From contig JBFWUF010000044.1 in assembly GCA_050247435.1 (NCBI GenBank), positions 321 through 64,320 of the forward strand: a stretch of 64,000 bases of DNA, in the 5' to 3' direction. The notes below the pieces were generated by a model, which saw only the letters and a program-made list of their open reading frames with translations, did no database searches and had not been told where the DNA came from. This document shows positions 1 through 64,000 of the stretch, one piece after another. Both the position numbers and the translations under genes were made by a program. Positions within the stretch are counted from its first letter, which is position 1; every line of letters begins with the position of its first letter. This DNA is from Blastocatellales bacterium (lineage in GTDB: Bacteria; Acidobacteriota; Blastocatellia; RBC074).

Positions 1-1387
1 TGGCAGGCTCCTGTTTGCGAGCCTTGAGGGCCGACCAGACTCTGGACGCGTCCTGGGCCGTGAGCTTATGAATGGGATGGTTGGGTTGGTTGGCGCCGTA
101 AAACGCCCACGAGAGGTAACGCAGTCTCGCCTCCGACGCGGCGTTGATTTCGTTGATCAGCTTGAAAGCGGTGCCGGACAATCGCGCCGATTGCAATCGT
201 TCACGTTGAAGCGTCGAGGCTGCCTTGAGCGCGACAAAATGCTTGAGTGGAAGCAATCCCGACTGTCGCGCTTCGTACGCTTGCTTCATCGTTTCGCTTA
301 CTATGCGTGTGTCCTTCGTCCCGCGAATGGCCTTGTGAAACTGGCGATACGTGCGGTTGTTGCGCAGCGCCGTGAGATGAAAATCCTGCTCGCATTCGTC
401 CAGAATCGCCTCAAGCGCCTGGCGAGTGAAACGCTGAAGCTCCCGATTAGCGTGCGAATAGAACCGCGCGCAAGTTTCCGTTTTGCCGCTCACCGGAAAA
501 ATAATTTCGATCTCTGCGCTGATATCGTCCCAGATCTCTTCGAGACCAACTCCGTTCGCGTAATCGCGGCGCAATTGAGAGGCGAGATGCTGCGCGCGTT
601 CCGGCAGGTCTTCAGACGTGAACTCAGGATCAACGCGGCCGCAAGCAACGGTGCGTTCGTGGCTCGACATCGTGATGATCGCGCCGCCCTCGTCGTACTG
701 CTCTATCGCCTCCGCGTGAGCAAACGCGTCGTCAAGTTCCTCAAGGCTTGCCCCGTTCTCTTCCAGGTCGTTCAGCCATTCGGCGCATTCATCGTGAACG
801 GCACGCGCGCTTTTGCGGCGCCCGCCAATCATCCGCTTGATTGCTCCCACTTCCTGTTCAAAGAAGAACCGGATGTTTTCGGGATCGGATTCGTCAGCCG
901 AGACAAACGGTGATTCGGATTCAAAATTCGAGTATGGAGTCTCGGTCTCAATGACCTCAGTGACCGAATTCAAACTGGCGAGTTGCATCGCGAACAGTCC
1001 CATCTCCTTCAGCACATCGCTCGCTCCGCGTTCGCCAATTTCGTTGAAGTAATGCGAGGCCACGGTCTGCCGGCATCGCGCGTCACCATCTTCACAGATC
1101 GCGTTCAAACATCGGATGAACTCTGCCGCGTCTACCGCATTGCCCAACTTCCTGATCGCGTAGGCGAGCGTTCCGATGCGCGCTTCGTCGGCCTGTTGGC
1201 TAACGGGCGCGGAGTCGCCTTCGATCGCATAGATCACTTCGCCCGCGACCGCGCAACGCTCGAAGTCGAGTCGGGCGATCCGTCCGAGTCCGGCGATGTG
1301 CGTCATCAAGCTGTCGTGAGGCGATCCCGTGTCATATGGGATGAAAAGGTTGTGATTCGATCGTGTCGTCATATTCGTGGAAAACAT
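1..1387 (-). CDS. hypothetical protein, 5' complete, runs off the left edge of the window (>460 aa)
   Basis: My own reverse-strand translation from ATG at 1387-1385 (AGGAG 9 nt upstream) reads MFSTNMTTRSNHNLF... and stays open to position 1. It is absent from the ORF track because it is truncated by the window. The R-rich 68..913 plus-strand ORF is its antisense shadow. No recognisable domain. Confidence 0.55.
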   Translation of the reverse strand, partial: MFSTNMTTRSNHNLFIPYDTGSPHDSLMTHIAGLGRIARLDFERCAVAGEVIYAIEGDSAPVSQQADEARIGTLAYAIRKLGNAVDAAEFIRCLNAICEDGDARCRQTVASHYFNEIGERGASDVLKEMGLFAMQLASLNSVTEVIETETPYSNFESESPFVSADESDPENIRFFFEQEVGAIKRMIGGRRKSARAVHDECAEWLNDLEENGASLEELDDAFAHAEAIEQYDEGGAIITMSSHERTVACGRVDPEFTSEDLPERAQHLASQLRRDYANGVGLEEIWDDISAEIEIIFPVSGKTETCARFYSHANRELQRFTRQALEAILDECEQDFHLTALRNNRTYRQFHKAIRGTKDTRIVSETMKQAYEARQSGLLPLKHFVALKAASTLQRERLQSARLSGTAFKLINEINAASEARLRYLSWAFYGANQPNHPIHKLTAQDASRVWSALKARKQEPA

Positions 1388-1570
1388 GTGTATTTCTCCT
1401 GTTGAGTGTTGTTGAAAATGTAGAGAGCGCCATCAATTCGTTTGGCGCGGATCACCCCAACTACTGACAGCTAGAATCTTTGTTTTCCCGCGGGAAGGCG
1501 GAATGGAAGAAGGAGATGCGTTGGAATGTGTGAAGACGCTGCAATTGTCACGCGGTTGAAAAGGAGTCGC

Positions 1571-3232
1571 TCATGCAGCTTTCTTTGTTGAGAGGACGGT
1601 TGGCGCCGAAAGCAGGGCTTTCAATCCGGTATGGCGATTGCATCGTGTGGTGTCGATCGCCTGCATAAACGTGTGCCGTGAACCGATGAGTACAACCATC
1701 TTTCTACCGCGAGTCAGCGCAGTGTAGAGCAGTTCGCGCGATAGCATCACGCTCTGGCTTTCGTGAACGGGGATGATGACGAAGATATATTCCGACCCTT
1801 GGGAGCGATGAATGGTGATGGCGAAACCGTGAGCCAGTTCTGCGAAAGAAGTTCGGCGATATTCAATGCGCCGTTCTCCGAATCTGACCGTGACGGTTTC
1901 GCTCGTCGCATCTTCTACAATGCCGCATTCACCGTTGAAAACGCCGAGGGCATAGTTGTTCCTGGTCTGTAGCACCCGGTCATTTGGCTGAAAGTCAGGC
2001 TGCGATGATTGCGCTGATGGATTCTCTTCCGCAACGGAATGATTGAGCGAGTCCCGGATCAAATTGTTGAGCGAGATGGTTCCGAGCGCCCCTTTGCGCA
2101 TCGGCGTCAGGACCTGGATGTCCCGATGGGGATCAGCGCCGCATCGTTTTGGCAGGCTACTCGTTGCGGCGGCCACCACCAATCGCTGAATTTCAAACGC
2201 GGAGTCGGCCTCGATGAAATAACAGTCGGACTGAGCGGCTCCGGGCGATGGTAACTCCGGCGTGACGCCGGCTTTGATTCGCCTGGCGGCTGCGGTGATC
2301 GAACTCTGCTCCGACTGCCGGAAAGTGTTTGTCAGTTCAACGACGGGTATCTGTCCGCTCTCGATCAGATCACGAAACACCTGTCCCGCTCCGACTGGCG
2401 GCAATTGATGGACATCGCCGACGAAGATCAGCCGGGTCCGTGACGTGCAAAACTCGACGAGCCGTTCGGCCAGAAACAGATCGAGCATTGAAGCTTCATC
2501 AACAATGATCGCTTCTTTGATCTGGGGAACGATCAGTTCCCTGATCGGTTGCTGCTGGCGATGGTTGTGAAGCAATCGGTGCAGAGTCTGAGCGGGTTTA
2601 CCTGTGGCTTCTGAAAGTCGAGCGGCGGCGCGGCCCGTAGGGGCGGTGAGATAAACCTGGTATCCGGCGCGTTCAAAAATCGCCGAGAGGGCCTTGATCG
2701 TCACGGTTTTCCCTGTACCCGGCGCGCCAGTCAGGATTGCGATTGGCGAGGTCGTCAGAGTTCTCAATGCCGCGCGTTGCTCGTCATTCAATTGATCGCC
2801 TTCAACGTTGGCCCAATCAGCAAGGCGCCGATGATTGATTCTGCGCGAACGCTGCCCGATGTGACTAAGGCGATGAGCGATGATCTCTTCGGCGCGAGCG
2901 ACGTGAGGCAGAGAGACTATGCCGCCTCTGACGCTAATGTCGCCTTGCTGACCCAATTGCCTGAGCGCGAAGACTACGTCGCCTTCCTCAATTCCTTTAC
3001 AACGCGAACATAGAAGCCGGGCGAGTTCATTCAAAGGAATGCAGGTATGACCTTGCGCGAGAGCTTGCTGAAGGATGGCGACGGCGATCGTCTTCAGTTT
3101 CACCAACGCTTCGTTCCGTTCCGTTGGCTGCTGCGCCTTACGCGTGGCTGAGTGTCGCAGCAAACTGAGGCCGGTCTCGATAAGCCACAAGATTACAGAT
3201 CTAAATAGTCGTCTTTTTTGCTCGATCATCAT
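1571..3232 (-). CDS. RecD/RecD2/TraA-like SF1B DNA helicase
   Basis: Walker A LTGAPGTGKT, Walker B IIVDEASML, motif VGDVHQLPPV and C-terminal HRSQGSEY motif VI. GAGGGGG RBS before ATGATG. Confidence 0.85.
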   Translation of the reverse strand: MMIEQKRRLFRSVILWLIETGLSLLRHSATRKAQQPTERNEALVKLKTIAVAILQQALAQGHTCIPLNELARLLCSRCKGIEEGDVVFALRQLGQQGDISVRGGIVSLPHVARAEEIIAHRLSHIGQRSRRINHRRLADWANVEGDQLNDEQRAALRTLTTSPIAILTGAPGTGKTVTIKALSAIFERAGYQVYLTAPTGRAAARLSEATGKPAQTLHRLLHNHRQQQPIRELIVPQIKEAIIVDEASMLDLFLAERLVEFCTSRTRLIFVGDVHQLPPVGAGQVFRDLIESGQIPVVELTNTFRQSEQSSITAAARRIKAGVTPELPSPGAAQSDCYFIEADSAFEIQRLVVAAATSSLPKRCGADPHRDIQVLTPMRKGALGTISLNNLIRDSLNHSVAEENPSAQSSQPDFQPNDRVLQTRNNYALGVFNGECGIVEDATSETVTVRFGERRIEYRRTSFAELAHGFAITIHRSQGSEYIFVIIPVHESQSVMLSRELLYTALTRGRKMVVLIGSRHTFMQAIDTTRCNRHTGLKALLSAPTVLSTKKAA

Positions 3233-3398
3233 CCCCCTCAGGCAAACAGTCCGGTTACGCTGTTTGTTGGCCGCTCAATTTGTGGTTGGTCGAGCGCTCA
3301 ATGATCTTCCGCGCGGGATATTCCTGCTGCCCCCGGTTTATGATTGGCTGTCTTGTGGGGTTATGTACGATACTGATCAACTGGAGGTGAAAAAAACA

Positions 3399-4418
3399 AT
3401 GACCGATCAGACTCTTGTCCGCGTTGTTCTGGCGAGCCGCCCGGAAGGGGCGCCGGTTCCTGAAAACTTCCGCATCGAGCGAGCGGCCATTCCGACTCCG
3501 GCGGACGGCGAAGTATTGCTCAAGGTCGGCTATCTTTCATTGGATCCCTACATGCGCGGGCGGATGAGCGCGGCAAAATCCTACGCCGCGCCAGTCGAGA
3601 TCGGCGGAGTGATGGAAGGCGGCACAGTGGCGGAAGTGATCGCCAGCCGTCGCCCTGATTTCGCGGTCGGGAACATCGTCCTGTCTCACTCGGGTTGGCA
3701 GACACATGCGCTATCGAACGGCGAAGGGCTGAGAAAGCTCGACCCGGCCGCCGCGCCTATCACAACTGCCCTGGGCGTGCTAGGCATGCCCGGATTCACG
3801 GCCTGGGCAGGGTTGCTGATTATCGGCAAGCCACGGCCGGGCGAGACCGTCGTGGTGGCCGCGGCCAGCGGGCCGGTCGGCTCTGCGGTAGGCCAGATCG
3901 CCAGGATCAAGGGCGCGCGGGCGGTGGGGATTGCTGGAGGCGCGAGCAAATGCGCGTTCGTGCGCGACGAATTGGGCTTCGACCAGGTCGTTGACCATTG
4001 GGCGCCGGACTTCGCCGAGCAACTGGCCGACGCCTGCCCGGACGGCGTTGATGTCTATTTTGAAAATGTCGGCGGCGCGGTGTGGGACGCGGTCTTTCCT
4101 CTTCTCAACCCCTTCGCGCGTATTCCTGTCTGCGGTCTGATCGCACAGTACAACAGCGCCGGCCCGTTCGAGGGGCCCGATCGTCTGCCTGTTGTCATGA
4201 GGGACGTCCTGACAAAAAGCCTCACTATACGCGGTTTCATACAGCGCGAATTCACCGACCAGCGCCCGGCTTTTTACCGCGAGATGGCCGGCTGGATCGA
4301 AAGCGGCCAGATCAAATACCGCGAGGATGTGGTCGAGGGATTAGAGAACGCCCCGCAGGCGTTTATCGGATTGCTTGAAGGGCGCAACTTCGGCAAGCTG
4401 CTGATCAAGGTTTCATAG
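3399..4418 (+). CDS. NADP-dependent oxidoreductase, MDR superfamily (YncB/CurA-like)
   Basis: AASGPVGSAVGQIAR Rossmann motif and MDR-type N-terminal domain. The start is placed at MTDQTL (GGAGGTG RBS), not at the 3075 track start whose N-terminus is junk. Confidence 0.8.
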   Translation: MTDQTLVRVVLASRPEGAPVPENFRIERAAIPTPADGEVLLKVGYLSLDPYMRGRMSAAKSYAAPVEIGGVMEGGTVAEVIASRRPDFAVGNIVLSHSGWQTHALSNGEGLRKLDPAAAPITTALGVLGMPGFTAWAGLLIIGKPRPGETVVVAAASGPVGSAVGQIARIKGARAVGIAGGASKCAFVRDELGFDQVVDHWAPDFAEQLADACPDGVDVYFENVGGAVWDAVFPLLNPFARIPVCGLIAQYNSAGPFEGPDRLPVVMRDVLTKSLTIRGFIQREFTDQRPAFYREMAGWIESGQIKYREDVVEGLENAPQAFIGLLEGRNFGKLLIKVS

Positions 4419-4551
4419 GCGGGCGATCAAAACAAGACTACGTACGACCGCGAATTAGGAGTGTGCAAATCTTCCCGCCTATCCAACGGCTACAATCGCT
4501 TTTTATTTTTGTCGGAGTTTTCTAGCACATACTTTGATTTCGGCGCCGCGG

Positions 4552-4893
4552 TTATTCGCAAAACCCTGGCTCAGCCTCGTCTGTCAAACCGGCGAGCAAC
4601 GCTTCCATATGCTGGCGCGCCTTCCACGCGCCCGTGCGATTGGCCGCCTCGATCCCTTCCATCCACACGCGCCGCGCCTCTTCAAGCCCTTCCTGTTTGA
4701 CCAGCGCGGAGCCGAGCATCTGATAGGCCGAAGTGTAATCAGGTTTGATGCGGATGACGTTGCGGAGAGCTTCAATGGCTGCGGGCCAGTTCTCAAGCTT
4801 CATGTATTCGTTCGCCAGGCCGTACCAGATCATTTCGTTATCAGGCTGATCCCTCAGCATCGCGGTGAAAGCGTCAATTCTCGATTGTGTCAT
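4552..4893 (-). CDS. small TPR-repeat protein
   Basis: TPR-like helices (WYGLANEYMKLENWPAAIEALRNVIRIKPDYTSAYQMLGSAL). The start is placed at the internal MTQSRID. The longer 163-aa version has a low-complexity N-terminus overlapping the next gene. Confidence 0.6.
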   Translation of the reverse strand: MTQSRIDAFTAMLRDQPDNEMIWYGLANEYMKLENWPAAIEALRNVIRIKPDYTSAYQMLGSALVKQEGLEEARRVWMEGIEAANRTGAWKARQHMEALLAGLTDEAEPGFCE

Positions 4894-4951
4894 CCCTAAT
4901 CTCCGTCGATTTGTTAAAGTAGGAAGTGGTCTACTATGAGAGGATATCCTT

Positions 4952-6001
4952 ATGAATAATGACGTCAAGCTCCTCCGGTTGGACGCCAGCGATCGCCGCA
5001 TCAACGCTGCAATCGCGGCGCTGTTCGCCTGCATTCCGCTCATTCATATCTCGATCGGGCTGATGTTCCTGCTCAAACCGGAACCGGCCCAGGGCGATGC
5101 GCCTAACATTGTTCGGGCGAATCATATTGGAGTGGACAGCAACGCCTATAGGCCGCCGGTTCATCTGGTCAATCTGGAAAACCAATCCATAAAAGAGAGC
5201 AGTGGGATCGTCGCTTCTCGACGCAACACCAACATTTTCTGGACTCACAACGACAGCGGCAATGGGCCGTTCATCTATGCTTTTGACCGACAAGGAAAAC
5301 ATCGCGGGGTCTGGCAGGTTGCCGGCGCAAAGGCGGTAGATTGGGAAGACATGGCTATCGGACCGGGACCCAAGCGAGGCCGGCCTTACCTCTACATCGG
5401 AGACATCGGCGACAATCTTAAAAAGCGCGCCCAGATTACTGTTTACCGGATAGCCGAACCGAGCATTATTCCAAAGGACTCTTCTTTAAAAGTTCAGAAC
5501 CCGCGTGAGACGGAAGCCGCTGACGTAATTCGATTGAAGTACCCAGATGGCAAGTACGATGCGGAATCGCTCTTAATACATCCCATCACGGGCGACCTCT
5601 ACGTCATCACCAAAGTGAGAGGCGCGGCTGCCAGGGTGTATAAATTGAAAGCGCCAGCGCCAAAACCAGGAGTGTCGTCCCTCTCTTTTGTCGGAGAGGT
5701 TCGATTCCCGAATCAGTTTCTAGGATTCATTACAGGCGGAGATATTTCCCCAGACGGTCGTCGGGTAATAATCAGCGATTACCTCGGGGCTTGCGAACTC
5801 ATCTTGCCAGGGAGGCGAGGAATAGCTTTTGATGAGATCTGGAAGCAATCGCCGCAGCCAGTCGGTATAGGAGGCTTTCCAGGAGTTCGCCGGCAAGGGG
5901 AAGCAATCTGTTACCGCGCCGACGGATTGGCCTTGTTGGCGACCAGTGAAGGGCTTCCTTGCCCGTTAATTGAGGTTGCCCGAAGCGATCAAGATCGGTG
6001 A
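4952..6001 (+). CDS. membrane-anchored/secreted beta-propeller-like protein (SdiA-regulated or phytase-like family candidate)
   Basis: N-terminal hydrophobic segment (AAIAALFACIPLIHISIGLMFLL), repeated SG/NDSG/DIGDN-type motifs, GAGAGGA RBS. The family call is tentative. Confidence 0.5.
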   Translation: MNNDVKLLRLDASDRRINAAIAALFACIPLIHISIGLMFLLKPEPAQGDAPNIVRANHIGVDSNAYRPPVHLVNLENQSIKESSGIVASRRNTNIFWTHNDSGNGPFIYAFDRQGKHRGVWQVAGAKAVDWEDMAIGPGPKRGRPYLYIGDIGDNLKKRAQITVYRIAEPSIIPKDSSLKVQNPRETEAADVIRLKYPDGKYDAESLLIHPITGDLYVITKVRGAAARVYKLKAPAPKPGVSSLSFVGEVRFPNQFLGFITGGDISPDGRRVIISDYLGACELILPGRRGIAFDEIWKQSPQPVGIGGFPGVRRQGEAICYRADGLALLATSEGLPCPLIEVARSDQDR

Positions 6002-6031
6002 ATTGAACACGGACGTAAATGGCACGCTCAT

Positions 6032-7795
6032 TCAACAGAGCTTGAGAGTGATTTTTTCACCGTTGCTCAGAATGAGCGCCACCGCCTCAAGGCTGTGACT
6101 GCGGCGGCTTCTATACTTCGGCGTAATGCTTACGATCTGTTGGCCTTCGGGAATGAATCTCAACAGGTCATCCCAGGAGAAATTTTGTGGGACGGCGTTT
6201 CCAATGATCTTTCTGATTTCGCGCTCGCACGATTCGCCATAGTTTTCAGACATCTCCTCGTAACTGCGCCCGGTGTCATTGAACGGGTCAAATCCAGCCC
6301 AGGCATCCGACCGATAGAACATTTGCGGATCAGCGCCGCCAACTGTGAAATCAACGTCGTCAACATCCCAATTGCTGGTGTCGTTAAAGGTGAAGACAGT
6401 GTGATCGCCGACATCACGCCATTCCATCGGCGGTTCTTTTTCAGTTCCGAAACCCCACTGTCCGGCTTCATAAAAGATCGAGGGGCAGCCTTCGGGAAGT
6501 GAGACTTGCGCTCCCGGTTTCCACCAGAGATGTTGAATGTGAAGTCGTGATTCGTCGGCCGACCGAACTCGATACGCTGGCCCGGTCAGTTCGAGAATAG
6601 TGTGCAAGCCGTAATCGTCAGAGAAGAACTTTCCATCCTCCTGAACGACTTTCACGCATTCTGCGAGGAACAATGGTGTATGGTCATAGGTGAAAACTGC
6701 CGGGGCTGAAAACTGCGCTATGTTGCTGGAATCATCGCCCGATTCGAACGGCCTGAGGCGAGAGGCTACAAAGACGGGCAAGGTTCGCGCCCGATCTGGG
6801 TAAACCCGATAGAAACATTGAAGCGCCCCCGGATTGATTTCGGTTGCCGGTTTCAGCGTGAAGTATTCCGTCAACGAGTCACGGACGAAATCGAGCAGGT
6901 TTTGCAGTTCCTGGTCGTTGATTATGCCGCGTCGTGAAGGAGCCATCGAATTGACCGGTCTGCCGCGCCGGACTTCGAGATAGGCTTTGAAATAGCTGGA
7001 GTGGGCTACTGCAATCATCTGCCCATACCAGTTGATCCAGAGTCCTGTCGTCGTGGAATAGCCGCTCTTGTCGTGAAGGCCGATGACGAGTCGGTTGTCC
7101 TGATACGAGGTCTCGACCAGGGGAACCTTGGGCAGCGCCTCGGCAGGGACGCTCGTCTTGACAACGACACCGTTCAACGTGATGTGGAGCAGATCATAAT
7201 ACCCACGCGCCTGAGAGCGTGTAATATCCCATTCGCCAGTCAGCGTCTTGACGAGCCTGTCGGTCAGTTCCTTAGAGCAGGTGACGCTGATATTGATGCC
7301 GGGAACCGGAAACCCGATCCGCTTTAAATTATCCCGCCAGTTGACGGCATATAGCTCCTCCCACCAGCGTCTGGCGTCCAGAGTCAGTGAAAGAAGGTTT
7401 GAAGAAAAGGTCACTGACTCAACCTCTTCTTGCGCGAGCAGGCTGTGAATGCCGAGTCCCATCGGCTGCTGCTCTGCTTCGACGCGCTCTTCCCATCTTG
7501 ATTCGCCGAGCTTTATCAGCGCCTCGAAGTCAGCTTCGTTTCGCAGTCCCTGCCCGTCATCTTGGTAGATGAATCCACGGTCGTCAGTAATGATCCGCAC
7601 GTTTCGCGCGCCTGCCCGCGACGAATTCTGGAATAATTCGCCGATAATTTCGTTGACTGTACCTGTGAAAGCCCGCTTGATGCCGAGTCGCAGGCGCGCC
7701 GGGTTGATGATCTCAGTGATTCGAGAAGATGACATACTGGAAACCTCGCGTTGTGGGCGCCGATTGATACGAAGAATGAGAGTTCGCCGGCTCAT
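6032..7795 (-). CDS. GHKL/HATPase_c-type ATPase domain protein (587 aa), C-terminal region of unknown function
   Basis: N-box-like ELFQNSSRAGA and G1-box DDGQGL near the N-terminus. The track start at 7795 abuts the HNH stop (TAGATG). An alternative start at MSSSRITE (7735) is possible. Confidence 0.6.
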   Translation of the reverse strand: MSRRTLILRINRRPQREVSSMSSSRITEIINPARLRLGIKRAFTGTVNEIIGELFQNSSRAGARNVRIITDDRGFIYQDDGQGLRNEADFEALIKLGESRWEERVEAEQQPMGLGIHSLLAQEEVESVTFSSNLLSLTLDARRWWEELYAVNWRDNLKRIGFPVPGINISVTCSKELTDRLVKTLTGEWDITRSQARGYYDLLHITLNGVVVKTSVPAEALPKVPLVETSYQDNRLVIGLHDKSGYSTTTGLWINWYGQMIAVAHSSYFKAYLEVRRGRPVNSMAPSRRGIINDQELQNLLDFVRDSLTEYFTLKPATEINPGALQCFYRVYPDRARTLPVFVASRLRPFESGDDSSNIAQFSAPAVFTYDHTPLFLAECVKVVQEDGKFFSDDYGLHTILELTGPAYRVRSADESRLHIQHLWWKPGAQVSLPEGCPSIFYEAGQWGFGTEKEPPMEWRDVGDHTVFTFNDTSNWDVDDVDFTVGGADPQMFYRSDAWAGFDPFNDTGRSYEEMSENYGESCEREIRKIIGNAVPQNFSWDDLLRFIPEGQQIVSITPKYRSRRSHSLEAVALILSNGEKITLKLC

Positions 7796-8101
7796 CTACT
7801 GGCCGTATCCGAATGGAATCCATCGGAGCGGATCAGGCGGGAGCATTCCTCGTTTGAGATTGAATATCCACCAACCTCGCGCGGCCGTAACAATTCCGCC
7901 TCTCCGCCCCCATTCGCGGAAGTGGTTCAGCCGCGAGTGGTGCTCGATGTGGCATTGCTCGTGAACCTCGACGGTTTCAATCCCGCCTTCCGATCTGAGC
8001 ACAGGGTGGTGTTGATTGACCTTGGCGCCTTTGCGAATCGGGCGCTGGCAGAGCGCGCAGATGTTCTTGTGATTGTCCGAAGACGATTTGCGCTTCGACA
8101 T
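7796..8101 (-). CDS. HNH endonuclease (101 aa)
   Basis: CALCQRPI ... NQHHPV ... GG ... HEQCHIEHH, i.e. the C-x2-C / HH / H-x3-H HNH pattern. GGAAGGAAG RBS. Sits immediately upstream of and coupled to the GHKL gene. Confidence 0.8.
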   Translation of the reverse strand: MSKRKSSSDNHKNICALCQRPIRKGAKVNQHHPVLRSEGGIETVEVHEQCHIEHHSRLNHFREWGRRGGIVTAARGWWIFNLKRGMLPPDPLRWIPFGYGQ

Positions 8102-8313
8102 AGACCGCTTCCTTCCTATGTTCAGACACGATGGGATTAAGCAGATCGGATGGTTGCGTGTCCGAAGTCCACGCTGATTTGCTGGCAGCCTTCATTTTCT
8201 TATCGCTCTTCTCAGGCGCCGGCGTTGTTGGTTATGAAGGTGTGCGGATCGTGAATTGACAGGCTCTTACGGCTGAGTTGCGGCGGCTTCATCGCACGCG
8301 TTTTTGGCGCGGC

Positions 8314-9591
8314 TTATCTCATTTCTAGTCGAACGGCGAGGTGGGACGAATCTTCAAAGAGGCCTATCTGCGCTGTTGATCCCAGCGCTTCCGCCCAACG
8401 CTCTTCAAACCATGCGAAGCCGTGTCGAGTCTTGGAAGCGACCGTCGCGGGCGCAACAACGAAGAATTCCTCGACCGTCGGGTAGCGCTCTAACTCGCGC
8501 TCGCGGACATATCCGTACAGGATGCTGTGTTCGGCTTTGACAGGAAGACCGGATGCGATTTCAGCAAAATGACTGGCAATCTCCTGGCGAGGTCCCGTTA
8601 CCAGCTTTTCAACTGCGCGGTCAGCGTGTCCCGGCGCTTTGTAGATGCGGCGCACGCGGTAGAGCGCATACTGGCAGGTCTTCAGCGCCTGCTCAAATTC
8701 TGCGAGTGCTACTTGGTTCCCATCGTCAATCATAATCGAACGAAGCGTTCGGTTGCGGTAGAGCGTCCCACGCGGATTGAAGCATAGACTTTGGTGTTCC
8801 AGCATCAGCGATTCAGCAACCTGCGAGGGAAACCGGCGCAATCGAGCGATGCCAGCGCCGGTCAGCTTATTGAAGGGGCAGTAAACGCAGGCGCTCTTGA
8901 ACCAATCCTCGCCGGTTACTTCTTTCAGATAACGTTCGCACTCAGATCGGGTCCATCGCCAATCATGAGCAAGCGGATACCAGCCGAGCCGTTGAGGAGT
9001 GTCATACTTCTGCGCTTTGATAATTCTCCGCTCCTCGTCAACGTTGAATCCGAAGACGACGCGGACAGATTCACGATGAGCGAAAGCGCGTTCGCTTTTA
9101 TCAATCCGCTTTTGTTCTTCGGCGGAAAAGCCGAAGGCGTGACAGTAAGACTGATCCGTCATTTCTTGCGCTAACCATGCTTCAATTACCCAGGCTTTGA
9201 ATTTCAAACTGCACCTATGCTCACCAGCGTATTGAGGAACAGTGCCAGCGGCGCGTAGTTCGTCACTCAGCTTGTATGCGCCTTCGAGATGAATTCGATC
9301 GGGACTCCGCGTATCGCTCATTACGACGATTCCATCAGCTTCCAGATGACCGGCGCGAGCGACCTGCACATATCGAACCTTGCGCGCGCGCATTCGAGGC
9401 AGGGGATGTTGAGAGATCAGATGTCCGGTGTCAGGATACTCATCGCCCGTCTGGGCCGTGATCACGATCAGATCCTCGGCCAGATCGAAATCTCGCGATT
9501 GACTCTCCTCTAGCCATCTCATTAAGAGCGCGGAGGACTCCACTCCCATGCCGAAGCTGAGTATCACCTTCGATCTCTGATCGCTTGTCAT
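8314..9591 (-). CDS. PAPS-reductase-like / PP-loop ATP-pyrophosphatase family protein (DndC/BrxP-like fold)
   Basis: N-terminal ILSFGMGVESSALL is a variant of the SGGxDS PP-loop. Length ~425 aa. Fold-level call only. Confidence 0.55.
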   Translation of the reverse strand: MTSDQRSKVILSFGMGVESSALLMRWLEESQSRDFDLAEDLIVITAQTGDEYPDTGHLISQHPLPRMRARKVRYVQVARAGHLEADGIVVMSDTRSPDRIHLEGAYKLSDELRAAGTVPQYAGEHRCSLKFKAWVIEAWLAQEMTDQSYCHAFGFSAEEQKRIDKSERAFAHRESVRVVFGFNVDEERRIIKAQKYDTPQRLGWYPLAHDWRWTRSECERYLKEVTGEDWFKSACVYCPFNKLTGAGIARLRRFPSQVAESLMLEHQSLCFNPRGTLYRNRTLRSIMIDDGNQVALAEFEQALKTCQYALYRVRRIYKAPGHADRAVEKLVTGPRQEIASHFAEIASGLPVKAEHSILYGYVRERELERYPTVEEFFVVAPATVASKTRHGFAWFEERWAEALGSTAQIGLFEDSSHLAVRLEMR

Positions 9592-9618
9592 TTTCTTTCT
9601 GGTGAATTGAGATACGCC

Positions 9619-10137
9619 TTAACTGGATTGACTAGAGGCAGTGGCTTTGCTCAGACGCGCTCTGGCTTCCATCGGAGAAGGCGCAACCAGACCTACTGTG
9701 CGCAAGAGCGCCCAGATTTGCGCATACAACCCACCCGTCGTCCATTCGCGCGCAATCGCTTGAAGGCCGCGACCGCTTCTGAGGTCAGCCTCGCGTTGGC
9801 TCATGCGACAATGGAAAAAAGCGCAGCCGAATGGGCTGACGGCGTGGATAGCACACCGCTTGTTCGCATCCAGGAACTTGCATGTTTGATCGGGCTTTCT
9901 TTGAGGGACAAGAGTCGGAATGCGCATAATCTCCCCTGCCACGCTCACAATCGCTCCGGGGCTCGCCAGCAGATTTTCCATGGCGAATTGAACCAGGTTG
10001 TCATAGCCAAGATGGGCGGCGATCATTTCGATGTCAGAAGGGATCAAGTATCCCGGAATAATTTCACAATTGGTAACGCACTCTCCGCACGCGCATTCTG
10101 TGCGAATGAATCCGAATTCGATTCTGGTCGGCTCCAT
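9619..10137 (-). CDS. Cys-rich hypothetical protein (possible YkgJ-type Fe-S/Zn-chelating domain)
   Basis: ECACGECVTNC cluster plus additional Cys and His residues. AAGGAG RBS 7 nt upstream. Confidence 0.5.
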   Translation of the reverse strand: MEPTRIEFGFIRTECACGECVTNCEIIPGYLIPSDIEMIAAHLGYDNLVQFAMENLLASPGAIVSVAGEIMRIPTLVPQRKPDQTCKFLDANKRCAIHAVSPFGCAFFHCRMSQREADLRSGRGLQAIAREWTTGGLYAQIWALLRTVGLVAPSPMEARARLSKATASSQSS

Positions 10138-10155
10138 CGCTTACGCTCCTTTTTC

Positions 10156-10392
10156 TTAAAAATCCGGCCAATCGGGTGGATCGTCGTCACTGTCTTTCAC
10201 CAAAGTGAGGTGAGCGGGCTTGCGGATTACAGACGGTATGTCAGGTTCCACTGCGATCTGTCGCGCCAACTCCTCCCGCTCATCAATATCTGTTTCTACG
10301 ACAGAGAAAGGATCGTCGCCGGTCTGAGCCGCGCCATTACCGATCATTTCCTCTGGCACATTGAGACGGTCGTCCTTCTCCTCATCGTTCAT
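10156..10392 (-). CDS. small acidic hypothetical protein (78 aa)
   Basis: GAGGAGGG RBS. Highly acidic (D/E-rich). In an operon with the two genes downstream. Confidence 0.5.
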   Translation of the reverse strand: MNDEEKDDRLNVPEEMIGNGAAQTGDDPFSVVETDIDEREELARQIAVEPDIPSVIRKPAHLTLVKDSDDDPPDWPDF

Positions 10393-10405
10393 ACCTTTGC
10401 CCTCC

Positions 10406-11608
10406 TCAAGCCAGACAAGGCATCAGGATGTAGCGCGTGACATACCCGTCGTCAGTGGTCGGGCGCAGTTCCACCAAAGAGTTTTCGTCGTTGTATTTGA
10501 TCGTCAGCGCCGAGCCGGACAGCGCGCGGGCGAAATCCTGGAGGTAGCGGCCGTTGAAGCTGATTGTCGTCTCCACATTAACGGCGGAAGAGAGCGGGAT
10601 GATCTCTTCTTTGCCTTCGCCGCCGGTGGGATCAACGCTGAGCAGTTCGTGCCTGTCTGGCGAGAAATGAAACTTGATCATTCCGAATTCCCGATTGCCT
10701 CCATCTACGCCGAAGACCGACATCCGGTTGACCACTTCTTTGAACGCCTGGCAATCGAGCGTAAGTTGGCGCTCGAAGCTTTTTGATAGAAGCGGCTCGC
10801 AATCGGGATATGCCCCGTCGCGTAATACGCAAGAAAATCGTCGGGCGCCGGCGCCGAAGAACAATCGGTTCAAATCGAGGCCGATATCCACTTCGCCTTC
10901 GGATGAGCTAAAGACTTTGGCAATCGCGCTCAAGCTGCTTCGCGGGATGAGCAGCGTAATTGCTTTGTCTTGAGTGATGTCCAGCCTCTCGACGCAAATC
11001 AGACGATGACCATCCGTGGCGATCATCCGCGCGCCATTGGGACCGATAGTCAACTGCGCAGTGTCGAGCGCATAGCGGCCTGAATCGCCGTTCCTTTGCG
11101 CGGCAAATAGGGATGACTGAATCAATTTCAGCAGGATGTCGCGCGGTATTTTCGTGAACGGTTCGGCGGCTGCCGGCGCTTCGGGAAATTCGTCCGGCGA
11201 AATCGCATTGAGTTTGAACCGGCTGGCGCCGCATTTCAGCAGGGTGGATCGTTCATCGCCGCTGATAATGATTGTTTCAGCAGGCAATTGCCTGACGATC
11301 TCGTAGAGCTTCCGCGCAGGCAAACAAACGGAGCCCGGTTCAATCACGTCCGCCTCGACCTCGCATTGCAGCGTGTTGTTCAAACTGGCTGCTCTGAGGA
11401 TCAGCCGATCACGAGCGGCCTCGATCAACAGGTAACTGAGCGTCGGCAGCAGGCTCTTTGGCTCAACGATCTCCACCAACAGACTGAGTTCGGCTAACAG
11501 GTCGTTGCGGGCGATATGAATCTTGATGGTCTTACCGACTGCGCCGACCACCTCCCCGAATAGATTTGAAGCTGCGCCTGTCGTCTCGTTGTACGAACTA
11601 TCGAACAT
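10406..11608 (-). CDS. dnaN: DNA polymerase III beta sliding clamp (DnaN-family), island-encoded copy
   Basis: Three-domain beta-clamp signature along the whole length (IKIHIARNDLLAELSLL..., ...RYALDTAQLTIGPNG..., C-terminal LMPCLA). The start is placed at MFDSS with a GAGGAAG RBS. It is embedded among mobile/defence genes rather than in a dnaA-dnaN-recF context, so it is likely an accessory paralog. Confidence 0.8.
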   Translation of the reverse strand: MFDSSYNETTGAASNLFGEVVGAVGKTIKIHIARNDLLAELSLLVEIVEPKSLLPTLSYLLIEAARDRLILRAASLNNTLQCEVEADVIEPGSVCLPARKLYEIVRQLPAETIIISGDERSTLLKCGASRFKLNAISPDEFPEAPAAAEPFTKIPRDILLKLIQSSLFAAQRNGDSGRYALDTAQLTIGPNGARMIATDGHRLICVERLDITQDKAITLLIPRSSLSAIAKVFSSSEGEVDIGLDLNRLFFGAGARRFSCVLRDGAYPDCEPLLSKSFERQLTLDCQAFKEVVNRMSVFGVDGGNREFGMIKFHFSPDRHELLSVDPTGGEGKEEIIPLSSAVNVETTISFNGRYLQDFARALSGSALTIKYNDENSLVELRPTTDDGYVTRYILMPCLA

Positions 11609-11666
11609 ATCGCTTCCTCTTCTCGATTGCGGTTGTCTCGAATTCATTTCTCGGCGTGAAGGTGGA

Positions 11667-12374
11667 TTACTGCTCCTGTAGCGCTACATTCAGACGCTCG
11701 ATCAATGCCGATGCGGCTCTACGCGAAATCTCGCTCAGATTGGCCTGGTACATCTCTCGGCAGGCGGCTTCAGGATCGAGCTTCAGCGTTTTCGCCAGCC
11801 TGTTGATCAAGGCGAGTTGCTTGGGTGAGATCAGGTCGGCCAAAGTTTTTGCTAACGGGTCTCGCGGCGGGGCGGTCGGTGCCCTGTTTCCACTTCGACT
11901 CGCCGAATCATTCGATCCATCTTCGTCGCGATAAAGATCACGCGCGACGCCGAATTTGACCGCGGCTCGTTTGAGCGCGTCGTGCTCTGCCTTCTTGATG
12001 CCGGTCTCGCTGTCGGCCGGCCCTGTGCCTACGCCCTCGCGCGTCACGCCGTTAATTGTGATCGCGGCGGTCACCGCGACGAAATCTCCGATCTGAACGA
12101 TGTTGCGGACGGCGTGCGACCAATCGGGAACGATTCTATCGAGCAGGTCAGCTACAACGTGCCATTCGACATAATCAACGTAATGCGTCTGGCCATTGCG
12201 GTCGCGCCAGCCCTCGCGCTGCTTTACATCTCCCTTCCTGATGCCCTCGCTCAGTCGTTTGAGCAGGGCTGAGAAACCGATCTCCGCGCCGGATTGTTGA
12301 TGAGCGGGTGTCACAGAGGTTTGCGCCGCCGGAGCCAATTTGATTGATGCGTGTTGGTTGCTGTTGGCGTTCAT
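11667..12374 (-). CDS. Rad52/Rad22-family single-strand annealing protein (Sak/DdrA-like recombinase)
   Basis: GWRDRNGQTHYVDYVEWHV ... GVTREGVGTG ... ETGIKKAEHDALKRAAVKFGVARDLY matches the Rad52/22 core. The start is placed at MNANSNQ (AAGGAA RBS). Confidence 0.7.
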   Translation of the reverse strand: MNANSNQHASIKLAPAAQTSVTPAHQQSGAEIGFSALLKRLSEGIRKGDVKQREGWRDRNGQTHYVDYVEWHVVADLLDRIVPDWSHAVRNIVQIGDFVAVTAAITINGVTREGVGTGPADSETGIKKAEHDALKRAAVKFGVARDLYRDEDGSNDSASRSGNRAPTAPPRDPLAKTLADLISPKQLALINRLAKTLKLDPEAACREMYQANLSEISRRAASALIERLNVALQEQ

Positions 12375-12499
12375 CGCTTCATTTCCTTTCGATTCGCGAT
12401 TTGGTTCGGATGAAAAATGCCGTAATCGCTCACGCCGCCATCCGCTCATCTTTTTAATCCGGAGGTGTGATCTGGTGAGTTGCTCCTGGACTGAAGAGG

Positions 12500-12910
12500 T
12501 TATCGAGGTCGGGCGAGGATATTGGTGGGCAGGTAGAGCGCGGGATGATGAATGATCCGCTGGTTGGTCGAACCGCGCCATTCTCCGGCGTTCTCTGAAA
12601 GCTCTTTGACGAAGGGGCCATCAATCAGAATGTCCGAGAGTTCAAGAATCCGCCTGATTGTCCGATCATTGCGGTTTGCCAGGTCATCCAGCATATAGCC
12701 TGTGTAAAGTGTGATGTGCTGGCCGCGCTGTCTGAGTAATTGCATCAAGACCAACAACCCTTGCGGTTGCAGAAACGGCTCTCCGCCGAGGATGGTCACT
12801 CCGTCACGAGGCGCGCCTTGCGGATCGAGCAGGCGCTCGATGATTTCGCTGACTTTCATTTCGACGCCGCCGTTGATGTCGTGAGTTTCAGGAACGAAGC
12901 AAGAAGTTAT
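12500..12910 (-). pseudogene. 3' fragment of a radical-SAM NrdG/YjjW-like activase gene (C-terminal ~135 aa), displaced by the insertion to its right
   Basis: The frame is open from the stop at 12913 and reads ITSCFVPETHDINGGVEMKVSEII...ILGGEPFLQ.... This aligns with residues ~110-230 of the intact paralog at 13169..13861 and begins exactly after the expected third Cys of CxxxCxxC. Confidence 0.65.
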
Positions 12911-12920
12911 CTACAGTCTG
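12907..12920 (+). repeat. 14-bp terminal inverted repeat, left copy (TTATCTACAGTCTG)
   Basis: Exact reverse-complement match to 17150..17163. Both copies lie precisely at the break points of the split rSAM gene. Confidence 0.75.
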
Positions 12921-12979
12921 GGCGGGAATGATACGATTTGATCGATAAGTATGCTCTCTCTATTGGAGTTATTCTCCCA

Positions 12980-13050
12980 GCAGTCCATTGAGTGTTGCAA
13001 GCTTGAAGCGAGCGGAGCAAGCGTAAAGCTTGCAACACTCAATGGACTGC
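12980..13050. repeat. perfect palindrome: 25-bp arms (GCAGTCCATTGAGTGTTGCAAGCTT / AAGCTTGCAACACTCAATGGACTGC) with a 21-nt loop
   Basis: Read directly from the sequence. It lies inside the insertion, 60 bp from the left inverted repeat and downstream of the intact rSAM gene. No T-run follows, so it is not a canonical intrinsic terminator. Confidence 0.9.
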
Positions 13051-13168
13051 TCGCAGCCGCGCTGCTATGTTCACGGCGGATTTCCTCAATCCTTTCCGGG
13101 AGGCGTTGAAATCTCTGTCTACTCTTTTCGCTCAAGGCGAGGAGCAGTCTTATGGAGACGCAACATGT

Positions 13169-13861
13169 TCAGCATAGAACGATCTGACCTCTGCTGCGCG
13201 TCGCCGTGAGGTCGATCACCCGCTGGTTGCCGCTGCCAGTCCAGGCGCCAGCGCTGCCGGCCAGCGCCTCGATGTATGGGCCATCAATGAGAATGTCCAA
13301 CTCGTTGAGTGCATCGCTAATCGCAGGCTGCCGTTTGACTCGCTCTCGCAGGGCCTCGTAGGTGTATCCGCTGTAGCACAAGATGTGTGAACACCCGCGC
13401 GCACGCAGCTCACGCGCCAGCGCCAGCAATGCGTTAGGCTGTGCGAACGGCTCCCCGCCCAAAATGCTTATGCCGTCCCGATCGTAATTGGGGTCAAGCA
13501 AAGCTGCCGCTAAACAGTTCGCGGGAACCAGCACGCCGGCGCTCGAGTCGTGCAATTCAGGGACCCAGCATCCTTTGCACGCCAGGGGACACGATTGGAA
13601 CAACACGGAGCTGCGCCGTCCCGGCCCTTCCGTGAGCGAGTTATGGTAGTAGCCTGTGATGCGCACGCACTCGCTTGCCGCTCTCTCATCAGCCGTGGCG
13701 ACAGGCGGCGGCAGCACCTCGATTGGACGGGCGCAGCCGATCTCCCGCGCCGCGCCCGCAAGCTCTGTTAGATGGTTCAGCGTTTCCTCTGAAAGACGGT
13801 CGGGCCCCTCGATTAACATTGCGCCATTCAGTTCATCCACGATGATCGAAATCTCCGGCAT
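13169..13861 (-). CDS. radical-SAM organic-radical-activating enzyme family protein (NrdG/YjjW-like, COG0602), intact copy with a ~50-aa N-terminal extension
   Basis: YHNSLTEGPGRRSSVLFQSCPLACKGCW carries the CxxxCxxC motif and the GGEPF motif follows. The start overlaps the recombinase stop by 29 nt. Confidence 0.75.
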   Translation of the reverse strand: MPEISIIVDELNGAMLIEGPDRLSEETLNHLTELAGAAREIGCARPIEVLPPPVATADERAASECVRITGYYHNSLTEGPGRRSSVLFQSCPLACKGCWVPELHDSSAGVLVPANCLAAALLDPNYDRDGISILGGEPFAQPNALLALARELRARGCSHILCYSGYTYEALRERVKRQPAISDALNELDILIDGPYIEALAGSAGAWTGSGNQRVIDLTATRSRGQIVLC

Positions 13862-16093
13862 GCGATTCAGCCCCTTTCGTATTTGCGTTCGCCAATACGC
13901 CCTTTGCCGACCGCTCTTCTTCTTGTATCTGCAGTGGCGCGCCGCCGAGTGTTGTAATGCTGCGTTCGATCCCGTTGATTGCGCTGCTCATCTCGCGATC
14001 GAGTTCCTGTTTGCGAGCGCCGCCGATCATGCGGCTGCCGATCCCGCGCAGTTCAATGAGGTTTGCTCGTTGACGTTCGAGCAGCGGCAATCCCTCCTGA
14101 TCCGGGATGTAGTTTGGGCAGGAGTGACAAGCCAAACGCGTCTCACACGGGTGGTAGGCGGTTAACCCGCACCAGCCGATACCAAGATCCACAAACAGCG
14201 ATTCACGCCACTGAACCTGAGCTTCGACATGCGCTTCGGGCGAAAGCAAGACACGCACTTGCGCTGTCGCCCGATGCTCTTCATCAATGGCGGCGAAAGC
14301 GGTCTCGAACTCCTGCCGCAAGAGCGGCGGCATGACCGCCGCATAGCGCATCGTCATTCGCAGGCTTTTGTGACCAAGCATCCGGCTGATCGTCTCAATC
14401 CGCATACCACGCGCGCGCCATTGCACGGCCAGCGTGTGGCGAAACTGGTGGCTGGTGAAGGCTGATGAGGTTCCCGCGAGTGCGCAGAGTCGCTTGATAA
14501 AACAATTGAGTAGATGGGGACTAAGAGGGTGGCCCTTCCACGTGAAAAGCAAATCGCGCGTCTTATCTGTGCGCTGGTCGAGGGTCGCGGGCTGTCGTCC
14601 ACGCCTAGTCATCCACTCGTCCACTGCGGTGACTAGTTGCGGTCTGACGGGAATCATCCTGTCATTATGCAACTTGCCAATCGGAACTCGCAGCCAGTGT
14701 GTTTGCTCGCCAGTTTGTTGATCCTGTGTTGCCATCAGGCAGCCGGTATCAAGCCGACAGAGCTCGCCAGCTCGCAACCCGCACTCGAATAACACCGCGA
14801 AGATGGCGCGCAATCGCTCGAATGGCTGCGGCAGCTTGTATTCGGCGGCTAAGTCCAGTGTGAGGCGCTCAACTGTGTCGACCAGCAAGCGCCAATCAGC
14901 GTCAGGAATCGCTCGCGGCAGTTCTTCATCCAGCCGTGGCGTGTCGCCGCGCACCCATAGCTTGCGTCCAGGCCGCTCCGGATATTCCAAGGCGTCGATG
15001 TGCTCGCAAAGGACTCGCACACAGGAAAGCGCGCGCACTTGATGAGCGCGTGAAAGCGGTTCGCCAACATTGACCGTCCGGAATTCCTGCCCGACATTAG
15101 TGTAATCGCCGCATCGCATCTCCTTGACTGCGCGTTTGTATGCCTCGATGTGTGTGCGGCGTAACTCCGCGACCGACTGCAGTGAAGGGGCATACTCGCC
15201 GAGCCAGTCGCCAAAGCGCCGCAGGCTTACACGGTAACTATTGACGGTCCCCGGCGCCCGGATCGTTTTCATGTCATCGAGAAATCGCTCGAAGGTGGCC
15301 ACGATGCCAGGCGCAGTACGTCCCCACCCGAACTTGTCAGGCGGCGCGAATCCTGTCAGGCGCGGCGCCTCGCCACCAAGGTGTCCCATCGCGGCGAGCA
15401 CTTTTTGAATGCAAGTGACACTTCCGTATGCGACGCGCTTTGTGCGACGGGTGTGAGCTTGCCAGCCCTCGAGGTCGGCTTTAGTCAATTCTGCGACATC
15501 GATCTTACCGGAGAAAACGAGAACAGAGAGCAGCACGCCAACTACATGCTTGCGCAGCGAAGGCGTGTACCGATAGCCGATGCCTTCTGCCGCCTGTATG
15601 AAACGCTCGGCAATCCGGTCGGCCCGTTCTTTGCCGAGCCATCTGTCCGCCAGGTGACGATGGTAGGTCTGGTAGATCTCTTCGCTGTAAGGCAGCACGC
15701 CGAGAAAGAAGAGCGTTGAAGTTAATCGCGCCCAATTGGTGGCCAGCGCTTGCCGCCAGATTTTCGGTCGCTGCGCTTCCCGTTCCAGCAGCGCTTGCTT
15801 CCAGGCCAGCAGCTTCTCCCAGTTGAAATCCCAGTAAGTGCAGTTCAGTTCCAGCATGATCTGCGCGCATAAGTGAATAGCGTGGCTGAGATAGCATTGA
15901 TGCAGATGTGGCGGTGCGTCGCGGATGGTGAATTCATAATAGGCTCGTTTGAACTGCGCGAACAAATCTTCAAGCGCCGCCATTTCAACCTTCGAGTATC
16001 TGCTTTTGGCAAGGGCCTCACGTTCGTGGTCACGAAGCTTCAGAGGTCTTGCTATAAGGATGGCATCATTCACATTTGCCGTCTGGTTCATCA
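13833..16093 (-). CDS. large tyrosine recombinase/integrase (Tn554 TnpB-like), ~753 aa
   Basis: C-terminal catalytic region HQFRHTLAVQWRARGMRIETISRMLGHKSLRMTMRYAAV (R..H-x-x-R...Y). The start is placed at MMNQTANV (AAGGAG RBS), 28 nt inside the upstream gene's end. The long N-terminal region is unassigned. Confidence 0.8.
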
Positions 16094-17124
16094 TTTCTCC
16101 TTTTGGTTGCGCCGGTCGAGCTGACTCGCTCGGTTTTGCACGCCGCCATAGCCTGAAGATATTCGCGCTGTAAGCGCCCGTCACGTATCTCGTTGTAGAT
16201 GAGCGTCGTTTCAATACGACGGTGACCGAGCTGACGTTGTAGAGCGTCAAGAGGCATGCCGGCTTCTGCCAGATTGGTGGCGCACGTGTGACGAAAGGCA
16301 TGGGCGTGAACACGCGGCGTGCCGGCTTTCTGGCGCGCCTGTTCGCAGACATAAACCCACCCGCGGTAGCTGAACGGTTGCCCGAAGTTGCGCCTCCCCA
16401 GACAGACGAAGACGTAGTCGTGATCAAGTCGTTGCGGGCGTTCCAGCCGGATGTAATTGCCGAGCGCATTCAACGCGTCTTCACTGAGCGGCACGATCCG
16501 GGAATTATGGCTCTTCGTCGAGCGAACGGTGACGCGGTGTCCCGCCCAGTGGATGTCGCCGAGTCTTAAATCGAGAGCTTCGCTGATGCGTACGGCCCCA
16601 TCCTTCAACAGAAAGACAATGGCGCGGTCGCGATGGCTGGACGCGGTGAGTTGAGCAATGAAACGATCAACTTCGTCAGCGGTGAGTGTCTCCGGGTGCA
16701 GGCGGTCATAGTGAAGGAGCGCAGGTTGTCCGGTAATGACGCCAGCAGCGGCGCGCAAACTGGCGCCGCCCGGCACAGGATTGCGATGAACGCCGGTCAG
16801 TTCCGGTTCAAGAGAGAGGAAGTTGTACCACTGCCTAATCGCGGCTAACCGCCGGACGATTGTGCGAGCGCTCACTGTTGCGTCCTCGTGAATAACCCGC
16901 TCACGTTCAGAGCGGATGAAGGCAATGATATGACTCGAACGGGCGGCCAACGGGTCGAGGCCGGATTTGTTGCAGAAGCTCAACCACCGCTTGAGGTCGT
17001 GGCGGTAAGCGCGGACGGTATTCTCCGGACGGACAATGGCAAGATCGGCAATGAATCGTTCGATCCAGCCTGCGGCGTTGCCTGGTTGTATGGGAGCGCT
17101 TGGTTCGTTTTGTCGTTCTGTCAT
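16066..17124 (-). CDS. tyrosine recombinase, XerC/XerD-like (Tn554 TnpA-like), 352 aa
   Basis: N-terminal SAM-like core-binding domain (TVRAYRHDLKRWLSF) and catalytic HAFRHTCATNLAEAGMPLDALQRQLGHRRIETTLIYNEI. Confidence 0.85.
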   Translation of the reverse strand: MTERQNEPSAPIQPGNAAGWIERFIADLAIVRPENTVRAYRHDLKRWLSFCNKSGLDPLAARSSHIIAFIRSERERVIHEDATVSARTIVRRLAAIRQWYNFLSLEPELTGVHRNPVPGGASLRAAAGVITGQPALLHYDRLHPETLTADEVDRFIAQLTASSHRDRAIVFLLKDGAVRISEALDLRLGDIHWAGHRVTVRSTKSHNSRIVPLSEDALNALGNYIRLERPQRLDHDYVFVCLGRRNFGQPFSYRGWVYVCEQARQKAGTPRVHAHAFRHTCATNLAEAGMPLDALQRQLGHRRIETTLIYNEIRDGRLQREYLQAMAACKTERVSSTGATKRRNDEPDGKCE

Positions 17125-17134
17125 GGGCGCTATC

Positions 17135-17452
17135 TTAAGTCGCCCACCTCAGACTGTAGATAAAGTTCGGACATCGAGTCAAACATCCGGAGGTTTGCAG
17201 TACGCTGCGCCTGCCTGGTCCTTCGACCACTGAGTTGTGGTAGATGCGGAAGACGCGTAGAGATGGCCCGCCGTTTAAAGTTGCCGAATTGCGTAGAGGC
17301 ACAATATTGATCGGTCGTGCGCAGTTAACAGATTTGCCCGACGGTAAAATGTCCTCGGCTAGTTCTTTCAGCTCTGATTGCCGTAGCCCCTCAACTGTCA
17401 TTTCGCCGCTGAGAACGTCAATAATCCACGTCGTCTCTCTCATCGGCCTCAC
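17135..17452 (-). pseudogene. 5' fragment of a radical-SAM NrdG/YjjW-like gene (N-terminal 105 aa, truncated within the CxxxCxxC motif)
   Basis: ...RIYHNSVVEGPGRRSVLQTSGCLTRCPNFIYSLRWAT* is homologous to the N-terminus of the intact paralog, including the 50-aa extension. It reads through the right inverted repeat and stops 11 bp before the recombinase start. Confidence 0.65.
17150..17163 (-). repeat. 14-bp terminal inverted repeat, right copy (CAGACTGTAGATAA on the plus strand)
   Basis: Reverse complement of 12907..12920. Confidence 0.75.
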
Positions 17453-17646
17453 ACTTTCTTGTTCTGGATCTGCGGCCTGACATTTGGGCGGGCGTAGAAC
17501 TCCTTGGTGTTCTCTTCGTGTTCCGGCGCGCCAGTCAGCTCAGTGACGATCTTGGCGACGTCCGCGCACTGCGGCCCCTGAACGCCTTCCACCTTCATCT
17601 CCATCTCGCCGGTCTGCTGGTCAATCGTGAAATTGATTTCGGGCAT
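17449..17646 (-). CDS. DUF2997-family small protein (65 aa)
   Basis: MPEINFTIDQQTGEMEMKVEGVQGPQCADVAKIVTELTG fits the short DUF2997 pattern (small beta protein with a conserved Cys), as recalled from memory. It overlaps the next gene by 4 nt. Confidence 0.55.
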   Translation of the reverse strand: MPEINFTIDQQTGEMEMKVEGVQGPQCADVAKIVTELTGAPEHEENTKEFYARPNVRPQIQNKKV

Positions 17647-17661
17647 TGTTTCACTCCTTCT

Positions 17662-18061
17662 TCAGTAACGGACCTTGATCTTTACGACGCCGCCCTCGAC
17701 CGTGCGATGCGCTGTTCCGCGCAATCGAGCCGCCACTTTGCTGACGACGCGCTCGTTGTATGCGGCGCGAAGACGTGGGAGGAACTGGCCGTCCAGCGCG
17801 CGGCGGCGGTCGAGTTCGTCCATCACCGGCCTGTAGGCGCCGTTTTCAGTTCGCTCGAAGCCGATGTCGCCGTAATTGTTCCCAATGGAGCTGCGTGGAA
17901 CGATGACGTCCGCCCTTTGCAAGAGCTGTTCGGAGTAGTAGCGCCCCATCTCCAAACTTTCGCCTTGTTTGATCCATTTGCAACCGACGTCTTCAAGAGC
18001 GGCGACGAGCAGATCGCGGTCTTTGAAGACGACTTCGGTGAAGGTCATGTACTTGCTCATT
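17662..18061 (-). CDS. DUF1257-family protein (133 aa)
   Basis: MSKYMTFTEVVFKDRDLLVAALEDVGCKW... resembles the DUF1257 N-terminus (MSHF..IKT.FKD...L..AL.DLGC). The start is placed at MSKY with a GGAGGAAG RBS. The longer track ORF is an upstream extension. Confidence 0.55.
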
Positions 18062-18094
18062 GCTGCTTCCTCCTCTCGATAAATAATGGTTGAT

Positions 18095-19705
18095 TCACAT
18101 CTCCAATGCTCGCGGGCTGCGCATCCGCTCGTTGATCGGCGTGACGCTTGCGCCGCCAGCGCTGATTGCCATGTGATCCTTCGCCCAGTTGCGCAGTGAC
18201 TCGACCTGCTCGCGCTTGATGACGCTCGTGGGTTGAATCTGCCTGGCGCGTTCAGCAATGTCCGCTGTTGTCACTTCACGCTCGCCGTCCATAAACGCGC
18301 GCAGCAGGCCCGCTTTGACCGTCGCCTCGATCTCCGCGCCGGAGAAGCCCTCGGTGGTCTCGGCCAACTCGTCCAGGTCGAAGCTGCCGGAATCGCGCTC
18401 TCGCTTGCGCAGATGCACTGCAAAGATTTCGCGCCGATCTTCAATCGTGGGCAGATCAACGAAGACAATGTGTGAAAAGCGTCCTTGCCGCGTCTGCTCC
18501 GCCGCCAGACCGCGAACGTCGTTGGCCGTGCCGATCACAAACACGTCCGATTGCTCCTGCATCCAGTTGAGCAGGTAGGCGATGGTGCGCGCCGTCTCTC
18601 CACCATCGGTTTTGGCCGATGATTCAAGCCCGCCAACGGCCTTCTCGAACTCGCTGATGCCGAGGATGCCTTTGAGCGTCGTAGCGATGGAAAGAGCGCG
18701 TTTGATCGTCATCGCCGATGATCCGATTACGCCGCCGCCTTCGCCCATCACGCTGCCGAAATCGAGATCGAGAAGCGATTTGCCCAGTACCGACGAAGCG
18801 ATCTTCTTGGTCAGGTCTTTGCCGCAACCGGGCAGGCCGACCATCAGCAACCCCTTCATCGGCTCGACTCCGTAAGCGCGCGCAGCGGGAGTGAATGTCG
18901 CCGCAGCTTCGGTCAGAATCTGTCGTAGGTTGTGATAGCCGCCGAGATGATCCGCAGGCTCGGCGTGCGTGTAAGTGAGCGCGCCTGTCCCCTTAATGAC
19001 CGACTTCTTCTCGTCGAGGATTACGGGCAGGGCCTCAGCAGTGAGACCATTGCCGCTGATGATGGCTTTCGCCAGCACGTTCTCGATGTCCGATTCGGTC
19101 AGTCCGAGCAGAGCCTGGACGAGCTGTTCCCGGAGCCGCTCGTCAACCTCGACACGAACCTCGCCGGCTTTGAGGTTTTGCATCTGCGCATCGAGCATCG
19201 CAGTCACTTCGCGTTCATCTGGCAGCGGAAGCTCTATGACCTTGATCTCCTTTTCCAAAGCTGAGACGTCGGGCAAGTTTCGCTCGACAAACAACACGTT
19301 GATGTGTCGCCCTTTGATCTCCCACGCGAGTTCGCGCAGCCGGCGGACCAGTTGCGGGTCTTCCTGGCCATACGGCGCGAAATAGGGACTGTAATCGCAG
19401 AGCACGAACAGTCCTTTCTTCTGCTGAGCGATGTACTCAAGCGCGCTCATTGCGTCCTGCGTGTCAGGGATCAGAATCTCTTTCTGACCCTTCAGTTCGG
19501 CGCCGAGAACCTGCCGCAGGCCGGTCGTGCGACTCCAGATAAACAAGCCTTTCTCTTTCTCGCGATGACACTTCAACCGTGCGACCGCGCTCATGATGCG
19601 GTGAAAGCGTCCTTCCTCCGGCGTGTTGACCGCGATCAGCGGGTAGCGGGCGCGGATCAACACGTCGAGTTCAGTAACGATCTTTTCCAGATTTTCCTGT
19701 GACAT
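18095..19705 (-). CDS. AAA+ ATPase (CDC48/FtsH-like AAA module in the C-terminal half), 536 aa
   Basis: GLLMVGLPGCGKD (Walker A, with the unusual GKD), sensor-1 region VFVIGTAND, Arg-finger-like RQGRFSHIVFVDLP. GAGGAG RBS. Confidence 0.75.
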   Translation of the reverse strand: MSQENLEKIVTELDVLIRARYPLIAVNTPEEGRFHRIMSAVARLKCHREKEKGLFIWSRTTGLRQVLGAELKGQKEILIPDTQDAMSALEYIAQQKKGLFVLCDYSPYFAPYGQEDPQLVRRLRELAWEIKGRHINVLFVERNLPDVSALEKEIKVIELPLPDEREVTAMLDAQMQNLKAGEVRVEVDERLREQLVQALLGLTESDIENVLAKAIISGNGLTAEALPVILDEKKSVIKGTGALTYTHAEPADHLGGYHNLRQILTEAAATFTPAARAYGVEPMKGLLMVGLPGCGKDLTKKIASSVLGKSLLDLDFGSVMGEGGGVIGSSAMTIKRALSIATTLKGILGISEFEKAVGGLESSAKTDGGETARTIAYLLNWMQEQSDVFVIGTANDVRGLAAEQTRQGRFSHIVFVDLPTIEDRREIFAVHLRKRERDSGSFDLDELAETTEGFSGAEIEATVKAGLLRAFMDGEREVTTADIAERARQIQPTSVIKREQVESLRNWAKDHMAISAGGASVTPINERMRSPRALEM

Positions 19706-19729
19706 TGGCTCCTCATGGATTAATGATGG

Positions 19730-21034
19730 TTACAGTTCCAGCGCAGCCAGACGGTTCGGTTGACCAATCGCGTGCGCGTCGCGATAGCAGAGCTGGACGA
19801 TGTCGTCCAAAACCGCCTTGACCGATGCGTTGCTTGTTCGCCGCTTGTTCTTTCCGGTCGGTTTGGCCGCGAGCCTTTCGAGATTATTGAGGAGCTGATC
19901 CAATTCCGAATCGGACTGAAAGTTCATCAGCCGGAACCAACGGGTCAGGTTCCGCGCCTTCTTCGCCGTCGCGCCGGGAAGGAAATCGTGTTTCTCAAGC
20001 GCCTCCTGCATCGCCACAGCCGATTCGTAAATCTGCGCGCGCAATTGGGCCGCGCCTTCCTGTAATGGGCTAAGCGTCTCCTGGAGCTTTTCACGCGCGG
20101 CGTCGAGCTTCATCTGACGAATGCGCTCTTTCACTTCAGCTTCGCGCTTCCGTTCGTCCTCTTCAGCAGTCAGTTTGAGACGAAGGCTTTCCTGTTCGCT
20201 CCACATCTGCTGCTGAATTGTTCTCTCGGCTGCGTTCACGCGCAGTCGTTCGACCCGGCGTTCATCTTCAATCTGCTCGACGCGGCGACGCTCTTCAGCG
20301 GCCAGACGCTGCTCGCGGAGCATTTCGCTGCCCAGCAAAATCACTCCCACCTGAAAACGCAGAGCCAGCTTTTGACGAAGTTCGTCTTCAGTCGGAAATG
20401 CGCTGAGCACGCTGCTGATTACGCGCCCCTCGAAGTCTTCTGGCACGATGGCGCCGGTAGCTTCGAGCCGTTGCGCGGAATCGGCGGCCACCTGCCTGAG
20501 CGTGACAATCACTTCCCGCCGAATGTCATCGTACTGATCAAGGACCTTCCGCCTGGCTTCGTTCAGGTTGTCGCAGGCTTTGTTGAATGCCGATTCGAAC
20601 TCGGTGAAGGCGCGCCACGGAACCCAGCGATACGCCGGAGTCTCAAAAAGAGTTTCGGTCAAGCGGAAGTGATAACTGTATTTATGCAGCGCCGTATGCG
20701 CCTGCGAGACGGGCGTGAGCAGCGGCCGCCGGAAACGATTGGGCAACAGGCCGCAGCGCGGCGGGGTAAAAGCAACATCGGTGTTTTCAGGCAATTGGAC
20801 TCCCAGCGCCTGCCAGTCCAGTCTGCGGTCAAGAATTCCGAAGCCGGTCGCATCCACATTAATGAAGACGCCTTCTTCTTCCAGGGCGGAAAGATCGAAC
20901 GGCAGGCGTTCAATCTCTTCAGTGCTGCGATCCGTCCGCGCGGCGGCGACGGCGGCGCGATGATTGCCGTTAGAAACGATGGCAGCTTCCTGCTGAAATT
21001 GCGCCGGAGTGAATGGAAATACATTGGTACTCAT
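19730..21034 (-). CDS. hypothetical protein with a long coiled-coil, E/R-rich central region (434 aa)
   Basis: AAGGAGAG RBS. Its stop lies 25 bp upstream of the AAA+ start, so it is probably in the same operon. Confidence 0.5.
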   Translation of the reverse strand: MSTNVFPFTPAQFQQEAAIVSNGNHRAAVAAARTDRSTEEIERLPFDLSALEEEGVFINVDATGFGILDRRLDWQALGVQLPENTDVAFTPPRCGLLPNRFRRPLLTPVSQAHTALHKYSYHFRLTETLFETPAYRWVPWRAFTEFESAFNKACDNLNEARRKVLDQYDDIRREVIVTLRQVAADSAQRLEATGAIVPEDFEGRVISSVLSAFPTEDELRQKLALRFQVGVILLGSEMLREQRLAAEERRRVEQIEDERRVERLRVNAAERTIQQQMWSEQESLRLKLTAEEDERKREAEVKERIRQMKLDAAREKLQETLSPLQEGAAQLRAQIYESAVAMQEALEKHDFLPGATAKKARNLTRWFRLMNFQSDSELDQLLNNLERLAAKPTGKNKRRTSNASVKAVLDDIVQLCYRDAHAIGQPNRLAALEL

Positions 21035-21108
21035 TTTGACTCTCCTTGTCAGTGAATGATGAGAGCAAAGCTCTGTTCAGAGATTGCAGACAGCTTCTTT
21101 TTCGGTGT

Positions 21109-21170
21109 GTCATTGCCACAGGCTCAATTGAGAAGGCTGACCTGTGGGATGAGCGGTGGAAGGTTTGCGC
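21109..21170. repeat. 62-bp direct repeat, copy A (degenerate copy of the 3' end of the helicase-C gene)
   Basis: About 80% identical to 21775..21836 with the same internal spacing. Conserved blocks are GTCAYTGCCACAGGCTCAAYTGAG and GATGAGCGGYGGAAGGTTTGCGC. On the minus strand it encodes a pseudo C-terminal tail ...KPSTAHPTGQPSQLSLWQ*. Confidence 0.8.
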
Positions 21171-21231
21171 ATGTTCTTTGCTTGGCTCGCAATTTTGAAA
21201 CGCGTCCTCATCGGCGACATCCGTGAACAAT

Positions 21232-21492
21232 TCACAGTCCCGAATCAGCGTCCGAAATCTCGTAATCGCCATCAACGATGCGCTCGTACTCTTCGCGGTG
21301 CCGGCGGGCTTCGTAGTGGCGCTCAAGCAGGCAGTCCGGGCAGACGCCGTCTTCAAGCTCGCTTACCGGCCAGGTGTGGCCGCACTCCCCGCATTGCGCA
21401 AGTTCCTCTTCAGCGTATTCGGCCAACGAGTCAGCGTCTTCGGCGCCGTGGCCGTAGATGTCATCGAGTGAATTGGGTTCCGGATATGCCAC
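21232..21492 (-). CDS. small zinc-ribbon protein (86 aa)
   Basis: CGECGH...CPDC pair of CxxC motifs in an acidic protein. Confidence 0.45.
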   Translation of the reverse strand: MAYPEPNSLDDIYGHGAEDADSLAEYAEEELAQCGECGHTWPVSELEDGVCPDCLLERHYEARRHREEYERIVDGDYEISDADSGL

Positions 21493-21774
21493 AGGTTTGT
21501 CTCCTTTCGCTGGTCAGTCCATATCGTCGAGGGCAGCCAGCGCCGCGTCGAGATGAACGCGGAATGAATTGGTTTCATCGTCATCCATCACCGCGCGCGC
21601 CAACCGGTCGGCGCCATTGAGCAGTTACTCGATCAGGCAAAGCGCCGTCACCCTGTCGTCGTCAAAGGAAAGCGCGTGACCCACTAATCGGGCTATCGTC
21701 ACGTCGGGCGTTTCATCCCGCTTGTTCATCGGTTCATCTCCTTTCGTCGGTTCGTGGTTTTCGGAAATCGGAGT

Positions 21775-21836
21775 GTCACTGCCACAGGCTCAACTGAGCG
21801 GGTTGATTCGTGCGATGAGCGGCGGAAGGTTTGCGC
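21775..21836. repeat. 62-bp direct repeat, copy B (authentic 3' end of the helicase-C gene: ...AAHRTNQPAQLSLWQ*)
   Basis: See copy A. Confidence 0.8.
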
Positions 21837-23335
21837 CCGCTCTTTTGTGGCGCCTGATCCCGTAAATCGTCGAGCGTGATTTGACGGCGAGATAGCTCCC
21901 CGTCGCCAGCGGCGACCGCTTTGAGTGAAGATTCTTTCTCTTCCGAGTGAGATGGCGCCGTCTGATCGTCCACTGGTTGGGCTGATGTGACTGAAACAGG
22001 AGTAATCTCGAGTTGGGCGGAGACCGCCTCGGATGGCTGAACGGATTCCTCAACGCCTGGCGCGCAATTTCGGAGCGCGTCTTCCTCGAGGGCTATGAAT
22101 TCCTGTCTGTCATCAATCTGCGAACCGTCTTCTTTGAGCGATTGATTGACGCGTCGAAACTGCGCCTGAAGCTCCTCGTACTTCCGCGCGTAGTCCCATC
22201 CTCTGGCCAACTCCTGCTCAATCGTCCGCTGTTTATGTTTGAGGTCCGCCTGATTTTTCAAGGCGCGTTGAAGGTGGGCGTCAATCGCGTTGAGCTGCGC
22301 GTCAATGGATTGGATTGTTCCCTGCGCCGATTCGCCGAAGTTGAATGTGTAAAGCAGCTTGCTGTCCGGCGCGCACAGGGATCCTTCGACTGACGTGAGA
22401 AATGTTTCGCCAAACTCCCGCTGACGTTTCGCCAGGATTTGGAAGCCGCGATAGGCGCCGATCAGGCAATATTCAAAATCGAGCCTCATCCCAATCTCAC
22501 GGCGGAGCTTGTCGAGATGCTCTCCGGCTTGCGGGCGCTGATCAAATTTGAGCCATTCATCGCGACCGATAGATCGCTTGAGTTTGATCGCGAACGCGCC
22601 ATCGGGGAATGAGTTTCGATCACGGATGGCGAGAGCCTGCTCATGACCGGCGACGCGCTGGTCAGCTTCGCGAATCCTGTCCGGCAACGATTCAAGCTCC
22701 CATTTCAGATTGCGGCGGCCGTTGCGCCAGACAATGTAAAGACGTGACAAGCGCGCGAGTTCGACCTCAATGGAGACTCTTTCGAGGATACGCGGATTGC
22801 CGCTGGCGATGGCTTTGACCTGCGCTGCCGTCATCACCATATCGTCCACATCTTCGGATGACCGAGCCGTCACTTCGCCAGCCATTATCTGGCTGATGAA
22901 CCGGGCTTTGTTCTCCAGCGTCTGCCACATGAAGCCGTCGAAGGAGCCTTCCGTGACGTAATTGAAAATTCTGACCTCAGGATAGCGGTTGCCTTGACGC
23001 AAGATGCGGCCTTCGCGCTGCTCTACATCAGCCGGACGCCATGGGGCATCGAGGTGGTGGAGCGCATACAACCGCTCCTGCATGTTGACGCCCGTCCCTG
23101 CCTTTTCCGTGCTGGCGATCATCACGCGAATCTTTCCGGCGATCGCTTCCGCGAAAGCTCTGGCCTTTTTCGCCGGGGTGTCGAAGTCGTGAATGAAGGC
23201 GATCTCGCCAGCGGGGATGCCGCGCCTGATCAACTCGCGCTTGATCTCACCGTAAATGCCCAGCCGGTCAAGACGCTCACTTTGCGTTTCGATGACACGA
23301 CCGTCCTCTTCAACGATGATTTCTTCGTTTGTCAT
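21776..23335 (-). CDS. SNF2-type helicase C-terminal domain protein, the C-terminal part of a DarB-like methyltransferase-helicase
   Basis: Helicase motifs V/VI: GTGVNMQ ... LHHLDAPWRPADVEQREGRILRQGN. Confidence 0.75.
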   Translation of the reverse strand: MTNEEIIVEEDGRVIETQSERLDRLGIYGEIKRELIRRGIPAGEIAFIHDFDTPAKKARAFAEAIAGKIRVMIASTEKAGTGVNMQERLYALHHLDAPWRPADVEQREGRILRQGNRYPEVRIFNYVTEGSFDGFMWQTLENKARFISQIMAGEVTARSSEDVDDMVMTAAQVKAIASGNPRILERVSIEVELARLSRLYIVWRNGRRNLKWELESLPDRIREADQRVAGHEQALAIRDRNSFPDGAFAIKLKRSIGRDEWLKFDQRPQAGEHLDKLRREIGMRLDFEYCLIGAYRGFQILAKRQREFGETFLTSVEGSLCAPDSKLLYTFNFGESAQGTIQSIDAQLNAIDAHLQRALKNQADLKHKQRTIEQELARGWDYARKYEELQAQFRRVNQSLKEDGSQIDDRQEFIALEEDALRNCAPGVEESVQPSEAVSAQLEITPVSVTSAQPVDDQTAPSHSEEKESSLKAVAAGDGELSRRQITLDDLRDQAPQKSGRKPSAAHRTNQPAQLSLWQ

Positions 23336-23336
23336 T

Positions 23337-23362
23337 ATTGTGATTGGCGATTGTGATTGGCG
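23337..23362. repeat. 13-bp tandem direct repeat x2 (ATTGTGATTGGCG ATTGTGATTGGCG)
   Basis: Lies immediately 5' of the start codon of the helicase-C ORF in the 38-bp gap after the 136-aa ORF. No Shine-Dalgarno there. Confidence 0.85.
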
Positions 23363-23373
23363 GCAGGAAGGTT

Positions 23374-23784
23374 TTAGTAAGAGCAGTCGGTGCAGACACT
23401 GCCCAGCTCGGCTGTGCGATTGTAGATTTCCCCAAGCGTGAGAGTCACGCTCTGTCCTTCGGAGTTGATCGCATAGGCTTCACCGATAAGATAGCGCATC
23501 TTTTCAGAGCCGATCTCCATCACTACCGCGACGTAATCAGGCGCCAAATGTTCGGCTAGCAAGCTGAGGAAATCCACGCCATCCCACTCACCCGATTCGT
23601 CGTTGTGACGGGTAAGCGGAATGCCCGCCTCATTCCCGCTATTGAGAAATCCATAAAGAACCACATCGCCTTCGGACTTGGTAATCATTTCGAGACTGAA
23701 CTCTTCGCAAAATTTCTTGAACAATTCCACGTCTTTGACCGCAAAGTAGTTTGATCTGAAAGTCGCAGTGTAATTAGCCATCAC
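23374..23784 (-). CDS. hypothetical protein (136 aa) encoded between the two halves of the split methyltransferase-helicase
   Basis: GTG start overlapping the upstream stop (GTGATGGCTAA). No recognisable motif. Confidence 0.4.
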   Translation of the reverse strand: MMANYTATFRSNYFAVKDVELFKKFCEEFSLEMITKSEGDVVLYGFLNSGNEAGIPLTRHNDESGEWDGVDFLSLLAEHLAPDYVAVVMEIGSEKMRYLIGEAYAINSEGQSVTLTLGEIYNRTAELGSVCTDCSY

Positions 23785-26700
23785 CGTTGCTCCTTTCTGT
23801 CAGCCTGTCGCTTCGACCCTTCGGAGTCGAAACGTCCAAAAACACAAGCTGCACGCCGCGAGTATTTTGGGATTCGCGATAGAGCCGTTCGATGTTGTCA
23901 ACGAGCGCCATCACCTTCGACCGCGCAGGGCGAGGTGAATCCGGTTTGACGAGCCGGATGTCGAGAGCGGCCTTCCGTCCATCGCTCGTCACCTTCAACA
24001 TATTGTCAGCGTGCGGTGAGACTCGGCGGCCCTTGATGGCTTCCACCCGGCGGGCAAGTTCGTGGACGTACTTCTTTAATTCATCGCTGGCCGGAACGCT
24101 GACGATCTCAGGTCTGCCGCCTTTGAGCTTTGGTCGAGGCAGATTCAATTCGGCGGCGGATTTAACATCCAGCGCCTGCTGCCAGAGCTTGGAAAGTTCG
24201 GGAATGTTGGTGAATTTGTTGAAACGCGTGTTCATTCGGAACCCTGACCCGTCCGGCGTCATCTCCAGCGACTGTGTGGTTTCGGCGAACTGCTGAACCC
24301 AGGCGTCGAAGTGGTCGAGGCCAAGCTCCTGCAAGGTTTCAAGCTGAAGATACTTCTGGCAAACGTAGACTTCGGCGAGGGTGTTACTCACCGGCGTGGC
24401 GGTGGCGCAAATTACGCGCCCGCCGTTTTCCAAAACTGAGCGCACTTTGATAAAGCAGTCAAACGCGCGCTGTGAATCGGTATTGGGTAGCCCAGCGACG
24501 CGGCTCATCTTTGTCGGGCAATAGAGATTCTTGTAGTAGTGGAATTCGTCAATGAAGAGCGTATCAATGCCCAACTCTTCCCAGGTGATCGTGTCGCTGG
24601 CGATGCGTTTGATTTGTTGATTGGCGCTGTCGAGTCTCGCCTTGAGCTTTTTGATCGCGCGCTGAATCTCCTTGACGCTGCGTTTGTTGTTGCCACTGGC
24701 CGACTCGAAATCTTCAAGATACTCGGTGAGCGTATCAATCTCCTGCTGAATGTAGCCCCTGGCAGTATCGGGATTGAGCGGCAGCATCTTGAAGGCAGTC
24801 TGGGGGATGATAATGGCGTCGTAATCCGAGGTGGCGATTCGGCTGAGCAGTTCGCCGCGTTGGGACGCGGTCAGATGCTCCTTGCCGGGAGCGAGTAGTC
24901 GAATGTTCGGATATAAACGAATCGCTTCGGCGGCCCATTGCGCGGGCAGATGATTCGGAACCACGATCAGCGATTTGTGACAGAGGCCGAGACGTTTGAG
25001 TTCCATCGCCGCAGCGATCATCGTGAATGTCTTGCCCGCGCCGACACAATGTGCGAGCAGTGTGGCCTTTGATTGGAGGATTCGCCAGATGGAATTATTC
25101 TGGTGAGAGTAGAGCGTGATGTCGGCGGACATCCCGGGCAGCGCGAGATGGCCGCCATCGTATTCGCGCTTGCGATAAGCGTTGAACCTATCGTTATAGA
25201 TTCTGACGAGAGTCGCCGCCCGTTCGTCATCTTGCCAAACCCATTTGGCGAACCGCTGCTTGATCTCAAGCTGTTTGGCTTGCGCGGCGATGGTCTCATT
25301 ATCGTTGACGACGCGGCGCACGCCGCCGTCGGCGTCTCTGACTTCGTCGGTGATCGTTGTTGTCCTCAAGTTGAGTATGTCTTCGATCAGCTCAAAGGCG
25401 TTCGCCCGCGAAGTTCCCCAGGACTGCGTCGCCTCTACGGAAGAGCGGGACCAGGCGCTGTTGTTCTCGATCTTCCAGATGGCGAGCGCCGGGATGAATG
25501 TAACCTTGCCGTTGAATGATGGGACGAGCGATGAAACGAAGTCGCTGACGACCTTTTCGGGAACCCACGCCGATCCGAGTCTGACGATGATCTCGTCGCG
25601 TCCGAGATCGGCGGGTTGAACGGCTTTCAGCGCCTCGACGTTCTTCTGAAACCTCGGATTGAATTGGGCGGCCCGCTCAGCCTCGCGCAGCTTCTGTCTG
25701 ACCTCGCCGGACAGGTAGTCATCGGCCGTAGTGAACTCGCCGCTCGGCGTTTCATAAATCAGCCCATCGAGCGCGGCGAGAACCTCCGGCTCCGGCTGTT
25801 GGCACAATCTGACGATGTAATCGAGGTCAACCCGGCCTTTGTCATTCAGCGAAACAAGCAAGGCCTCCTTCGGCGCGCATCTGGTCGGTTGTTGGCGCGC
25901 CGGACGAATCGTCCGTTCGGAAAAGAGAGGCGCCTTGTTGTAGCGGTTCTTCCCGACGGGAATTTCCAAAGCTTTGAGAAAAGGAACGACAGGGCTGTGC
26001 GGACTGAGCTTTTTGACGTTCCCATTGATCGGACCGAAGCGCATCTTGAATTGGGAGTAGGCATCGGAGAGTTCCTGTTGTTTCTCCTTCAACTCGTCAT
26101 CCGAGGCGTCGCGGAGTTGCAGCCTGATGACCTCTTTGGCCGCGACGTAAATCCTGAGCAGTTCGTTGACGCAGGTTCGGTCACGTTCCGAAAGCTCACT
26201 TTGATCCGTTGCCGCCAGGAAATCCTCCCGGTCGGAAAGCGGGCTGCCTGTTTCAAGCTCAGCCTGTACGGCGAAAGCGCAATAGCCGTTGGCGGGAAGC
26301 TGCGCGATCAGTGTCTGCGCCAGACTCGCTGCGAGATCACGGCCATCATCCTTGAGCAAAAACTCCTCGCGCTCATACATCCCGCGCCCAAAGCAAGGCT
26401 GGCCGAGCATCCATTCGGGATGAGCGATGAAGAGTTTGTTGACGCATATTTCACGCTCGTCTTCCTCATTGTCGCTAAGCGTGATCTCGCCGACATCAAT
26501 CCAATCATCTTGCGACGCCCGCAACGATTGAATGCGTTTGCGGAGGATCAACACGTCCGTAACGACTTCAGTTCCTGCATTGGCCCGGAAAGCGCTGCGT
26601 GGCAGACGCGCCGCGGCGAGAAGCTCGGCGTGAGTCGCCAGATATTGCCGAACCTTCGGCGATTTCTTGTCGAGCGTGTACCTGGACGTGATGAAGGCGA

Positions 26701-27502
26701 TGATGCCGCCAGGTTTGACGAGTCGCAGCGATCTAACAAAGAAGTAATCGTGAATCGAGGCTTTGAGAAAGCTTTCCCTGACACCCACATCCGCAATGGC
26801 GTAATTGCCAAACGGGACATTCGAGATGACCAGATCGAAGTAGTTCTCAGGCAGCGGCGTCTCTTCAAACGGCTGAATGAAGACGCGAGTTTGTGGGTAG
26901 AGGCGTTGCAGGATGCGGCCTGTAAGCGAGTCAATCTCAATAGCCACTCGTTCGGAATTCGCCTTGAGGTTTTGTGGCAGCGCGCCGAGAAAATGGCCAA
27001 CGCCAGCGGCAGGTTCAAGAATTCGAAGCTTTGTTCTCCCTGATGAGCCGAGCGCGACCGATTGACCGGAATCCAGTTCAAGAATTCTGCCCCCGCTGCG
27101 CATAGCGATGCCGAAATGATCGAGCGCCTCGTAGATCGCGCGAATGATCGGCAGACTTGTGAAATGAGCGTTGAGTGAGCTGGCGAGCAGGCCTTTGATC
27201 TCATCCGGCGTGAGCAACTCTGCCAGTTCAGCGCACGGACGCGACCACGAATAGGTCCCGCTGGGGAAGGCGCGACTGAGGGCATCGGAGTCGCCCCAGC
27301 CAGTGTACCGGGCAAGAGTTCGTTGCTCTTCAGGCGTCAACTCGCCAGGCGGATGCGATTCGGCTTCGAGTCGCTTGAGCAGCGTGATTGCGGCGACATT
27401 GAATTTAAGGCGCGAAGCCGCGCCACTCAAATCCGACAGATCATCGTCATGATCGAAGCGGAAGTCTGCCGTGTTGACATCGGTGACCAAAGCAGCCTGC
27501 AT
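23774..27502 (-). CDS. N6-adenine DNA methyltransferase fused to an SNF2-type helicase N-lobe (phage P1 DarB-like antirestriction-type protein), 1242 aa
   Basis: MTase motif IV NVPFG with an upstream Rossmann motif (LEPAAGVGHF). Helicase motif I CVGAGKTFT, motif II LFIDEFHYYKN, motif III CATATPVSN. GGGAGA RBS. Confidence 0.8.
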   Translation of the reverse strand: MQAALVTDVNTADFRFDHDDDLSDLSGAASRLKFNVAAITLLKRLEAESHPPGELTPEEQRTLARYTGWGDSDALSRAFPSGTYSWSRPCAELAELLTPDEIKGLLASSLNAHFTSLPIIRAIYEALDHFGIAMRSGGRILELDSGQSVALGSSGRTKLRILEPAAGVGHFLGALPQNLKANSERVAIEIDSLTGRILQRLYPQTRVFIQPFEETPLPENYFDLVISNVPFGNYAIADVGVRESFLKASIHDYFFVRSLRLVKPGGIIAFITSRYTLDKKSPKVRQYLATHAELLAAARLPRSAFRANAGTEVVTDVLILRKRIQSLRASQDDWIDVGEITLSDNEEDEREICVNKLFIAHPEWMLGQPCFGRGMYEREEFLLKDDGRDLAASLAQTLIAQLPANGYCAFAVQAELETGSPLSDREDFLAATDQSELSERDRTCVNELLRIYVAAKEVIRLQLRDASDDELKEKQQELSDAYSQFKMRFGPINGNVKKLSPHSPVVPFLKALEIPVGKNRYNKAPLFSERTIRPARQQPTRCAPKEALLVSLNDKGRVDLDYIVRLCQQPEPEVLAALDGLIYETPSGEFTTADDYLSGEVRQKLREAERAAQFNPRFQKNVEALKAVQPADLGRDEIIVRLGSAWVPEKVVSDFVSSLVPSFNGKVTFIPALAIWKIENNSAWSRSSVEATQSWGTSRANAFELIEDILNLRTTTITDEVRDADGGVRRVVNDNETIAAQAKQLEIKQRFAKWVWQDDERAATLVRIYNDRFNAYRKREYDGGHLALPGMSADITLYSHQNNSIWRILQSKATLLAHCVGAGKTFTMIAAAMELKRLGLCHKSLIVVPNHLPAQWAAEAIRLYPNIRLLAPGKEHLTASQRGELLSRIATSDYDAIIIPQTAFKMLPLNPDTARGYIQQEIDTLTEYLEDFESASGNNKRSVKEIQRAIKKLKARLDSANQQIKRIASDTITWEELGIDTLFIDEFHYYKNLYCPTKMSRVAGLPNTDSQRAFDCFIKVRSVLENGGRVICATATPVSNTLAEVYVCQKYLQLETLQELGLDHFDAWVQQFAETTQSLEMTPDGSGFRMNTRFNKFTNIPELSKLWQQALDVKSAAELNLPRPKLKGGRPEIVSVPASDELKKYVHELARRVEAIKGRRVSPHADNMLKVTSDGRKAALDIRLVKPDSPRPARSKVMALVDNIERLYRESQNTRGVQLVFLDVSTPKGRSDRLTERSNGDG

Positions 27503-27628
27503 AACGAATCTCCCTTATGATCCAAGATTGACCAAATAACCGCGCTGGTCATCGGTGCTTCGTTCTATGCAAACCGCTCAGGTTTTCCTTGCTTGAGAAG
27601 TCAATCGGAGAGGAAGGAGGCGTTTATA

Positions 27629-27868
27629 TCAATTATCACGCCCCTCGAATAACGGACCGAGCGCCATTGCGACGCGAATTGTTTCCATAAGGAAAAAGTT
27701 GGTGAGAGTCATCGGCCAGATTCGCTCGAACTCGCTCGGATCTGAACCTGGATAGACGTTGGTGAATCTCATTCGTGCAATCTTTTTCCAATACGCGACG
27801 ATCTCATTGATGAGATCGATCAGTTCAGACAGTCTGGGCTGGCGCTTTGGATTCGGGCTGCTTTTCAT
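27629..27868 (-). CDS. hypothetical small protein (79 aa)
   Basis: ORF in the divergent promoter region. No motif. Confidence 0.3.
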   Translation of the reverse strand: MKSSPNPKRQPRLSELIDLINEIVAYWKKIARMRFTNVYPGSDPSEFERIWPMTLTNFFLMETIRVAMALGPLFEGRDN

Positions 27869-28281
27869 CGCCGTTCCTCCTTGAGGTCACGGCTGCGCTG
27901 CCCACTCTCATTTATGTTTAATCCAGGTTTAGTTGCTCTTGGTTGGCGTATGTGCGAACGCTTCCAGGCACCTTCTGCAAAGGCAGTTTTTGTATCGCTC
28001 GCGTAAGTGACGTCGGACCTCTGCGCTGAGTTTAATGTTTAGGCGCCAGCAATCGGTGAGCGACGCGCCACAGACAAACGACTCTCAGCAAGCCTCACAG
28101 GCCTGTGGCAGTCGGCGTAAAGGCAAAACCAAGTTGGTCAGATCGCGAAATTTCATGGCAGATAATCATATTACGCGCTATTCTTTCTGCCACACGGGGA
28201 TGTTGGCGACAAAGATCGAAACAGCCCCATAATCAATGAACAGCACAAAGACCTCTGTCAGATTGAGGAGGATTCCGGAAC

Positions 28282-28998
28282 GTGAGTGATCATTTGCCAA
28301 AAGCCATCGTGCTGCTGAGCGGAGGGCTTGATTCCGCAACGACATTGGCCATTGCCAAGAGTCAATGGTATGAAATCCACGCCCTTACTTTCAGATACGG
28401 ACAGCGGCATGAATTCGAAATTGAGGCGGCGCGAAAAATCGCTGGCCATTTTGGCGTAGCGCAGCATGTCATTTCACAGATTGATTTACGGGCGTTTAGG
28501 GGTTCAGCCTTGACCAGCGACATTGAAGTGCCGAAAGGGCGTTCGCTGGAGGATATGTCTGAAGGCATTCCCATCACATACGTACCCGCCCGAAACACGA
28601 TCTTTCTATCATTTGCGCTGGCGTGGGCCGAGGTGGTCGGGGCCAGCGACATCTTCATCGGCGTCAATGCGCTGGATTACAGTGGCTACCCGGACTGCCG
28701 ACCAGAATACATTGAGGCTTATCAAGAGATGGCGAACCTGGCTACGAAAGCCGGAGTCGAAGGCCGCCAGCGACTTAAGATTCACACTCCGCTTATCCAC
28801 CTGACAAAGGCCGAAATTATCCGACAGGGGCTTGAACTCGGGGTTGATTATTCTATAACCAGCACCTGTTATGACCCGTCATCAACGGGAGAAGCCTGTG
28901 GTCAGTGTGACGCTTGCTTTTTGCGGTTGAAAGGATTTGCGGAAAACGGCGTCCCTGATCCGGTGCGATACCGAACAGAGGCGAGACCGGGAGCGTGA
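28282..28998 (+). CDS. queC: 7-cyano-7-deazaguanine synthase QueC
   Basis: [12 protein letters not shown]-loop and C-terminal Zn site CGQCDAC. GTG start with a GAGGAGG RBS. Confidence 0.9.
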
Positions 28999-29636
28999 GC
29001 TACGCAGTCAAGGAAATTTATTACACGCTTCAGGGAGAGGGCGCGCAAACTGGGCGGGCAGCGGTCTTTTGTAGGTTTTCTGGTTGCAATCTTTGGTCCG
29101 GGCGCGAGGAAGACCGCGCTTCGGCCATCTGTCAGTTCTGCGATACAGATTTCGTCGGCACAGATGGGCCTGGTGGAGGGAAATTCTCATCCGCTCAAGA
29201 ATTGGCGCGCGCCGTTGCCTCAACCTGGGCTGCGCCACGTTCAACCCGATCACGACCATACGTCGTTTGCACTGGCGGGGAACCACTGCTGCAATTCGAT
29301 GAAGATTTAGTGTCAGCTTTCCACGCCCACGGATTCGAAGTCGCAATCGAGACAAATGGCACCCGATTGCCTCCTCACGGGATTGATTGGGTCTGTGTAA
29401 GCCCGAAAGCCGGGACCGAACTTCTTCTCCGCTCTGGCAACGAACTCAAACTGGTCTATCCTCAAGCGGGAGCGGAACCCGAAAACTTTCAAGACTTGGA
29501 TTTTCGGCACTTCTTTTTACAACCGATGGATGGGCCGGAAAGAAACGCCAATATTAATCTTGCAATCGAATATTGCCTGTTGCATCCTCAGTGGCGGCTA
29601 AGCCTACAGACTCACAAACTGCTTGGCCTCCCATAA
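28995..29636 (+). CDS. queE: 7-carboxy-7-deazaguanine synthase QueE (radical SAM, B. subtilis type)
   Basis: CX14CX2C cluster motif ([20 protein letters not shown]), YTLQGEG and CTGGEPL motifs. Start overlaps the queC stop. Confidence 0.85.
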
Positions 29637-29659
29637 CAGCGTGAGAAAAGGAGTTCCGG

Positions 29660-30022
29660 ATGGACGTATTCAAGATCTTCTCTATCGAAGCGGCCCATCG
29701 CTTGCCCCACGTTCCTCCGGATCATAAATGCGGCAGGTTGCATGGGCATTCATTCAAAGTAGAGATCCACGTTCGCGGCAAAGTCGGCAGCGAGACGGGC
29801 TGGGTGATGGATTTCGCCGACATCAAACAAGCGTTTCAACCAATCTTTGAGCAATTGGACCATCGCTATTTCAACGAAATCGAAGGGCTCGAAAACCCCA
29901 CGAGCGAAAACCTGGCAAGATGGATCTGGCGGCGATTGCATTCCACACTGCCCGGACTCAGTAAAATCATAGTAAACGAAACCTGCGCTTCCGGTTGTAT
30001 CTATCAAGGAGAGGATGACTGA
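29660..30022 (+). CDS. queD: 6-carboxy-5,6,7,8-tetrahydropterin synthase QueD
   Basis: CGRLHGHSF (C-x3-HGH) zinc motif. 120 aa. Confidence 0.85.
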   Translation: MDVFKIFSIEAAHRLPHVPPDHKCGRLHGHSFKVEIHVRGKVGSETGWVMDFADIKQAFQPIFEQLDHRYFNEIEGLENPTSENLARWIWRRLHSTLPGLSKIIVNETCASGCIYQGEDD

Positions 30023-30024
30023 AG

Positions 30025-30840
30025 ATGGATGACGTTCAGGGCTATCAGGACGAGCGCCGCATCCCGATTGATCAGGTCGGAGTCAGCGATCTGCGCTACC
30101 CTATCGTCGTGCTCGACCGTGATCAGGGGAAACAGCACACTATCGCTCGCCTGAAGATGTCCGTGAATTTGCCGCACCATTTCAAAGGCACACATATGAG
30201 CCGCTTCCTTGAAATCCTCAACGAACACAGAGGTGAAGTGACGATGCGGACTCTGCCTTTAATCCTCCGCGTATTGCGTGATCGCCTCGAAGCCGAGAGC
30301 GCGCGAATTGAGATCTCTTTCCCATATTTCCTGGAGCGAACCGCGCCCGTCAGCGAAGCCAAAGGTCTAATGGATTACAACTGCGCTTTTGTCGGTGAGG
30401 CCAACGGCAACAAGGACGATTTCATTCTCGGGGTGCAAGTTCCCGTGACCACACTCTGCCCGTGCAGCAAGACGATCAGCGATTACGGGGCGCATAATCA
30501 ACGCGGCTATGTCGGCATCGAGGTCCGCAGCGTGCGATCCGATAGCGGCAATCCAGAATTGATCTGGATCGAGGAATTGATAGACATCGCCGAAAGGTCG
30601 GCCTCCGCTCCGGTCTATCCGCTTCTCAAACGCGCGGATGAGCGACACGTTACGATGCAGGCGTATGACAATCCTGTCTTCGTCGAAGACCTGGTGCGGA
30701 ACGTGGCCGGCAGGTTGCAAGACGATAAACGGGTGGAGTGGTTTCGAGTAGATGTCGAAAACCACGAGAGCATCCACAATCATAATGTCTTTGCTCGAAT
30801 CGAAAGGAAAAGGCCTCCAACTGAGGAAAGAAGAGGGTGA
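30025..30840 (+). CDS. folE2: GTP cyclohydrolase FolE2/MptA (type-2 GTP cyclohydrolase I)
   Basis: FolE2 length, and TTLCPCSKTISDYGAHNQRGY with the CPCS motif. Confidence 0.8.
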   Translation: MDDVQGYQDERRIPIDQVGVSDLRYPIVVLDRDQGKQHTIARLKMSVNLPHHFKGTHMSRFLEILNEHRGEVTMRTLPLILRVLRDRLEAESARIEISFPYFLERTAPVSEAKGLMDYNCAFVGEANGNKDDFILGVQVPVTTLCPCSKTISDYGAHNQRGYVGIEVRSVRSDSGNPELIWIEELIDIAERSASAPVYPLLKRADERHVTMQAYDNPVFVEDLVRNVAGRLQDDKRVEWFRVDVENHESIHNHNVFARIERKRPPTEERRG

Positions 30841-31242
30841 GACTCGACGATGTACAGTTCGTTCCAGACCGTCGGATTACTCGAAACACAAGCTACTGGG
30901 ACAAGTTTCTGATCCTGGCCAATGCCCTTCAGGGTCAGGAATGACTTGCGATGGTGAAAGACAGAGGTTAATCTCGGTAACGAAGTTGGCGACCTACACT
31001 TCAATCTAATTTTAACGGGTCCAGCCTGGAGCAGTGCCTCACGATTTAACTGAAGCCCAGACCCGAGAGGCTATCAGGTCAACCACAGAAGCAATATGAG
31101 TCGAATATAGTACTCCAATACTTATCAGGAAAGCCCCGCCTGAATTGTGGATCCGCACCCTACGCCTAGCTTTGCAAATAGTTTTACGCCTTTCCTATCA
31201 CTGTTGAGATTTGTACTACAAAAGCAGCAAGAGGCAGTTCAT

Positions 31243-34200
31243 ATGAACGGTCGCATCGTTAAACACTCCCATCACGGCATTGGCAAGGTGGTCGGCGTGC
31301 AGCCTGGGCAGGTGAGAATCCGTTTCCTGAGCGGGCAAGAGATGGCATTCAAACCTCATGCCTTCAAAGATGGGATCCTCGCGCGTGCGAAATTGAGTGT
31401 GGGCAGCCGCTGCATCGGCCTAAATGGAGAATGCACAGTCAGACGCATCGCTGCTTTAGCCGGTGATGCTCCAATTGAATACGAGGTTACGTATGAAAGC
31501 GGATTGAGCGCCGTGGTAAGCGAAGTGGCGCTGACACCTTTACCCGGGCGAGGCGTGCAGGATCCCCTCCTTCAATTTGCCGGACTCGATCTGCAAAGTT
31601 ACGGGTTGTTCAGATTGAGGGAACGGCTCGTTAACGCAAATGCAAAATCGCTGCGCGAGGGGAGCGGGTTGCGTGCTCTGCTCTCCAGCCGCATTGATTT
31701 GCGTCCCCACCAGGCGTACGTCGCAGGCGTAGTGTTGCTCGATCTCTCCCGACGCTACCTTTTGGCCGACGAAGTCGGGCTTGGCAAGACAATAGAGGCT
31801 GGCATCGTTGTCCATGACCTTCTGACCACCAAGCCGGACGCCCGCGTGCTGGTAGTTTGCCCAAGCGCCTTAGCACAGCAGTGGTTGTGTGAACTCTACG
31901 CTAAGTTCGGGGGGCAGGTGTTTACACTCTTGGATTTGCACGCGGGCAAGAGGATTAACTGGCAGGGTTTGCAAAAAGTAATTGCCTCGACGACCTTGGC
32001 CGCCTATGACCTGTCGAAAGAATTGTCGAAGATTGCCTGGGACATAGTAGTGGTGGATGAAGCGCACCATCTGATCAACTCCCCCGTGCTTTATGAGTTT
32101 GTCCGTCAACTGTCCCGCTCGGTTCCTTCGCTTCTCCTGCTGAGCGCAATTCCGGCTCAACGGCGCGAAGACGATTTTCTGCGTTTGCTGGCACTGCTGG
32201 AGCCTGACCGTTATCAATCCGATTCCCGTAACTCTCAGGAGGAGTTTCGCACACTCTACTCAGCTCAAAGTGCCATTGGGCGCCGGTTACGCCGTCTGTC
32301 ACGCCGGATTGAAGGTGCTTCGTCAGGTGATTCGACGCCGGAGGAGGTAAAAGAGCTTACGCTGAGCCTGATGGAGTTGCCGGTCCTCAGCGAGGATAAA
32401 CGACTGAACAGCATGATCGCATTGCTTGAGACAGGCAAACAGGCTTTCATTGATGATGCGCGCGCTATCGTTCACTATGTCGCCGATCGCTACCGCATTC
32501 ACCGACGCATCCTTCGTAACCGCAAAACCCGGTTGATTGAGGAGGGCCAGATACAGTTGATTCAACGCCGTTTTGCGCCGTTCCCCTATCAACCGGAGCA
32601 GGTGGAGATCGAGTTTGTGGAAGCTGTCGAGGCCATTATTAGGGAACTTCGCCAAATGGAAGCCCAGAACGATGTAATTGTCCCTTTTGTTCGCACCGCC
32701 CTTCAGAGTTTGGTGCTGCCGACGACCGCGCGAGACTTCTTGGAGAGACTGGCTGATGCGGACTCGGGGAGGCTCAACAGCAAGGGGATGGATTATCTGG
32801 CGATGGGATACATGTTCGGTTATGAGGATTGGGAAGATTATGCCGAGTTGGTGTGTGTGGGAGTCCGGGGTTACCTTTCAGATGAACTGGCGGAGCACGC
32901 GCTGGCCCGCGCCACCGCTTGGTGCAGGTCTGCCAAAGCCGTTTCACGCTGGGGCGTACTCGTTAAACTCTTGAGGAGCCGACAACAGCAGACTCCTCTG
33001 CCCAAAATCCTTATCTTCGCTGGGTTCCCCGGCGCGGCGGAGGCCCTTGCTGAAAGGCTGCGCGCTGAATTCGGCAATCAGGCGGTGAAGGAATTCCGGT
33101 TCAATCTCTCACAAGAAGAGAAAGAACTGAGTGTGCGTCAATTTCAGACCAATCCAGCCACATGGCTATTGGTTTCGGATGAAACCGGCGGAGAGGGGAG
33201 GAATTTTCAGTTCGCCGCAGAATTGGTCCACTTCGATACCCCGTGGTATGCGGCGAGAGTCGAACAGCGGATCGGGCGATTAGACCGTCTGGGCCGTGAA
33301 AAGGTCAGATCGGACGTGGTCTCGAACGTCATCTTCAGCGAAGGTTCAGTAGAGGACGGACTGATATGTTGTTACCGCGCGGGAATGAAAGTCTATGAAC
33401 AGTCCATCAGCGGTCTGGAGTTCGCGTTGCGCGAAGTCGAACGTCGCATCGCAGAGGTGGTGATAGATCGGGGCTACGAAGGTTTGTGTGATTATGTCGA
33501 GGAGTTAAGCCAGTTGGCTGAGCAGGAGCGCGCGCAGGATGAGAGCGAGTCGGTGCTGGACGAGGCTTCATTTGAACTCAGGGCGGCAGAGCGATACCGC
33601 AAGATTTCCCACGCTCGGGATGGAGACAAACTACTGGAAGAAGCGTTCGTCAGCTATTTCCGCGGCATCTCCTCGGAGCGATCGGCCAAGGAGATTTATG
33701 ATCCGGCCTTCCCGCGCGGCATCTGGAAATTCGTGGTGGACGATGCGCGCTTTGGGCAACTTCCTTTCGCCGAACAGGGGGGTGACGGGCTGCAGGGAGA
33801 GGTGAAGGGAACCTTTCTCCGTGAGATCGCGCAGCAGCGGCCTGATTTGAACTTTTTCAACGTGGGAAATCCTTTCTTTGATGCTGTCATCCGGTCACTG
33901 GTGCTGCATCCGACTGGCCGCACCTACGCCATTGCCTGTTGCCTGGCGGGCCACGAACCTTGGATGGGCTTTGAGTATGTCTTCTTTGCCGCGCCCGATC
34001 TGAAGCCGCTGGCGAATAATTATGGGTTGGTAAATCAGGCGTTAGGTCTTTTTACTGCGCCGCCATTGCACCTGTTTTGCGACGGAGAGGGCAATTTCAC
34101 CGAGCGGGGAGGGGAACTGCTGGCCATCCGGAGCAAACTGAAGCTCGAACATAAGAACGGTTCGTGGTGGAATCTCACTAAGGAGAAATCGCAGTTATTG

Positions 34201-34479
34201 CCGCAGTCGTTCGGTCAGCGGGAATGGCCGGAGGCTGTGAGCCACACATACCAACTGGCGAAAGACAGAGCGCGACGTCTGTTTCGGCAGCGCCTAGCTT
34301 TAACACTTGAGGCAGAGACCGCGCGGATCGCCGAGCAGATCAGGCAGGCCAAAGGGCAGCCTGAAAGGTTCGCTGAAAATGAGACCGCAGCGCTGCTGCT
34401 CTTGCTCGATTCGATTACCAACTGGGGCGTCGAACTCGACAGCCTCAGCTTTCTCTCAATCAATGAAATAACGGTTTGA
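31243..34479 (+). CDS. SNF2/RapA-family helicase (DpdE-like position in the Dpd cluster)
   Basis: LADEVGLGKTIEAG (motif I), VVDEAHHL (DEAH), helicase-C motifs TGGEGRNFQ...LDRLGRE. The start is placed at MNGRIV. The 31147 track start adds a dubious N-terminal extension. Confidence 0.75.
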   Translation: MNGRIVKHSHHGIGKVVGVQPGQVRIRFLSGQEMAFKPHAFKDGILARAKLSVGSRCIGLNGECTVRRIAALAGDAPIEYEVTYESGLSAVVSEVALTPLPGRGVQDPLLQFAGLDLQSYGLFRLRERLVNANAKSLREGSGLRALLSSRIDLRPHQAYVAGVVLLDLSRRYLLADEVGLGKTIEAGIVVHDLLTTKPDARVLVVCPSALAQQWLCELYAKFGGQVFTLLDLHAGKRINWQGLQKVIASTTLAAYDLSKELSKIAWDIVVVDEAHHLINSPVLYEFVRQLSRSVPSLLLLSAIPAQRREDDFLRLLALLEPDRYQSDSRNSQEEFRTLYSAQSAIGRRLRRLSRRIEGASSGDSTPEEVKELTLSLMELPVLSEDKRLNSMIALLETGKQAFIDDARAIVHYVADRYRIHRRILRNRKTRLIEEGQIQLIQRRFAPFPYQPEQVEIEFVEAVEAIIRELRQMEAQNDVIVPFVRTALQSLVLPTTARDFLERLADADSGRLNSKGMDYLAMGYMFGYEDWEDYAELVCVGVRGYLSDELAEHALARATAWCRSAKAVSRWGVLVKLLRSRQQQTPLPKILIFAGFPGAAEALAERLRAEFGNQAVKEFRFNLSQEEKELSVRQFQTNPATWLLVSDETGGEGRNFQFAAELVHFDTPWYAARVEQRIGRLDRLGREKVRSDVVSNVIFSEGSVEDGLICCYRAGMKVYEQSISGLEFALREVERRIAEVVIDRGYEGLCDYVEELSQLAEQERAQDESESVLDEASFELRAAERYRKISHARDGDKLLEEAFVSYFRGISSERSAKEIYDPAFPRGIWKFVVDDARFGQLPFAEQGGDGLQGEVKGTFLREIAQQRPDLNFFNVGNPFFDAVIRSLVLHPTGRTYAIACCLAGHEPWMGFEYVFFAAPDLKPLANNYGLVNQALGLFTAPPLHLFCDGEGNFTERGGELLAIRSKLKLEHKNGSWWNLTKEKSQLLPQSFGQREWPEAVSHTYQLAKDRARRLFRQRLALTLEAETARIAEQIRQAKGQPERFAENETAALLLLLDSITNWGVELDSLSFLSINEITV

Positions 34480-36893
34480 ACAGTGCGATGAACTGGCTCG
34501 AAACTTTAAAGACAGCCCTTGAGCGGGGATCTCCGCCGGAGGTGATTCCTTCCCAACCGGGGATGGCAGACGCTTCAGATTATGCCGTCTGGCGCTTTCT
34601 GCAGGCGTGGCAGCTTGACCAGCAGTTGGGGCCTGATCAGGCTGTTCTCCTGCGCCAACTCGCCCGCTGGCGACATGGAAACTTATTCGTCGGCAAATTA
34701 CCAGCCGCACTCACATGCTATCAATCAAAAGTTGGGATTGAAGTAACTCCGGCAGGCAACCTTATCGCCAAACCTTTCAAGCCTTCATGGCTGGATGATG
34801 ACTATGTTGATGCTGCCACCGGAATTGATGCGCGCCCTGAGCCGCGACGTGAAGCAGAGGAAATCACCGCCGAACCTTATCTGAACTCATTAGGCTTTCG
34901 GATGTGGCAGTCACAGGCGCAAAAGGAGGGGGCTTGGCTCGCAGTCACGGCGCCGCCTGGTTCCACTTCGCTCATTACACTGCCGACAGGTTCAGGCAAG
35001 AGCCTGTGCTTTCAGTTGCTCTCCCGTTTTGGGAGCGGCGTCACCGTTGTCGTTGTGCCGACGGTCGCACTCGCCATGGATCAATGGCGCAGCGCCAAAG
35101 AAAGGCTAGGACATATTCCTGACCTTAATCCCCGCTACTTCGCGGCGAATGATCCAGATCTTGATCCTGAGACTGTATTGCGCGATTTGCGCGAGGGGCG
35201 CACACGACTGGTCTTCACCTCGCCCGAAGCATGCGTTTCAGGCCGTTTGCGCCGCGTGTTGGACCAGGCGGCGCGCAGCCACCGGCTGGAAAACCTGGTG
35301 ATTGACGAAGCGCATATGATCGAAAGCTGGGGTATGTACTTCAGGGTTGATTTCCAGCTGCTCGCGACGCTGCGCCGCAACTGGCTGCACGCTTCTGAGG
35401 CCTCGCTGCGCACGTTCCTGCTTTCCGCGACTTTCACTCCGCGCAGTCGCGAGGTGCTGCGCTCGCTGTTCGGAGACGGAGGAGAATGGCGCGAGTTCCT
35501 CAGCCAGCGATTGCGCCCTGAGATCACTTACTATTCACACAAATTCCATTCGGACGATGAGCGCACAGAGGCGGTGCGGGAGTGTGCGTGGCGACTGCCT
35601 CGCCCCGCGATCTATTACACGACGGAGGTTGAAGAGGCCAGGAGGTTCGCAGCCCTCTTTGCCCAAGAAGGCTTCAAGCATGTCGGCTGCTTTCATGGCG
35701 AGACGCCACCCACGGAACGCCGCTCGCTGCTTTCCCGCTGGCGCGCGGATGAAATTGACATCATGGTAGCCACTTCCGCTTTTGGCTTGGGCGTTGACAA
35801 GCCGGATGTGCGCGCGGTGGTTCATGCCTGTATGCCTGAAAGCATGCATCGTTACTATCAGGAAGTCGGGCGCAGCGGGCGAGACGGCTTCTCCTCAGTT
35901 TGCCTGCTCCTTCCGACCAGGAGAGACATTGAAGTGGCAAAAGGCCTTGCTCCAAAACTGTTAAGCGAAGAGACGGCGCAGCAACGCTGGGAGAGTATGT
36001 GGGCGAATCGTGAGACCGTCTCCGAAGACGAGTACATCTGGAAGCTGAGTCCAAACGCGCGGCGCACGGAACTGCTGGGGACGCGCACCGGTGAGGAGAA
36101 CGTCCGCTGGAACAAGCGGCTCATTCTGCAACTGTTGCGCGCGGGGAAACTGGAAGTGATGGACTTGGAAAATAGCTCGGAGGAAGGAATGAGCGAAGCG
36201 CTCGAATGGGTCAAAGTGCGGTTGCACTTTCCGCCCGCTTCTTCCAACGTCGGCAGCAGCATCTCGGCGCAGCGTGACGAAGAGTTGAGGCAGGCGAGTG
36301 AAGGCTTGGCGCAGGTGCAGGCGTACTTGGATGATCAGCAACCGGTCTGCCGGATACTTCAAAAACTTTACGACTGCTCAACGCGGCGAGTGTGCGGCGG
36401 TTGCCGCGCCTGTCGGCGCGCGGGCAAATCGTTCCAGAGTTGCCCGCATCTCGATTTTGAAGCCCACCCGCCCGGCAATCCTTCTCGTCAAGTCATCATC
36501 AACATTCCCGACCTATCGCGGGATAGAGAAGCGCTTGCTTGCCTGAAACTTTTACGAGATTTGGTCAAGCACAGAGGTATTCGCCGATTTGCCTGTGCGC
36601 CGAGGCACCAAGATTTAATTCTCGGATTGCTCGGCCAGGCGTTCAATGAAAACGACCTCCACCTCTACCGGCTTGATTCCTTGCCCTCTGAGCCTGCGTT
36701 CGATCTGCATCCTGATGAGGCAATAGCCTGCTTTCACGTCGGTGGGTTGAATCAAGCGGCGCTTGATTTCTCGCTGGGCAAGGAGGTCATTCACCTGATC
36801 TGTACCGGGGTGAGCCACGTTCGCGCTGACGGACGCTTTCCCGGTGAGGCCGCCGGATGGAGCTTCTATCCCGGCTTTGAATACTGGCGTTAG
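34476..36893 (+). CDS. RecQ-family DEAD/DEAH helicase (DpdF-like position)
   Basis: TLPTGSGKSLCFQL, VIDEAHMIESWG, SATFT, HACMPESMHRYYQEVGRSGRDG are RecQ-type motifs. TTG/ATG start overlapping the upstream stop. Confidence 0.75.
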   Translation: MNSAMNWLETLKTALERGSPPEVIPSQPGMADASDYAVWRFLQAWQLDQQLGPDQAVLLRQLARWRHGNLFVGKLPAALTCYQSKVGIEVTPAGNLIAKPFKPSWLDDDYVDAATGIDARPEPRREAEEITAEPYLNSLGFRMWQSQAQKEGAWLAVTAPPGSTSLITLPTGSGKSLCFQLLSRFGSGVTVVVVPTVALAMDQWRSAKERLGHIPDLNPRYFAANDPDLDPETVLRDLREGRTRLVFTSPEACVSGRLRRVLDQAARSHRLENLVIDEAHMIESWGMYFRVDFQLLATLRRNWLHASEASLRTFLLSATFTPRSREVLRSLFGDGGEWREFLSQRLRPEITYYSHKFHSDDERTEAVRECAWRLPRPAIYYTTEVEEARRFAALFAQEGFKHVGCFHGETPPTERRSLLSRWRADEIDIMVATSAFGLGVDKPDVRAVVHACMPESMHRYYQEVGRSGRDGFSSVCLLLPTRRDIEVAKGLAPKLLSEETAQQRWESMWANRETVSEDEYIWKLSPNARRTELLGTRTGEENVRWNKRLILQLLRAGKLEVMDLENSSEEGMSEALEWVKVRLHFPPASSNVGSSISAQRDEELRQASEGLAQVQAYLDDQQPVCRILQKLYDCSTRRVCGGCRACRRAGKSFQSCPHLDFEAHPPGNPSRQVIINIPDLSRDREALACLKLLRDLVKHRGIRRFACAPRHQDLILGLLGQAFNENDLHLYRLDSLPSEPAFDLHPDEAIACFHVGGLNQAALDFSLGKEVIHLICTGVSHVRADGRFPGEAAGWSFYPGFEYWR

Positions 36894-36907
36894 GAGAATA
36901 CAGATAG

Positions 36908-37771
36908 ATGTTTACTGACGGACCCGTAACGCCCGTCCGCGTTGAAATACTAATTGATCTTATGCGCGGCCTGTCTGTCCGAAGAATTGATCGCGCATTG
37001 TTGGCGCAGTTATTGCAACCGGAAGGGCTGCCGAGCCTCGATCCGAAAAAGAGAGTTCAAGCGCAGGAAACCCTCAAGGCCGCATTGGATCTCGGAATCA
37101 TGACTGAGGACGCTGACGGAACGTTGAAACTCATCGTGGAGCGCAAGGACAAACGCACCGCCAAGCAAATCCTCTTGGCAGCGCTCGATGAGGTCGTCAT
37201 CTCCAGCACGGAAGTAGAGCCGTATTTCTCGCTCTTTTACAGCTATCTGCTGTCACTCAATGCCGACGGATGCGTTAACAGATCGAACAGTGAATGGGCT
37301 GTTGATTTCGAACGTGACGTCTTTGGAGGGCAGCGCGTGAATAATCCTTTCAACGAAGTAAAATTGACCGGCCTGCATCGCTGGCTGAGCTACGCTGGGC
37401 TTGGCTGGTATGACATCAGCGAGGTCTTTCAACCCAATCCTTACGAGCGTCTTCGTCGCCGTCTTGGCGCCATTTTCGCCGGCGAAGCGAAACTCACCGG
37501 CGAAGAGTTTATGCGCCGGCTGTCAGAAGCCTGCCCGGAGTTGGATGGGGGCACGATTTTCAGGCGGGCAGACCGTGGTTACGACCCCGCCGCTAAAGTC
37601 TGCACGCTGGGTTTGAGTCACGCACTGATTGATTTGCACCAGGAAGGCTGGATCCGCCTCGATTGTCCTCGCGACAGCCGCGGGTGGAGCATTGAAGCGG
37701 CCTCACCGCCCGGCGATAGTTTGCAGTCCGGTCGCATTGACACAGTGGAATTGGTTAAAGTCACTGAGTAA
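36908..37771 (+). CDS. hypothetical protein (DpdG-like position), 287 aa
   Basis: Tightly spaced ORF within the helicase operon. No motif. Confidence 0.45.
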   Translation: MFTDGPVTPVRVEILIDLMRGLSVRRIDRALLAQLLQPEGLPSLDPKKRVQAQETLKAALDLGIMTEDADGTLKLIVERKDKRTAKQILLAALDEVVISSTEVEPYFSLFYSYLLSLNADGCVNRSNSEWAVDFERDVFGGQRVNNPFNEVKLTGLHRWLSYAGLGWYDISEVFQPNPYERLRRRLGAIFAGEAKLTGEEFMRRLSEACPELDGGTIFRRADRGYDPAAKVCTLGLSHALIDLHQEGWIRLDCPRDSRGWSIEAASPPGDSLQSGRIDTVELVKVTE

Positions 37772-37773
37772 TT

Positions 37774-40700
37774 ATGCCTGCAACGAAATTTGGACAGCCC
37801 TGTTGGGAAGCCGGTAACATCGCTAAGGTCATCTCCACGGTCGCCCAACTGGATGCTGAATACATTGATTATTTCCTCGCCACCCACGCCCCAATCAAAC
37901 ACATTCGTCACGACGAAACGCAGGAGTTGTTGGATGAAGAACAATTTTTCCTGGAGCTAATGAAGCCGAGTCGTGGGGAAGTTCTGGCGGTAGTTCACGG
38001 CGATCCGGGGACCGGCAAATCCCATCTGATTCACTGGCTGAAGCTACGTTGCGAAGACGGCCTCAGAAGACAGGAGCTTTCAAATTTGGTGCCGGTTCTG
38101 ATCCAGCGTCGCACCGGGAGTCTCAAGGATGCGCTGGAACAGATGATTCAGCAACTGCCGCAAGATTTCGTTCATTACCTCACCCCCGTTAAAAGCGCGC
38201 TTGAGAAGATCTCTGACCTTACGGCCCGCGACAAACTCGTCGGCGAACTCTACCTTGAATTAGGAACCAGGCGGGCCGATCGTGGCCGCGCCCCGCTCCC
38301 GCGGCATCTACGCTATCTTCCGCAGGTCTGTGGCGGTTCAACTGGGTTTCGACAGTGGCTCTGCCGCGAGGCCGGAGTGATTGACCGCGTCATCAAACTT
38401 CTAACGCAACAAAGCGAAGTGGACGAGCGCGAGGGATTGCCCTCATTCGTCGAGCAGGAATTCAACCTCACCGAAGCCCGCTATAGAAATAAGGCGCGCA
38501 ATACGGATGAGGTCTACGGCCTCATTGAAGATTTTCTGGACGAACCTTCACTGCGCGAGGAGGCAGCCAGTTATTTCAATGAAGTGCTGCCGGACGCCGT
38601 TAAAGAGATGACCGGCCTTGCCGGTACGAGGTTGCGTGATGTCTTTGATCAGATTCGCGCCGACCTGAGAAGACAGGGGAAAGAGTTGGCGCTTTTCATC
38701 GAGGACGTTTCGGTGATGTCAGCGCTCGACGAGGAGGTCTTTGTCGCTCTAGAACCGCAGAAGCGACAAGGCTTGTGCCGGATGATCGCCGTCGTCGGAG
38801 TAACCAACCAAGGGTGGAATCGCCTTCCGCATAACCAAAAACAACGCGTCACGTATCCTGTTTCCATTGGCGGCCAGATGACCGACGAATGGTGCCGCGA
38901 CCCGCGATCGGTGGCAGAGTTTACAGCGCGCTATTTGAACGCTCTGCGCCTGCCGCCTCAGGACGTTGGTGCGATAGCACATCACAGACGCAACGGCGGA
39001 GATGTGACCATTAGCGCTTGCGAGCGTTGCCCAGTCAGGGAAGAGTGCCATGGGATTTTCGGCGCGGTCGAGATCGAAAATTTGGACGTCGGTCTGTTCC
39101 CGTTGACCAACAGCGCTCCACAACGCCTGCTCAGCAACCTGCAAGAACATTTGAGAGATCGTCGGAATCAGCGCGGCTTGTTGGCGCATATCCTCCAACC
39201 AATACTCGACAAGGGGCATGAGGATTTGGAAGCAGAAACGTTCCCGAATTTTCCGATGGCGGTAGAGTCGCCGCCGCCGACATACTGGACGGGCTTTGAG
39301 GAAAGATTCTGCGGCGGGTGGAATCCGGGGGACAAAAAACGCCTGAAATTCCTGGCGCAGTTTTGGGTCGAAGCGCGCGACACTGATGAGGCCGTGGAAA
39401 AGTTGCAACCGTTTCTTGAGCCGCTCGGCTTTCGGGAGTTCAGCGCTGCAGCAGCCATTAAGCCAGTCAGCCCACGTCAAGCAACTGTCGAAAAACGCGA
39501 GCAGAAAACCACTCAGGAAACACCGCAGCAGGCTGAGCGTGAGAAACTCAACGAATTACTCCACAATCTTGATAAGTGGATGGCCGGTGACGTGCTGGTG
39601 GGCGATCCGGAAGCGCGGGGAATGCTGGCCGACTTGATTCGCAAAGCTATGCCTTGGGACGACCATAGCTTTCCACCGCTCGAAGTATGGAAGACGCTGC
39701 TCGGCGAGGGATCGAACTACAAGTTCATAAACATTGAGGGGATGCGAAGCAAACTGGTCGGCACGAAGTTTTCCATCCGTTTCGAGCGAACAAAAGAAAC
39801 ACGTGACTTGCTGGAAGCTTTGGCGCAGTACCAGTACGCCGGCGCCCGCTCTTGGAACTTCCCACACGGCGAGTTGCACAAGCGCACCGTCGCCGCATGG
39901 GTGCGAAAGCATAGCGAAGAAATCACCGGCCAGTTGCAACCGCCAAACGGGCTTGATACGAGAGCGCCGGTCGCTGGCGCAGTGCAGTTCTTGGCTACCT
40001 ATGCGCTGATTGGGCGACGGGCCAAGCTGCCGCAAGAATTGCCCGAACTGGTAAAGACGCTGCTCGCCGATGGCCAAGACGAGTTGCCTGCCGCGTTGAG
40101 CAAAGAGTGGAAGTCGTTGGTTGAGGACCTGCGGATCAGGCGGCCTGAGATCAGGCGGTTTCTGCTCAGGGAGCTTGATATTCCGCAAGGCAGAAAGGCG
40201 CGCGAAATCAACTTCATCAATCCCTTGCCGATCATTCAGGAGGCCGCGGCTTACACGAGCGACCCGAAGATTTCGCCGCCTGGCGATGAGTACCATCAAG
40301 ACTTCTGGCAAACGCGCTACGATGTTTTTGAAAAGGCCGGCAGATACTCAGACCTTGCGGCGGCGCTCGATCTGGAGAGGTTGGCAATCAGCGATTTGGT
40401 GGAACGCATTGCCTCATCGCTGCATACTGCCGGTTACAGCGCCGGCAATCTGCCTGAAGCGATCGCAAATTACTGCGCCGACCTCGCGGAGGTTCTTCAG
40501 GCGCTAAGAAAAGCCAAGTTTCCAGTGCCTGACAAGGACTTCGATGAACTCATCAGGCGTAAGGTTTTTGTCGAGCGAAGAGAGGTTTGGATGACGGCCA
40601 TCAGGGAGGCCCAAGAAGTCGCCGAGGCAGAGGAACTGATGTCGGTCATGCTCTTCGATCCGAAAAACCTGCAAGAGGCGAGCGTCTGTTTGACAGTGGC

Positions 40701-40839
40701 TGAAAAGTATCGCTCCGTTTTAGAGCGAGAGGTCGAGGCGAAATTGCGGCACATTGAACAAGAGGGAGACCCGGATCAGATTGCCGCCGAACTGCTGCAG
40801 TCGCTTGAAGCGATTGCAGCGATAACCGCGGACAAGTAA
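37774..40839 (+). CDS. large P-loop NTPase (DpdH-like position), 1021 aa
   Basis: Walker A VVHGDPGTGKSHL. Possible Walker B LFIEDVS. Confidence 0.6.
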   Translation: MPATKFGQPCWEAGNIAKVISTVAQLDAEYIDYFLATHAPIKHIRHDETQELLDEEQFFLELMKPSRGEVLAVVHGDPGTGKSHLIHWLKLRCEDGLRRQELSNLVPVLIQRRTGSLKDALEQMIQQLPQDFVHYLTPVKSALEKISDLTARDKLVGELYLELGTRRADRGRAPLPRHLRYLPQVCGGSTGFRQWLCREAGVIDRVIKLLTQQSEVDEREGLPSFVEQEFNLTEARYRNKARNTDEVYGLIEDFLDEPSLREEAASYFNEVLPDAVKEMTGLAGTRLRDVFDQIRADLRRQGKELALFIEDVSVMSALDEEVFVALEPQKRQGLCRMIAVVGVTNQGWNRLPHNQKQRVTYPVSIGGQMTDEWCRDPRSVAEFTARYLNALRLPPQDVGAIAHHRRNGGDVTISACERCPVREECHGIFGAVEIENLDVGLFPLTNSAPQRLLSNLQEHLRDRRNQRGLLAHILQPILDKGHEDLEAETFPNFPMAVESPPPTYWTGFEERFCGGWNPGDKKRLKFLAQFWVEARDTDEAVEKLQPFLEPLGFREFSAAAAIKPVSPRQATVEKREQKTTQETPQQAEREKLNELLHNLDKWMAGDVLVGDPEARGMLADLIRKAMPWDDHSFPPLEVWKTLLGEGSNYKFINIEGMRSKLVGTKFSIRFERTKETRDLLEALAQYQYAGARSWNFPHGELHKRTVAAWVRKHSEEITGQLQPPNGLDTRAPVAGAVQFLATYALIGRRAKLPQELPELVKTLLADGQDELPAALSKEWKSLVEDLRIRRPEIRRFLLRELDIPQGRKAREINFINPLPIIQEAAAYTSDPKISPPGDEYHQDFWQTRYDVFEKAGRYSDLAAALDLERLAISDLVERIASSLHTAGYSAGNLPEAIANYCADLAEVLQALRKAKFPVPDKDFDELIRRKVFVERREVWMTAIREAQEVAEAEELMSVMLFDPKNLQEASVCLTVAEKYRSVLEREVEAKLRHIEQEGDPDQIAAELLQSLEAIAAITADK

Positions 40840-40849
40840 GGCGGAACTG

Positions 40850-41536
40850 ATGTCTAAATGGCTTGAGTTGAAGCAAAAGATTGAGACCATTCCGGAAAAG
40901 GAAGGGCGTAAAAATTTAGTCGGGAAGTTAGCGCTCTACGGCAGCAAGACCGCCGAAGCGCGTGACTCTCTTGCCCGGAGCGCCCAGGCTCAACGGTGCG
41001 CGCAAAGTGTCTTTCCCGAAGGAGGCTTTCAACGAAGCGAGAAGCAGTTAAGCGAAGCCGTGAGCGCCGCGCGCACGCTCCACAAGAAACTCGTTAAACA
41101 GATAGAAGCAGTTGAGAAAGATGCATCAGAAAAGCAGTTCCTAGCCATTGACGAATACGCCAAAGCGGCGCGGAACAGCTTGAAAGACCAATGGAGCAAT
41201 TTGCTCGGTCGCAAGATTGCTGACTTCGAAAACCTGGTTAAGGTGGCAAGTGAAGCTGATCTGGCTGGCAGTAAAAGCCTGACTGAAATCTTGAGCCGCC
41301 TGCGTGCACAGGCAGCGAATCCACCAAACAATGGTGAGGCCGCAAAGCGCATTGCGGCGGATCTTGAGAGTTTGAAAAATTCCGTCAGCACTTTGGGCCT
41401 CGAAGGCCGGGTGGGGAAATTCTTGATCGCGGCAGCGGAGGGGCGAGGTAACCCGAAAGACCTCGGCGACCCTGAAATTGTGGCCTTTATTGACCGCAAT
41501 AATCTTTGGAATTTGCTCTCAGTAAAGCTTCGGTGA
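40850..41536 (+). CDS. hypothetical helical protein (DpdI-like position), 228 aa
   Basis: ORF in the operon. No motif. Confidence 0.45.
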   Translation: MSKWLELKQKIETIPEKEGRKNLVGKLALYGSKTAEARDSLARSAQAQRCAQSVFPEGGFQRSEKQLSEAVSAARTLHKKLVKQIEAVEKDASEKQFLAIDEYAKAARNSLKDQWSNLLGRKIADFENLVKVASEADLAGSKSLTEILSRLRAQAANPPNNGEAAKRIAADLESLKNSVSTLGLEGRVGKFLIAAAEGRGNPKDLGDPEIVAFIDRNNLWNLLSVKLR

Positions 41537-41542
41537 ACTTTT

Positions 41543-44500
41543 ATGTCCGTTACTGGCTTTGTCGGCGAATTTTTGTCATTCCTCGAACAGCAGGAGGCGC
41601 GTCTGCTTTCCTGGGGCTTTTACAACGTTTCGTTCGGGATATCTGAAATTGAAAACTTGCTGGAGCAGGAGGCGCCGGACTCTCTCCTCAAAGCCTGGCA
41701 GGAGTTGCAGGACGGAGGCTGGACAATAGACCTGCTGGTGAGTGAGATGGAGTCCAGCAATCTGCTCTACCGAGTTGCTCCCGGCGAGGAGATTTATCGA
41801 ACGAGATTTGCCGAGGGAGTACGGCTGCTAGCGCGGCTGCGTCAGATGTTCAGACCGCAGGATTGGGCTACCGGCCCGAAGCTTGTTTCTGACATCAAAC
41901 TCCATCTCGCCCCCAGACGTTACCCGCGCCGAGATCAGCCGGCGGCGGACTGCTGGAAGGACTTGGAGGAGATTTGCTGGCGGCGTGAACTGCAACGGGC
42001 AGCATTCGATGCGCTGACAATGGGAAAAGACTCTCAGCCGCTGAATTTCTCCCGCTTTCAGCGCCAGGCGTTCAAAAACATTCTCAGTCGTTACCGAAGC
42101 AGAGGCTCAACGGGATCGGTCATTAGCGCGGGCACGGGAGCGGGCAAGACAAAGGCCTTTTACATTCCGGCATTCCTGGGCGTGGTCGCCGAACTCCCGC
42201 CGAGGCATTCGCCGCAGCAGTCAGCGTTCACGAAAGCCATTGCCATTTATCCTCGGAATGTTCTGTTAGCCGATCAACTCCGCGAGGCCCTCTCCGAAGC
42301 TGCGAAGCTGCGCCCGACGCTTGAGCGTTTCAAGCTGCGCCACCTCACCTTCGGAGCCTTGCTCGGCACAACCGCTGAAGAGCGGTGGTTCGACCCCGAC
42401 GGCGATGGAAAGTATAAAGCTGAGCAGCGTGACTGGAAGCGGGTTGGTAATGGCTTTGTCGTGCCCCTCATCAAATCCCCGATTGACCCGAGTCAGGACC
42501 TCGTCTGGCGCGATGAGGACAGGCAGCGCGGCCTGACCGCCCTTTATCGCGCGGACGGCTCGGCTCAGGAGCCGGACGTCCCCGACGGCACGTTAGCTCT
42601 CACCCGTGAGCAACTCAAAGCCAATCCACCGGATATACTTTTCCTCTCGGCGGAAATGCTTAACCGCGAGATGGGCAATCCCGAATGGGCGCGCACTTTT
42701 GGCATTGGCCTGCGCGAACGAGCGCCACGCCTCCTATTGCTCGATGAGGTACATGCCTACGAGGGAATCCACGGCGCACAGGTCGCCTGGGTGTTGCGCC
42801 GGTGGCGATACTGGAGCGGCGCGCGCGATCTGCATGTGGTAGGACTTTCGGCTACGCTGAAAGAAGCGCCGAAGCATCTCGGATTGGTAACAGGCATCCC
42901 TGCCACCTCGATCCAGGAGTTCACTCCGGCCGACAGCGATCTGACAATGGAGGGGATAGAATATAATCTTGCCATCAAAGGAGACCCGGCTTCCGGCGGC
43001 AGCCTGCTCGCCACCTCCATTCAAAGCGCCATGCTGCTCACGCGTTTGTTGACGCCGAGAAACCTGCCGCCGGTGCGCCGCGCGGGCGATGCAATCACGT
43101 CGTCGGCCTTTTACGGGCGCAAGGTCTTCGGTTTCACGGACAACCTGGACGGCCTGAATCGCTGGTACTCGGATATGAACGATGCTGAGAGTAACAAGTG
43201 GCTGGCCAGGTTGCGTCTGCACCCGCAACAACGCCAGCCTGCGGCCAACCTCCCGGCTGCGATCATCCGCCGGATGGACGAGGGAGGGCAGATCTGGGAA
43301 CTGCCCAGACGCTTAGGGTATAACCTGAACCAACCGCTGGTCGTTTCCCGATGTAGCTCTCAGGACCCCGGTGCAAACGTGGGTTCGGACTTAATAGTGG
43401 CGAGCGCCAGTCTGGAAGTCGGATTCGATGATCCGGAAGTCGGGATCGTTCTACATCACAAACGCCCCGTCTCAATCTCATCCTTCATTCAGCGAAAGGG
43501 ACGCGCCGGGCGCCGTGTCGGCACGCGGCCATGGACAGTAGTCGTGCTTTCTGATTACGGCGGCGACCGCTGGGCCTTCCAGAATGCGGAGCGCCTGTTC
43601 CAACCGGAAATTGAGACGATTTTTCTACCTATCACCAATCCCTATGTTCTGCGCATTCAGGCGACATACTTTCTGGTAGACTGGCTTGGTCACCGGATTG
43701 CGAATGGCAGCCCATTCAATTACCTGTCGCGGAGCCAGCCGGGGAATACCGCGCGCAGAGCCATCGAGATACTCAAAGACTTCATCAATCTTGGTGCCGA
43801 ATGGCGCAAATTCAGGAACGATTTCGCTCGCACTTTTGGTCGGCCATATGGCGCCGGCGGGAGAAAGTTCAGTGATGCGGAACTCGACGCGATTTTTTGG
43901 CAATCACCACGTCCCGTACTCCGCCACGTTGTGCCAACTCTTTTACGGAAACTGGAAGCAGGTTGGCGTTACGCCAACCCTCAATTGAGCGGGCAGACTG
44001 AGGATCGAGGCGCGAATCGCCCGCTCCCGCAATTTCTGCCGCAAGCCACATTCGCCGAACTCGGTGGTTCCGACGTGCGACTCAGCTTTTCTGACCAGGC
44101 CGGCAAGGATGACGAATACCTGAACGTGTCGCGCGCGCTCTTTGAGGCCTGTCCGGGGCGCGTTTCCAAGCGTTATGCCACCCGTGTAGGGGAGGAGGGC
44201 TACTGGCTTGCCTTCTCAGAGCAGTTGCTGCAACGCATTGGTGACTTAGCCGCACCCGTTAGCGCTCTCTTTCCGGACCGCCTCTTCCTTGAAAACACTG
44301 ATGGCGTCGCCATCTACCAGCCGCAGGCAATCGAATTACGGCATCGGCCTAACCAGGTGCTGGATACCAGCAACGCTTCCTGGAACTGGCAAAGCTGTAT
44401 CCAAGCACTCACGCCCGGCTGCAGACTTGCCATTTTCGCAGGCGGGCCGTGGAGCGATGTAGTGAGCCATTGTGAAGTCCATCTTCATCGCGACCAATCC

Positions 44501-46129
44501 GGCATTAGCGTTTTGCGTTACGCCCGCTCGTGTGACTACGAGTTACGCCTGCAGCGCGGGACATCCAGCCGGGGCAGGCTGACGCTGGCTTCGAGCGACG
44601 GTGATGGCAACGCCGTACCGGAGGCGGTAGGATTTCAACTCAACGTGGACGGCATTGCCCTGCGCCTGAGGCGCGAACACCTTCAGAACATGGTAGACGA
44701 TGACGCCTCTCGCCGGTCCCGCTTTCGCCCGGATCACTTTCTGGATCGGGTCAGAGCCTCTGAAGTTCTGAGAGAGCGAATGAGCATTTTTCTTGCGGAT
44801 TGGCTATGGCAAACCAGCATGGCTATGCTGGCGGCGACGGCGCTACGGCAACAGTGTTCGCTGGAAGAGGCGCAACAGAGGTTGACCGGGTTGCGGGAGC
44901 AGGCGGCTAGGCGTGTACTCGATACGATCTTCCAATTTCAGGGCATTGATCAGCAGGGCGATCCGCGACTGAAAGATAGGATTCTCGACCAGTGGCGTGA
45001 TCCCATTGTGTTGGGAGAAATGGAGGCCCTGGAAAGGACACTCTGGGCAAGCCCGGATGCCGGTTATCAGGAATGGGGGCGACGACGCTACGTTGCCTCG
45101 CTGGCGCAAGCATTTCGCGCCGCGGCGGTGAGCCGATTGAATGAAGTTTCTGAAGACGACCTCATGGTGGACGTCGTATGGACAGCAGAAGGCGACGCGG
45201 AAATTTACCTGACCGAAACGAGTTCCGGCGGACTGGGGCAGATTGAAATGATCGTTCATGAGCTGAAGCAATCGCCCGAAGCTTTCCTCGAGGGCTTACG
45301 CCACGCCCTCTCTTTTTGCCCCAGACATTTTATTGCTGCCAATTTGTTGGCGGTTTTGAGGCAGGTTAACTCCACGACGGAGCAGGGGGGTGACATGCGC
45401 AACGCTTTCGCTCAGGTGCGCGCCGCACAAGGATTCCAAGCACAGGACGAGGCGCGGCGTGGGCTCCGAGCTACGCTTGAAGAGATCGGGTTGGCTTCCT
45501 CTCGCGCGGTAGTGGTGGCGTTAGTTACTAAGCTCCTGCGCGCAGGAAGTTCTCCGCGCACCGACGTTATTCTTCACATGCTCAATCGGGCCTGGCGGCG
45601 GCGCGAGGAAAGGCTCGGCATCTCTATTGACCCGCGAGTGTTCGCTTACCTATGCGTGCAATACCCACCCGCGCGGCAACGACTGAGGCAACTTTTCAGA
45701 GAAGTTAGTGGCGGCGAGAATCCGGATGATATGCAACTCTACGCCGTACTTCAGCAGTTTCTCCTGCCCGGCTGCGAGGATAGTTGTCCTGAGTGCCTCG
45801 ATCAGCCACACCGCTACCACGATTTTGGCCGCCCGTCGCGTTCGCTGGCAACAGACCAACTCAAGTTCAGAATACCTGAGGTAGCAGTAGAGGAGCACCC
45901 CGATGACTGGCTTGACCTCGTGCGACAGCGGCTGTTGAGTGATTCCGATTTGCAAGTCGTCGTCGACAGTTCGCGGCTTGCAGCCGTAGCCAGGGAGATA
46001 CAGGGCTTGCTCGCTGAAGAACTGGAAGCAGGGTTCCTGTTGCGCCCGGCCTCAATCGCCGGCGTCAGGCGTGAAGGCGCTGACTGGAAAATACACCTTC
46101 AGCTCAAGGGGGTGAACTATGGCGCTTGA
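41543..46129 (+). CDS. large DEAD/DEAH-box helicase with a C-terminal Cys/His zinc-finger region (Lhr/DUF1998-like; DpdJ-like position), 1528 aa
   Basis: AGTGAGKTKAF (motif I), LLLDEVHAYEG (DEVH), VGLSATL (III), QRKGRAGRR (VI), C-terminal CPECLDQPHRYHD. Confidence 0.75.
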   Translation: MSVTGFVGEFLSFLEQQEARLLSWGFYNVSFGISEIENLLEQEAPDSLLKAWQELQDGGWTIDLLVSEMESSNLLYRVAPGEEIYRTRFAEGVRLLARLRQMFRPQDWATGPKLVSDIKLHLAPRRYPRRDQPAADCWKDLEEICWRRELQRAAFDALTMGKDSQPLNFSRFQRQAFKNILSRYRSRGSTGSVISAGTGAGKTKAFYIPAFLGVVAELPPRHSPQQSAFTKAIAIYPRNVLLADQLREALSEAAKLRPTLERFKLRHLTFGALLGTTAEERWFDPDGDGKYKAEQRDWKRVGNGFVVPLIKSPIDPSQDLVWRDEDRQRGLTALYRADGSAQEPDVPDGTLALTREQLKANPPDILFLSAEMLNREMGNPEWARTFGIGLRERAPRLLLLDEVHAYEGIHGAQVAWVLRRWRYWSGARDLHVVGLSATLKEAPKHLGLVTGIPATSIQEFTPADSDLTMEGIEYNLAIKGDPASGGSLLATSIQSAMLLTRLLTPRNLPPVRRAGDAITSSAFYGRKVFGFTDNLDGLNRWYSDMNDAESNKWLARLRLHPQQRQPAANLPAAIIRRMDEGGQIWELPRRLGYNLNQPLVVSRCSSQDPGANVGSDLIVASASLEVGFDDPEVGIVLHHKRPVSISSFIQRKGRAGRRVGTRPWTVVVLSDYGGDRWAFQNAERLFQPEIETIFLPITNPYVLRIQATYFLVDWLGHRIANGSPFNYLSRSQPGNTARRAIEILKDFINLGAEWRKFRNDFARTFGRPYGAGGRKFSDAELDAIFWQSPRPVLRHVVPTLLRKLEAGWRYANPQLSGQTEDRGANRPLPQFLPQATFAELGGSDVRLSFSDQAGKDDEYLNVSRALFEACPGRVSKRYATRVGEEGYWLAFSEQLLQRIGDLAAPVSALFPDRLFLENTDGVAIYQPQAIELRHRPNQVLDTSNASWNWQSCIQALTPGCRLAIFAGGPWSDVVSHCEVHLHRDQSGISVLRYARSCDYELRLQRGTSSRGRLTLASSDGDGNAVPEAVGFQLNVDGIALRLRREHLQNMVDDDASRRSRFRPDHFLDRVRASEVLRERMSIFLADWLWQTSMAMLAATALRQQCSLEEAQQRLTGLREQAARRVLDTIFQFQGIDQQGDPRLKDRILDQWRDPIVLGEMEALERTLWASPDAGYQEWGRRRYVASLAQAFRAAAVSRLNEVSEDDLMVDVVWTAEGDAEIYLTETSSGGLGQIEMIVHELKQSPEAFLEGLRHALSFCPRHFIAANLLAVLRQVNSTTEQGGDMRNAFAQVRAAQGFQAQDEARRGLRATLEEIGLASSRAVVVALVTKLLRAGSSPRTDVILHMLNRAWRRREERLGISIDPRVFAYLCVQYPPARQRLRQLFREVSGGENPDDMQLYAVLQQFLLPGCEDSCPECLDQPHRYHDFGRPSRSLATDQLKFRIPEVAVEEHPDDWLDLVRQRLLSDSDLQVVVDSSRLAAVAREIQGLLAEELEAGFLLRPASIAGVRREGADWKIHLQLKGVNYGA

Positions 46130-46673
46130 GCAGGAGTTCCGCCAGGCGAGCCGTGACGTATGGTCGCACGGCAGCGGGCAGCAGTTGCGTGACCTGCTGG
46201 CTTCATCTCTGAGCACCCTGCTGCTGCTCGAAGGAGAGAAGCATGCATATTTTTCCAGCCCCTGGGTCTCCGACTTCGTCCTCTTCGAAAATCATTTCGG
46301 CCAGTTCAGCGCGCTCTTTCCCGAATTCGGCGATCAGACCGAAATCCGCTTCAGCGATTACCTGGTCTGTTTGGCGAAAAAGCTTCCGGTGAGGATCATC
46401 ACGACCAGCAGCGAGGTCTCCGCCGGTTTCCGTAGTCACCTGGAACTTCGTTCTTGCGCGCACATCCAGGTGCGAACCGCACCGGACGAATATCACGAGA
46501 AAGGCATTCTCGCGCCGTCCTTCTACATCGAGGGCTCGATGAATATCACTTACAGCGGAGTTTACGTCAGAGGGGAAAAAGTGACCTATCACTCGGCCGG
46601 AAATCCGCAAGGAGCAAGCAAAATTTCCGCCGCTTACTTGGAGTATGACCGCCGTTGGAGCATCCTGAAATAA
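46119..46673 (+). CDS. phospholipase-D-family (HKD-like) putative nuclease (DpdK-like position), 184 aa
   Basis: HEKGILAPSFYIEGSMNIT resembles HxK(x4)D(x6)GSxN, but with Pro in place of the Asp. A single HKD-like motif. Confidence 0.5.
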   Translation: MALEQEFRQASRDVWSHGSGQQLRDLLASSLSTLLLLEGEKHAYFSSPWVSDFVLFENHFGQFSALFPEFGDQTEIRFSDYLVCLAKKLPVRIITTSSEVSAGFRSHLELRSCAHIQVRTAPDEYHEKGILAPSFYIEGSMNITYSGVYVRGEKVTYHSAGNPQGASKISAAYLEYDRRWSILK

Positions 46674-48883
46674 AGAGTTTGTCTATGCTCACACCAGATC
46701 AAATCACCTTGCTGCGCCGGTTACAAGGCAATTGGCCGAAGCACCTCCAACTAACGTTTGATGAGCAGAACAGACCGGATCTTGCCGAGCATCCACTGGC
46801 CGGCGAACTACTGGCGCTGAGCCGCAGTGAGCGCACATCACTTCCATTTTTCACCCCCAACCGCCCAGACCGCATCATCTGGCTGACGATTGCGCCCAAT
46901 GCAGAAGAGCTGCAGTCGGCGATGGCGGACCTGCGCGCATGGCTGTTGCCCAGTTTCGGCTGGGAAGATGAGCCGCCAATTGTCGCACCAGGAGAATCTT
47001 CAGGCCCGTTGAGCGAAGTGCTGCGCGCGCTTTCGCCAGCAGGTTATTTCCGCTGGTGGACGATGCGGGCTGAATTTAGCCGCGCGGTCGGCAAACTTCG
47101 CGCGCTGCGCGACCTCGAGCAGCGTCGCCCGGCGCATGCCCACGCACGGCCTCCCTCACTCTTCGATTTGCGGCAGCAATACGATGTGGCGTTGCTGACG
47201 GGCGATGTTGAGGCGGCGCAGGAGGCGATTGACGGCATCAACCTTCATCAACTCGACACGGCGGCCAACACGTGCTTTATGCAGTTGCGCCTCTGGGACC
47301 ATTTCCGGGAGTACGAACGCATCGTCACTCACCCGCAACTTGCAGAGTTGGTTCGGTTGCGCATGCCGCACAGCATCCGTCTGGCCGTCATACGCGGCTT
47401 CCACGCGCACTTTCTTGCGCCGCTGGAAGAGCGCGGGGAGATCCAATCTGCCGCGAGCGTCTACGCTGAACGTGTTCACGACTCCTTGACAGGGTTACTC
47501 GAACTTTGCCGCCCCTCGGACGGGATTGAGACCAGGCGCTGCATCGGCTATAAAGCCTGGCTTTTGCAGGATGGAAATCAGGCAAGTCAGTTGTGCAAGG
47601 ATTATCAGGACGAAATGCTCGATCAACTCCTTGCGCCGCTCGCTTTGCCCGAAGCTCTCCAGCCTTCAATTCACGATTGTTTTTACACCGCCCTCCGGCG
47701 CGGCGACTGGAGGGCCGTTCAAGAGGCTGGGCAGCAATTGCTGTTGGAGGAGGTCGAAGGAGAAGCTGGTTTCAGGCGGGAGTATTTGCAGGGCGTTTTG
47801 CGCCTCAGTTTGGAATTTCACGCTAATCCGGGCCTCGGTGAATTGCTTGGAAAATCACAGCTGCCATCCACGCCTGTACCGGCCCTGGTCGTGCCGCAAA
47901 CGTGGCCGGATTTTGTGGCACGGATCAAAGAAAAAGAATGGTCGGGCGCAGACCACTTCCTGACGCTGGATAACAGGCCCTCACTCGGCGATTTAAGTCT
48001 GCCTGAACTGAGCCAAGTGGTTGAAGGTTTGGAAGAGTTGCTGACCGACCCTGACATTCACCGTGATCAGACTGGTCACCAGTTGGCGCTCGGCAGCCTG
48101 CCAGTCATCATCAAAGACTTCCTCCTCGACCCTGAATTCCCGCGCTCCTACCTTAGCAATTTGTATCGCCAACTGCTTCAACTCTGGTGTGGACAGAAGC
48201 GTGGCTCGGCCTCACCGCCTGACGCCAATCTTGTGTTGACATTGGCAGAGGCAGTTTTGCGGCTCGACAGCACATCTGAGCGCGAAGTGGCGGAGGTGAT
48301 CCGCGACTGGTGGGCGGCGCGCAGAGCGCGCGTTATGTTGCCGTTCCTCTTAAGTGGGCTGGATATCCTTTCAGAATTGACCCCTGAAAGGATTGTCACC
48401 GAAAGTCTGTGGGTGGACGGCGCGGCTCTCATCCGCCTTGACCCGCTTGCCTTTTCCCTCGGAGAGCGACAATTGTGGCGTGTTATCGGCAGCCGCATCG
48501 GACTTGATGAGAGTACGATCGATGATTTCCTCGGCATTGAATCAGCGGCTGAGAATGAAGAGCCTGACCCTCTGGCGGAAGCCGATTTGAAGAAGGTGGC
48601 CATCGTTTCGCTGCGCGAAGAGGCGGCACACGCGGCTGCGGCCCTGATCGGGCAGCGGTCAAAAGCGCAGGTGTTGGTGGTGAGCGAAACGCACGCCGGC
48701 GTCCAGACAGCGAGCGCCAAGACCGCGGACGTTATCCTTTTTGTATGGGCCAGTAGCACTCACGCTGTTTATCGTGCTTTCGACGGAGTGCGGGAGAAAT
48801 TGTCATACGTTCAAGGCAAGGGGGCAGCCAGCATCGTCCTCGCGCTCGAACGTTGGGTGATAAAGCAGCGGGAATCAATATAG
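46655..48883 (+). CDS. large hypothetical protein (742 aa), last gene of the plus-strand Dpd-like operon (possible DpdD-like component)
   Basis: Start overlaps the previous gene. No motif recognised. Confidence 0.45.
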   Translation: MEHPEIKSLSMLTPDQITLLRRLQGNWPKHLQLTFDEQNRPDLAEHPLAGELLALSRSERTSLPFFTPNRPDRIIWLTIAPNAEELQSAMADLRAWLLPSFGWEDEPPIVAPGESSGPLSEVLRALSPAGYFRWWTMRAEFSRAVGKLRALRDLEQRRPAHAHARPPSLFDLRQQYDVALLTGDVEAAQEAIDGINLHQLDTAANTCFMQLRLWDHFREYERIVTHPQLAELVRLRMPHSIRLAVIRGFHAHFLAPLEERGEIQSAASVYAERVHDSLTGLLELCRPSDGIETRRCIGYKAWLLQDGNQASQLCKDYQDEMLDQLLAPLALPEALQPSIHDCFYTALRRGDWRAVQEAGQQLLLEEVEGEAGFRREYLQGVLRLSLEFHANPGLGELLGKSQLPSTPVPALVVPQTWPDFVARIKEKEWSGADHFLTLDNRPSLGDLSLPELSQVVEGLEELLTDPDIHRDQTGHQLALGSLPVIIKDFLLDPEFPRSYLSNLYRQLLQLWCGQKRGSASPPDANLVLTLAEAVLRLDSTSEREVAEVIRDWWAARRARVMLPFLLSGLDILSELTPERIVTESLWVDGAALIRLDPLAFSLGERQLWRVIGSRIGLDESTIDDFLGIESAAENEEPDPLAEADLKKVAIVSLREEAAHAAAALIGQRSKAQVLVVSETHAGVQTASAKTADVILFVWASSTHAVYRAFDGVREKLSYVQGKGAASIVLALERWVIKQRESI

Positions 48884-48943
48884 ATCCGCGCGAGATCACT
48901 CCTGTAGGATGGATTGCCACAGCCTATCGATGTGCTATTCGTG

Positions 48944-50134
48944 CTATTGGTCCGCTCCGCTATGAAACAAGACAGGCTGTGAAGTCACTTCTTTCGTCAT
49001 CCCTTTGCTCTCCTGATTCCAAACCAGGCTCTTATACTGCACCAGCAGGTAATTTGAGAGTAGTTGTATATCCTTAGATGTATTTTGAATCTCGTTCCAC
49101 TTGCGCTGACAGCCAGGGCCGAAATCCCAATATCCATCAGTCCACCTGCAGACTTCTCGTATCGGCTCGAGGTCGGCGGCGAACTGATTTTCAGTCGGAA
49201 TGGTCATTCGGCGATGACGCTCCGCGATGGCATCCATCAGAAACCCTAAGCTGATGATTCCTGCTCCATGTACCAGCCGAGAACGGCGTGGTGGCAAATC
49301 CCACGCCTGATCGAAGACCTTCCTGACTGCCCCCCAATAATTCCGCAGTACATTCATGATACTGTCTACGTCACCAGGGCCGTCTGGCGTGTAACGAAAG
49401 CGATAAAGAACCCCGTCGCTCAGACTGTTCTCCAACATCTTGAGAATGGAATTATCCTTGATATTCCCTAGTGGAGTGGTTGGAGTTTGGATACGTCCTT
49501 TGAGTGGAGAGTCTTCTTCGTGATTGAGTAGATCAAGCAGGTAGGCGGGAAAACGTCGGCGTTGTAGCAAGTTTGGCAACGCAGCTTCCGTGTTCGGGAG
49601 CAGTTCGTAAATCAATCCCTTCGGCAAGGGCTTAGTGGAATTGACCAAAATGAATTGCTCAGTTTGTTCGTGAACTTCGCTTGTAATAAACGCAGTGACG
49701 CAGATCGGGAACGATTCAATATCAGCGTCACGAATCGCGGCCAGACGTTGTTGGCCATCTACGATGAAGCCCGGTTTGTCTTCAGACGCGAGGTTAGTAT
49801 CAATCGGAATGATTAGCGTCCCGATTCTGGTGTATGCAATTGTAGACATTGATTCGCTAGATGTTTCAAAGCGGATGCGGGTATCGAAAGCAATTACAAC
49901 GGCATTGGGTACCATTGGAGATTCGCTTTCAAGGTAGTTCCTGATCTCCGCTATGTGTGAAAGCACTTCTGGGCGTTGATACCCACTCAGGCTGTTTCCC
50001 TCCTCGCGGCGGATGCGGGAAACAGTAGCAAAATTTGAAATCAGTTTGCCATCAATGGCGAAACTGTACAGCAAGCGATCCGCCCCTTGTCGCACTTCAA
50101 TGGCCGGAACTCGTAGTTCAGTTAGACCAGACAT
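48944..50134 (-). CDS. dpdB: DGQHR-domain protein (DndB/DpdB-like), paralog 1
   Basis: GFIVDGQQRLAAI (DGQHR signature, here DGQQR) and GYQRPEV motif. Directly downstream of and coupled to dpdA. Confidence 0.7.
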   Translation of the reverse strand: MSGLTELRVPAIEVRQGADRLLYSFAIDGKLISNFATVSRIRREEGNSLSGYQRPEVLSHIAEIRNYLESESPMVPNAVVIAFDTRIRFETSSESMSTIAYTRIGTLIIPIDTNLASEDKPGFIVDGQQRLAAIRDADIESFPICVTAFITSEVHEQTEQFILVNSTKPLPKGLIYELLPNTEAALPNLLQRRRFPAYLLDLLNHEEDSPLKGRIQTPTTPLGNIKDNSILKMLENSLSDGVLYRFRYTPDGPGDVDSIMNVLRNYWGAVRKVFDQAWDLPPRRSRLVHGAGIISLGFLMDAIAERHRRMTIPTENQFAADLEPIREVCRWTDGYWDFGPGCQRKWNEIQNTSKDIQLLSNYLLVQYKSLVWNQESKGMTKEVTSQPVLFHSGADQ

Positions 50135-51430
50135 TCAAATTATCTCCTGTTTGTTGGGTGATTCGATCCAGGCTGTGACGCCACTGCATTCTGAGATCTT
50201 TTCGGTGAGGATTCCCAGTTCACGCTGTAACCTGCGATAAAAAACCCAGACATTGTGCAGGCCGCGTCGCCGATTGCGCTCAGCGCCTCGGAACAAGATG
50301 ACGTGATAGCCGATGCGCTGGCAAACATCACAGGGGCAGTGCAACCAGGGGCGATTCGTCAATACTTCCCTGTAAGTTTCCTGCATATCACGCCCCGGTT
50401 CGCAAAAATGATCGTAAGCAATAATTGCCTCAAGCGTTTGGTCAAGAGTGTATTCACCTATATCAAACTTTTTCAGTGCAGTTAGACAAGCCTTTTCAAG
50501 CTTACGAGCGTGATCTTGCGAAACCTGCCCCGATTTGATCCGCTTTTGTAATTGCGGATTACCTTCCACTTGTGGAACCCTAATGGCACTGTAAGTTCGA
50601 TCCATCGTATAAAAATTATCTTTCTCATCCTTAAATGCCTGTCGCAATGGTGAGGTGCTGTCGAAACTCGAGACGCCATAACCTATGAACGTTGGCAAAT
50701 GATCCGTGCGCGTTACACCGAGTAAATGCAGTTTTGTTTTTGGCTCTCTCACGTCAGCAATGGCAGCTAAGCAAGAAACGATCTCTTTCGTTTTCAGCGG
50801 TACCATGCCGCCGAGGGCAATGTATGTATAACCAATTCGCTGAAGCGATTGGACTGCACGTGCATAAGATAAAGGGCTCCATCCTTGGGCAACGCCAACT
50901 GGCTCAAAATCGAGTCTTAATGCGCGATGCCTAGCCAAAAACTCTGAAGCCAGTTGCAACGTGATTTCCTGGCGGCGAACAAATTCTGCCGGGACGGCAT
51001 CAGTTGCATTATCAAGATTCGCTTGATACGCAAGAATCACATGATCAACGGAGATTCCGTAATTGAACTCGCATTCGACATAAAACCGTATCACCTCATC
51101 AACTGTATAAGGAGGAACCTCCTCGCGCACGTAGGTGAAAGCTCCGCAGTCTCCCATAATCGGAAGATTGCGGGAACCTGTTCTGAAGAACTCAGGCGCG
51201 CCGACTCTCAGAAGTCTGTGCCGCTGGGCCATTGTGTAACGGCTGCCGTTGTTGCCGTAACCATCAACAATCCCTTTGGAAACGAGTAGTCCATCATAAG
51301 CCGCAGACGAAAACACTTCGTGAGCGTACATATCATCCCGATGACGCACGCGATCAGGAGAGCGATTCTCCTTCTCGAAGTCGAAACTAGGATCAACAAA
51401 GTCTTGACTATCCGGGAAAAAGAACTTCAT
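50135..51430 (-). CDS. dpdA: tRNA-guanine-transglycosylase-family DNA-guanine transglycosylase DpdA
   Basis: TGT hallmarks: LHLLGVTRTDHLP, FDSTSP, the zinc site CPCDVC...H, and YIALGGMVP. Encoded beside preQ0 synthesis genes and DGQHR proteins. Confidence 0.75.
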   Translation of the reverse strand: MKFFFPDSQDFVDPSFDFEKENRSPDRVRHRDDMYAHEVFSSAAYDGLLVSKGIVDGYGNNGSRYTMAQRHRLLRVGAPEFFRTGSRNLPIMGDCGAFTYVREEVPPYTVDEVIRFYVECEFNYGISVDHVILAYQANLDNATDAVPAEFVRRQEITLQLASEFLARHRALRLDFEPVGVAQGWSPLSYARAVQSLQRIGYTYIALGGMVPLKTKEIVSCLAAIADVREPKTKLHLLGVTRTDHLPTFIGYGVSSFDSTSPLRQAFKDEKDNFYTMDRTYSAIRVPQVEGNPQLQKRIKSGQVSQDHARKLEKACLTALKKFDIGEYTLDQTLEAIIAYDHFCEPGRDMQETYREVLTNRPWLHCPCDVCQRIGYHVILFRGAERNRRRGLHNVWVFYRRLQRELGILTEKISECSGVTAWIESPNKQEII

Positions 51431-52581
51431 TAACTAACCTTTCGTTTGTTGAGATATGCGCGAATCAGAAAATTGGACAACATGCGATGGTGAGTGGGCA
51501 AATTCTGAATTTCATTCCAGCGCAGACCGCCTAATCCCTCCCACACACCTCCAGTCCAGCGGCAGAAAGGTTGGATGCGTCCGAGTTCACGCTTGACCAT
51601 GGCCTGTGCTCTAGGGGCCTCCAGTTCGATCATCGGCATCACTCTGTCCATTAGTCGCCCCATCGCGCGAATCCCAACTCCATGCATCAAGCGACTCTTT
51701 TCCGGTCTTAACCCCCATGCCTCAGGGAAGGTGTCTCTGACAGCACTCCAATAGATGGTGAGTAAAGAGCGGACGCTGCTGAAATCAGTCACCCCAGTTG
51801 CCACATTGCGGAAGGGGAAGAGCACACCAGATGGCGAACTGAAGCTCTCCTGGAGCATTTTGATGATAACGGTATCTGTTACTACCGCCGTTTCTAGTTT
51901 CGCTTCGCTGGAAGAGGCTCTTCTGATCAATCCACAAAAAGGAGATTCGGGGTCCTGGTTGAGCAGTTCGCAAAGTGCTGACGGAACTTTTCGTGCCGCG
52001 AGATTAGCCGGTAAGGTGGTTGAAACTTCTGGCAGTAGTTCATCAATGAGTCCGCGTGGCAAAGGCCTTGTCGTGTTTACTCTCAGGAACTGGTCCCGCT
52101 GAAGATCCAAGTTGTCTGCAACGAAAGCATTGATAGGGACTGGAAATCCACTCCTCTTCTCTTTGCTTTGGGTGAGGGCCAGCGTGCGCTGTTGCCCGTC
52201 TACTATCCAAGCCGGTTTTGTCTCGCCAGGCTGTGGCAAAGGAATTTCAAGAGTCCCTGTCACCGCGCCACCTTTATCAACTTTAGGCCCCCTGCTCTCT
52301 CTAAACACTACATCAGACGAAAGTGCCAAAATAACAGAGTTGGGAAAGATCACCGTTCCACTGTCCAGATAGTCAACAATGTTCTGAATATGACGCTTAA
52401 CTTCGGGGCGTTGGTAACCAATCAGTTTCCCCTTTTCATCGCGCGAGACGCGGGAGATATCAGCGATTTGAAGTATCTCGTCTCCACTGAGTGAGAACAG
52501 ATAGAGTGGGTGTGCAGGGTCTTGATCAATACGCAACGCGCGTCGGCGGAGCATGGCAGGGCGTTTAATTTTCATCATCAA
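51430..52581 (-). CDS. dpdB: DGQHR-domain protein (DndB/DpdB-like), paralog 2
   Basis: AWIVDGQQRTLAL and GYQRPEV. Homologous over its full length to paralog 1 (shared motifs VN.T.PLP.GLI.ELLP, SRL.HG.GI, CRWT.G.W, W.EIQN). Immediately upstream of dpdA. Confidence 0.7.
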   Translation of the reverse strand: MMMKIKRPAMLRRRALRIDQDPAHPLYLFSLSGDEILQIADISRVSRDEKGKLIGYQRPEVKRHIQNIVDYLDSGTVIFPNSVILALSSDVVFRESRGPKVDKGGAVTGTLEIPLPQPGETKPAWIVDGQQRTLALTQSKEKRSGFPVPINAFVADNLDLQRDQFLRVNTTRPLPRGLIDELLPEVSTTLPANLAARKVPSALCELLNQDPESPFCGLIRRASSSEAKLETAVVTDTVIIKMLQESFSSPSGVLFPFRNVATGVTDFSSVRSLLTIYWSAVRDTFPEAWGLRPEKSRLMHGVGIRAMGRLMDRVMPMIELEAPRAQAMVKRELGRIQPFCRWTGGVWEGLGGLRWNEIQNLPTHHRMLSNFLIRAYLNKRKVS

Positions 52582-53537
52582 TCTCCTCTGACTTCCCAGT
52601 AAAGTTCCTTAAACCTGCTTTGTTCACAGGCAAAACCGCTGTCCCTCAGCCTTCTTAGAAGCATACTGCAACTTAACTGTGGAGTGGATTTCAGATTGAC
52701 CTTCACGAATTGTCGTACTTGGCGGTCTGTAATTTGCTGACGTTGAAAATTTTCTCTCTGCGGAGATTTCGCGATCAACGCCTCAATTCGTTTTCCGACA
52801 GTTTTGGCGTCAAAGCCCCAGGAATTTACTTTCTTCAGGATCAGGGACGCGACCCGTGCATGCAGCGAAACGCAACTGCCACCAAGGCGGGACTGTAACC
52901 GAGCACTTGAGCAAACAGAATGATGGCGTAATAACCCATTAGTGAGTTTAGAGGGTGAGGTCACAATCATCAATCTTTCTGGCGATGCGAGCGCCAACAG
53001 TGCAGACTGTAAATCCTTCTCAACTGCTGATAGGTAGTATGGAGACGCCACCAGTAGGAAATATGACCTCCTGGAGTTCATAAGAAGATCCGTCAATGAA
53101 TGCGGTTCGTCTTTACCACCGCCAGCGAATTGACACAAACTCCCCCACCAAGTCTGAAGCATGGGATCACGTGGTTGCTCTGGTATCGCGGTAGCGGTGA
53201 CAGAATCCAATTCATCGCTTGCGAAAGTGGCGGAGTATGGATGAATACAGGCGCTGGCCGGAACCAGACCATACCCAGCAGACATTATCCAGAGACTTGG
53301 CTTAAACCCAACTTCCTGTGCTAGAGTCGGCAACTCTTTAGTGACTACCCAGTGTTCACCGGCGTACAACCGCTCTGCTGCTGTCGTCGTCCCCCGATGA
53401 TCTGCCAGCCGACGGCACCACTCATGTACTCTGCTTTCTATATCATCGGTAGTAACGGTCCGAAGTTGCAGATCATTCGACACCGGCGCGGTTTTCCGGT
53501 TGGAGCAACTTACAATGATTTGCAGCGAAGGCTTCAT
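52578..53537 (-). CDS. hypothetical protein, first gene of the minus-strand dpd operon (possible DpdC-like)
   Basis: Overlaps the next gene's start (ATGA). No motif recognised. The AT-rich 450-bp region upstream is a likely promoter. Confidence 0.4.
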   Translation of the reverse strand: MKPSLQIIVSCSNRKTAPVSNDLQLRTVTTDDIESRVHEWCRRLADHRGTTTAAERLYAGEHWVVTKELPTLAQEVGFKPSLWIMSAGYGLVPASACIHPYSATFASDELDSVTATAIPEQPRDPMLQTWWGSLCQFAGGGKDEPHSLTDLLMNSRRSYFLLVASPYYLSAVEKDLQSALLALASPERLMIVTSPSKLTNGLLRHHSVCSSARLQSRLGGSCVSLHARVASLILKKVNSWGFDAKTVGKRIEALIAKSPQRENFQRQQITDRQVRQFVKVNLKSTPQLSCSMLLRRLRDSGFACEQSRFKELYWEVRGD

Positions 53538-53994
53538 TTCTCAGCAGGGTCACAGTTTTTCACATCTTGCAGAAGTGAAAATTTACATCAAAAAATATCA
53601 TAAGGCTAGCGTAGTTATGTCATGTTGATAAGATTAAGTAATTACACAAATCCCAACGCTCCCCTTTGACCCGTGCGAATGCATTGTGGTTGTGTATTCT
53701 TTATTGATTCAAGGCGCGAACCCTGAATTATTGAATACAATCATCAACCTGTGGCTCGATGAAGCTTTCGCGAGAATCGCCGTCTTTGACGGCCTTTTCA
53801 GTATTTCAGGTTTAAGCCGGAGGAGTGCTGGTCGCAAGCGATGCGCCGCAGATAAACGCTTCTCCACAAGCTTCACAGATTTGTGGCGCGCGCCGTTGAG
53901 GCAGAATTAAGTTAGTCAATTCTCGCAGCTTCATTGCGCGCAATCATATGACGCGGCGTCGCTTCTCACCATATCCGCAACACACGGCTCATCA

Positions 53995-56319
53995 TCATTT
54001 TTCTCGCTGTGAGCGATCCGGGTTCGGATTCATCAATCGCAGCAGAAGTGGTAATTCATCATCGGCCTCTTCGACAGAATCCTCATTGCGGACAACGCCG
54101 ATTTCTCTGGCGGCGATTGTGAGCCGGTTGATGTATTCTTGCCGGTCGTAGTTGATCGTCGCGTTTCGGTTAGTGGTTGCGACCCTCTCAGCTTTCTTTT
54201 TCGCCTTTGAATTCGTGATGACGTAACCGATCTTCTCGCCGGGACGCACATTCACGCCATCGGCGATCAATTCGCGCGCGGCTAATGACGCGCGCGTTTC
54301 GACTGAATAGTCTTCAATCTCGCGGCTCACTACTTGTTCGATGATCAGAAGCCTGGGATCAACCTTTCCGCTTTTGAGCTTGGCAAGACAGTCATCGTAG
54401 AGTCGTTTCGCTTCCTGTCGTTTCTGTTGCAATTCTTCAACGCTGTGGGCCTTTGCTAAGACAGCGAGCATCTGCTCCTGAGCCTGTTTGATAAATTCCG
54501 GCGTGTCGTGTCGCCGGCAGGCCAGGCCGCGAATCTTCATCTGTCCGTCGGTGAACACGCCGTAAAATCTCGCCGCGACCGGGCGTGAGGATTTGATCTT
54601 CGACGGCGTGAATACTAGCCAGCGGTAAACTCCTTCCAGGCTCATCTCGATTCCGGTTTCGCGCGTGATCATTTCGCAGAGTTCGAGCAGCCTTTCTTCA
54701 CTCGCGCCGGCTTTCCTGATCCACAAACTGTCAGTCAGCGCGTGAAGCATTTCGTAGCCTGCGCCTTCGGCAATCTCTTTCGCTCGTAGCAGCGTTTCTC
54801 GCCCCCAAGCGGTCACCCCTTCGTGCGCTTCAATGCGGCCGAAGCGGGCGCCCTTATACCCCATGTACCCGAAAGCCGTCACCAGCATCCATTTGATTGC
54901 GCCGCGCCGCGCGTCGTAAATCGCCCGCGTCCGCTCATCGGCGCTTTTCATCAGTTGTTTGAGCCGGTTTCGCCGCTCGATCAGCGGTTCGAGCGTGAGC
55001 GGGATCAAGCCGCGCCGTTTCTCGCAGATGTTGTATCCGGCTTCGGGCACGGCGATGTTTTCACAGCAAGAGCACAGCACGGTTTCAGGCGAGATGTTGC
55101 GCGTGACCATTAAAGAAGGATACATCGAGACGAAGTCTATCTCGATAACATCTTCGTGCTCGCCAACTGGCGGCTGGTAGGTCAATCCGCCCTTATCCAC
55201 GGTCAATAGCTGCAACGCGGTCTTGGGCTTTTCCGGCTCGCTCTTGCGCCAGGGGATCAGAATGCCGCCGGTGATCGCGCGGTACATCTGCATCGAGGTC
55301 ATCGCGGCTCCGGGGCTAACGCGACTCATTTTTTGCAAAGGCACCCGACTGAGCCGCGCCAGTTCCAGCAATCCTTCCATTCCGGTTTCGTGATGCGCGA
55401 ATGAATTCTCGCGGTCAATGTGCCAGCGTCCGAAGAGCGGGTAACTCGGCGGCTTGTAAACGATATTGCCGTAGCTGAAGTATGTGCGGCCCTCAGTCCC
55501 AATCTTGCGCTCGGTGAGCACCCGGTCACGATCGAGCCGCAGTTGCAGCTTCTCGCGTCCGGCAACATTCAGCAGCGCAGGAAACAGGGTCGAATCGCCG
55601 CGCTCGCTCAGGATCAGATCGGGATCGTATCGTTCGATGATTTCGTTGAAGGCGTTGATCGCCTTCGCGCCCGCGCTGGGGCGGAGGACGAATTCATCGG
55701 CTCCCACCGCAATGACGATTCTGCTGTCGCCGGTCAAGGGGCGCATCCGTTCACCACGCATCCGCAATATGCTGAGCGGCAACGGGGCGTGGTCAATATC
55801 CCACGGCGAGTTGGTCGCTGCGACTTCAATCAAGTTACCGTGCCGATCAAGCTCTGCGACCAGTCGGCACAGTGGAAAAAGGTGTTTGAGGTAGAGGTAG
55901 TGTTGCGCCGCCGCAATATCGAGGTTGTAAAACGTGACCTCGCGGTCGAGTTTTGCGGCGACTTCGCGTAGCTTCAGCAGGTTCGAGGAATCAGCTATGT
56001 CGAGTTGCATCACCTCAATTTCTTTGCCGCTCCAGAATTCAACCTTCTCGGCCCATCGCACGCCAGCGATCAGATCGCGCCGGCGCAGATCGGTTGCGAG
56101 TTGTTTGAGTTTTGTCCTGTCGCCGGAGGCGTAGACCGGTTGGCGCCACTCATCGGTCACGCGATGCAATCGCCCGTCGCCGTCGTAGACCCAGAGGGTA
56201 ACCGCCGAGCCAAGCTCGTCAACGTCGAACAGCCAGCCCTCCAGACGCTTGCGGATCGCGGGTTGAGGCTCGCGGTTTGAAGGCAGGTTACTTCTTTGCA
56301 TCGCGCAGTTCTTTTTCAA
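53995..56319 (-). CDS. family-B DNA polymerase (Pol II-like size, ~770 aa)
   Basis: Motif A IDFVSMYPSLM (DxxSLYPS) and exo-I-like FDVDE. By eye, motif B (KWMLVTAFGYMGY) and motif C (HALTDS versus YGDTDS) look divergent. Confidence 0.7.
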   Translation of the reverse strand: MKKNCAMQRSNLPSNREPQPAIRKRLEGWLFDVDELGSAVTLWVYDGDGRLHRVTDEWRQPVYASGDRTKLKQLATDLRRRDLIAGVRWAEKVEFWSGKEIEVMQLDIADSSNLLKLREVAAKLDREVTFYNLDIAAAQHYLYLKHLFPLCRLVAELDRHGNLIEVAATNSPWDIDHAPLPLSILRMRGERMRPLTGDSRIVIAVGADEFVLRPSAGAKAINAFNEIIERYDPDLILSERGDSTLFPALLNVAGREKLQLRLDRDRVLTERKIGTEGRTYFSYGNIVYKPPSYPLFGRWHIDRENSFAHHETGMEGLLELARLSRVPLQKMSRVSPGAAMTSMQMYRAITGGILIPWRKSEPEKPKTALQLLTVDKGGLTYQPPVGEHEDVIEIDFVSMYPSLMVTRNISPETVLCSCCENIAVPEAGYNICEKRRGLIPLTLEPLIERRNRLKQLMKSADERTRAIYDARRGAIKWMLVTAFGYMGYKGARFGRIEAHEGVTAWGRETLLRAKEIAEGAGYEMLHALTDSLWIRKAGASEERLLELCEMITRETGIEMSLEGVYRWLVFTPSKIKSSRPVAARFYGVFTDGQMKIRGLACRRHDTPEFIKQAQEQMLAVLAKAHSVEELQQKRQEAKRLYDDCLAKLKSGKVDPRLLIIEQVVSREIEDYSVETRASLAARELIADGVNVRPGEKIGYVITNSKAKKKAERVATTNRNATINYDRQEYINRLTIAAREIGVVRNEDSVEEADDELPLLLRLMNPNPDRSQREK

Positions 56320-56563
56320 GCTCGTCCACTCGGGCTTTTAGATGCCGAGCGTCTTTGAGCATCTCTATCAATACGGAGATGAAGATTGACTCCATCGGAT
56401 CGGGGTTGGAGGACTGCACCCCGGCCTGCACGTGCAGACGCGCGCGCTCGAAGATGTCGTCGAAGAGTTCCTGGTCCTGTTTGCGCAGCGTGCGGCGAAA
56501 CTTACTCAGCCGCTTCTGCTGGTCGGCTAGAACTATGCTGTATGGAGAGACAGTCCGCCCCAT
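56288..56563 (-). CDS. small helical hypothetical protein (91 aa) between the RecA-like gene and polB
   Basis: Strong RBS GGAGGTGGA. Its 3' end overlaps the polB start region. Confidence 0.55.
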   Translation of the reverse strand: MGRTVSPYSIVLADQQKRLSKFRRTLRKQDQELFDDIFERARLHVQAGVQSSNPDPMESIFISVLIEMLKDARHLKARVDELEKELRDAKK

Positions 56564-56653
56564 TCCACCTCCAATCGAGATGCAAAGAAGTTCACGGGGG
56601 TCGGGGCACAGAGCTTAAAGAGTCTTTGTCGAGAGTTTGACGATAACGCCCAA

Positions 56654-57244
56654 TCACTTCGCCAGCTTCAATTGATCGCGGCGGCGTTCGAGCGTGAAGG
56701 AATGCTCGTCTTCCAGCCGCATCACCACGTTCGAGGCGCGGCAGAGGTCGGTCAGGAAGTAAGCGCGTTTGGCGCCTTTCGGCGTTTCGCTCTGCGTGAA
56801 TAGCAAAGCCAAGCCCTCTCCCGACAGAGCGACGAGCCGCCGCAGCGAGCGATAAAACAACCGCGCCGCGTCGCTGTGCGTAATATCCTCGTCGTAGAAG
56901 GCCGTGCAGACGCCGGAGACAATGACTACCCCGAAAGCTTCTTCAGGGTTCAGGCGATGAATCAGTTCATCGAGTTGGTAGGCCGTAAAGGCTCGGGCAA
57001 CGAGTATACGGCTTAAAGCCTCTTCCTGGCTCTCGTCCAGCGACCTGACCAGTCTTGCAACCAGGTAAGGGTCGAAGCGGTTGTCGCCGGAAAGGAATAG
57101 AACCTTTTTGTATTCGCATGCCACCTGAGCGGCCAGATGTACGCCCAGTGTCCACGCGTGATCGCCGCAGACAACGACCATTCGCGCCGGGGACAAAGAG
57201 GCGCGCGCCACGAGCGGCGCGGAGCTTGTCGGCAGAGTTCGCAT
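56654..57244 (-). CDS. RecA-fold protein with a degenerate P-loop (ImuA/SulA-like), ~196 aa
   Basis: RecA-like order of elements: VVVCGDHAWTLGVHLAAQ (degenerate Walker A), VLFLSGDNRFDPYLVARL, GVVIVSGVCTAFYDED (Walker-B-like). The start is placed at ATG 57244 with a GGGAGG RBS 7 nt upstream. Confidence 0.45.
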   Translation of the reverse strand: MRTLPTSSAPLVARASLSPARMVVVCGDHAWTLGVHLAAQVACEYKKVLFLSGDNRFDPYLVARLVRSLDESQEEALSRILVARAFTAYQLDELIHRLNPEEAFGVVIVSGVCTAFYDEDITHSDAARLFYRSLRRLVALSGEGLALLFTQSETPKGAKRAYFLTDLCRASNVVMRLEDEHSFTLERRRDQLKLAK

Positions 57245-57412
57245 AACAATACCTCCCACGATATCGAACTTCTCGCGCCCGCGAACCCACTTGAACCGTA
57301 TACCCGAAATTTTGACGCGTGTTGGAGCGCCAATGACAACTGATGTGAATCTCGATTGATGGCTAAAAACGAAAGAGTGATGAGAAATTAGCGAAACATA
57401 GCTGAAATTGCA

Positions 57413-57464
57413 AATGATCCGGCGCGCTCACCGATTTTGGTTGGCGTCGTCATCCGGAAACAAC
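57413..57464. repeat. 52-bp direct repeat, copy A (50/52 identical to 63645..63696)
   Basis: AATGATCCGGCGCGCT[C/T]ACCGATTTTGGTTGGCGTCGT[C/A]ATCCGGAAACAAC. On the minus strand it encodes the last 11 codons (LFPD.DANQNR*) plus 20 nt of 3' flank of the HTH gene at 63660..63890. Confidence 0.85.
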
Positions 57465-57649
57465 TGCGCGCTGGCGGCGGGCGAGGACTTCGCGCGCGGC
57501 GTGCTGGGCGAACTGGAACTGCGCGCGGAGATCGAAGCGATGGCCAACGATCTGTACAAGCAGTTCGAGGATACGGACGCCTGGCGCCAACGCTATCCCG
57601 GATGGTAAGTTAAGCCGATTCGTTAGCCCACAAATGAGGGTTATGCGCA

Positions 57650-58894
57650 ATGGCAAATCGTGATTACGACGTTGTGCTTTACGGCGCCAGCGGCTTCACC
57701 GGCAAACAAACTGTCCGGTATTTCGCCGAGAAGGCGCCTCCGGGCGATTTGCGTTGGGCCATCGCCGGACGTAACCGAGAGAAGCTTGAGGCTGTGAAGA
57801 TGCAGGTCGGCGGCGCAGCCAAAGACGTGGACGTGTTGGTGGCTGACAGTCGTGATCAGACGGCAGTGGACGCCATCGTTTCACGGACGCGCGTGATGCT
57901 GACGACTGCGGGGCCTTTTGCGCTATATGGGGGCGCAATCGTCGATGCCTGCGTGCGGTTCAAGACACACTATGTCGACATTACGGGCGAGACGACCTGG
58001 GTCAAAGGTCTCATTGATCGTTATCACAACCAAGCGGCTGCTGACGGGACACGGATCATTCCGTGCTGTGGATTCGATTCGGCGCCATCGGATCTGGGCG
58101 CCTACCTTGTCGTCCGGCACATGCAGCGAGAGATCGGTGTGTCGTGCAAAGAAGTGAAGGCCTATTTTCAGGTTTCCGGCGGGGTCAATGGCGGCACTCT
58201 GGCCACCGTATTCAATCTCTATGATTCGGGCCAGGCGGATCGAGCGCGCGATCCTTTTCTCTTGAACCCGCCTGGAGAGCGTTCCAACACGGAGATCGAA
58301 CGAAACCAGGACCCAACGCTGCCTCGGTACGATAAAGACATTGACGCGTGGGTCGGGCCTTTTTTCATGGGACCGATCAATACGCGAGTCGTGCGGCGCA
58401 GTAGCGCTTTATATGAACAGTGGCAAGATCCTTACGGACCGGACTTCAGCTATCAGGAATACATGAAGTTCGAGGGGCTATTCGGCCATTTAGACCATTT
58501 AGGGTGGCTGCAGGCCGCTGGTTTGACGGCGGGAGCGGCGCTTTTTGAGATCGCGCTGCGATCCCCGGTCCGCCACCTGATGAAATCTATCCTGCCGCAA
58601 CCGGGCGACGGGCCTTCAGAGAAAACCATGAATGAAGGATGGTTCCGCTGTGAGTTGTTGGGCCTGACCAGCGACGGACGAAAAACCCATGGCCTGATTC
58701 GCGACCAGGGAGACCCAGGGAATCGCGCCACCGTCAAATTTCTATGCGAGTCGGCTCTGGGCCTGGCAGTGAACACTGACGAGTTGCCCGGCGGCGCGCA
58801 GCGCGGCGGCATACTGACCCCGGCCACGGGCCTTGGAGATGTCCTCGCGAATAGGCTTCGCAATGCAGGAATGACAATTGAGGTCGAGAGATGA
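57650..58894 (+). CDS. saccharopine-dehydrogenase-like NAD(P)-binding protein
   Basis: VVLYGASGFTGKQ Rossmann motif and Sacchrp_dh-like layout. 414 aa. Confidence 0.7.
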   Translation: MANRDYDVVLYGASGFTGKQTVRYFAEKAPPGDLRWAIAGRNREKLEAVKMQVGGAAKDVDVLVADSRDQTAVDAIVSRTRVMLTTAGPFALYGGAIVDACVRFKTHYVDITGETTWVKGLIDRYHNQAAADGTRIIPCCGFDSAPSDLGAYLVVRHMQREIGVSCKEVKAYFQVSGGVNGGTLATVFNLYDSGQADRARDPFLLNPPGERSNTEIERNQDPTLPRYDKDIDAWVGPFFMGPINTRVVRRSSALYEQWQDPYGPDFSYQEYMKFEGLFGHLDHLGWLQAAGLTAGAALFEIALRSPVRHLMKSILPQPGDGPSEKTMNEGWFRCELLGLTSDGRKTHGLIRDQGDPGNRATVKFLCESALGLAVNTDELPGGAQRGGILTPATGLGDVLANRLRNAGMTIEVER

Positions 58895-58936
58895 ACAAAA
58901 ATCACATCGAAACATCGCGAAGAGAGGGAAATCCGT

Positions 58937-59407
58937 ATGAGCGCGAAGCCAATACCGAACTGGCGGGATGACGGCGTGAAGGTGATCCCAGGCGACCAGC
59001 TTGATTTGAACACGGCGCAAACGCCCGGGATGACGCGCGCGGCGGCGATTACCCATGCCAGAACCGGCGCCAGTAAGCTATGGGCAGGCACAGTCAACAT
59101 AGAGCCGAACGCCAAAACGGGCGCGCACCATCACGGCGAACTGGAAAGTGTGATATACGTGGTCAGCGGTCGTGCGCGAATGCGTTGGGGAGAACAACTT
59201 GAATTTACTGCGGAAGCCGGGCCGGGCGATTTTATCTATGTTCCCCCATTCGTGCCTCATCAGGAGATCAACGCCAGCCGTGACGAGATTTTGAGTTGTG
59301 TTCTGGTGCGCAGCGGGCAGGAACCGGTCGTCGTCAATTTAGACATTGAACCCGTGGAAGCCCCGGATGAAGTTTACTGGGTCGACTCGATTCACCCTCA
59401 TCCATAA
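58937..59407 (+). CDS. cupin-domain protein
   Basis: [17 protein letters not shown] ... [13 protein letters not shown], the two cupin motifs. Confidence 0.65.
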
Positions 59408-59417
59408 TTCGAAGAAA

Positions 59418-62204
59418 ATGATGCGAATTCGCCAAGGCAAACTCCTTGCCCTTCTTCTTCTTGCTTTGATTGCCGCGCTCATTCGCTCTACCGATGTTAC
59501 GCGAGTCGGCGCCACAGCCACGCAGAGCGATGATCGGCGGCATTGGGCGTTTGTCCCTCCGATCAAATCCGCGCTCCCGCCAGTGAACAACGCCGGATGG
59601 GTACGGAATTCGATCGACAGTTTCGTGCTCGCGCGCCTGGAAGCGCAAGGCCTCGCGCCATCGCCGGAAGCGACCAGGACGGAACTGATCCGCCGTCTCA
59701 GCCTGGACATGACGGGCCTGCCGCCGACGCTGAAAGAGATCGATCAATATCTGGACGATGAGTCCCCAGACGCGTATGAAAAGCTGGTCGAGCGCATGCT
59801 GGCCAGCCCTCATTACGGCGAAAGATGGGGTCGCCATTGGTTGGATGTCGCGCGCTATGCCGACACAAACGGTTACGAGAAAGACCAGGCGCGCTCGATC
59901 TGGCCCTATCGCGACTGGGTCATCCGGGCGTTCAATGACGACAAGCCTTTCGATCAATTCACAATCGAGCAACTGGCCGGCGACCTGCTGCCCGCGCCGA
60001 CCCTGGAGCAACGCATCGCGACCGGCTTCCTGCGCAATTCGATGCGCAACGAAGAAGGCTCGGTCCAGCCCGAACAGTTCCGAGTGGAAGGATTGATCGA
60101 TCGCGTGGACGCCATCAGCAAGTCGTTTCTGGGATTAACCATCGCCTGCGCCCAATGTCACACACACAAGTACGATCCCATTAGCCACCAGGAGTATTAC
60201 AAGTTCTACGCCCTTCTCAACAGTGATGAAGAGCCATATCTGGAAGTCACGAGCGAGGACCTGGCCGCCAAACGCGCGGAGATCGAGGGGCGCATCGCAC
60301 GCATCGAAGATGAGTGGATCGCGAAAGATTCCGGACTGATGAAGCGCTACGCCGACCGGGAATCTCGGGCGCGCCTGTACCAGGATAAGTGGCGGGTATT
60401 GCCGATCACGGAATTCTTTTCGTCCCGCGCCAAGATCGAAGAGCGCCTCGACGACGGCTCGGTGCGCGTGGAGTCCTATCGTTACCCGGAAGCCGCATTC
60501 TTCGTAAAATCGAAAACCGATCTGAAGAACATCACCGGGGTCCGCCTGGAATTGCTGACCGATCCTTGCTTGCGCCGCAACGGTCCCGGGGTTTCAGAAA
60601 CCGGAGCGCTCGTTTTGACCGATTTTGCGCTGGAAGCCAGTCCGGCAAGCGGGAGCAATGCGGCGCCCGGAACTGAAGCAGGGCCGCAAAAAATTCTCTT
60701 CACAAAAGCCGAAGCCGATTTCGAACGCGCTGACGCGCCGCTCGCCCTCGCGCTCGACACCGATCCGAAGAGCGGGTGGAGTTCCGACGCCGGGCCTGTA
60801 CGACGCAATCAGGACCGCAAGCTGGTTTTCACCGCGAAAACGCCGTTTGGCTTCGAAGGGGGAACAAACCTCGCATTCACGATCGCTCACATGGCGGGCG
60901 GCGTGCAAATCACCGGACGATTCCGGCTCTCCGTCACCACCGAGCCGGTTCCGCCCTTTGACCCCTTGCCCGCCGGAGTTCGGCGCATCCTCTCGATTCC
61001 CGCGGCCGAGCGAACGAAGGCGCAACAACGTGAAGCGCGTTCATATTTTATCTCCGTTGACCCACAAAGCGCCGCCGCGCGTGAAGCGATTGACGAAGCC
61101 ATCAAGAACTGGCCATACGGCGTCACGACGATGACGCTCGCCGCGCGTTCGACCCCTCGCGCGACCTATTTGTTCAAACGCGGGGACTGGCGAAAGCCCG
61201 ACGTTGCGGTCACCCCAGACACGCCGGCTTTTCTGCATCCATTTCCGAAGGACGCGCCGCGCAATCGGCTCGGCCTAGCTCGTTGGATCACTGCAAAAGA
61301 TAACCCGCTTACGGCGCGCGTCATCGTGAATCGCGTCTGGCAGCAATATTTCGGCCAGGGATTGGCGCCGACGCCCGAAGATTTCGGCACGCGCAGCGAA
61401 ACGCCTTCGCATCCCGAACTGCTGGATTGGCTGGCGATTGAATTCCGCGACCAGGGCTGGAGTTTGAAAAAGCTGCATCGCCTGATCGTAAACTCGGCGA
61501 CCTATCGCCAATCGTCTAAAGTCACGCCGCGACTGTTGGAGAAAGATCCAACGAACAGATGGCTGGCGCGCGCCCCGCGACTGCGTGTGGAGGCCGAAGT
61601 CGTGCGCGATCAGGCGCTGGCGGCCGCCGGCTTGCTCAACCGGAAGATTGGCGGGCCGCCCGTCTTTTCGCCGATTCCGGCTGGCGTGCTCGACATGGGC
61701 TTCGGCGGCGCGATGGCCTGGACCGAGGCCAGGGGGGAAGATCGCTATCGCCGCGCGATGTACACGTTTTGGAAACGCACCGTGCCTTATCCGAGTCTCT
61801 CGACGTTCGACGCCCCGAACGCCGATGTCTCCTGTCCGCGCCGGGTCCGATCGAACACGCCATTGCAGGCTCTGACTACGCTGAACGACAAACTCTTTAT
61901 GGAAGCGGCGCAGGGACTTGCGCTGCGCGCCTGGAAAGAAGGCGGCGGGGACGACCGGTCAAAGTTGAGTTACGCCTTTCGGCTCTGCGCGGGGCGTCGC
62001 CCCGATCAATTTGAAGAGAAAGAATTGTTGGAGCTGCTGCAAACCGAGTATCGAAACTTCGATGGTCAGACGGCATTGGCCGTATATGTCTCGGCGGCCG
62101 ATCTGGAGAATCTGCCGGCGGGAGTTGACCTGCATAAGGTCGCCGCGTGGACGATCGTCGCACGTGTGCTGCTCAATCTCGATGAGGTCATTACGCGAAA
62201 ATGA
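59418..62204 (+). CDS. DUF1549/DUF1553 (PSCyt2/PSD1) family secreted protein
   Basis: Signal peptide [21 protein letters not shown]. Conserved [15 protein letters not shown] and [11 protein letters not shown] motifs. The start is placed after the cupin gene ends. Confidence 0.75.
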
Positions 62205-63631
62205 ACTACCGAACCGAACTCATTCATGAAGGCCGCAAGCTGATCACCCGCCGTCATTTTTTCAAAGACTGCGGCGTCGGTGTGGGCTCAATCGCATTGG
62301 CTTCGCTGCTCAAGAACGATCTGCGCGCGCAGCAGAACCCTCTCGCGCCGAAGCCGCCGCATTTCCCCGCGAAAGCTAAACGCGTAATCTATCTGTTCCA
62401 GGCGGGCGGCCCCTCACATCTTGATTTGTTCGACTACAAGCCCGCGCTCGCGAAGTTCGACGGCACGGTTCCTCCGCCTGATTTGTTGAAAAACGTCCAG
62501 AACGTCTTCCTCGCGCCTGACGCGGCGCTCTACGCCTCGGAGTTCAAGTTTGCGAAGTACGGCCAGTCGGGCGCGGAGCTCTCCGAGGCGCTACCGCATC
62601 TCGCCACTGTCGTGGATGACATCCTCATCGTCAAATCCATCGTCACTGACGCCGTGAATCACGCGCCGGCGCAGATATTCATGAACACTGGATCGGCGCA
62701 GTTCGGGAGGCCGAGCTTCGGTTCGTGGGTGACGTATGGCTTGGGCAGCGAATCGCAGGATTTGCCGGGCTTCGTGGTGCTCTCCTCGGCGAATGGGACC
62801 AGCGGCGGCGCATCGAACTGGGGCTGCGGCTTTCTGCCGACGGTCTATCAGGGCGTAGCGTTTCGACGATCAGGGGATCCGATTCTGGCGCTCTCGAACC
62901 CTCGCGGTATTACACGTGAGATGCAGCGCCGTTCACTGGATGCTCTCAAACGGCTGAACGAGCACTCGTTGGAACTCGAAGGCGACCCTGAGATCGCCAC
63001 GCGGATCAATTCTTTCGAGATGGCCTACCGCATGCAGGAGAGCGCGCCGGAGTTGATGGATCTGAGCCGTGAGTCAAACGCGACGCTGGAGATGTACGGC
63101 GCGACGCCCGGCAAGAACTCCTTCGCCAATAATTGCCTGCTGGCGCGGCGGCTGGTCAAACGCGGCGTGCGCTTTGTGCAGCTTTATCACGAAGCATGGG
63201 ACCATCACAAAGAAGTCGTCCCGGGCGTGAAAGCGCAAGCCAAGGCGACCGATCAGGCGTCGGCGGCGCTCGTCAAGGATTTGAAGCGGCGCGGGTTGCT
63301 CGACGACACGATCGTCATCTGGGGCGGCGAATTCGGCCGCACGCCGATGATCCAGAACGAACCTGAAAACAATTACCTGCGCGGCCGCGACCACCACGAC
63401 AGGTTTACGATGTGGATGGCAGGCGGCGGATTCAAGCGCGGCGGCGCCGTCGGCCAAACTGATGAGCTCGGATTCACAGTCGTCAAAGACCGCGTCCACG
63501 TGCATGATCTGCATGCCACGCTGCTTTACCTGCTCGGCTTTGATCACGAGCGATTGACCTACCGCTTCCAGGGACGCGATTTTCGTCTGACGGACGTGGC
63601 GGGCATCGTCCAGCCAAAATTGCTGGCTTGA
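62201..63631 (+). CDS. DUF1501 family (sulfatase-like, Tat-signal) protein
   Basis: [15 protein letters not shown] Tat-like N-terminus. A DUF1501 partner overlapping the DUF1553 gene stop (ATGA). Confidence 0.75.
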
Positions 63632-63644
63632 CTCATAATCAATC

Positions 63645-63696
63645 AATGATCCGGCGCGCTTACCGATTTTGGTTGGCGTCGTAATCCGGAAACAAC
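63645..63696. repeat. 52-bp direct repeat, copy B
   Basis: See copy A. Covers the 3' end of the HTH ORF. Confidence 0.85.
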
Positions 63697-63890
63697 GGCA
63701 TGCCGGCGTCCTCGCGCGATTCCTGCGGGAGCAGGTTCTCTTTTCGCAGAATCGAGCTTACCGTGCGGTAATCCATGTTGAGAGTCTTGGCGACCTGAAA
63801 TTCGCGTCCTATCTCGAAAAAAGCCTCAACCACGTATCGCTTTCTGATCTCGGGCATCGTCGGCCAGTCTTCGAGAGGGTTAGCGTTCAT
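63660..63890 (-). CDS. small helix-turn-helix protein (76 aa), possibly an IS transposase OrfA-like or regulatory HTH
   Basis: HTH-like EFQVAKTLNMDYRTVSSIL. Another minus-strand ORF upstream runs off the window edge. Confidence 0.4.
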   Translation of the reverse strand: MNANPLEDWPTMPEIRKRYVVEAFFEIGREFQVAKTLNMDYRTVSSILRKENLLPQESREDAGMPLFPDYDANQNR

Positions 63891-64000
63891 CAGGCTCCGA
63901 AGAAAATCTCGTGTCAGATCGTCAGTCTTACGCCTGGCGGGCTGAATGTATCGCCGGACATCTTCGGGAAAGATGCGCCTGCCGGAGAAGGTGATGAGCT

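Follow-up and report, generated by a model that had tools for sequence, protein, structure and literature searches.

The window, a 64-kb stretch of DNA from a Blastocatellales bacterium, contains a minus-strand operon that encodes an AAA+ ATPase (18095..19705; Pfam AAA and AAA_lid_3), a DUF1257 protein (17662..18060; PF06868, E 1.7e-6), a DUF2997 protein (17449..17646; PF11211, E 1.1e-7) and, as the product of its last gene, an NrdG-like radical-SAM (rSAM) protein, the start of which is overlapped by the DUF2997 stop. The Pfam domains found in the upstream genes agree with the original prediction that the insertion lies downstream of the AAA+/DUF1257/DUF2997 genes in the operon that it interrupts, and all ORF positions that it gave were borne out. 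AAA+/DUF1257/DUF2997/rSAM operons sometimes adjoin defence genes.

The split rSAM gene

The break in the resident rSAM gene lies, as had been predicted, inside the CxxxCxxC motif, after its second and before its third Cys codon. The N-terminal fragment (17165..17452, minus strand; 96 codons) ends in ...GCLTRCPN, after which comes one T (17164), and the C-terminal fragment (12500..12901, minus strand; 133 codons plus stop; Pfam Fer4_12, 7.7e-22) starts with CFVPETHD. The 105 codons first assigned to the N fragment hold as the length of the ORF, but only 96 are resident (93 from the start of the ortholog) and the last nine stem from the left end of the insert. This element-derived tail (FIYSLRWAT plus stop; 17135..17164, minus strand) terminates 10 nt ahead of the ATG of the first insert gene, and the FIYS... 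read-through is also present in the related loci L008, L012, and L002. For the C fragment, the start at CFVPETHD was correct, but its length is 133 codons from 12901 to 12500, not ~135 from 12910.

Alignment and tree confirmed that the fragments are two halves of one gene that is distinct from the passenger rSAM gene in the insert: the joined fragments aligned with the passenger end to end (42% identity, E 7e-53), and in silico deletion of 4,263 nt restored a resident ORF of 229 aa. The N fragment is colinear with the intact ortholog P0092. Compared to the intact ortholog, dN/dS was 0.06 for the N fragment and 0.26 for the C fragment, and the AAA+ ATPase had a dN/dS of 0.08 compared to its ortholog in the contig with an empty site (L013). 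In most loci, the resident fragments are intact ORFs without stops or frameshifts. The intact fragment ORFs and the low dN/dS values suggest that the insertion in the window is recent. With the NrdG model TIGR02491, P0092 scored 115 bits and the passenger 94 bits, both below the cut-off of 126; both rSAM copies are NrdG-like but not assignable to the NrdG-type glycyl-radical activases for which this cut-off was curated, and no glycyl-radical partner of theirs was found among the operon genes.

Genes of the insert

The insert encodes two tyrosine recombinases and the passenger, and the predicted overlap of all three genes was found (29 nt between the recombinases and 29 nt between the large recombinase and the passenger). 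The small recombinase (16066..17124, minus strand; 352 aa) is XerC/D-like, with Phage_integrase (4.3e-36) and Phage_int_SAM_1 domains and NCBIfam XerD/XerC matches below cut-off. The large recombinase (13833..16094, minus strand; 753 aa; Phage_integrase) has a helical N-domain, core-binding and catalytic domains and a C-terminal segment with four Cys, and its R...HxxR...H...Y positions are invariant in an alignment of 22 sequences. Two adjacent, co-directional recombinases of ~350 aa and >600 aa, both with catalytic residues, are the hallmark of Tn554-related elements. The small recombinase is 36% identical (E 6e-52) to the short protein of the Tn554-related pair of pREL1, and the large one is 30% identical (E 4e-45) to the long protein, with its first ~250 residues unaligned.

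The passenger (13169..13861, minus strand; 230 aa; Fer4_12, 5e-28) is a target-gene-like copy with an intact CxxxCxxC motif, and Fer4_12/Radical_SAM matches were found in it as well as in the C fragment. In the tree, it falls into a clade that also holds residents of uninterrupted operons (L044-L046). Passengers are 55-84% identical to each other and residents 28-66%; in L016 and L002, for example, the passengers share 78% and the residents 40% identity. Within one locus, passenger and resident are 32-60% identical. A replacement rSAM gene was found in every complete copy of the element examined.

Ends of the insert and junction spacers

The insert measures 4,257 bp from repeat to repeat, plus 6 extra bases, in total 4,263 bp, in line with the 4.26 kb first estimated. 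It is delimited by a perfect 14-bp inverted repeat, composed of the left end IR-L (17150..17163, minus strand; TTATCTACAGTCTG in gene orientation) and the right end IR-R (12907..12920, plus strand; CAGACTGTAGATAA in gene orientation). As predicted, the 14-mer lies in inverted orientation at both junctions; these are its only two copies in the 64 kb, where no further copy with up to 2 mismatches was found (chance expectation, 0.08). Across 14 distinct left junctions the left end has the consensus T+TTATCTACAGTsTk, and across 11 distinct right junctions the right end has the consensus CAsACTGTAGATAA; the target DNA resembles these repeats only slightly. Six bases, CTTCTT (12901..12906, minus strand), separate IR-R from the resumed gene, whose third Cys codon begins with the final T of the six. 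A hairpin with 36-nt arms (12974..13056) between the passenger and IR-R is specific to the window copy; it is missing in the minimal elements L012 and L016, and other copies have a different hairpin.

All right hexamers begin with CT (CTGCC, CTGCT, CTGCA, CTGGC or CTTCT, each followed by T; in all relatives, CT[G/T][C/G]N+T), compared to 1 of the 14 left hexamers. Furthermore, related elements at different targets have the same right hexamer (L027/L028, L008/L024, and L002/L003/L005). The right six bases track the lineage of the element and not the donor site, and the donor-copied fingerprint of Tn554 and SEs (strand-biased circularizing integrative elements) was not seen; a few master donor sites could be an alternative source of these hexamers. 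One scan of JGI metagenome contigs for joined ends (IR-R, 4-9 nt, IR-L) gave 16 matches, none from an rSAM-carrying member, and detected neither circular junctions nor excision products for this sub-family. In L058, a related recombinase pair adjoins a complete 11-6-11 site.

Empty site, target specificity and movement

An uninterrupted site is present in metagenome contig L013, which is syntenic with the window (helicases, a 434-aa gene, AAA+, DUF1257, and DUF2997) and has an intact gene of 223 aa with 93% amino acid identity to the joined fragments and the same GCLTRCPNCFVPETHD motif. The operon genes of the two loci differ by a dS of only about 0.1-0.5. The occupied site equals the empty site plus the repeat-to-repeat element and 6 nt, without a direct target repeat.

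Each of the 14 distinct left junctions and of the 11 distinct right junctions falls at one and the same codon, with the element co-oriented with the operon. The occupied loci derive from Acidobacteriota and Chloroflexota-type metagenome contigs and bins of soil and sludge bacteria. The only target observed in the sub-family is the junction of the second and third Cys codons of CxxxCxxC in the NrdG-like gene that closes AAA+/DUF1257/DUF2997 operons, and the presence of the same element family at the same codon in many bacteria therefore identifies it as a site-specific transposon. Such strict target specificity and insertion without target duplication are shared with the Tn554 family and SEs. 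The related element in L025 targets a DnaE-like polymerase gene.

Recent movement of the element between diverged operons is shown, at the level of sequence comparison, by an element of 4,926 bp with 100% identity across L002, L003, and L005, with left flanks 58-93% identical, the right flank of L003 45-76% identical, and the break in identity located at the repeats. The right flanks of L002 and L005 are identical and their left flanks differ, and chimerism is possible in metagenome contigs assembled across a repeat of 4-5 kb. The original prediction had stated that the same arrangement in relatives, with neither an empty site nor repeat-bounded polymorphism, would speak against it; the arrangement does recur, because the element is strictly site-specific, and both an empty site and such polymorphism exist.

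Minimal elements of 4.0 kb (L012 and L016) consist of the two recombinase genes and the rSAM gene and nothing else. Many family members were found on contigs of 3-5 kb, which is the size of a minimal element and is expected since repeats break assemblies. Accessory cargo (RelE/HTH, a BNR protein or a third short integrase) differs between copies. Decayed copies are also present: L021 has lost the right repeat and the C fragment and L018 the passenger, and the large recombinase of L042 is split.

Discussion

Taken together, the insert is very probably a Tn554-related, SE-like site-specific transposon that has entered an rSAM gene and carries a putative replacement copy of its target, the Tn554-related assignment resting on homology to the pREL1 pair. 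The pREL1 pair (NC_007491) is listed as Tn554-like without TnpC (Table 2 of Van Houdt et al. 2012, PMC3414803). The predicted Tn554 layout holds for the homologous short and long recombinases, but the third gene is the passenger and not a counterpart of TnpC. Likewise, a replacement copy of the target gene is unusual, as had been noted, but it has a published precedent in tgl, the "target-gene-like" gene of staphylococcal Tn552-II, reported in 2025 and proposed to rescue the disrupted target (PMC12486829).

The element shares with the Tn554 family (Tn554, Tn553/"Tn552-II," Tn558, and Tn6674 of staphylococci and enterococci) the strict target site, the lack of target duplication, imperfect terminal inverted repeats, a junction spacer of 6-7 bp (PMC10214605; PMC12486829) and, with Tn552-II, a target-gene-like gene (PMC12486829). 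However, Tn554 elements have TnpC, a small third protein needed for transposition, whereas no TnpC-like gene was found in the window element, which has no other conserved ORF, or in L012 and L016. In the Tn554 family, the bases at the right end are copies of those at the previous donor's left junction, whereas those of the window family follow the element lineage. Furthermore, the window family differs in its hosts (Acidobacteriota and Chloroflexota-type bins), in its target, a catalytic-motif codon of an rSAM gene, and in the presence of a replacement gene in all complete copies examined. The actinobacterial Tn554-related pairs (PMC3414803) agree with the pair in the window in gene order, in the overlap of the short gene with the long one and in the lack of TnpC, and both proteins are homologous to those of the window, the long one including the C-terminal Cys-rich segment, but identity is only 30-36%; the comparison covers the recombinases.

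SEs and Tn554 have one ordinary and one large recombinase, imperfect repeats of 13-19 bp, a 6-bp spacer and target specificity (PMC10214605). The window element resembles SEs in its two RHRY recombinases, one of them large, in its repeats and the 6-bp spacer of the joined ends, in few selected targets, in the lack of mobilization genes and in the target's six bases kept at the left junction. However, SEs need Tfp and Srap, and of the SE core set intA-tfp-intB-srap, neither a gene between the overlapping recombinases nor a Srap-like gene is present in the window or in the minimal elements. SEs copy the left six bases of the donor to the new right junction, whereas the right six bases of the window family are conserved within lineages; SEs leave no empty site. 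Like the Xer recombinases exploited by IMEXs, both recombinases of the pair are XerC/D-like in sequence and fold, and joining of the ends would produce an 11-6-11 dif-like palindrome ending in ...ATAA / TTAT...; however, IMEXs use the chromosomal dif, whereas the window element has its own recombinases and targets a coding sequence little like its ends. RIT elements and GInts are likewise transposons that combine several recombinases with terminal inverted repeats (PMC10214605, Table 1), and some window-family relatives have a third short integrase ORF. An assignment to RIT elements was rejected: these have three overlapping recombinase genes encoding 315-410 aa, none of them large, and 34-bp repeats, compared to two recombinases, one of 753 aa, and 14-bp repeats in the window.

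Insertions can be made harmless to the host in other ways. Elements that integrate into tRNA genes or at dusA-type sites repair the entered gene by restoring (duplicating) its end, whereas the window element supplies a complete, diverged second gene. Other gene-interrupting elements, such as the heterocyst nifD and hupL elements, cut out by XisA and XisC, and the sigK skin element, are excised in development. They are the models for a programmed rearrangement in which the host would have kept the insert as a switch, regulated excision rejoining the resident gene and swapping rSAM isoforms. The intact, low-dN/dS fragments, the full ORF produced by exact removal of the insert, the conserved, operon-co-oriented layout in many taxa and the low identity of the two rSAM types, owing to which a swap could matter, would fit this reading. 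However, intact fragments are equally predicted by a recent insertion, and the cell could not reverse an excision unless the circle inserted again. Identical elements in diverged operons and empty sites in close relatives argue for ongoing horizontal spread and not vertical inheritance; incongruent element and operon phylogenies are already suggested by the tree and the passenger and resident identities. A toxin-antitoxin pair, a typical feature of selfish elements, is among the cargo, copies decay, and nothing in the analysed loci points to developmental control. We therefore regard a programmed rearrangement as improbable.

Recombinase genes flanked by perfect 14-bp inverted repeats, together with weak NCBIfam matches to tyrosine-type DNA invertases, might also suggest that the 4.2-kb segment is flipped to turn internal genes on and off. 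This is extremely improbable, since inversion between the repeats, as the original prediction had stated and our computation confirmed, restores no ORF, every locus with both flanks has the same orientation, and the repeats are the limits of the insertion relative to the empty site. In addition, the hexamers beside the repeats in the window, CGAACT and CTTCTT, are unrelated and therefore provide no homologous crossover region for inversion. An old, immobile arrangement, descended vertically from one ancient insertion or tandem duplication with the fragments as decaying pseudogene halves, could account for the recurrence in several phyla-level bins and for the degraded copies. It is very unlikely given the 100% identity within the repeats compared to 58-93% outside, the empty site in a relative at such low operon dS, passengers far more alike than residents, and fragments free of stops and frameshifts.

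In our model of a site-specific transposon, both recombinases would bind the 14-bp ends, which in the circular form would build the dif-like site CAsACTGTAGATAA-6 bp-TTATCTACAGTsTk. Conservative recombination between this site and the target, which would duplicate no target sequence, would leave the six bases of the target at the left junction and those of the element at the right junction. No promoter is evident within the window element, which abuts or overlaps the truncated host ORF. Its genes therefore probably depend on the host operon for their expression, with translational coupling in the case of the recombinase. The passenger, originally captured, presumably, from a target-type operon, may take over the destroyed function, and the insertion would therefore cost the host little. 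Some copies would later lose the right end, which would make the replacement permanent. It is imaginable, if rather unlikely, that the element is a "homing" transposon that compensates for its own insertion, has a fully conservative cycle and acts as a horizontally moving, allele-swapping cassette for the last gene of the operon. If so, it would always exchange the same strand pair, keep its own 6-bp spacer and leave the target intact on departure, and the last gene of AAA+/DUF1257/DUF2997/rSAM operons would be swapped for an allele of 32-60% identity.

In sum, two-recombinase (Tn554/SE-like) transposons, known so far chiefly from work on staphylococci, enterococci, and some Gammaproteobacteria, extend to Acidobacteriota and Chloroflexota-type bins. 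The element would be a clear case of self-compensation, an idea previously raised for one staphylococcal element, in that it would neutralize its own insertion by means of a complete, diverged copy of its target. For annotation of these genomes, a truncated rSAM ORF should be read as one mobile unit together with two "XerC/D" genes and a second rSAM gene. The system also offers a model for site recognition, with a single codon boundary in an Fe-S cluster motif as target, dif-like ends and only two proteins needed, and could thereby show how Xer-like recombinases are re-aimed at dissimilar coding sequence; judged from the element in L025, the recombinase pair may be open to redirection to conserved motifs in other genes.

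Results

The genes between 11.6 and 21 kb of the window lie on the minus strand. They begin with a 434-aa ORF, which is followed by an AAA+ ATPase (19705-18095), a DUF1257 protein (18060-17662), a DUF2997 protein (17646-17449), and a 105-codon ORF (17452-17135) that overlaps the DUF2997 stop and represents the N-terminal fragment of a resident, NrdG-like radical-SAM (rSAM) gene. The inserted element encodes a small tyrosine recombinase of 352 aa (17124-16066), a large tyrosine recombinase of 753 aa (16094-13833), and an intact 230-aa Fer4_12/radical-SAM protein, the passenger (13861-13169), with a 29-nt overlap between each adjacent pair of genes. The passenger is separated from the right end by 262 nt containing a long hairpin. 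The right junction reads CAGACTGTAGATAA-CTTCT, then TGC TTC GTT, which opens the C-terminal resident fragment (CFVPETHD...), a 133-codon Fer4_12 ORF ending at 12500. In the window, the 14-mer TTATCTACAGTCTG is found only at 12907-12920 (plus strand) and 17150-17163 (minus strand), with 0.08 occurrences expected by chance. Inspection of the ORFs, the 14-mer repeats, and the alignment thus bore out the original prediction of a split gene with an insert; the predicted N-terminal fragment of 105 codons is present as an ORF (...EGPGRRSVLQTSGCLTRCPN, then FIYSLRWAT*), but its last nine codons are read from the element.

The joined resident fragments align end to end with the passenger at 42% identity, as expected for two halves of one gene, and they belong together because both match P0092, an intact homolog. 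In silico removal of 4,263 nt yields an uninterrupted ORF of 229 aa, and the restored target contains TGTCCGAACTGCTTCGTT. Inversion of the segment between the repeats does not restore the ORF, in agreement with what had been claimed. The hairpin in the right tail (12974-13056; 36-nt arms, 89% complementary) was considered as a conserved recombination or terminator element and rejected, since it occurs in the window copy only. In other copies, the passenger is followed by a different, GC-rich hairpin, and the minimal elements lack a hairpin altogether.

With the joined resident protein as the query, several hundred intact relatives were retrieved, the best being P0092, a 223-aa protein with 93% identity and the motif GCLTRCPNCFVPETHD. 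P0092 is encoded on contig L013, which shares the gene order of the window (SNF2-like helicase, Helicase_C protein, 434-aa ORF, AAA+, DUF1257, DUF2997, then the intact gene) and provides the uninterrupted empty site, TGC CCG AAC TGT TTT GTC. Between the window and L013, the neighboring genes have dS values of 0.08 to 0.55 and dN/dS values of 0.08 to 0.19, and the resident fragments have dN/dS values of 0.06 (N) and 0.26 (C); the split is therefore recent relative to the modest divergence of the two contigs. L013 (8852-15486) also carries a Tn7-like block (TnsA, TnsB, TniB/TnsC, and TniQ/TnsD) between the intact rSAM and Rad52 genes; a second site-specific transposon, unrelated to the first, may therefore use the same gene as its landmark.

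About 90 homologs of the large recombinase were found (44 to 70% identity), many of them on contigs of 3 to 5 kb. Every long contig examined has the order AAA+, DUF1257, DUF2997, truncated ORF, small recombinase, large recombinase, and rSAM, usually followed by a Fer4_12 C-terminal ORF. When each species was represented by one genome, a scan found 14 close loci, labeled mostly as Pyrinomonadaceae, Chloracidobacterium, and other Acidobacteriota, with some Chloroflexi. The 14 distinct left junctions read Cys-x-x, then T, then TTATCTACAGTsTk; the 11 distinct right junctions read CAsACTGTAGATAA, then CTGCC, CTGCT, CTGCA, CTGGC, or CTTCT, then the TGY of the third Cys. Repeat-to-repeat lengths range from 4,010 to 5,430 bp, and the extra length is due to cargo, namely RelE/HTH (L002-L007), a BNR protein (L008), or a third, short integrase (L038-L040). 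This third integrase is a Phage_integrase ORF of 219 to 239 aa that lies between the large-recombinase and passenger genes (e.g., L039:5280-5999).

Three loci from different sludge and soil samples and different assemblies (L002, L003, and L005) carry elements that are 100% identical over 4,926 bp, whereas their left flanks are 58 to 93% identical and the right flank of L003 is 45 to 76% identical, the identity changing at the repeats. This is the repeat-bounded polymorphism predicted for a mobile element, although contigs that cross a multi-kilobase repeat may be chimeric, and L002 and L005 have a common right flank but different left flanks. Passengers are 55 to 84% identical to each other, compared to 28 to 66% among interrupted residents (L016 versus L002: passenger, 78%; resident, 40%); in the tree, passengers fall into one clade and residents into three. 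At most loci, the resident fragments retain an open reading frame. Some copies are degraded: neither the right repeat nor the C fragment is present in L021, the passenger is missing from L018, and the large recombinase of L042 is split. Exact look-up found the passenger protein on the same contig only and no entry identical to the DUF2997 protein. The region had no megablast match in phage and plasmid collections, and an IMG/VR scan with the large-recombinase alignment gave a single distant match, which provides no indication that known viruses carry the element.

Related recombinases were also found in other settings. In L025 (733-4152; Chloroflexi MAG JACQUQ010000107.1; left repeat, IR-L, at 3056; end TTATCTACAGTATG), an element with a 55% identical large recombinase splits a PHP/DnaE-like DNA polymerase III alpha ORF at ...AWLKLYYPLESLP|VIYS..., the contig ending before any passenger could show. 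The element family therefore has members with another conserved target. L058 (Ga0196962_10000143; 6770-10068) carries a small and large recombinase pair (65% and 58% identical) followed by a complete palindromic site, ACTGTAGATAA-TTGCGT-TTATCTACAGT, with neither an upstream repeat nor an rSAM gene; the palindrome has the appearance of a larger element's attachment site that has not recombined. The same 11-6-11 palindrome lies beside distant Xer-like genes (25% identity) in L052, L055, and L059.

Discussion

In sum, the insert is a genuine site-specific transposon with well-defined ends and recent activity, and it brings along a spare copy of the gene it targets. Three observations contradict an ancient, immobile arrangement: the identity inside the repeats within diverged flanks, the empty site in L013, and passenger genes that are more alike than the resident genes. 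An inversion switch is likewise contradicted, since the orientation of the element relative to the operon is constant in all loci compared, the spacers CGAACT and CTTCTT at the two ends are unrelated, and an empty site exists. The horizontal spread of the element, its toxin-antitoxin cargo, and its decayed copies speak against a switch kept by the host and operated by excision, and this explanation is disfavored.

How, then, does the transposon move? Compared with the empty site, the occupied site has gained the repeat-bounded element and six bases, and no part of the target is duplicated; the target DNA hardly resembles the repeats. To the left of IR-L, the six adjoining bases belong to codons of the target itself, mostly NNGGNT, whereas the six bases right of the right repeat (IR-R) begin with CT in all cases and track the element lineage, being common to different targets within a lineage (CTGCT in L027/L028, CTGGC in L008/L024, and CTGCC in L002/L003/L005). 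The invariant CT and the lineage-linked hexamers counter both a Tn916-type model, in which a 6-bp coupling sequence from the target would lie on either side of the element, and the "fingerprint" model of Tn554 and the SEs (related two-recombinase elements). Joining of the ends would create a 14-6-14 site resembling dif, predicted as CAGACTGTAGATAA-CTTCTT-TTATCTACAGTCTG for the window; a pattern scan of JGI metagenome contigs for circular junctions found none of the rSAM-targeting subfamily. The element may keep its own spacer by exchange of the same strand pair on entry and exit or by transposition from a few master copies. Both recombinases are Xer-like in sequence and fold. The large one has a confident helical N-domain (residues ~20-240), and its C-terminal four-Cys segment is invariant in the family; fold searches with this protein returned only Xer/integrase folds and assigned none to the N-terminal helical domain.

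In the window, the truncated host ORF stops 10 nt short of the small-recombinase start, and in L002 it extends beyond this start codon; no promoter above chance was found in the element. Judged from this arrangement, the element genes are likely expressed from the host operon by read-through and translational coupling. One candidate for a hybrid promoter at the left junction (TTGACT-18-TACAGT) was rejected; counts did not exceed those in shuffled sequences, and the −35 is a feature of this target alone.

The passenger clade also holds uninterrupted genes that end intact ThiF-...-AAA+-DUF1257-DUF2997-179 aa-rSAM operons (L044-L046), as well as two interrupted residents (L008 and L012). On this phylogenetic evidence, the passenger appears as a captured gene of the target type, and its own type of gene is itself among the targets. 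In one homolog, P0099 (ENA, 89-kb contig), gene calling joined DUF2997 to the rSAM domain in one 304-aa protein, which may be a true gene fusion or two genes merged in the call; a suspected kinship of the rSAM N-terminal extension with DUF2997 had no BLAST support.

The literature on DUF1257/DUF2997 held nothing informative on the function of the host operon, and PADLOC gave only generic IetA-like AAA matches. In L044 (6720-11554) and L045, the intact operon (ThiF to rSAM) adjoins QatB, KAP NTPase, TatD, and a Fic protein (Qat defense genes), which hints that this uncharacterized operon resides in defense islands. The adjoining region of the window (21776-27502 and 28282-48883) encodes QueC (28282-28998) and FolE2 (30025-30840), then very large ORFs, nearby helicases matching DpdE/DrmD models, and an Eco57I-type methylase domain; it has the look of a defense island, either of the Dpd type (7-deazaguanine DNA modification) or of another kind. 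Downstream of the split gene (9619-12581) are a Rad52/22-family protein, a DNA polymerase III beta clamp, and a CxxCxxCC protein, and beyond these a 425-aa ORF without a Pfam match (8314-9591) and a RecD-like helicase (1571-3232). Such a set of replication and recombination genes raises the possibility that the region as a whole is a larger mobile or plasmid-like island.

The window recombinases are 36% and 30% identical to the short and long recombinases of Rhodococcus pREL1, with the same order and overlap, and it is this pair, listed among Tn554-like elements lacking TnpC by Van Houdt et al. (PMC3414803), and not the Tn554 TnpA/TnpB sequences, that ties the element to the Tn554 class. In published cfr plasmids, tnpA/tnpB are truncated. 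Furthermore, the element matches the features common to SEs and Tn554 according to Idola et al. (PMC10214605): an ordinary and a large recombinase, short imperfect repeats, a 6-bp spacer, target specificity, and no transfer genes. A target-gene homolog, tgl, was described inside Tn552-II in 2025 and proposed to rescue target function (PMC12486829). Unlike Tn554-type elements and SEs, for which "att brought in" or fingerprint behavior is reported (PMC12486829, PMC10214605), the window family appears to keep the element's own spacer, which is linked to the element lineage. It also differs in the lack of TnpC, Srap, and Tfp in the window element, in its new host phyla, in a target inside a catalytic motif, and in a replacement gene in all complete copies examined. 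Hence, the element is a new form of Tn554-related/SE-like transposon, not a new category, and a good model for self-compensating insertion.

Follow-up and report, generated by a model that had tools for sequence, protein, structure and literature searches.

Background

Cyanobacteria, red-lineage plastids and hundreds of clinically important IncC resistance plasmids have conserved proteins of the DUF1257 (Ycf35) and DUF2997 families and Ycf46-type AAA+ ATPases. In cyanobacteria, the genes for DUF2997 and Ycf35 (DUF1257) form a cluster with fed7 (PMC4284462) and the ycf46 operon is induced under severe oxidative stress (bioRxiv 10.1101/2025.07.21.665879); the literature places Ycf46, Ycf35 and the fed7 cluster on chromosomes or plastids. 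Our literature search found no functional study of DUF1257 or DUF2997, no paper linking these families functionally and none assigning a mechanism to DUF1257 (Ycf35), DUF2997 or Ycf46-type AAA+ proteins.

Related sets of genes reside on plasmids. In the IncC (IncA/C2) group, a trio located in the conserved backbone near ParB, DNA methylase and ParA has the same gene order as the locus described here (AAA, a protein of about 130 aa with a DUF1257-like N-terminus, DUF2997), and the AAA protein is homologous to ours from end to end (27% identity across 92% of the query); the 130-aa protein falls short of the Pfam DUF1257 family. Cyanobacterial plasmids combine DUF1257 and DUF2997 with a full-length AAA homologue of 36% identity, and on a Pseudanabaena plasmid Hsp70 and GrpE adjoin the three genes. 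Unlike our AAA+ protein, that of IncC has canonical Walker motifs and that of the Pseudanabaena plasmid the canonical GK[ST] and DE, and both the IncC and the cyanobacterial versions lack a radical-SAM (rSAM) enzyme and the 434-aa protein. A Treponema plasmid version has the rSAM and lacks DUF1257 and DUF2997. With the cyanobacterial and plastid Ycf35 and the fed7 cluster, our locus has the Pfam families DUF1257 and DUF2997 in common, and in both the fed7 cluster and our gene block the small proteins adjoin a [4Fe-4S] protein. A relation to Ycf46 is suggested by the names of homologues, some close ones being listed as "SpoVK/Ycf46/Vps4 family" by JGI, and by the cyanobacterial plasmid homologues. 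An initial annotation of the locus stated that DUF1257/DUF2997 pairs occur together with an AAA ATPase in several phyla, cyanobacteria among them; the Pseudanabaena, IncC and B. cereus plasmids and the DUF2997-ycf35-fed7 cluster bear this out.

A conserved five-gene operon

We analysed 64,000 nucleotides of contig JBFWUF010000044.1 from a Blastocatellales bacterium (hereafter the window). The genes for the AAA+ ATPase, DUF1257 and DUF2997 lie on the minus strand at the positions of the initial annotation, preceded by the gene for a coiled-coil protein of 434 aa and followed by an interrupted rSAM gene, as had also been proposed; only the length given for the DUF1257 protein (133 aa) required correction to 132 aa, its family assignment being right. 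The genes had moreover been described as translationally coupled, which does not strictly hold: they do not overlap and the spacers within the block measure 24, 34 and 15 nt, with a GGAG-type ribosome-binding site in each. The gap between DUF2997 and the rSAM gene is only 5 nt and becomes an overlap if a GTG start is used. Because the spacers are short, each gene has its own ribosome-binding site and no terminator-like sites were found between the block genes, we consider the five genes to form an operon.

Features of the operon and of the inserted element, with positions in the window; L numbers denote compared loci.
Feature	Position	Strand	Remarks
434-aa helical/coiled-coil protein	19730..21034	-	first gene of the conserved block; no Pfam family
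AAA+ ATPase, 536 aa	18095..19705	-	classical clade; N-domain (about 1-250) and one AAA module
DUF1257 (Ycf35-family) protein, 132 aa	17662..18060	-	PF06868 match
DUF2997 protein, 65 aa	17449..17646	-	PF11211 match; invariant Cys
Resident NrdG-like rSAM gene, 5' part (residues 1-94)	17168..17443	-	68-77% identity to intact orthologues in L001, L005, L010
Tn554-like inserted element	12907..17164	-	terminal inverted repeats TTTATCTACAGTCTG and CAGACTGTAGATAA
Element tyrosine recombinase, 352 aa	16066..17124	-	Phage_integrase 4.3e-36
Second, large element tyrosine recombinase, 878-aa ORF	13833..16469	-	Phage_integrase 2.9e-25
Complete element-borne NrdG-like rSAM, 230 aa	13169..13861	-	Fer4_12 5e-28; DUF2997-like N-domain
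Resident rSAM gene, 3' part (residues 96-222)	12500..12901	-	69-74% identity to L001, L005, L010; Fer4_12 1.5e-21 (model positions 22-137)

The AAA+/DUF1257/DUF2997 trio is the middle of a conserved five-gene operon and not a three-gene module as originally suggested. About 80 loci, belonging to Acidobacteriota, Chloroflexota, one Proteobacteria MAG and one Ignavibacteriaceae MAG, contain the block in the order 434-aa protein, AAA+, DUF1257, DUF2997 and NrdG-like rSAM enzyme, and order and orientation are kept in nearly all of the 80 genome loci with enough flank. It is still whole where AAA identity falls to 43-45%, and in 64 of about 80 loci the 434-aa gene immediately precedes the AAA gene. 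At least nine MAGs harbour several copies of the block per genome, and three copies share their locus-tag prefix with the MAG of the window.

An AAA+ ATPase with exchanged Walker residues

The AAA+ protein matches Pfam AAA (PF00004, 3e-13) and AAA_lid_3 (4.8e-10), its best solved relatives are p97/Cdc48 D2, and it has the sensor-1 Asn and Arg fingers of the classical clade, with TAND and RQGRF invariant. The AAA module and lid align with Cdc48/p97, PAN and FtsH over about 260 residues (E 7e-36), with which the protein shares the Walker A Lys, the Walker B Glu, sensor-1 and the Arg fingers, all invariant in its own family. In contrast to these proteins, it has a single AAA module, an unrelated N-domain, a 3-residue insertion in pore loop 1 (MGEGGGVIG) and altered Walker motifs: Walker A (GLPGCGKD) carries GKD instead of the canonical GxxxxGK[ST], and in the Walker B region (GILGISEFEK) the Asp of the canonical hhhhDE is replaced and the catalytic Glu retained. 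Both peculiarities had been pointed out in the initial annotation and are kept, as GLPG[CT]GKD and ILG[ILMV]SE, in 77 of 78 related loci. GKD is paired with loss of the Walker B Asp (S/G/T/A, then Glu) in all 18 evaluable clade representatives, and among relatives with GK[ST] the DE is retained in 117. At the level of sequence, the odd Walker motifs amount to two linked exchanges shared across the clade. The ATPase has probably kept its activity with a rebuilt site, in which the acidic Mg2+ ligand would have shifted from the Walker B Asp (now Ser/Gly/Thr/Ala) to an Asp that takes the place of Thr/Ser in Walker A; alternatively, GKD together with Ser-Glu could mark an ATP-binding, hydrolysis-poor switch. 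The swap represents a natural experiment in P-loop active-site architecture.

Small proteins and the radical-SAM enzyme

The DUF1257 protein scored 28.6 bits on PF06868 (E 1.7e-6, gathering threshold 22.2, 132-aa protein) and the DUF2997 protein 32.1 bits on PF11211 (E 1.1e-7, gathering threshold 24.1, full model 1-47 covered), and both family assignments of the initial annotation consequently passed the Pfam check. PF06868 was matched by 18 of 21 DUF1257 family members and NCBI labels the identical protein DUF1257; when the translation scanned was one residue longer at the N-terminus, PF06868 gave no match, which we put down to a filter effect. The DUF2997 protein also matches phrog_23133, and its Cys is conserved in 100% of 61 sequences; the rSAM linker has an invariant Cys of its own. 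In the AF2 model of DUF1257 (pLDDT 87), for which the fold search found no informative structural neighbour, the invariant D-I-G-F is placed in a well-ordered strand or loop, and from this predicted order we judged DUF1257 an unlikely glycyl-radical carrier. The 434-aa protein had no match in Pfam, PHROGs, NCBIfam or PADLOC; a suspected resemblance to DUF3150 could not be confirmed. Its AF2 model, of low confidence, predicts a long helix (216-349) and an unfolded, strongly conserved N-terminal segment (44-70) bearing an invariant GF motif. The 377-aa and 310-aa proteins of IncC, the 734-aa protein of Pseudanabaena and the HhH protein of B. cereus were considered as homologues of the 434-aa or DUF2997 proteins and dismissed, hhalign being negative.

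The rSAM core is of the NrdG/PflA activase type (NrdG 1.1e-26), with which it shares the CxxxCxxC motif (it reads SCPLACKGC in the copy on the element and GC(x)3C(x)2C in intact orthologues), the GGEP motif, the core size and the best HMM matches; a sequence search against the PDB gave no match. It differs from NrdG and PflA in scoring below every curated cut-off (93.6 bits on the NrdG model TIGR02491 for the element-borne copy, cut-off 126.1), in its extra N-terminal domain and in the lack of a glycyl-radical enzyme in its neighbourhood; neither NrdD nor another such enzyme nor an obvious substrate was present in the window or the annotated loci. The extra domain is homologous to DUF2997 (hhalign probability 96.4%, E 1.2e-9), with controls giving 5.8% for reversed columns, at most 2.1% for 20 column shuffles and 0.4% against DUF1257. 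This "Rosetta-stone" fusion of DUF2997 and rSAM is, with the coupled Walker A/Walker B residue swap, one of two testable clues offered by the clade. Independent adjacency of AAA and rSAM genes is seen also on a B. cereus and a Treponema plasmid. A role of the rSAM as a QueE paralogue for the Dpd 7-deazaguanine cluster of the window was rejected, since Dpd has its own QueE, the rSAM matches NrdG/PflA and not QueE, and the block is present without Dpd in other loci.

Mobile-element context

The block is surrounded by genes for UvrD, a DnaG-type primase, a Rad52-type annealing protein, SSB, RadC, DnaN and ParB and by E1/E2/JAB/Ubl genes, a set of integrative-element genes for replication, recombination and ubiquitin-like functions, and in many phyla it is part of the conserved backbone of plasmids and mobile elements. 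The connection to mobile DNA made earlier is hence sound, as the block is not a core-genome operon unrelated to such DNA; its placement in an accessory island is not, the block being conserved element backbone beside replication and recombination genes and not variable cargo. Full-length AAA homologues were found on 686 plasmids, including the IncC backbone, of which 586 are conjugative. AAA relatives with canonical motifs co-occur with DUF2997 on these 686 plasmids (with annotated DUF1257 in one case) and are found also in cyanobacterial plasmids and phages, the phage homologues comprising phrog_8638 (5.7e-88) and mycobacteriophages. We rejected a prophage origin of the block, as a search of IMG/VR viral contigs found no relatives of the GKD clade and phages have only distant homologues with canonical motifs. 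The window additionally contains methylase/helicase genes and the Dpd cluster, the latter absent from the other loci with the block, and toxin-antitoxin-like cassettes are inserted near the block in some loci.

Possible functions of the operon

We tentatively favour, with somewhat less than even confidence, a protein-remodelling machine centred on the AAA+ protein and residing in the element backbone, to which a radical-SAM activase would be docked by way of the DUF2997 fold. The AAA+ protein, with its one classical-clade module and large family-specific N-domain, would be the ATP-driven motor of a physical complex in which DUF1257 and DUF2997 serve as small partner or adaptor subunits. The rSAM would join this complex by means of the DUF2997-like domain at its N-terminus and there carry out hydrogen abstraction of the glycyl-radical-activase type on a protein substrate. 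One candidate for this substrate is the unfolded N-terminal stretch of the 434-aa protein, conserved and bearing the GF motif; the alternative is a host protein. The element would probably use the module during replication or establishment in the host. As the IncC and cyanobacterial versions lack the rSAM and the Treponema version lacks DUF1257 and DUF2997, the AAA+ hub operates with different partners from case to case, and the rSAM may be its client and not a co-enzyme. We are rather doubtful of a more far-reaching form of this proposal, an undescribed mobile-element machine in which a Cdc48-like AAA+ protein with a relocated Mg2+-binding carboxylate is physically coupled, via the DUF2997 fold and DUF1257, to a radical-SAM activase of the glycyl-radical type, and which would create or exploit a protein radical on a client, the 434-aa protein or a host factor. 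If true, it would provide the first functional handle on Ycf46, Ycf35 and DUF2997 of cyanobacteria and plastids and on the trio of the IncC backbone, and cooperation of an AAA+ motor with a radical enzyme would be a new coupling of ATP-driven protein remodelling to radical chemistry.

The cyanobacterial DUF2997-ycf35-fed7 cluster (PMC4284462) and the induction of the ycf46 operon under severe oxidative stress (bioRxiv 10.1101/2025.07.21.665879) fit a different explanation, which we regard as possible but doubtful: AAA+, DUF1257 and DUF2997 could act as a maintenance chaperone for an oxygen-labile [4Fe-4S] protein, keeping the radical-SAM activase in working order or repairing or reloading its cluster. 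The rSAM would then be effector and client, held by its DUF2997-like handle, and in cyanobacteria the client would be the ferredoxin Fed7. The location of a DUF2997-like domain on the rSAM, the invariant Cys in DUF2997 and in the rSAM linker, and Hsp70 and GrpE beside the Pseudanabaena trio are in line with such a chaperone; however, the IncC trio has no annotated Fe-S protein beside it and no Fe-S assembly genes lie nearby. It is also conceivable, though unlikely, that the module of an incoming element assists establishment or counters defence by remodelling or radical-modifying, shortly after it enters, a host protein such as a restriction factor or another component of immunity. Neighbours of the plasmid-establishment type (SSB, RadC, ParB-like, DNA methylase-helicase and annealing proteins), the high share of conjugative plasmids and the phage homologues given above would suit this role, but no known anti-defence family matches, and multi-copy chromosomal residence is equally compatible with any backbone function.

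The initial annotation considered a defence or regulatory role, and for defence one could imagine that the AAA+ protein senses phage infection with the rSAM or the small proteins as effectors. The Dpd and methylase/helicase genes in the window and the toxin-antitoxin-like cassettes near some loci point in this direction, as does the AAA module, which matches the IetA models of IetAS/SgiAT (AAA+ plus S8 protease) at 2.5e-20. Unlike IetAS, however, the block has no protease partner, nor does it encode a nuclease, TIR or similar effector, and its score on NCBIfam IteA (53.5, cut-off 510) excludes membership. PADLOC yielded only this generic AAA likeness and thus no specific support: the 434-aa, DUF1257 and DUF2997 proteins had no match, the rSAM matched only pVip (E 0.004), and no PADLOC or NCBIfam defence model reached its threshold. 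As the replication and recombination neighbours are fixed while the Dpd cluster is missing from other loci, and the IncC version lies in the backbone and not in a variable hotspot, the function of the block is probably not phage defence, a reading that we consider quite unlikely. Finally, the NrdG-like enzyme might activate a host class III ribonucleotide reductase and so supply dNTPs for replication of the element. NrdG is the best family match, phrog_626 is annotated "anaerobic ribonucleotide reductase small subunit" and replication genes surround the block; yet the NrdG score lies below its cut-off, NrdD occurs in none of the loci, and neither the DUF2997-like domain nor the tight linkage to AAA+ would have a role, which makes nucleotide supply very improbable.

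A Tn554-like insertion in the radical-SAM gene

The "split" rSAM gene results from insertion of a Tn554-like element. Tn554 encodes a pair of neighbouring tyrosine recombinases, of which one has about 350 aa and the other is much larger, and inserts in a strictly site- and orientation-specific manner into one conserved gene. The element in the window likewise has two adjacent tyrosine recombinases; the true start of the larger one is probably later than called. It differs from Tn554 in its terminal inverted repeats of 13-14 bp, in that no TnpC was identified in it, and in its target, the CxxxCxxC codons of an rSAM gene of which it bears a full-length spare. The break in the resident gene lies ahead of the third Cys codon of CxxxCxxC, the 5' part including the DUF2997-like N-domain, and the same insertion codon was found in five loci. 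The element-borne rSAM is of a different subtype from the resident one; it is 62-64% identical to its counterparts in L025, L061 and L075 and about 40% identical to copies of the resident type. Whenever such an element interrupts the rSAM gene, it also supplies a complete copy equipped with a DUF2997-like domain; transposons that carry a spare of the gene they destroy are rare. As this spare is always supplied, the function of the rSAM appears to be needed, and the spare copy is useful evidence for selection on it.

A conserved five-gene unit around an AAA+ ATPase

In this Blastocatellales (Acidobacteriota) MAG, four closely spaced minus-strand genes encode a 434-aa protein, an AAA+ ATPase most closely related, among solved structures, to D2 and D1 of p97/Cdc48, a DUF1257 protein and a DUF2997 protein, and the start of an NrdG-like radical-SAM (rSAM) gene adjoins them. 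Both DUF assignments of the initial annotation were confirmed by scores above the Pfam thresholds; moreover, the DUF1257 model was matched by 18 of 21 family members and an NCBI record identical to the 132-aa protein bears this name. Borderline Pfam matches vary with HMMER's filters: the 17662-18063 translation, with one extra N-terminal residue, gave no DUF1257 match, and the exact ORF gave 28.6 bits. The spacers from the 434-aa protein gene to the rSAM gene measure 24, 34, 15 and 5 nt, all with a ribosome-binding site of the GGAG type, and the block genes are not separated by any terminator-like site. The block is thus an operon, while the translational coupling originally proposed does not hold in its strict stop-start form.

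Using the ATPase alignment as query, a genome scan yielded 80 loci from Acidobacteriota, Chloroflexota, one Proteobacteria MAG and one Ignavibacteriaceae MAG. When the window proteins were mapped onto these loci, the order 434-aa protein, AAA+, DUF1257, DUF2997, rSAM was near-universal where the flank sufficed, and the block was still intact in relatives with ATPase identity down to 43-45%. By ORF clustering, 74 loci contain the AAA+, 64 the 434-aa protein and 57 the rSAM. The conserved unit therefore comprises five genes and not the three initially described. At least nine MAGs carry two or three copies of the block, and three proteins homologous to the 434-aa one bear the same locus-tag prefix as the window's MAG.

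Features of the window and of related loci (element copies and IncC trio in coordinates of their own records)
Feature	Coordinates	Strand	Remarks
434-aa protein	19730-21034	-	
536-aa AAA+ ATPase	18095-19705	-	Pfam AAA and AAA_lid_3 matches
132-aa DUF1257 protein	17662-18060	-	28.6 bits, threshold 22.2
65-aa DUF2997 protein	17449-17646	-	32.1 bits, threshold 24.1
Resident rSAM, 5' part	17443-17168	-	68-77% identity to intact orthologues
Inserted element, 4.26 kb	17164-12907		terminal inverted repeats: TTTATCTACAGTCTG and CAGACTGTAGATAA
Resident rSAM, 3' part	12901-12500	-	69-74% identity to intact orthologues; Fer4_12 1.5e-21
Rad52-like ORF	11667-12581		304 aa as listed; overlaps 3' remnant of resident rSAM
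DNA methylase/SNF2 helicase	21776-27502		three consecutive ORFs (1242, 136, 519 aa)
Dpd 7-deazaguanine DNA-modification cluster	28282-53537		complete
TGT-like DpdA	50135-51430		within Dpd cluster
Family-B DNA polymerase (774 aa) and small RecA/Rad51-like ATPase	53995-57259		island right end
Element copy, L025	12480-17910		
Element copy, L061	12523-16676		
Element copy, L075	12521-17731		
Element copy, L080	from 12526		
IncC trio, L095 (E. coli pM214_AC2)	19350-21510		

A DUF2997-like domain on the rSAM and an element in its gene

About 60 residues precede the NrdG-like core of the rSAM proteins. In profile-profile comparison this N-domain aligned with DUF2997 over 38 columns (96.4% probability, E 1.2e-9), and the controls gave 5.8% for reversed columns, at most 2.1% for 20 column shuffles and 0.4% against DUF1257. 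As classical fusion evidence, this argues for a binding partner shared by the rSAM and the free DUF2997 protein, a role for which DUF1257 (invariantly adjacent) or the AAA+ N-domain would be the obvious candidates. Furthermore, the Cys of G..G..C in DUF2997 and the linker Cys in C-A-R-P that follows the DUF2997-like domain (13169-13861 copy) are each present in 100% of the alignment, a pattern suggesting a possible shared metal or disulphide site.

An element interrupts the resident rSAM gene ahead of the third Cys codon in CxxxCxxC. It has terminal inverted repeats of 13-14 bp and encodes, besides a pair of tyrosine recombinases, a full-length rSAM of 230 aa, an architecture that we take to recall Tn554. 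The resident 3' remnant follows directly, where the right end of the element was found. The element-borne rSAM belongs to a subtype other than the resident one, has its own DUF2997-like domain and shows 62-64% identity among element copies and about 40% to resident genes. Besides the window, four related loci (L025, L061, L075 and L080) have the element at this codon and in this orientation. That the element destroys the rSAM gene yet supplies a replacement implies a cost of losing the rSAM. The true start of the Rad52-like ORF next to it is probably downstream, because its orthologues have 241-244 aa.

Walker-motif swap in the ATPase

The unusual Walker motifs pointed out in the initial annotation are a family trait: GLPG[CT]GKD in Walker A together with LG-x-SE[FY]EK in the Walker B region was found in 77/78 locus-encoded ATPases, and conservation extends to the Walker A Lys, the Walker B Glu, sensor-1 (TAND) and the arginine fingers (RQGRF or RIGRF). 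In full-length plasmid and phage homologues the motifs are the usual GK[ST] and DE, and the insertion of three residues that these ATPases have close to pore loop 1 is missing. An exhaustive search returned 2378 cluster representatives (E <=1e-30), and motif pairing was scored in the best 150. Among these, the Walker B Asp position is S, G, T or A in all 18 evaluable GKD proteins, 117 GK[ST] proteins have Asp there, and none has Asp at both the Walker A and Walker B positions. The GKD group is probably one clade, which points to one inherited event rather than many; within it the Walker B position drifts among small residues and Asp never returns. On the simplest reading, the Mg2+-binding carboxylate would have moved from Walker B to Walker A, leaving a working site. 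That a non-canonical Walker A can be functional in AAA+ proteins has a precedent in torsins, where the motif reads GKN.

Five canonical-motif homologues of 750-1130 aa (P0391, P0393, P0397, P0497 and P0504) appear to be interrupted by intein-like insertions located precisely at the Walker B strand (…APC|V.GDT…).

Mobile-DNA context

Around the block, related loci carry a UvrD-type helicase, DnaG-type primase, Rad52-type annealing protein, SSB, RadC, DnaN paralogue, ParB-like protein and PAPS-reductase-like protein. It is also surrounded by ThiF-E1, Prok-E2_D, Prok-JAB, Prok_Ub, DUF2958 and sigma-54 activator genes; the ubiquitin-like conjugation set recurs upstream or downstream of the block, with DUF2958 and the sigma-54 activator, in 26-29 loci of two phyla (L046-L083 and L089-L091), and a functional link between ubiquitin-like tagging and the Cdc48-like AAA+ is conceivable. 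The three-ORF methylase-helicase layout is kept in L001, L009 and L011 (1242, 135 and 519 aa) and is thus not a sequencing frameshift. The Dpd cluster comprises QueC, QueE, QueD and FolE2, then large SNF2/DEAD helicase and ATPase genes (DpdE-K-like), two DndB-like genes, DpdA and a DUF6884-like gene, with GC 0.49-0.50 at about 49-53.5 kb against about 0.57. It was not found beside the block in other loci, which makes Dpd the cargo and the block the backbone. The polymerase and RecA-like gene, just after which the housekeeping genes begin near 57.6 kb, suggest a self-replicating integrative element; the window has no tRNA genes, and the ORFs scanned included no integrase at the island ends. With these replication and recombination-type neighbours, the block belongs to the mobile-DNA backbone and is not accessory cargo.

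A total of 686 plasmids encode full-length homologues of the ATPase; 586 of these plasmids are conjugative. The association of AAA, DUF1257 and DUF2997 stated for cyanobacteria and other phyla in the initial annotation was recovered on plasmids of Pseudanabaena (GrpE, Hsp70, DUF1257, ATPase, x, DUF2997, AAA), IncC (AAA, a 130-aa protein with DUF1257-like N-terminus, DUF2997) and, without DUF1257, B. cereus (rSAM, x, HhH, AAA, DUF2997). On a Treponema plasmid, a contractile-injection-system locus includes an rSAM gene followed by the AAA gene. The uncharacterised IncC trio lies in the conserved backbone near ParB, methylase and ParA, and would allow the entire family to be studied in a tractable system. 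In addition, mycobacteriophages encode ATPase homologues and the phage family phrog_8638 matches the ATPase over its full length (5.7e-88); the GKD clade is absent from IMG/VR.

Proposed mechanism and alternatives

The families are already catalogued, and public annotation reveals the AAA-DUF1257-DUF2997 neighbourhood; a functional study was not found in the literature. New are the five-gene unit, the DUF2997-rSAM fusion and the Walker-motif swap as a clade character, as well as the backbone rather than defence-island context, the link to the IncC backbone and the target-replacing transposon.

The five genes very probably cooperate, with the AAA+ as their hub. The ATPase would form the centre of a protein-remodelling complex with DUF1257 and DUF2997 as partner or adaptor subunits, the DUF2997 fold serving as a handle that recruits the radical-SAM activase; the rSAM would modify a protein, as glycyl-radical activases do, and the module would serve replication or establishment of the mobile element. 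We put this mechanism forward only tentatively as a whole, and the specific chemistry proposed for the rSAM/AAA+ complex is rather doubtful. The main rival is that AAA+, DUF1257 and DUF2997 maintain an oxygen-labile Fe-S protein, as favoured by induction of the ycf46 operon under oxidative stress and by the cyanobacterial DUF2997-ycf35-fed7 cluster (PMC4284462). Less supported are an anti-defence or establishment role, phage defence and activation of a host NrdD. PADLOC models gave nothing beyond generic IetA similarity, and the defence role initially considered lacks specific support. NrdG is the closest match of the rSAM core (93.6 bits, below the cut-off of 126.1), followed by other glycyl-radical-enzyme activases, and the window and the annotated related loci encode neither NrdD nor another glycyl-radical enzyme. 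For the AAA+-centred complex, the 434-aa protein would be the best candidate client, a host protein being equally possible. The part of the 434-aa protein that is unfolded in the AlphaFold model coincides exactly with the segment of highest conservation (LPFDLS..LE.EG.F.N.D..GFG.L.R.L.W).

Follow-up and report, generated by a model that had tools for sequence, protein, structure and literature searches.

A probable intact Dpd restriction-modification island with two DpdB paralogues in a Blastocatellales bacterium

We report the analysis of a window of 64,000 nucleotides from a Blastocatellales bacterium, within which positions 28282 to 53537 (about 25 kb) very probably form, as judged from their sequence, an intact Dpd (7-deazapurine-in-DNA) restriction-modification island. 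To our knowledge no restriction-modification system larger than Dpd has been described, and all of the Dpd biochemistry that we know of concerns the single-DpdB system of Salmonella. The island is a further copy of this already described defence system, and one more intact copy leaves the question of the restriction mechanism unchanged. Its modest value is that it exemplifies a common yet unstudied subtype with two DpdB ATPases, the commoner layout, found at most loci among the closest relatives of its DpdA.

The island runs from the start of queC (28282) to the start of dpdC (53537), and its open reading frames lie exactly where an earlier reading of this DNA, made by a model without database searches (the sequence-only reading), had placed them. 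The map order on the plus strand is queC-queE-queD-folE2 and, after a gap of 402 nt, dpdE-F-G-H-(I)-J-K-D; convergent with these, on the minus strand, lie dpdC-dpdB2-dpdA-dpdB1. The frames are free of frameshifts and tightly packed, with overlaps of 4, 1 and 0 nt along dpdC-B2-A-B1. Full-length Dpd or Que profile matches were obtained for 15 of the 16 genes, the exception being the 228-aa protein in the DpdI position. NCBIfam and/or PADLOC profiles match DpdA, DpdB (twice), DpdC, DpdD, DpdE, DpdF, DpdG, DpdH, DpdJ and DpdK; the Dpd matches span almost the whole length, with E-values from 1e-17 (DpdG) to 0 (DpdJ), far beyond chance. Every NTPase or nuclease motif looked for in DpdB1, DpdB2, DpdE, DpdF, DpdH, DpdJ and DpdK is present, and a search of the island for promoter, terminator and riboswitch signals gave none above chance. 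The proposal of the sequence-only reading that gene content and order are those of the Dpd system agrees with the profile HMMs, the structure 7UI4, the comparative loci and the gene order of plasmid pPOL9A. Profiles for DpdA to DpdK, with which it had suggested checking the assignments, matched every letter except DpdI.

The four plus-strand genes at the left end are the predicted source of preQ0. QueC, 7-cyano-7-deazaguanine (preQ0) synthase (238 aa, 28282..28998), scores 218 bits on TIGR00364 (cut-off 150) and has a CxxCxxC motif at residue 206. Its gene is overlapped by 4 nt by queE (28995..29636), which encodes the radical SAM enzyme 7-carboxy-7-deazaguanine synthase (213 aa; TIGR04508, 359.6 bits, cut-off 240), of the Cx14CxxC type with the motif beginning at residue 31. 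There follow queD, for 6-carboxytetrahydropterin synthase (120 aa, 29660..30022; TIGR03367, 112.9 bits, cut-off 89), and folE2, for GTP cyclohydrolase IB (271 aa, 30025..30840; NF010200, 285.6 bits, cut-off 215). All four exceed their NCBIfam equivalog cut-offs; the sequence-only reading gave them in pathway order, folE2-queD-queE-queC, and not in map order. On the strength of this orthology, FolE2, QueD, QueE and QueC would turn GTP into preQ0 and provide the island with its own supply of precursor.

The gene dpdA (50135..51430, minus strand, 431 aa) encodes a predicted DNA-guanine transglycosylase for the insertion of preQ0, which scores 575.5 bits on the NCBIfam DpdA model NF041059 (cut-off 200). 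Its alignment with the DNA-guanine transglycosylase chain of PDB 7UI4 (E 5e-132), the crystal structure of Salmonella Montevideo DpdA, takes in residues 24-433 of the 436 in that chain. The residues D94, F98, D129, L237, D257 and F266 correspond to D95, F99, D130, L236, D256 and F265 of 7UI4 and all are conserved, so that the catalytic Asp pair and the stacking Phe and Leu of the S. Montevideo enzyme are kept. Also kept, and invariant across the DpdA clade, are the preQ0-selective GGMVPL loop and the CxCxxC..H zinc site (C365, C367, C370 and H392), which had been noted from the letters as the intact site of a TGT-family transglycosylase; a tRNA-binding PUA domain is absent. An active-site difference is found at His181 of 7UI4, which is Gln182 in the island DpdA and its clade, and identity to the enterobacterial type is only about 50% (50.4% to the Enterobacter DpdA). 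The roles of the catalytic residues, the substrate-stacking Phe and Leu and the preQ0-selective loop are as described in PMC10164549, where the base-exchange biochemistry is demonstrated for the Salmonella Montevideo orthologues. With these catalytic residues conserved, the island DpdA is predicted to replace a guanine of double-stranded DNA with preQ0 through a double displacement like that of TGT enzymes, Asp257 presumably acting as nucleophile and Asp94 as general acid/base.

A TGT-like gene and a set of que genes might also be expected of a tRNA queuosine or archaeosine cluster that lies by chance beside unrelated repair or replication helicases. The que genes are indeed ordinary preQ0-pathway orthologues and DpdA does match the Pfam TGT family, if weakly (E 5.8e-5, 22.7 bits against a threshold of 26.3), but its scores on the tRNA TGT models are below threshold (20 bits on TIGR00449, the general TGT model, cut-off 47.6; 24 bits on TIGR00432, archaeal TgtA, cut-off 350) and far from the 575 bits on the DpdA equivalog, on which ground we rejected a canonical tRNA-guanine transglycosylase. 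The protein furthermore matches 7UI4 end to end, neither the ORF list nor profile searches gave a queF, queA, queG or tRNA TGT gene within 28282-53537, and the helicases, which have their highest scores on Dpd profiles, stand in the canonical dpd order. A tRNA cluster is scarcely credible on this evidence and is effectively refuted already. Two outcomes had been named in advance as counting against a Dpd island, a TGT-like protein that is a canonical tRNA TGT and helicases that are core replication or repair orthologues; neither was found.

Two DpdB paralogues stand on either side of dpdA, 38% identical to one another, and these are the DGQHR proteins of the sequence-only reading. The predicted ParB-like ATPase DpdB1 (396 aa, 48944..50134, minus strand) scores 492.5 bits on the NCBIfam DpdB model NF041060 (cut-off 300). 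With the annotated Enterobacter DpdB it shares 51% identity, and the genes for both sit downstream of dpdA; from its sequence, DpdB1 is the orthologue of canonical DpdB. The second, divergent paralogue, DpdB2 (383 aa, 51430..52581, minus strand), encoded between dpdC and dpdA, reaches 417.3 bits on the same model and is likewise 38% identical to Enterobacter DpdB. A DGQQR motif is found in both, at residue 126 of DpdB1 and 128 of DpdB2, as in the DpdB of S. Montevideo, so that at the level of sequence a ParB-like ATPase with DGQ(Q/H)R lies beside dpdA in two copies, both of them predicted to be active. They match the DndB Pfam family and the DGQHR domain model, and their ParB-like NTPase motif is shared with the DndB and SspE proteins of Dnd/Ssp phosphorothioation and with ParB CTPases. 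Unlike Dnd/Ssp, however, the island has no dndACDE or sspABCD, its predicted modification is a deazaguanine base rather than backbone sulfur, and neither of its DpdB proteins has EHxxP, the nicking motif of SspE. The base exchange requires ATP hydrolysis by DpdB, a part that would here be played by DpdB1 and DpdB2; the DpdB of Salmonella is a homodimer.

At the head of the minus-strand operon, dpdC (52578..53537, 319 aa) encodes the candidate DpdC of the sequence-only reading, which is endorsed by PADLOC (DpdC, E 7.7e-82) and by 28% identity (E 7e-35) to the protein encoded upstream of dpdA on the Enterobacter plasmid; there is a weak match to DUF6884 and none in NCBIfam. DpdC is predicted to hydrate the nitrile of DNA-bound preQ0, which would yield 7-amido-7-deazaguanine (dADG).

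Of the eight plus-strand genes from dpdE to dpdD, three encode SF2 helicases, one a P-loop NTPase, one a candidate nuclease of the PLD family and three other proteins; together they are predicted to restrict incoming DNA that lacks the mark; restriction by Dpd has been demonstrated genetically in Salmonella. The genes D, E, F, G, H, J and K are present in the conserved order, that of pPOL9A, and most of what had been said of their products from the letters alone is confirmed. The SNF2-family helicase DpdE has the 1078 aa given earlier if it starts at ATG 31243 (31243..34479); the open frame reaches back to GTG 31147, in this longer ORF the PADLOC match begins at residue 33, and the shorter form is backed by a 1078-aa gene call on a near-identical contig (L088). 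It scores 765 bits on PADLOC DpdE (PDLC02844) and 443 bits (E 1.7e-132) on NCBIfam DpdE, below the cut-off of 500, and carries GLGKT at 213 and DEAH at 304. The RecQ-like SF2 helicase is DpdF (801 aa from ATG 34488, 34488..36893; NCBIfam, 586.5 bits, cut-off 550; GSGKS at 174, DEAH at 277), whose ORF opens at TTG 34476 and is called at 801 aa on contigs L087 and L088. The 287-aa protein (36908..37771) is DpdG, with NCBIfam E 3.9e-17 (62 bits, below the cut-off of 80) and a weak PADLOC match (E 9.5e-6); Pfam PF28110 (DpdG) is recorded on the same-position 287-aa protein of contigs 98.6-99.4% identical in DNA to the window. The 1021-aa P-loop NTPase, AAA_16/STAND-like, is DpdH (37774..40839), which matches PADLOC DpdH (PDLC02880) end to end with 698 bits and NCBIfam DpdH with 333 bits (E 3.8e-99), below the cut-off of 450, and has the Walker A motif GDPGTGKS at residues 76-83.

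For the YprA-family SF2 helicase DpdJ (1528 aa, 41543..46129; NCBIfam, 1182 bits, cut-off 800), the description as a DEAD/DUF1998 protein holds in its first part: DEAD and Helicase_C Pfam matches are found, with GAGKT at 201 and DEVH at 401, but there is no Pfam match to the four-cysteine domain DUF1998, only a cluster of C1411, C1415 and C1418 close to the C-terminus. This agrees with a preprint according to which the canonical Dpd helicases have lost the DUF1998 cysteine cluster. The PLD-like protein is DpdK (184 aa, 46119..46673; NCBIfam, 103.7 bits, cut-off 100; PADLOC, 198 bits), a predicted nuclease of the phospholipase-D family in which H126-x-K128...GSMN aligns with the same motif of the annotated Enterobacter DpdK. 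The 742-aa protein, previously unnamed, can now be given as DpdD (46655..48883; PADLOC PDLC02830, E 6.5e-120). Its NCBIfam match covers profile positions 28-702 of 704 (E 4.5e-54, 184 bits, below the cut-off of 300), and Pfam PF28109 (DpdD) is recorded on a 95%-identical orthologue (in L001). Since DpdE, DpdG, DpdH and DpdD fall below the NCBIfam equivalog cut-offs, these components have diverged from the curated seeds, but strong matches to PADLOC subfamily models were obtained for DpdE, DpdH and DpdD. Between dpdH and dpdJ lies a gene for an all-helical protein of 228 aa (40850..41536), labelled a putative DpdI by this position and by its size. The NCBIfam and PADLOC DpdI profiles give no match to it even at E<=10, and hhalign against its positional analogue in Enterobacter gives a probability of 0.1%; the same-position gene of the Enterobacter cluster (282 aa) is likewise given no name by PGAP.

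The helicases score best on the DpdE, DpdF and DpdJ profiles and far lower on RapA, RecQ, DrmD, DrmA and DruE; housekeeping replication or repair orthologues were rejected, the Dpd profiles winning over the RapA and RecQ models. Helicase families are nonetheless common to Dpd and to DISARM, BREX, Druantia and the archaeal BRIGADE, DpdE resembling BrxHII and DrmD, and DpdJ being grouped in the literature with DISARM and Druantia (DrmA, DruE) in the YprA family; DpdH and DpdI have also been likened to BrxC. The island could on this account belong to another kind of helicase-based defence, similar to DISARM, BREX or BRIGADE, and have recruited a deazaguanine module, and DpdE does match DrmD and BrxH models, and DpdJ those of DrmA and DruE, at lower scores. 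The Dpd profiles are, however, ahead by hundreds of bits in PADLOC (DpdE 765, where BrxHI reaches 165 and the best DrmD model 139; DpdJ 1267, where DruE reaches 60), the operon is without a PglX or DrmMI methyltransferase, PglZ or a second YprA helicase, BRIGADE is reported only from halophilic archaea, and the self-marking predicted for the island is by base exchange instead of methylation. We consider such a recruitment highly improbable.

Compared with the Dpd system of Salmonella enterica serovar Montevideo (dpdA-K; PMC10164549, review PMC5699537), the island has the A, B, C, D, E, F, G, H, J and K families in common and differs, beyond the Gln at the His181 equivalent and the restriction proteins below equivalog cut-offs, in its second DpdB and in having four preQ0 genes inside the island, with FolE2 instead of FolE. 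The PGAP-annotated Enterobacter cloacae plasmid pPOL9A (NZ_CP086409.1) has the same convergent arrangement, dpdE-F-G-H-(unnamed)-J-K-D against (dpdC)-dpdA-dpdB, at protein identities of 27-51%, but with a single DpdB and no que genes listed beside its dpd genes. A Dpd module with que genes recurs in 80 related loci from many phyla, and 57 of the 75 that could be judged have the dpdC-dpdB2-dpdA-dpdB1 layout (Myxococcota, Acidobacteriota, Actinomycetota, Planctomycetota and others; for example Sorangium sp. So ce375). The upstream DpdB proteins of these 57, DpdB2 included, form a monophyletic clade, which is old, conserved and has been lost several times; extra dpdB copies were already counted in the GATOR-GC survey (n=801).

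The modification and restriction operons clearly have different histories. The restriction operon is 95-99% identical in nucleotides to other contigs and the modification operon only 76%, their GC contents are 57.0% and 49.8% respectively, and the que genes, which adjoin dpdC in most relatives, mostly directly upstream of it, lie in the window upstream of dpdE. In one relative (L003) the C-B2-A-B1 module is accompanied by PLD, AAA and DUF87 genes in place of dpdD-K. It looks as if modules that travel separately had been joined to form the island, a low-GC modification operon now lying beside a restriction operon with near-identical counterparts in other metagenomic genomes, and a functional match of the two operons is assumed here. 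These same observations would fit a recent chimera in which modification works but dpdE-D, from another lineage, is mismatched or silent, so that DNA is marked without being restricted, or is kept for some other role. Such a chimera seems to us unlikely, as none of the eight restriction genes is truncated, their motifs are intact and the same convergent pairing of operons occurs in two further loci (L001/L007) and on the Enterobacter plasmid.

The near-identical restriction operons found across genomes with divergent modification operons amount to a natural module swap, which is informative about what restriction recognises, the modified base or a sequence motif. The pairing of the restriction operon with a modification operon diverged by 24% in DNA might mean that its machinery reads the modified base and not a module-specific motif, and restriction that reads the base itself would make the operon a portable 'plug-in' cassette. 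We tentatively suggest, as a possibility short of an even chance, that C-B2-A-B1 is a distinct, widespread Dpd subtype with cooperating or task-sharing DpdBs, joined here to a portable restriction operon. DpdB1 and DpdB2 would then act together, for example as a heterodimeric clamp, or be split between DpdA loading and another step.

In the metagenome-assembled genome JAJVHZ010000095, another with the two-DpdB module, dpdI, J, K and D are 95-98% identical in amino acids to those of the island, and an Mrr-like gene, which the island does not have, lies between dpdB1 and dpdD. A full Dpd island is now placed in a genome of the Blastocatellia (Acidobacteriota), a phylum missing among the eight of a 2025 survey and one in which public DpdA annotations exist already.

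The interval 28282-53537 of the window is filled by sixteen long, tightly packed open reading frames, twelve on the plus strand and four on the minus strand, and the limits given to it in the sequence-only reading fall exactly where its two outermost genes start. The two gene sets converge on a spacer of only 60 nt (48884-48943). Genes for preQ0 synthesis open the plus strand and are followed, after a gap of 402 nt from folE2, by the restriction operon dpdE-F-G-H-(I)-J-K-D, and the minus strand carries the modification operon dpdC-dpdB2-dpdA-dpdB1. Here dpdC and dpdB2 overlap by 4 nt, dpdB2 and dpdA by 1 nt, and dpdA abuts dpdB1, a tight packing that suggests translational coupling of the four-gene block. 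This is an intact, self-sufficient Dpd (7-deazaguanine DNA modification/restriction) island of the two-DpdB subtype and belongs to an already known kind of system; the profile matches, conserved residues and gene order presented below show that the island first noted from the sequence is real and was correctly interpreted, its chemistry aside.

The preQ0 genes were assigned using NCBIfam equivalog models, whose curated cut-offs were exceeded by all four: queC (28282-28998; 218 bits, cut-off 150), queE of the Cx14CxxC type (28995-29636; 360 bits, cut-off 240), queD (29660-30022; 113 bits, cut-off 89) and folE2 (30025-30840; 286 bits, cut-off 215), each on the plus strand. All had been identified earlier, though in the order of the pathway; the order on the map is queC-queE-queD-folE2. 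In the restriction operon, also on the plus strand, dpdF (586 bits, cut-off 550), dpdJ (1182 bits, cut-off 800) and dpdK (104 bits, cut-off 100) pass their cut-offs, and matches were found for dpdE (PADLOC 765 bits; NCBIfam E 1.7e-132), dpdG (NCBIfam E 3.9e-17; PADLOC weak, E 9.5e-6), dpdH (PADLOC 698 bits) and dpdD (PADLOC E 6.5e-120), the last being the 742-aa protein that had been seen but left unnamed. A 228-aa gene between dpdH and dpdJ is without a family match. On the minus strand lie dpdC (PADLOC E 7.7e-82), dpdB2 (51430-52581; 417 bits on the DpdB profile), dpdA (50135-51430) and dpdB1 (48944-50134; 492 bits on the DpdB profile). DpdE, DpdG, DpdH and DpdD score below the NCBIfam equivalog cut-offs; for DpdE, DpdH and DpdD practically the whole NCBIfam profile is covered and the PADLOC subfamily models fit well, and we read the low scores as divergence from the enterobacterial seeds rather than as a sign of another family. 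Nor are these housekeeping genes, as a canonical tRNA-guanine transglycosylase (TGT) and core helicases would be: the TGT-like protein scores 575 bits on DpdA (cut-off 200) against 20-24 bits on tRNA TGT models, and for the helicases the Dpd profiles lead the RapA, RecQ, DrmD, DrmA and DruE models by hundreds of bits.

The alignment of the window DpdA with the S. Montevideo enzyme in crystal structure 7UI4 spans residues 24-433 of a 436-residue chain (E 5e-132), and the functional residues named for that enzyme (PMC10164549) were mapped onto the window protein. The general acid/base Asp95 corresponds to D94, the nucleophile Asp256 to D257, Asp130 to D129, the base-stacking Phe99 and Leu236 to F98 and L237, and Phe265, for which a place close to the modification site (minor groove) has been proposed, to F266; the preQ0-selective loop G206-L211 (GGMVPL) is kept, as are the zinc ligands C365, C367, C370 and H392, in agreement with the intact zinc site reported earlier. 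The sole difference among the mapped residues is the replacement of the base-contacting His181 by Gln182, and a glutamine at this position is invariant in the clade (23-sequence alignment). Both DpdBs, B1 and B2, keep the DGQQR NTPase motif and a proline-rich interdomain linker (TKPLP in B1, TRPLP in B2). Helicase motifs are present in DpdE (GLGKT, DEAH), DpdF (GSGKS, DEAH) and DpdJ (GAGKT, DEVH), a Walker A motif (GDPGTGKS) is found in DpdH, and His126 and Lys128 of DpdK, with a downstream GSMN, align with the same residues of annotated DpdK. None of the island genes looks like a pseudogene.

In S. Montevideo, DpdA swaps guanine for preQ0 in duplex DNA via a covalent Asp intermediate, an exchange that depends on ATP hydrolysis by DpdB, and DpdC turns the DNA-bound preQ0 into ADG independently of DpdA and DpdB (PMC10164549). 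By orthology and conserved residues, FolE2, QueD, QueE and QueC of the window would make preQ0 from GTP, DpdA would exchange guanine for preQ0 in duplex DNA, powered via DpdB, and DpdC would convert the DNA-bound preQ0 to ADG. That dpdD-K restrict unmodified DNA is known in Salmonella by genetics only, and we found no mechanism in the literature searched. The obvious candidate for the nuclease is DpdK, with DpdE, DpdF and DpdJ as putative translocases and DpdH as a putative P-loop switch; DpdH and DpdI together have been likened to BrxC in the literature.

A tblastn search of plasmids returned 17 records, the best of which was pPOL9A of Enterobacter cloacae, where the PGAP annotation reads (hypothetical)-dpdA-dpdB, convergent with dpdD-dpdK-dpdJ-(hypothetical, 282 aa)-dpdH-dpdG-dpdF-dpdE. 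Compared with the window, the layout is the same but has one DpdB fewer and no adjoining que genes. The Enterobacter DpdB is 51% identical to B1 and 38% identical to B2, which themselves share 38% identity, and the unnamed gene lying upstream of dpdA in Enterobacter encodes a protein 28% identical (E 7e-35) to the window DpdC. The 228-aa protein at the DpdI position matches no DpdI model of NCBIfam or PADLOC, even at E<=10; a pairwise comparison with the Enterobacter positional analogue, likewise without a name in PGAP, gives marginal similarity (E 1e-3), and hhalign of a profile of 13 homologues against that analogue was not significant. The protein is nonetheless kept in the same slot, being 98% identical in the related loci L001 and L007 and 28-33% identical in L014, L042 and L071, and an identical (100%) protein, P0241, is encoded in this slot on eleven metagenomic contigs. 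The letter DpdI is a positional label for a putative DpdI; in the GATOR-GC survey dpdI and dpdD are the least consistently detected genes.

DpdA homologues number in thousands. No exact match to the window DpdA was found in the assembly index, and a scan of the genome collection with the single protein as query confirmed zero relatives; a profile-based scan that covered each species by a single genome (~185,000) confirmed 532, and the closest 80 of these 532 loci were analysed. They span Myxococcota, Acidobacteriota, Actinomycetota, Planctomycetota, Gemmatimonadota and others, and their typical order is que genes-dpdC-dpdB2-dpdA-dpdB1. A DpdB-like gene lies immediately upstream of dpdA in 57 of the 75 loci with enough upstream sequence, and in 15 loci dpdC lies directly upstream of it. 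In a neighbour-joining tree the 58 upstream copies, including that of the window, form one clade without any downstream copy; mean identity is 58% inside each group and 38% across groups. DGQQR is the first DGxxR match in 54/57 upstream and 69/76 downstream copies. When the DpdA tree is rooted on the Enterobacter protein, six switches between the two layouts are required by parsimony, which we read as one early gain of B2 and then about four or five losses. B2 is thus a conserved orthogroup that some lineages can nonetheless do without. Extra dpdB copies have already been counted in the GATOR-GC survey (801 in 2,335 unique islands), and the literature searched yielded no study of their function. 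Since the Salmonella DpdB is a homodimer (PMC10164549), a B1/B2 heterodimer would be a reasonable idea for the window. The SspE-like nicking motif EHxxP, which would have hinted at a sensor/nuclease role for DpdB2, is absent from B1, B2 and 57/57 B2 orthologues.

Comparison of the window with related contigs by blastn gave very different identities for the two operons. Parts of the restriction operon within 31238-47146 are 97.9-99.5% identical in DNA to six Logan metagenome contigs, 41159-48876 is 95.4% identical to L001, a MAG labelled Gammaproteobacteria, and 44641-48867 is 88.8% identical to L009, an acidobacterial MAG, whereas the modification operon (48945-53727) is only 76% identical to L001 and 66-68% identical to L003, L008 and L009. 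The breakpoints coincide with the operon ends (31238-48876 versus 48945-53727; L001, L009 and L087-L092). Homology to the contig L088 begins at 31238, slightly upstream of the dpdE start, and L088 has queC upstream of dpdE where the window has folE2; between its dpdB1 and dpdD, L001 carries an Mrr-like gene absent from the window. The GC content is 49.8% in the modification operon, 53.5% in the que genes and 57.0% in the restriction operon, with 55-59% in the regions flanking the island. It is evident that the modification and restriction operons travel and recombine independently, as cassettes. This exchange and the conserved second DpdB are the points worth keeping, neither being very surprising. 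L003 (JGI 3300069200 contig Ga0621827_0000001, 12597-18086) carries a que and dpdC-dpdB2-dpdA-dpdB1 module without dpdD-K after it; downstream lie PLD, AAA_16 and DUF87 genes, an unannotated 440-aa gene and a third DndB-like gene, a set that may take the place of dpdD-K as restriction partner of the deazaguanine mark.

No tRNA gene was found at the island ends and no direct repeats bracket the island, 12-13-nt chance matches apart. An Rfam scan of the whole window gave zero matches at gathering scores, whether to a described preQ1 riboswitch or to any other curated RNA family, and the intergenic regions contained no more promoter or terminator signals than expected from shuffling. The flanks were accurately described as mobile and defence modules on the left and a PolB cassette on the right. 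On the left, all on the minus strand, a 1242-aa protein (23774-27502) has both an Eco57I/MAD2-like N6-adenine methyltransferase region and the N-terminal half of an SNF2/ResIII helicase and, after a 438-nt gap, a 519-aa DrmD-like protein (21776-23335) holds the Helicase_C half; the pair represents either a two-gene defence module or a fusion enzyme that has become split or disrupted. Two copies of a 78-nt repeat, 82% identical, are found at 21102-21179 and 21768-21845. Within 18095-21034, a 536-aa IetA/IteA-like AAA+ ATPase (PADLOC IetA E 2.5e-20) adjoins a 434-aa protein without a family match, and the two may be an IetAS-like defence pair. A mobile-element-like block (10406-17124) holds a pol III beta clamp paralogue, a Rad52/22-like annealing protein, an NrdG-like radical-SAM activase and two tyrosine recombinases in overlapping frames (13833-16469 and 16066-17124).

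On the right, within 53995-57259 (minus strand), a 774-aa family-B DNA polymerase (NF004416 E 5e-122, below cut-off) has a 201-aa RecA/Rad51-like protein and a 91-aa ORF upstream of it; the cassette sits between the island and apparently chromosomal genes and was not found adjoining dpd genes in relatives. PSCyt2/PSD1 and DUF1501 genes are also present in this flank and raised the possibility of a planctomycete host, which was rejected in view of best named homologues from Blastocatellia; those of the DUF1501 protein are 76-78% identical and come from Blastocatellia MAGs, so that the host is probably an acidobacterium. A 64-nt direct repeat, 91% identical (57413-57476 and 63645-63708), brackets the saccharopine-dehydrogenase-like, PSCyt2/PSD1 and DUF1501 genes.

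Follow-up and report, generated by a model that had tools for sequence, protein, structure and literature searches.

A probable PolB2 mutasome operon with a lexA relic in a Blastocatellales bacterium

Operons built around the family-B DNA polymerase PolB2 have been treated in several studies (Makarova, 2014, PMC4104785; Kazlauskas, 2020, PMC7544198; Timinskas, Timinskas & Venclovas, 2025, PMC11791011). The sole order seen in bacteria is iRadA, PPB2, PolB2, in a neighborhood where lexA is enriched but not universal, and the published data set includes Acidobacteriota PolB2 with HALTDSLWI (the 'LTD' form of motif C) in the context LexA-iRadA-PPB2-PolB2 (PMC11791011). In a fraction of members, iRadA or PolB2 has a QLxLF-like beta-clamp-binding motif at its C-terminus, and the published heteropentamer models include a Blastocatellia trio with a ranking score of 0.86 (PMC11791011). 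A homologous trio is found in the archaeon Sulfolobus islandicus, namely PolB2/Dpo2, arCOG07300 (PPB2) and a RadA paralogue (PMC4104785, PMC7390963, PMC8764526), although archaeal operons differ by their several gene orders, their PCNA motifs and a link to Orc1/Cdc6-type regulation. Experimental data concern the archaeal enzyme only (Feng, 2020, PMC7390963; Feng, 2022, PMC8764526), and no experimental study of a bacterial PolB2 complex was found in the searchable literature. Sulfolobus Dpo2, whose motif C (IID) also lacks the first aspartate, is a robust, exo-minus, extender polymerase (PMC8764526); induction of expression by DNA damage and a contribution to targeted mutagenesis were shown for Sulfolobus only (PMC11791011, PMC8764526).

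Other mutagenic polymerases offer looser parallels. The E. coli Pol V mutasome (UmuD'2C-RecA) and the ImuA-ImuB-DnaE2 system share with the PolB2 operon the logic of a damage-inducible, LexA-linked, multi-subunit error-prone polymerase, and they also pair a RecA-superfamily partner with a small subunit bearing an N-terminal arm. This is analogy and not homology. Their polymerases belong to families Y and C whereas that of the locus studied here belongs to family B; likewise their partner is RecA or ImuA, whereas the partner here is of the Rad51/RadA type. E. coli Pol II (PolB) is closer in being a family-B, SOS-linked enzyme with an extender-type translesion role, but it works alone, as one subunit whose DEDDy exonuclease is active, whereas the PolB2 described below appears to have lost its exonuclease carboxylates.

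The locus lies in a 64-kb stretch of Blastocatellales DNA (the window, that is, the whole stretch analyzed), where ORF calls give three intact genes in sequential order on one strand, iRadA, PPB2 and PolB2, at 53995-57244 (-) (Table 1). The original prediction had described an operon in which a divergent family-B polymerase stands with a small helical protein and a member of the RecA superfamily whose P-loop is degenerate, and both the ORFs and their homologues confirm this anatomy; the strings it quoted (VVVCGDHAWTLG, DFVSMYPS, KWMLVTAFGY, HALTDS and the GTTC-rich string at 57265-57297) are all present. Homologues of the cassette proteins number in thousands, so that the genes are real and not chance ORFs, and dN/dS values of 0.03-0.24 across the three genes, computed against the two closest orthologous loci, indicate purifying selection on all of them. 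With a probability of roughly 90%, the cassette belongs to group 1a of the published bacterial PolB2 mutasome operons (iRadA-PPB2-PolB2) and is an archaeal-derived module for translesion DNA synthesis.

Table 1. Features of the PolB2 locus and its flanks in window coordinates.
Feature	Position	Strand	Description
iRadA	56654..57244	-	196 aa from ATG; inactive Rad51/RadA core; GGGAGGT 7 nt upstream
PPB2 (Pfam DUF8156)	56288..56563	-	91 aa, three-helix, N-terminal MGRT arm
PolB2	53995..56301	-	768-aa family-B polymerase, exonuclease domain apparently inactivated; Pfam DNA_pol_B 2.4e-33
PolB2 C-terminal tail (…DDELPLLLRLM…)	54036..54071 (approximate)	-	candidate beta-clamp-binding motif
lexA 3'-end relic, operon 5' leader	57245..57371	-	contains GTTC repeats 57265-57297
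Candidate promoter	57384..57413	-	-35 TTGCAA, overlapping TTTC(G) direct repeats; homology to lexA promoters
Truncated Cys-rich (CWC-type) ORF, 40 aa	53812..53934	-	downstream of polB2; outside operon

What is established here is that all three proteins are homologous to published members, that the gene order and the diagnostic motifs agree, that the genes are under purifying selection, and that lexA is linked to the operon in relatives and survives as a relic in the window. The operon of Chloracidobacterium sp. (MBO0859576-78; PMC11791011 and the group of PMC7544198) encodes these three proteins, likewise in this order and on one strand, and blastp against this trio, taken from the supplementary file of PMC11791011, gave identities of 62% for PolB2, 57% for PPB2 and 54% for iRadA. 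Against an archaeal Methanomethylicia trio the identities were 33% (PolB2, E = 8e-54), 35% (PPB2, 3e-14) and 33% (iRadA, 7e-22); both PolB2 values (62% and 33%) refer to no more than the first ~400 residues, the part present in the supplementary file. The two bacterial operons have in common the LTD motif C, the dead exonuclease, the LDRDR loop, the MGRT arm and the ATPase-less Rad51 core. They differ in that lexA, which heads most bacterial versions, is represented in the window by a relic of ~125 nt, and in that the window PolB2 has an extra C-terminal tail of ~35 residues. The operon matches the description of PMC11791011 point by point: it is genuine yet a known system, whose cassette, three proteins, motifs and lexA link are all published, and to which the loss of lexA adds a minor novelty. 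The belief that no such cassette had been described was therefore mistaken, as the trio is treated in detail in PMC11791011, including Acidobacteriota with the identical HALTDSLWI. The catalogue of systems gains nothing from this locus, Acidobacteriota members being already included; it does show that a reader working by eye can recover the anatomy of a PolB2 operon.

The gene order was compared in 63 related loci from Acidobacteriota, Desulfobaccales, Nitrospirota, Elusimicrobia, WOR-3, Chloroflexi and others. Among the 48 with sufficient upstream DNA, the order is kept in 47. The arrangement is lexA-iRadA-PPB2-PolB2 in 28 of these loci, lexA-(gap)-PPB2-PolB2 in six, iRadA-PPB2-PolB2 in 13 and PPB2-PolB2 in one; lexA stands directly upstream in 34/48.

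PolB2 can be read from a TTG as an ORF of 774 aa (53995..56319, -), but the ATG at 56301 (768 aa) is the likelier start and is also used by an NCBI protein (P0001) that is 100% identical; read from there, the gene shares 14 nt with the end of PPB2. The archaeal-type NCBIfam model NF004416 matches at 4.6e-122, compared to 5e-17 or worse for Pol II models, and profile scores together with blastp place PolB2 nearer to the archaeal PolB enzymes than to Pol II of bacteria. In a phmmer alignment to Pyrococcus/Thermococcus PolB structures (Pfu/KOD), the motif A aspartate is kept, motif B changes from KLLANSFYGY in the solved structures to KWMLVTAFGY (Asn and Tyr replaced), and motif C changes from YIDTDG to HALTDS, where the first aspartate becomes leucine and the second is retained (LTD instead of DTD). 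Motifs B and C had thus been registered correctly by eye as non-canonical. The motif A D, the motif B K and the LTD of motif C do not vary across 18 homologues, whose identity goes down to 56%. At the positions of Pfu D141, D215 and D315 the protein has L, L and N, and only the counterpart of E143 is kept, which suggests that the 3'-5' exonuclease active site is lost; these residue-level calls are less certain because the alignment of this domain to solved structures is weak (E 0.01). After the exonuclease-like region comes an LDRDR loop, corresponding to the D(K/R) motif, in which D257, R258 and D259 are invariant in the 18-homologue alignment. The extra C-terminal tail of ~35 residues is common to the closest relatives only; it reads DELPLLL where relatives show RLPLF or SDLLF, a loose match to the QLxLF-like clamp motif.

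iRadA gives 201 aa when its mechanical ORF is started at GTG. Its P-loop (Walker A) position reads GDHAWTLG in alignments to RadA (5jed) and among 34 sequences, the Walker B position reads VSG with the Asp replaced by Ser, and the protein consists of the core only, without the N-terminal domain of Rad51/RadA. Profile matches are to Pfam Rad51 (4e-4) and NCBIfam Dmc1/RadA, whereas ImuA, RecA and SulA families are not among the Pfam/NCBIfam matches at E<=0.01. An AF2 model (pLDDT 89.6) returned only DMC1, RAD51 and RadA among its best 50 Foldseek matches in the PDB (E~1e-10). iRadA is a catalytically inactive protein of the Rad51/RadA branch, the 'iRadA' of the literature; the proposed likeness to ImuA holds as functional analogy and fails as descent, given the branch assigned by Pfam, NCBIfam and Foldseek. 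Its C-terminus (DQLKLAK) is only a loose match to the clamp-binding motif. The small protein PPB2 has, as noted originally, a strong ribosome binding site (GGAGGT, 5 nt before the ATG). Its N-terminus is MGRTVSPYS, with M1, G2, R3 and T4 invariant in the alignment and an MGRT start in 50/52 PPB2 homologues of related loci; helices span residues 7-25, 28-51 and 57-90 in the AF2 model, leaving the N-terminal arm free, and PF26485 is carried by its homologues.

The ~125 nt upstream of iRadA align at the nucleotide level to the end of lexA from one related locus (L009), and blastx pairs RFTSVVIGAPTRVKISGIRFKWVR with LexA residues 176-199 of 202 at 42% identity, in the same position that lexA occupies in 34 related loci. 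This segment is the decayed 3' end of a deleted lexA. A tblastn search with E. coli LexA found no lexA in the whole 64-kb window, so the relic and the lexA-type promoter are what the window holds of this gene; blastx revealed no convincing lexA relics in other lexA-less sub-clades (L011, L013, L017, L021). GTTC-N7-GTTC is the LexA-box type of Alphaproteobacteria, and a box of this type is said, from the title of Mazon 2006, to be linked to Acidobacterium capsulatum. The GTTC repeats of the window have spacings of N6 and N13 and not N7; the middle GTTC is missing in the closest orthologue and reads GCGC in L006, while L008 has a spacing of N5. The misfit to a LexA box that the original prediction remarked on is therefore real, but its placement of the repeats in the promoter is not: they sit inside the lexA coding relic and hence are not LexA boxes.

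The candidate promoter lies further upstream and aligns with nine lexA promoters, which take the form TTGACAATTTTCGATTATTTTCGATCATG and come from related lexA-iRadA-PPB2-PolB2 operons. Its triple-TTTC pattern, which was chosen post hoc, occurs once in 64 kb versus 0.31 expected. When six distinct lexA-promoter operators were combined into a PWM and this was scanned over the 64 kb, the candidate operator upstream of iRadA ranks 9th with 2.3 bits, a low rank due to a 1-nt shift between the repeats; the weak score means that the operator claim draws on promoter homology and not on an independent motif score. No strict sigma-70 promoter was found within 53800-57700, and an Rfam scan of 53400-57800 returned only two sub-threshold snoRNA chance matches.

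Regarding the mechanism, literature AlphaFold models predict a PolB2:iRadA:PPB2 complex of 1:1:3, in which the ATPase-dead Rad51-like core of iRadA would bind a PolB2 loop mimicking the Rad51 oligomerisation motif, and PPB2 would form a trimer whose conserved MGRT arm may insert beside the active site and the DNA. Like Sulfolobus islandicus Dpo2, an exo-minus polymerase without the first motif C aspartate that belongs to a DNA-damage context, PolB2 lacking proofreading would most likely extend mismatched or lesion-distorted primer ends, a prediction that draws only on the genetics and biochemistry of Sulfolobus. The operon is best read as acting in damage-induced mutagenesis. Most bacterial relatives start the operon with their own lexA and are therefore presumably SOS-controlled; SOS control in the window is unproven because the window has no lexA. 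In the clade of the window, most of lexA has been deleted, leaving a lexA-type promoter and the ~125-nt lexA 3' end as a leader. For the present mode of regulation we infer, tentatively and with the odds clearly against the proposal as a whole, that lexA was lost by internal deletion while the lexA-type promoter and operator-like repeats were kept, that the mutasome is now either constitutive (naturally derepressed) or under a LexA encoded elsewhere, and that TIR-fused PolB2 in the wider family hints at roles beyond plain translesion synthesis. A lineage whose own lexA is deleted is a natural experiment on the control of a mutagenic polymerase, and as bacterial PolB2 complexes are still to be studied experimentally, a cultivable member of Blastocatellia carrying the operon would be a useful model.

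Other explanations of the cassette were weighed against the PolB2 mutasome. An undescribed ImuA-like/PolB mutasome, where a homologue of ImuA would serve a family-B polymerase as partner in a new counterpart of imuA-imuB-dnaE2, would account for the RecA-superfamily fold and degenerate P-loop of iRadA, which resemble ImuA in outline, and for the lexA linkage that the operon of the relatives shares with imuA cassettes. It is nevertheless barely credible: its novelty is refuted by the existing literature, iRadA matches Rad51/Dmc1/RadA models and structures and is 33% identical to archaeal iRadA, and ImuB or DnaE2 is absent, the partner polymerase being of family B. That PolB2 might instead be a catalytically dead scaffold in an operon with a non-polymerase role, a suspicion already raised by the original prediction, is improbable. 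Leucine in place of the first motif C aspartate, the replaced Asn and Tyr of motif B and the lost exonuclease site speak in its favor, but the metal-ligand aspartates (that of motif A and the second of motif C), like the lysine of motif B, are invariant in the 18 homologues, Sulfolobus Dpo2 polymerises robustly with IID (PMC8764526), and PolB2 has a dN/dS of 0.15-0.19.

It is also very improbable that the cassette belongs to, or cooperates with, an anti-phage defense system or a mobile element, although it adjoins DpdC/DpdB/DpdA/DpdB, its neighborhoods differ in genomes only 9% diverged, some MAGs hold 2-3 copies, and the TIR-fused relatives would suit such a role. The consistent partner of the cassette is lexA, an SOS marker; PADLOC has no family for iRadA or PPB2, and its only match to PolB2 is a homing-endonuclease model evidently embedding a PolB. 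The adjacency to the Dpd island was seen correctly, but it carries no functional meaning; it is absent from the loci for which the genes were listed (L001/L002, L003, L004/L005). Homology with the closest orthologue moreover stops inside an ORF cut by the low-GC island.

A TIR domain is present at the C-terminus of some PolB2 homologues. Outside the cassette block, the window shares no matching DNA with eight close relatives, and homology with the closest orthologous locus (L001) is limited to 53837-53972 and 53987-57419. The edge of this shared block is marked by the CWC-type ORF, of which L001 has an intact version of 75 aa; the Dpd island is a secondary neighbor, as it cuts this conserved downstream ORF.

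The three minus-strand genes of the cassette correspond to the PolB2 operon of archaea and bacteria, a three-component system analyzed by Timinskas, Timinskas & Venclovas (2025; PMC11791011), so the original prediction that no such cassette had been described does not hold. Earlier descriptions of the operon are those of Rogozin (2008), Makarova (2014) and Kazlauskas (2020), and a 2026 survey names this operon type the G2/PolB2 group. In the family, PolB2 has lost the exonuclease site, carries a replacement of the first Asp of DxD and keeps a conserved D(K/R) loop; PPB2 (formerly arCOG07300) is small, folds into three helices and has a conserved 'MGRT' arm at its N-terminus, and iRadA is a Rad51/RadA core devoid of the N-terminal domain and of the ATPase residues. 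Beta-clamp motifs are C-terminal and found in either iRadA or PolB2, the only bacterial gene order is iRadA-PPB2-PolB2, lexA is enriched beside the operon, and the bacterial operon is attributed to a single transfer from archaea (PMC11791011). The supplementary tables of that study include Acidobacteriota PolB2 that have 'HALTDSLWI / LTD' and lie in the gene context LexA-iRadA-PPB2-PolB2. The window cassette has all the tested features that define the family at the sequence level, and sequence, motifs, gene order, selection and the linkage of lexA in relatives place it in this family. In blastp comparisons with the Blastocatellia (Chloracidobacterium) trio and the archaeal trios of that supplement, identities to Chloracidobacterium and to archaeal Methanomethylicia were 62% and 33% (E 8e-54) for PolB2, over its first ~400 residues only, 57% and 35% (E 3e-14) for PPB2, and 54% and 33% (E 7e-22) for iRadA. 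The new details are limited to a decayed lexA 3' end upstream of iRadA (the relic) and a retained promoter.

ORF calls recovered the three genes where they had been predicted, the proposed anatomy being correct, and all the peptide strings and the GTTC-rich DNA string quoted at that time occur in the window. The mechanical ORF of iRadA begins at a GTG (201 aa). For PolB2, an ATG at 56301 gives 768 aa, equal to the NCBI-annotated protein of a Blastocatellales MAG (P0001, 100% identical); because this start overlaps the PPB2 stop by 14 nt, translational coupling of PPB2 and PolB2 is suggested. All three genes are under purifying selection (dN/dS 0.03-0.24 in comparison with two orthologous loci whose nucleotide identities are 91% and 83%).

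Features of the cassette and its surroundings in the window
Feature	Position	Strand	Details
Dpd genes	48944-53537		DpdC, DpdB, DpdA, second DpdB (PADLOC, E 1e-82 to 1e-179)
Dpd island	48944-53837		GC of the Dpd stretch 0.49 vs ~0.57 elsewhere
Truncated Cys-rich CWC-type ORF	53812-53934	minus	40 aa; just downstream of polB2; edge of homology with L001 (closest orthologous locus) inside ORF
PolB2 gene	ends 53995	minus	mechanical ORF from TTG at 56319, 774 aa
PPB2 gene (small protein)	56288-56563	minus	91 aa; GGAGGT 5 nt upstream
iRadA gene (RecA-fold)	56654-57244	minus	196 aa from ATG; GGGAGGT before ATG
GTTC repeats	57265-57297		spacings N6 and N13
Candidate promoter	57384-57413	minus	TTGCAA-TTTCAGCTATGTTTCGCTAATTTC; aligns with lexA promoters of nine related operons

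The polymerase matches Pfam DNA_pol_B (2.4e-33) and, in NCBIfam, the archaeal-type "type B DNA-directed DNA polymerase" model (NF004416, 4.6e-122), whereas the E. coli-type Pol II models score 5e-17 or worse; its best solved relatives are the Pyrococcus and Thermococcus PolB (7e-50). Alignment to these confirmed the registration of motifs A, B and C made by eye, and motifs B and C are truly non-canonical: motif A (DFVSMYPS vs DFRALYPS) keeps its Asp, motif B (KWMLVTAFGY vs KLLANSFYGY) keeps Lys and Gly with Asn replaced by Val and Tyr by Phe, and motif C (HALTDS vs YIDTDG) has Leu in place of the first Asp and keeps the second. The positions of the Pfu exonuclease carboxylates D141, D215 and D315 are occupied by L, L and N, in an N-terminal alignment that is weak (E 0.01). 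These motif and exonuclease-site states, together with an LDRDR loop motif, do not vary among 18 homologues with identities as low as 56%. The PolB2 tail DELPLLL, with RLPLF or SDLLF at the equivalent position in relatives, is a candidate clamp motif, and DQLKLAK at the iRadA C-terminus is a weaker candidate. Additionally, some Blastocatellia-type PolB2 proteins of 876-888 aa (P0109, P0113 and P0120; loci L004 348-2978 and L005 322-2952) have a TIR domain at the C-terminus (TIR_2, residues 744-838 in P0120) that PADLOC matches to ThsB/RT-TIR/PDC-S66 TIR models; a whole-word search for 'TIR' in the text of PMC11791011 found no mention of such a fusion. In another PolB2 homologue (P0097) there is an intein that bears a LAGLIDADG domain, and many polB2 genes of Desulfobaccales and other 'delta' lineages (L049, L054-L065) appear as 2-5 separated tblastn pieces; from these, insertions or inteins seem to be common in polB2.

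The likeness of the RecA-fold protein to ImuA proved to be analogy and not homology. The protein gives weak sequence matches to Rad51/Dmc1/RadA, and the alignment places GDHAWTLG at the RadA P-loop and VSG at the position of the Walker B Asp. Its AlphaFold2 model, built with 34 homologues, is confident (pLDDT 89.6, pTM 0.87), and the best 50 Foldseek matches among PDB structures are, without exception, DMC1, RAD51, RAD51-paralogue or RadA cores (E ~1e-10, TM 0.6-0.75); neither the sequence-profile matches nor the Foldseek matches include ImuA, RecA or SulA families. PPB2 begins with MGRTVSPYS and is predicted to form three helices (7-25, 28-51 and 57-90) with a free N-terminal arm. Its homologues carry Pfam PF26485 (DUF8156); the window protein itself had no match in the local Pfam search, probably because of a difference in library version.

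The cassette is best read as a damage-tolerance polymerase complex. AlphaFold models predict a PolB2:iRadA:PPB2 heteropentamer of 1:1:3 (PMC11791011). Sulfolobus Dpo2, which has IID in place of DxD where the window PolB2 has LTD, is an active polymerase, free of exonuclease and able to extend mismatched and lesion-opposed termini (PMC8764526), and it is required for damage-induced mutagenesis, as cited in PMC11791011.

Co-occurrence of the RecA-fold gene with the family-B polymerase was borne out in other genomes. When one genome per species was scanned, 63 loci came up, in Acidobacteriota (mostly Blastocatellia), Desulfobaccales and other 'delta' lineages, Nitrospirota, Elusimicrobia, WOR-3, Chloroflexi, SAR324 and Nitrospinota. 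By tblastn, the 48 loci that include the polymerase N-terminus and 1.5 kb or more of upstream DNA comprised 28 with lexA-iRadA-PPB2-PolB2, 6 with lexA-(gap)-PPB2-PolB2, where iRadA is too divergent to detect, 13 with iRadA-PPB2-PolB2 and 1 with PPB2-PolB2, the cassette genes being always on one strand; MGRT starts 50 of 52 PPB2 proteins. Some genomes harbor two or three complete operon copies: in the MAG CAZTUB01 (L014, L015, L050) each copy is accompanied by its own lexA and by promoter repeats that are nearly identical, and in the MAG JAJVHZ01 (L011, L021) both copies are devoid of lexA.

The 64-kb window has no lexA. The ~125 nt just before iRadA align to the 3' end of lexA from the closest lexA-bearing relative (L009, 72% PolB2 identity), and translated in the LexA frame they give RFTSVVIGAPTRVKISGIRFKWVR vs RYKPIIIADASRVKIQGIVVGLVR, LexA residues 176-199 of 202 (42% identity; E 0.017 in a small database), exactly where 34 other loci have lexA. 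The GTTC repeats, originally likened to a LexA-type box, were rejected as such because they fall within this relic with unsuitable spacings, the closest orthologue (L006) has GCGC in place of the middle repeat, and the spacing is N5 in L008. Upstream of the relic, the site at 57384-57413 appears to be the ancestral lexA promoter with a presumptive autoregulatory operator; the nine related lexA promoters have the consensus TTGACA-ATTTTCGATTATTTTCGATCATG, with direct TTTTCG repeats placed between the promoter hexamers and following them. Evidence for continued LexA binding at the window site is weak: by PWM score the site takes only 9th place among those of the window, and the triple-TTTC pattern, chosen after the fact, occurs once vs 0.31 expected. 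A strict sigma-70 promoter scan around the cassette gave no call. The LexA of Acidobacterium capsulatum reportedly recognizes GTTC-N7-GTTC, which a direct-repeat operator would fit. Transcription of the operon would start at the lexA-type promoter that was kept and run through the relic leader, and the operon may be controlled in trans or be derepressed.

The neighboring Dpd island was inserted later and is not functionally linked to the cassette, since homology with L001, limited to 53837-53972 and 53987-57419, ends inside the CWC-type ORF that is truncated in the window and intact in L001 (75 aa, 14884-15110). The right edge of the island, at ~53837, cuts this ORF, which points to a recent insertion, and Dpd genes are absent beside the cassette in the other related loci with listed gene content. 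In L001, an IS21-family element (Mu-transposase C-terminal domain and IstB, 12437-14766) directly follows polB2. A second copy of the CWC-type ORF, with an in-frame stop, lies on the minus strand of the window at 27962-28177.
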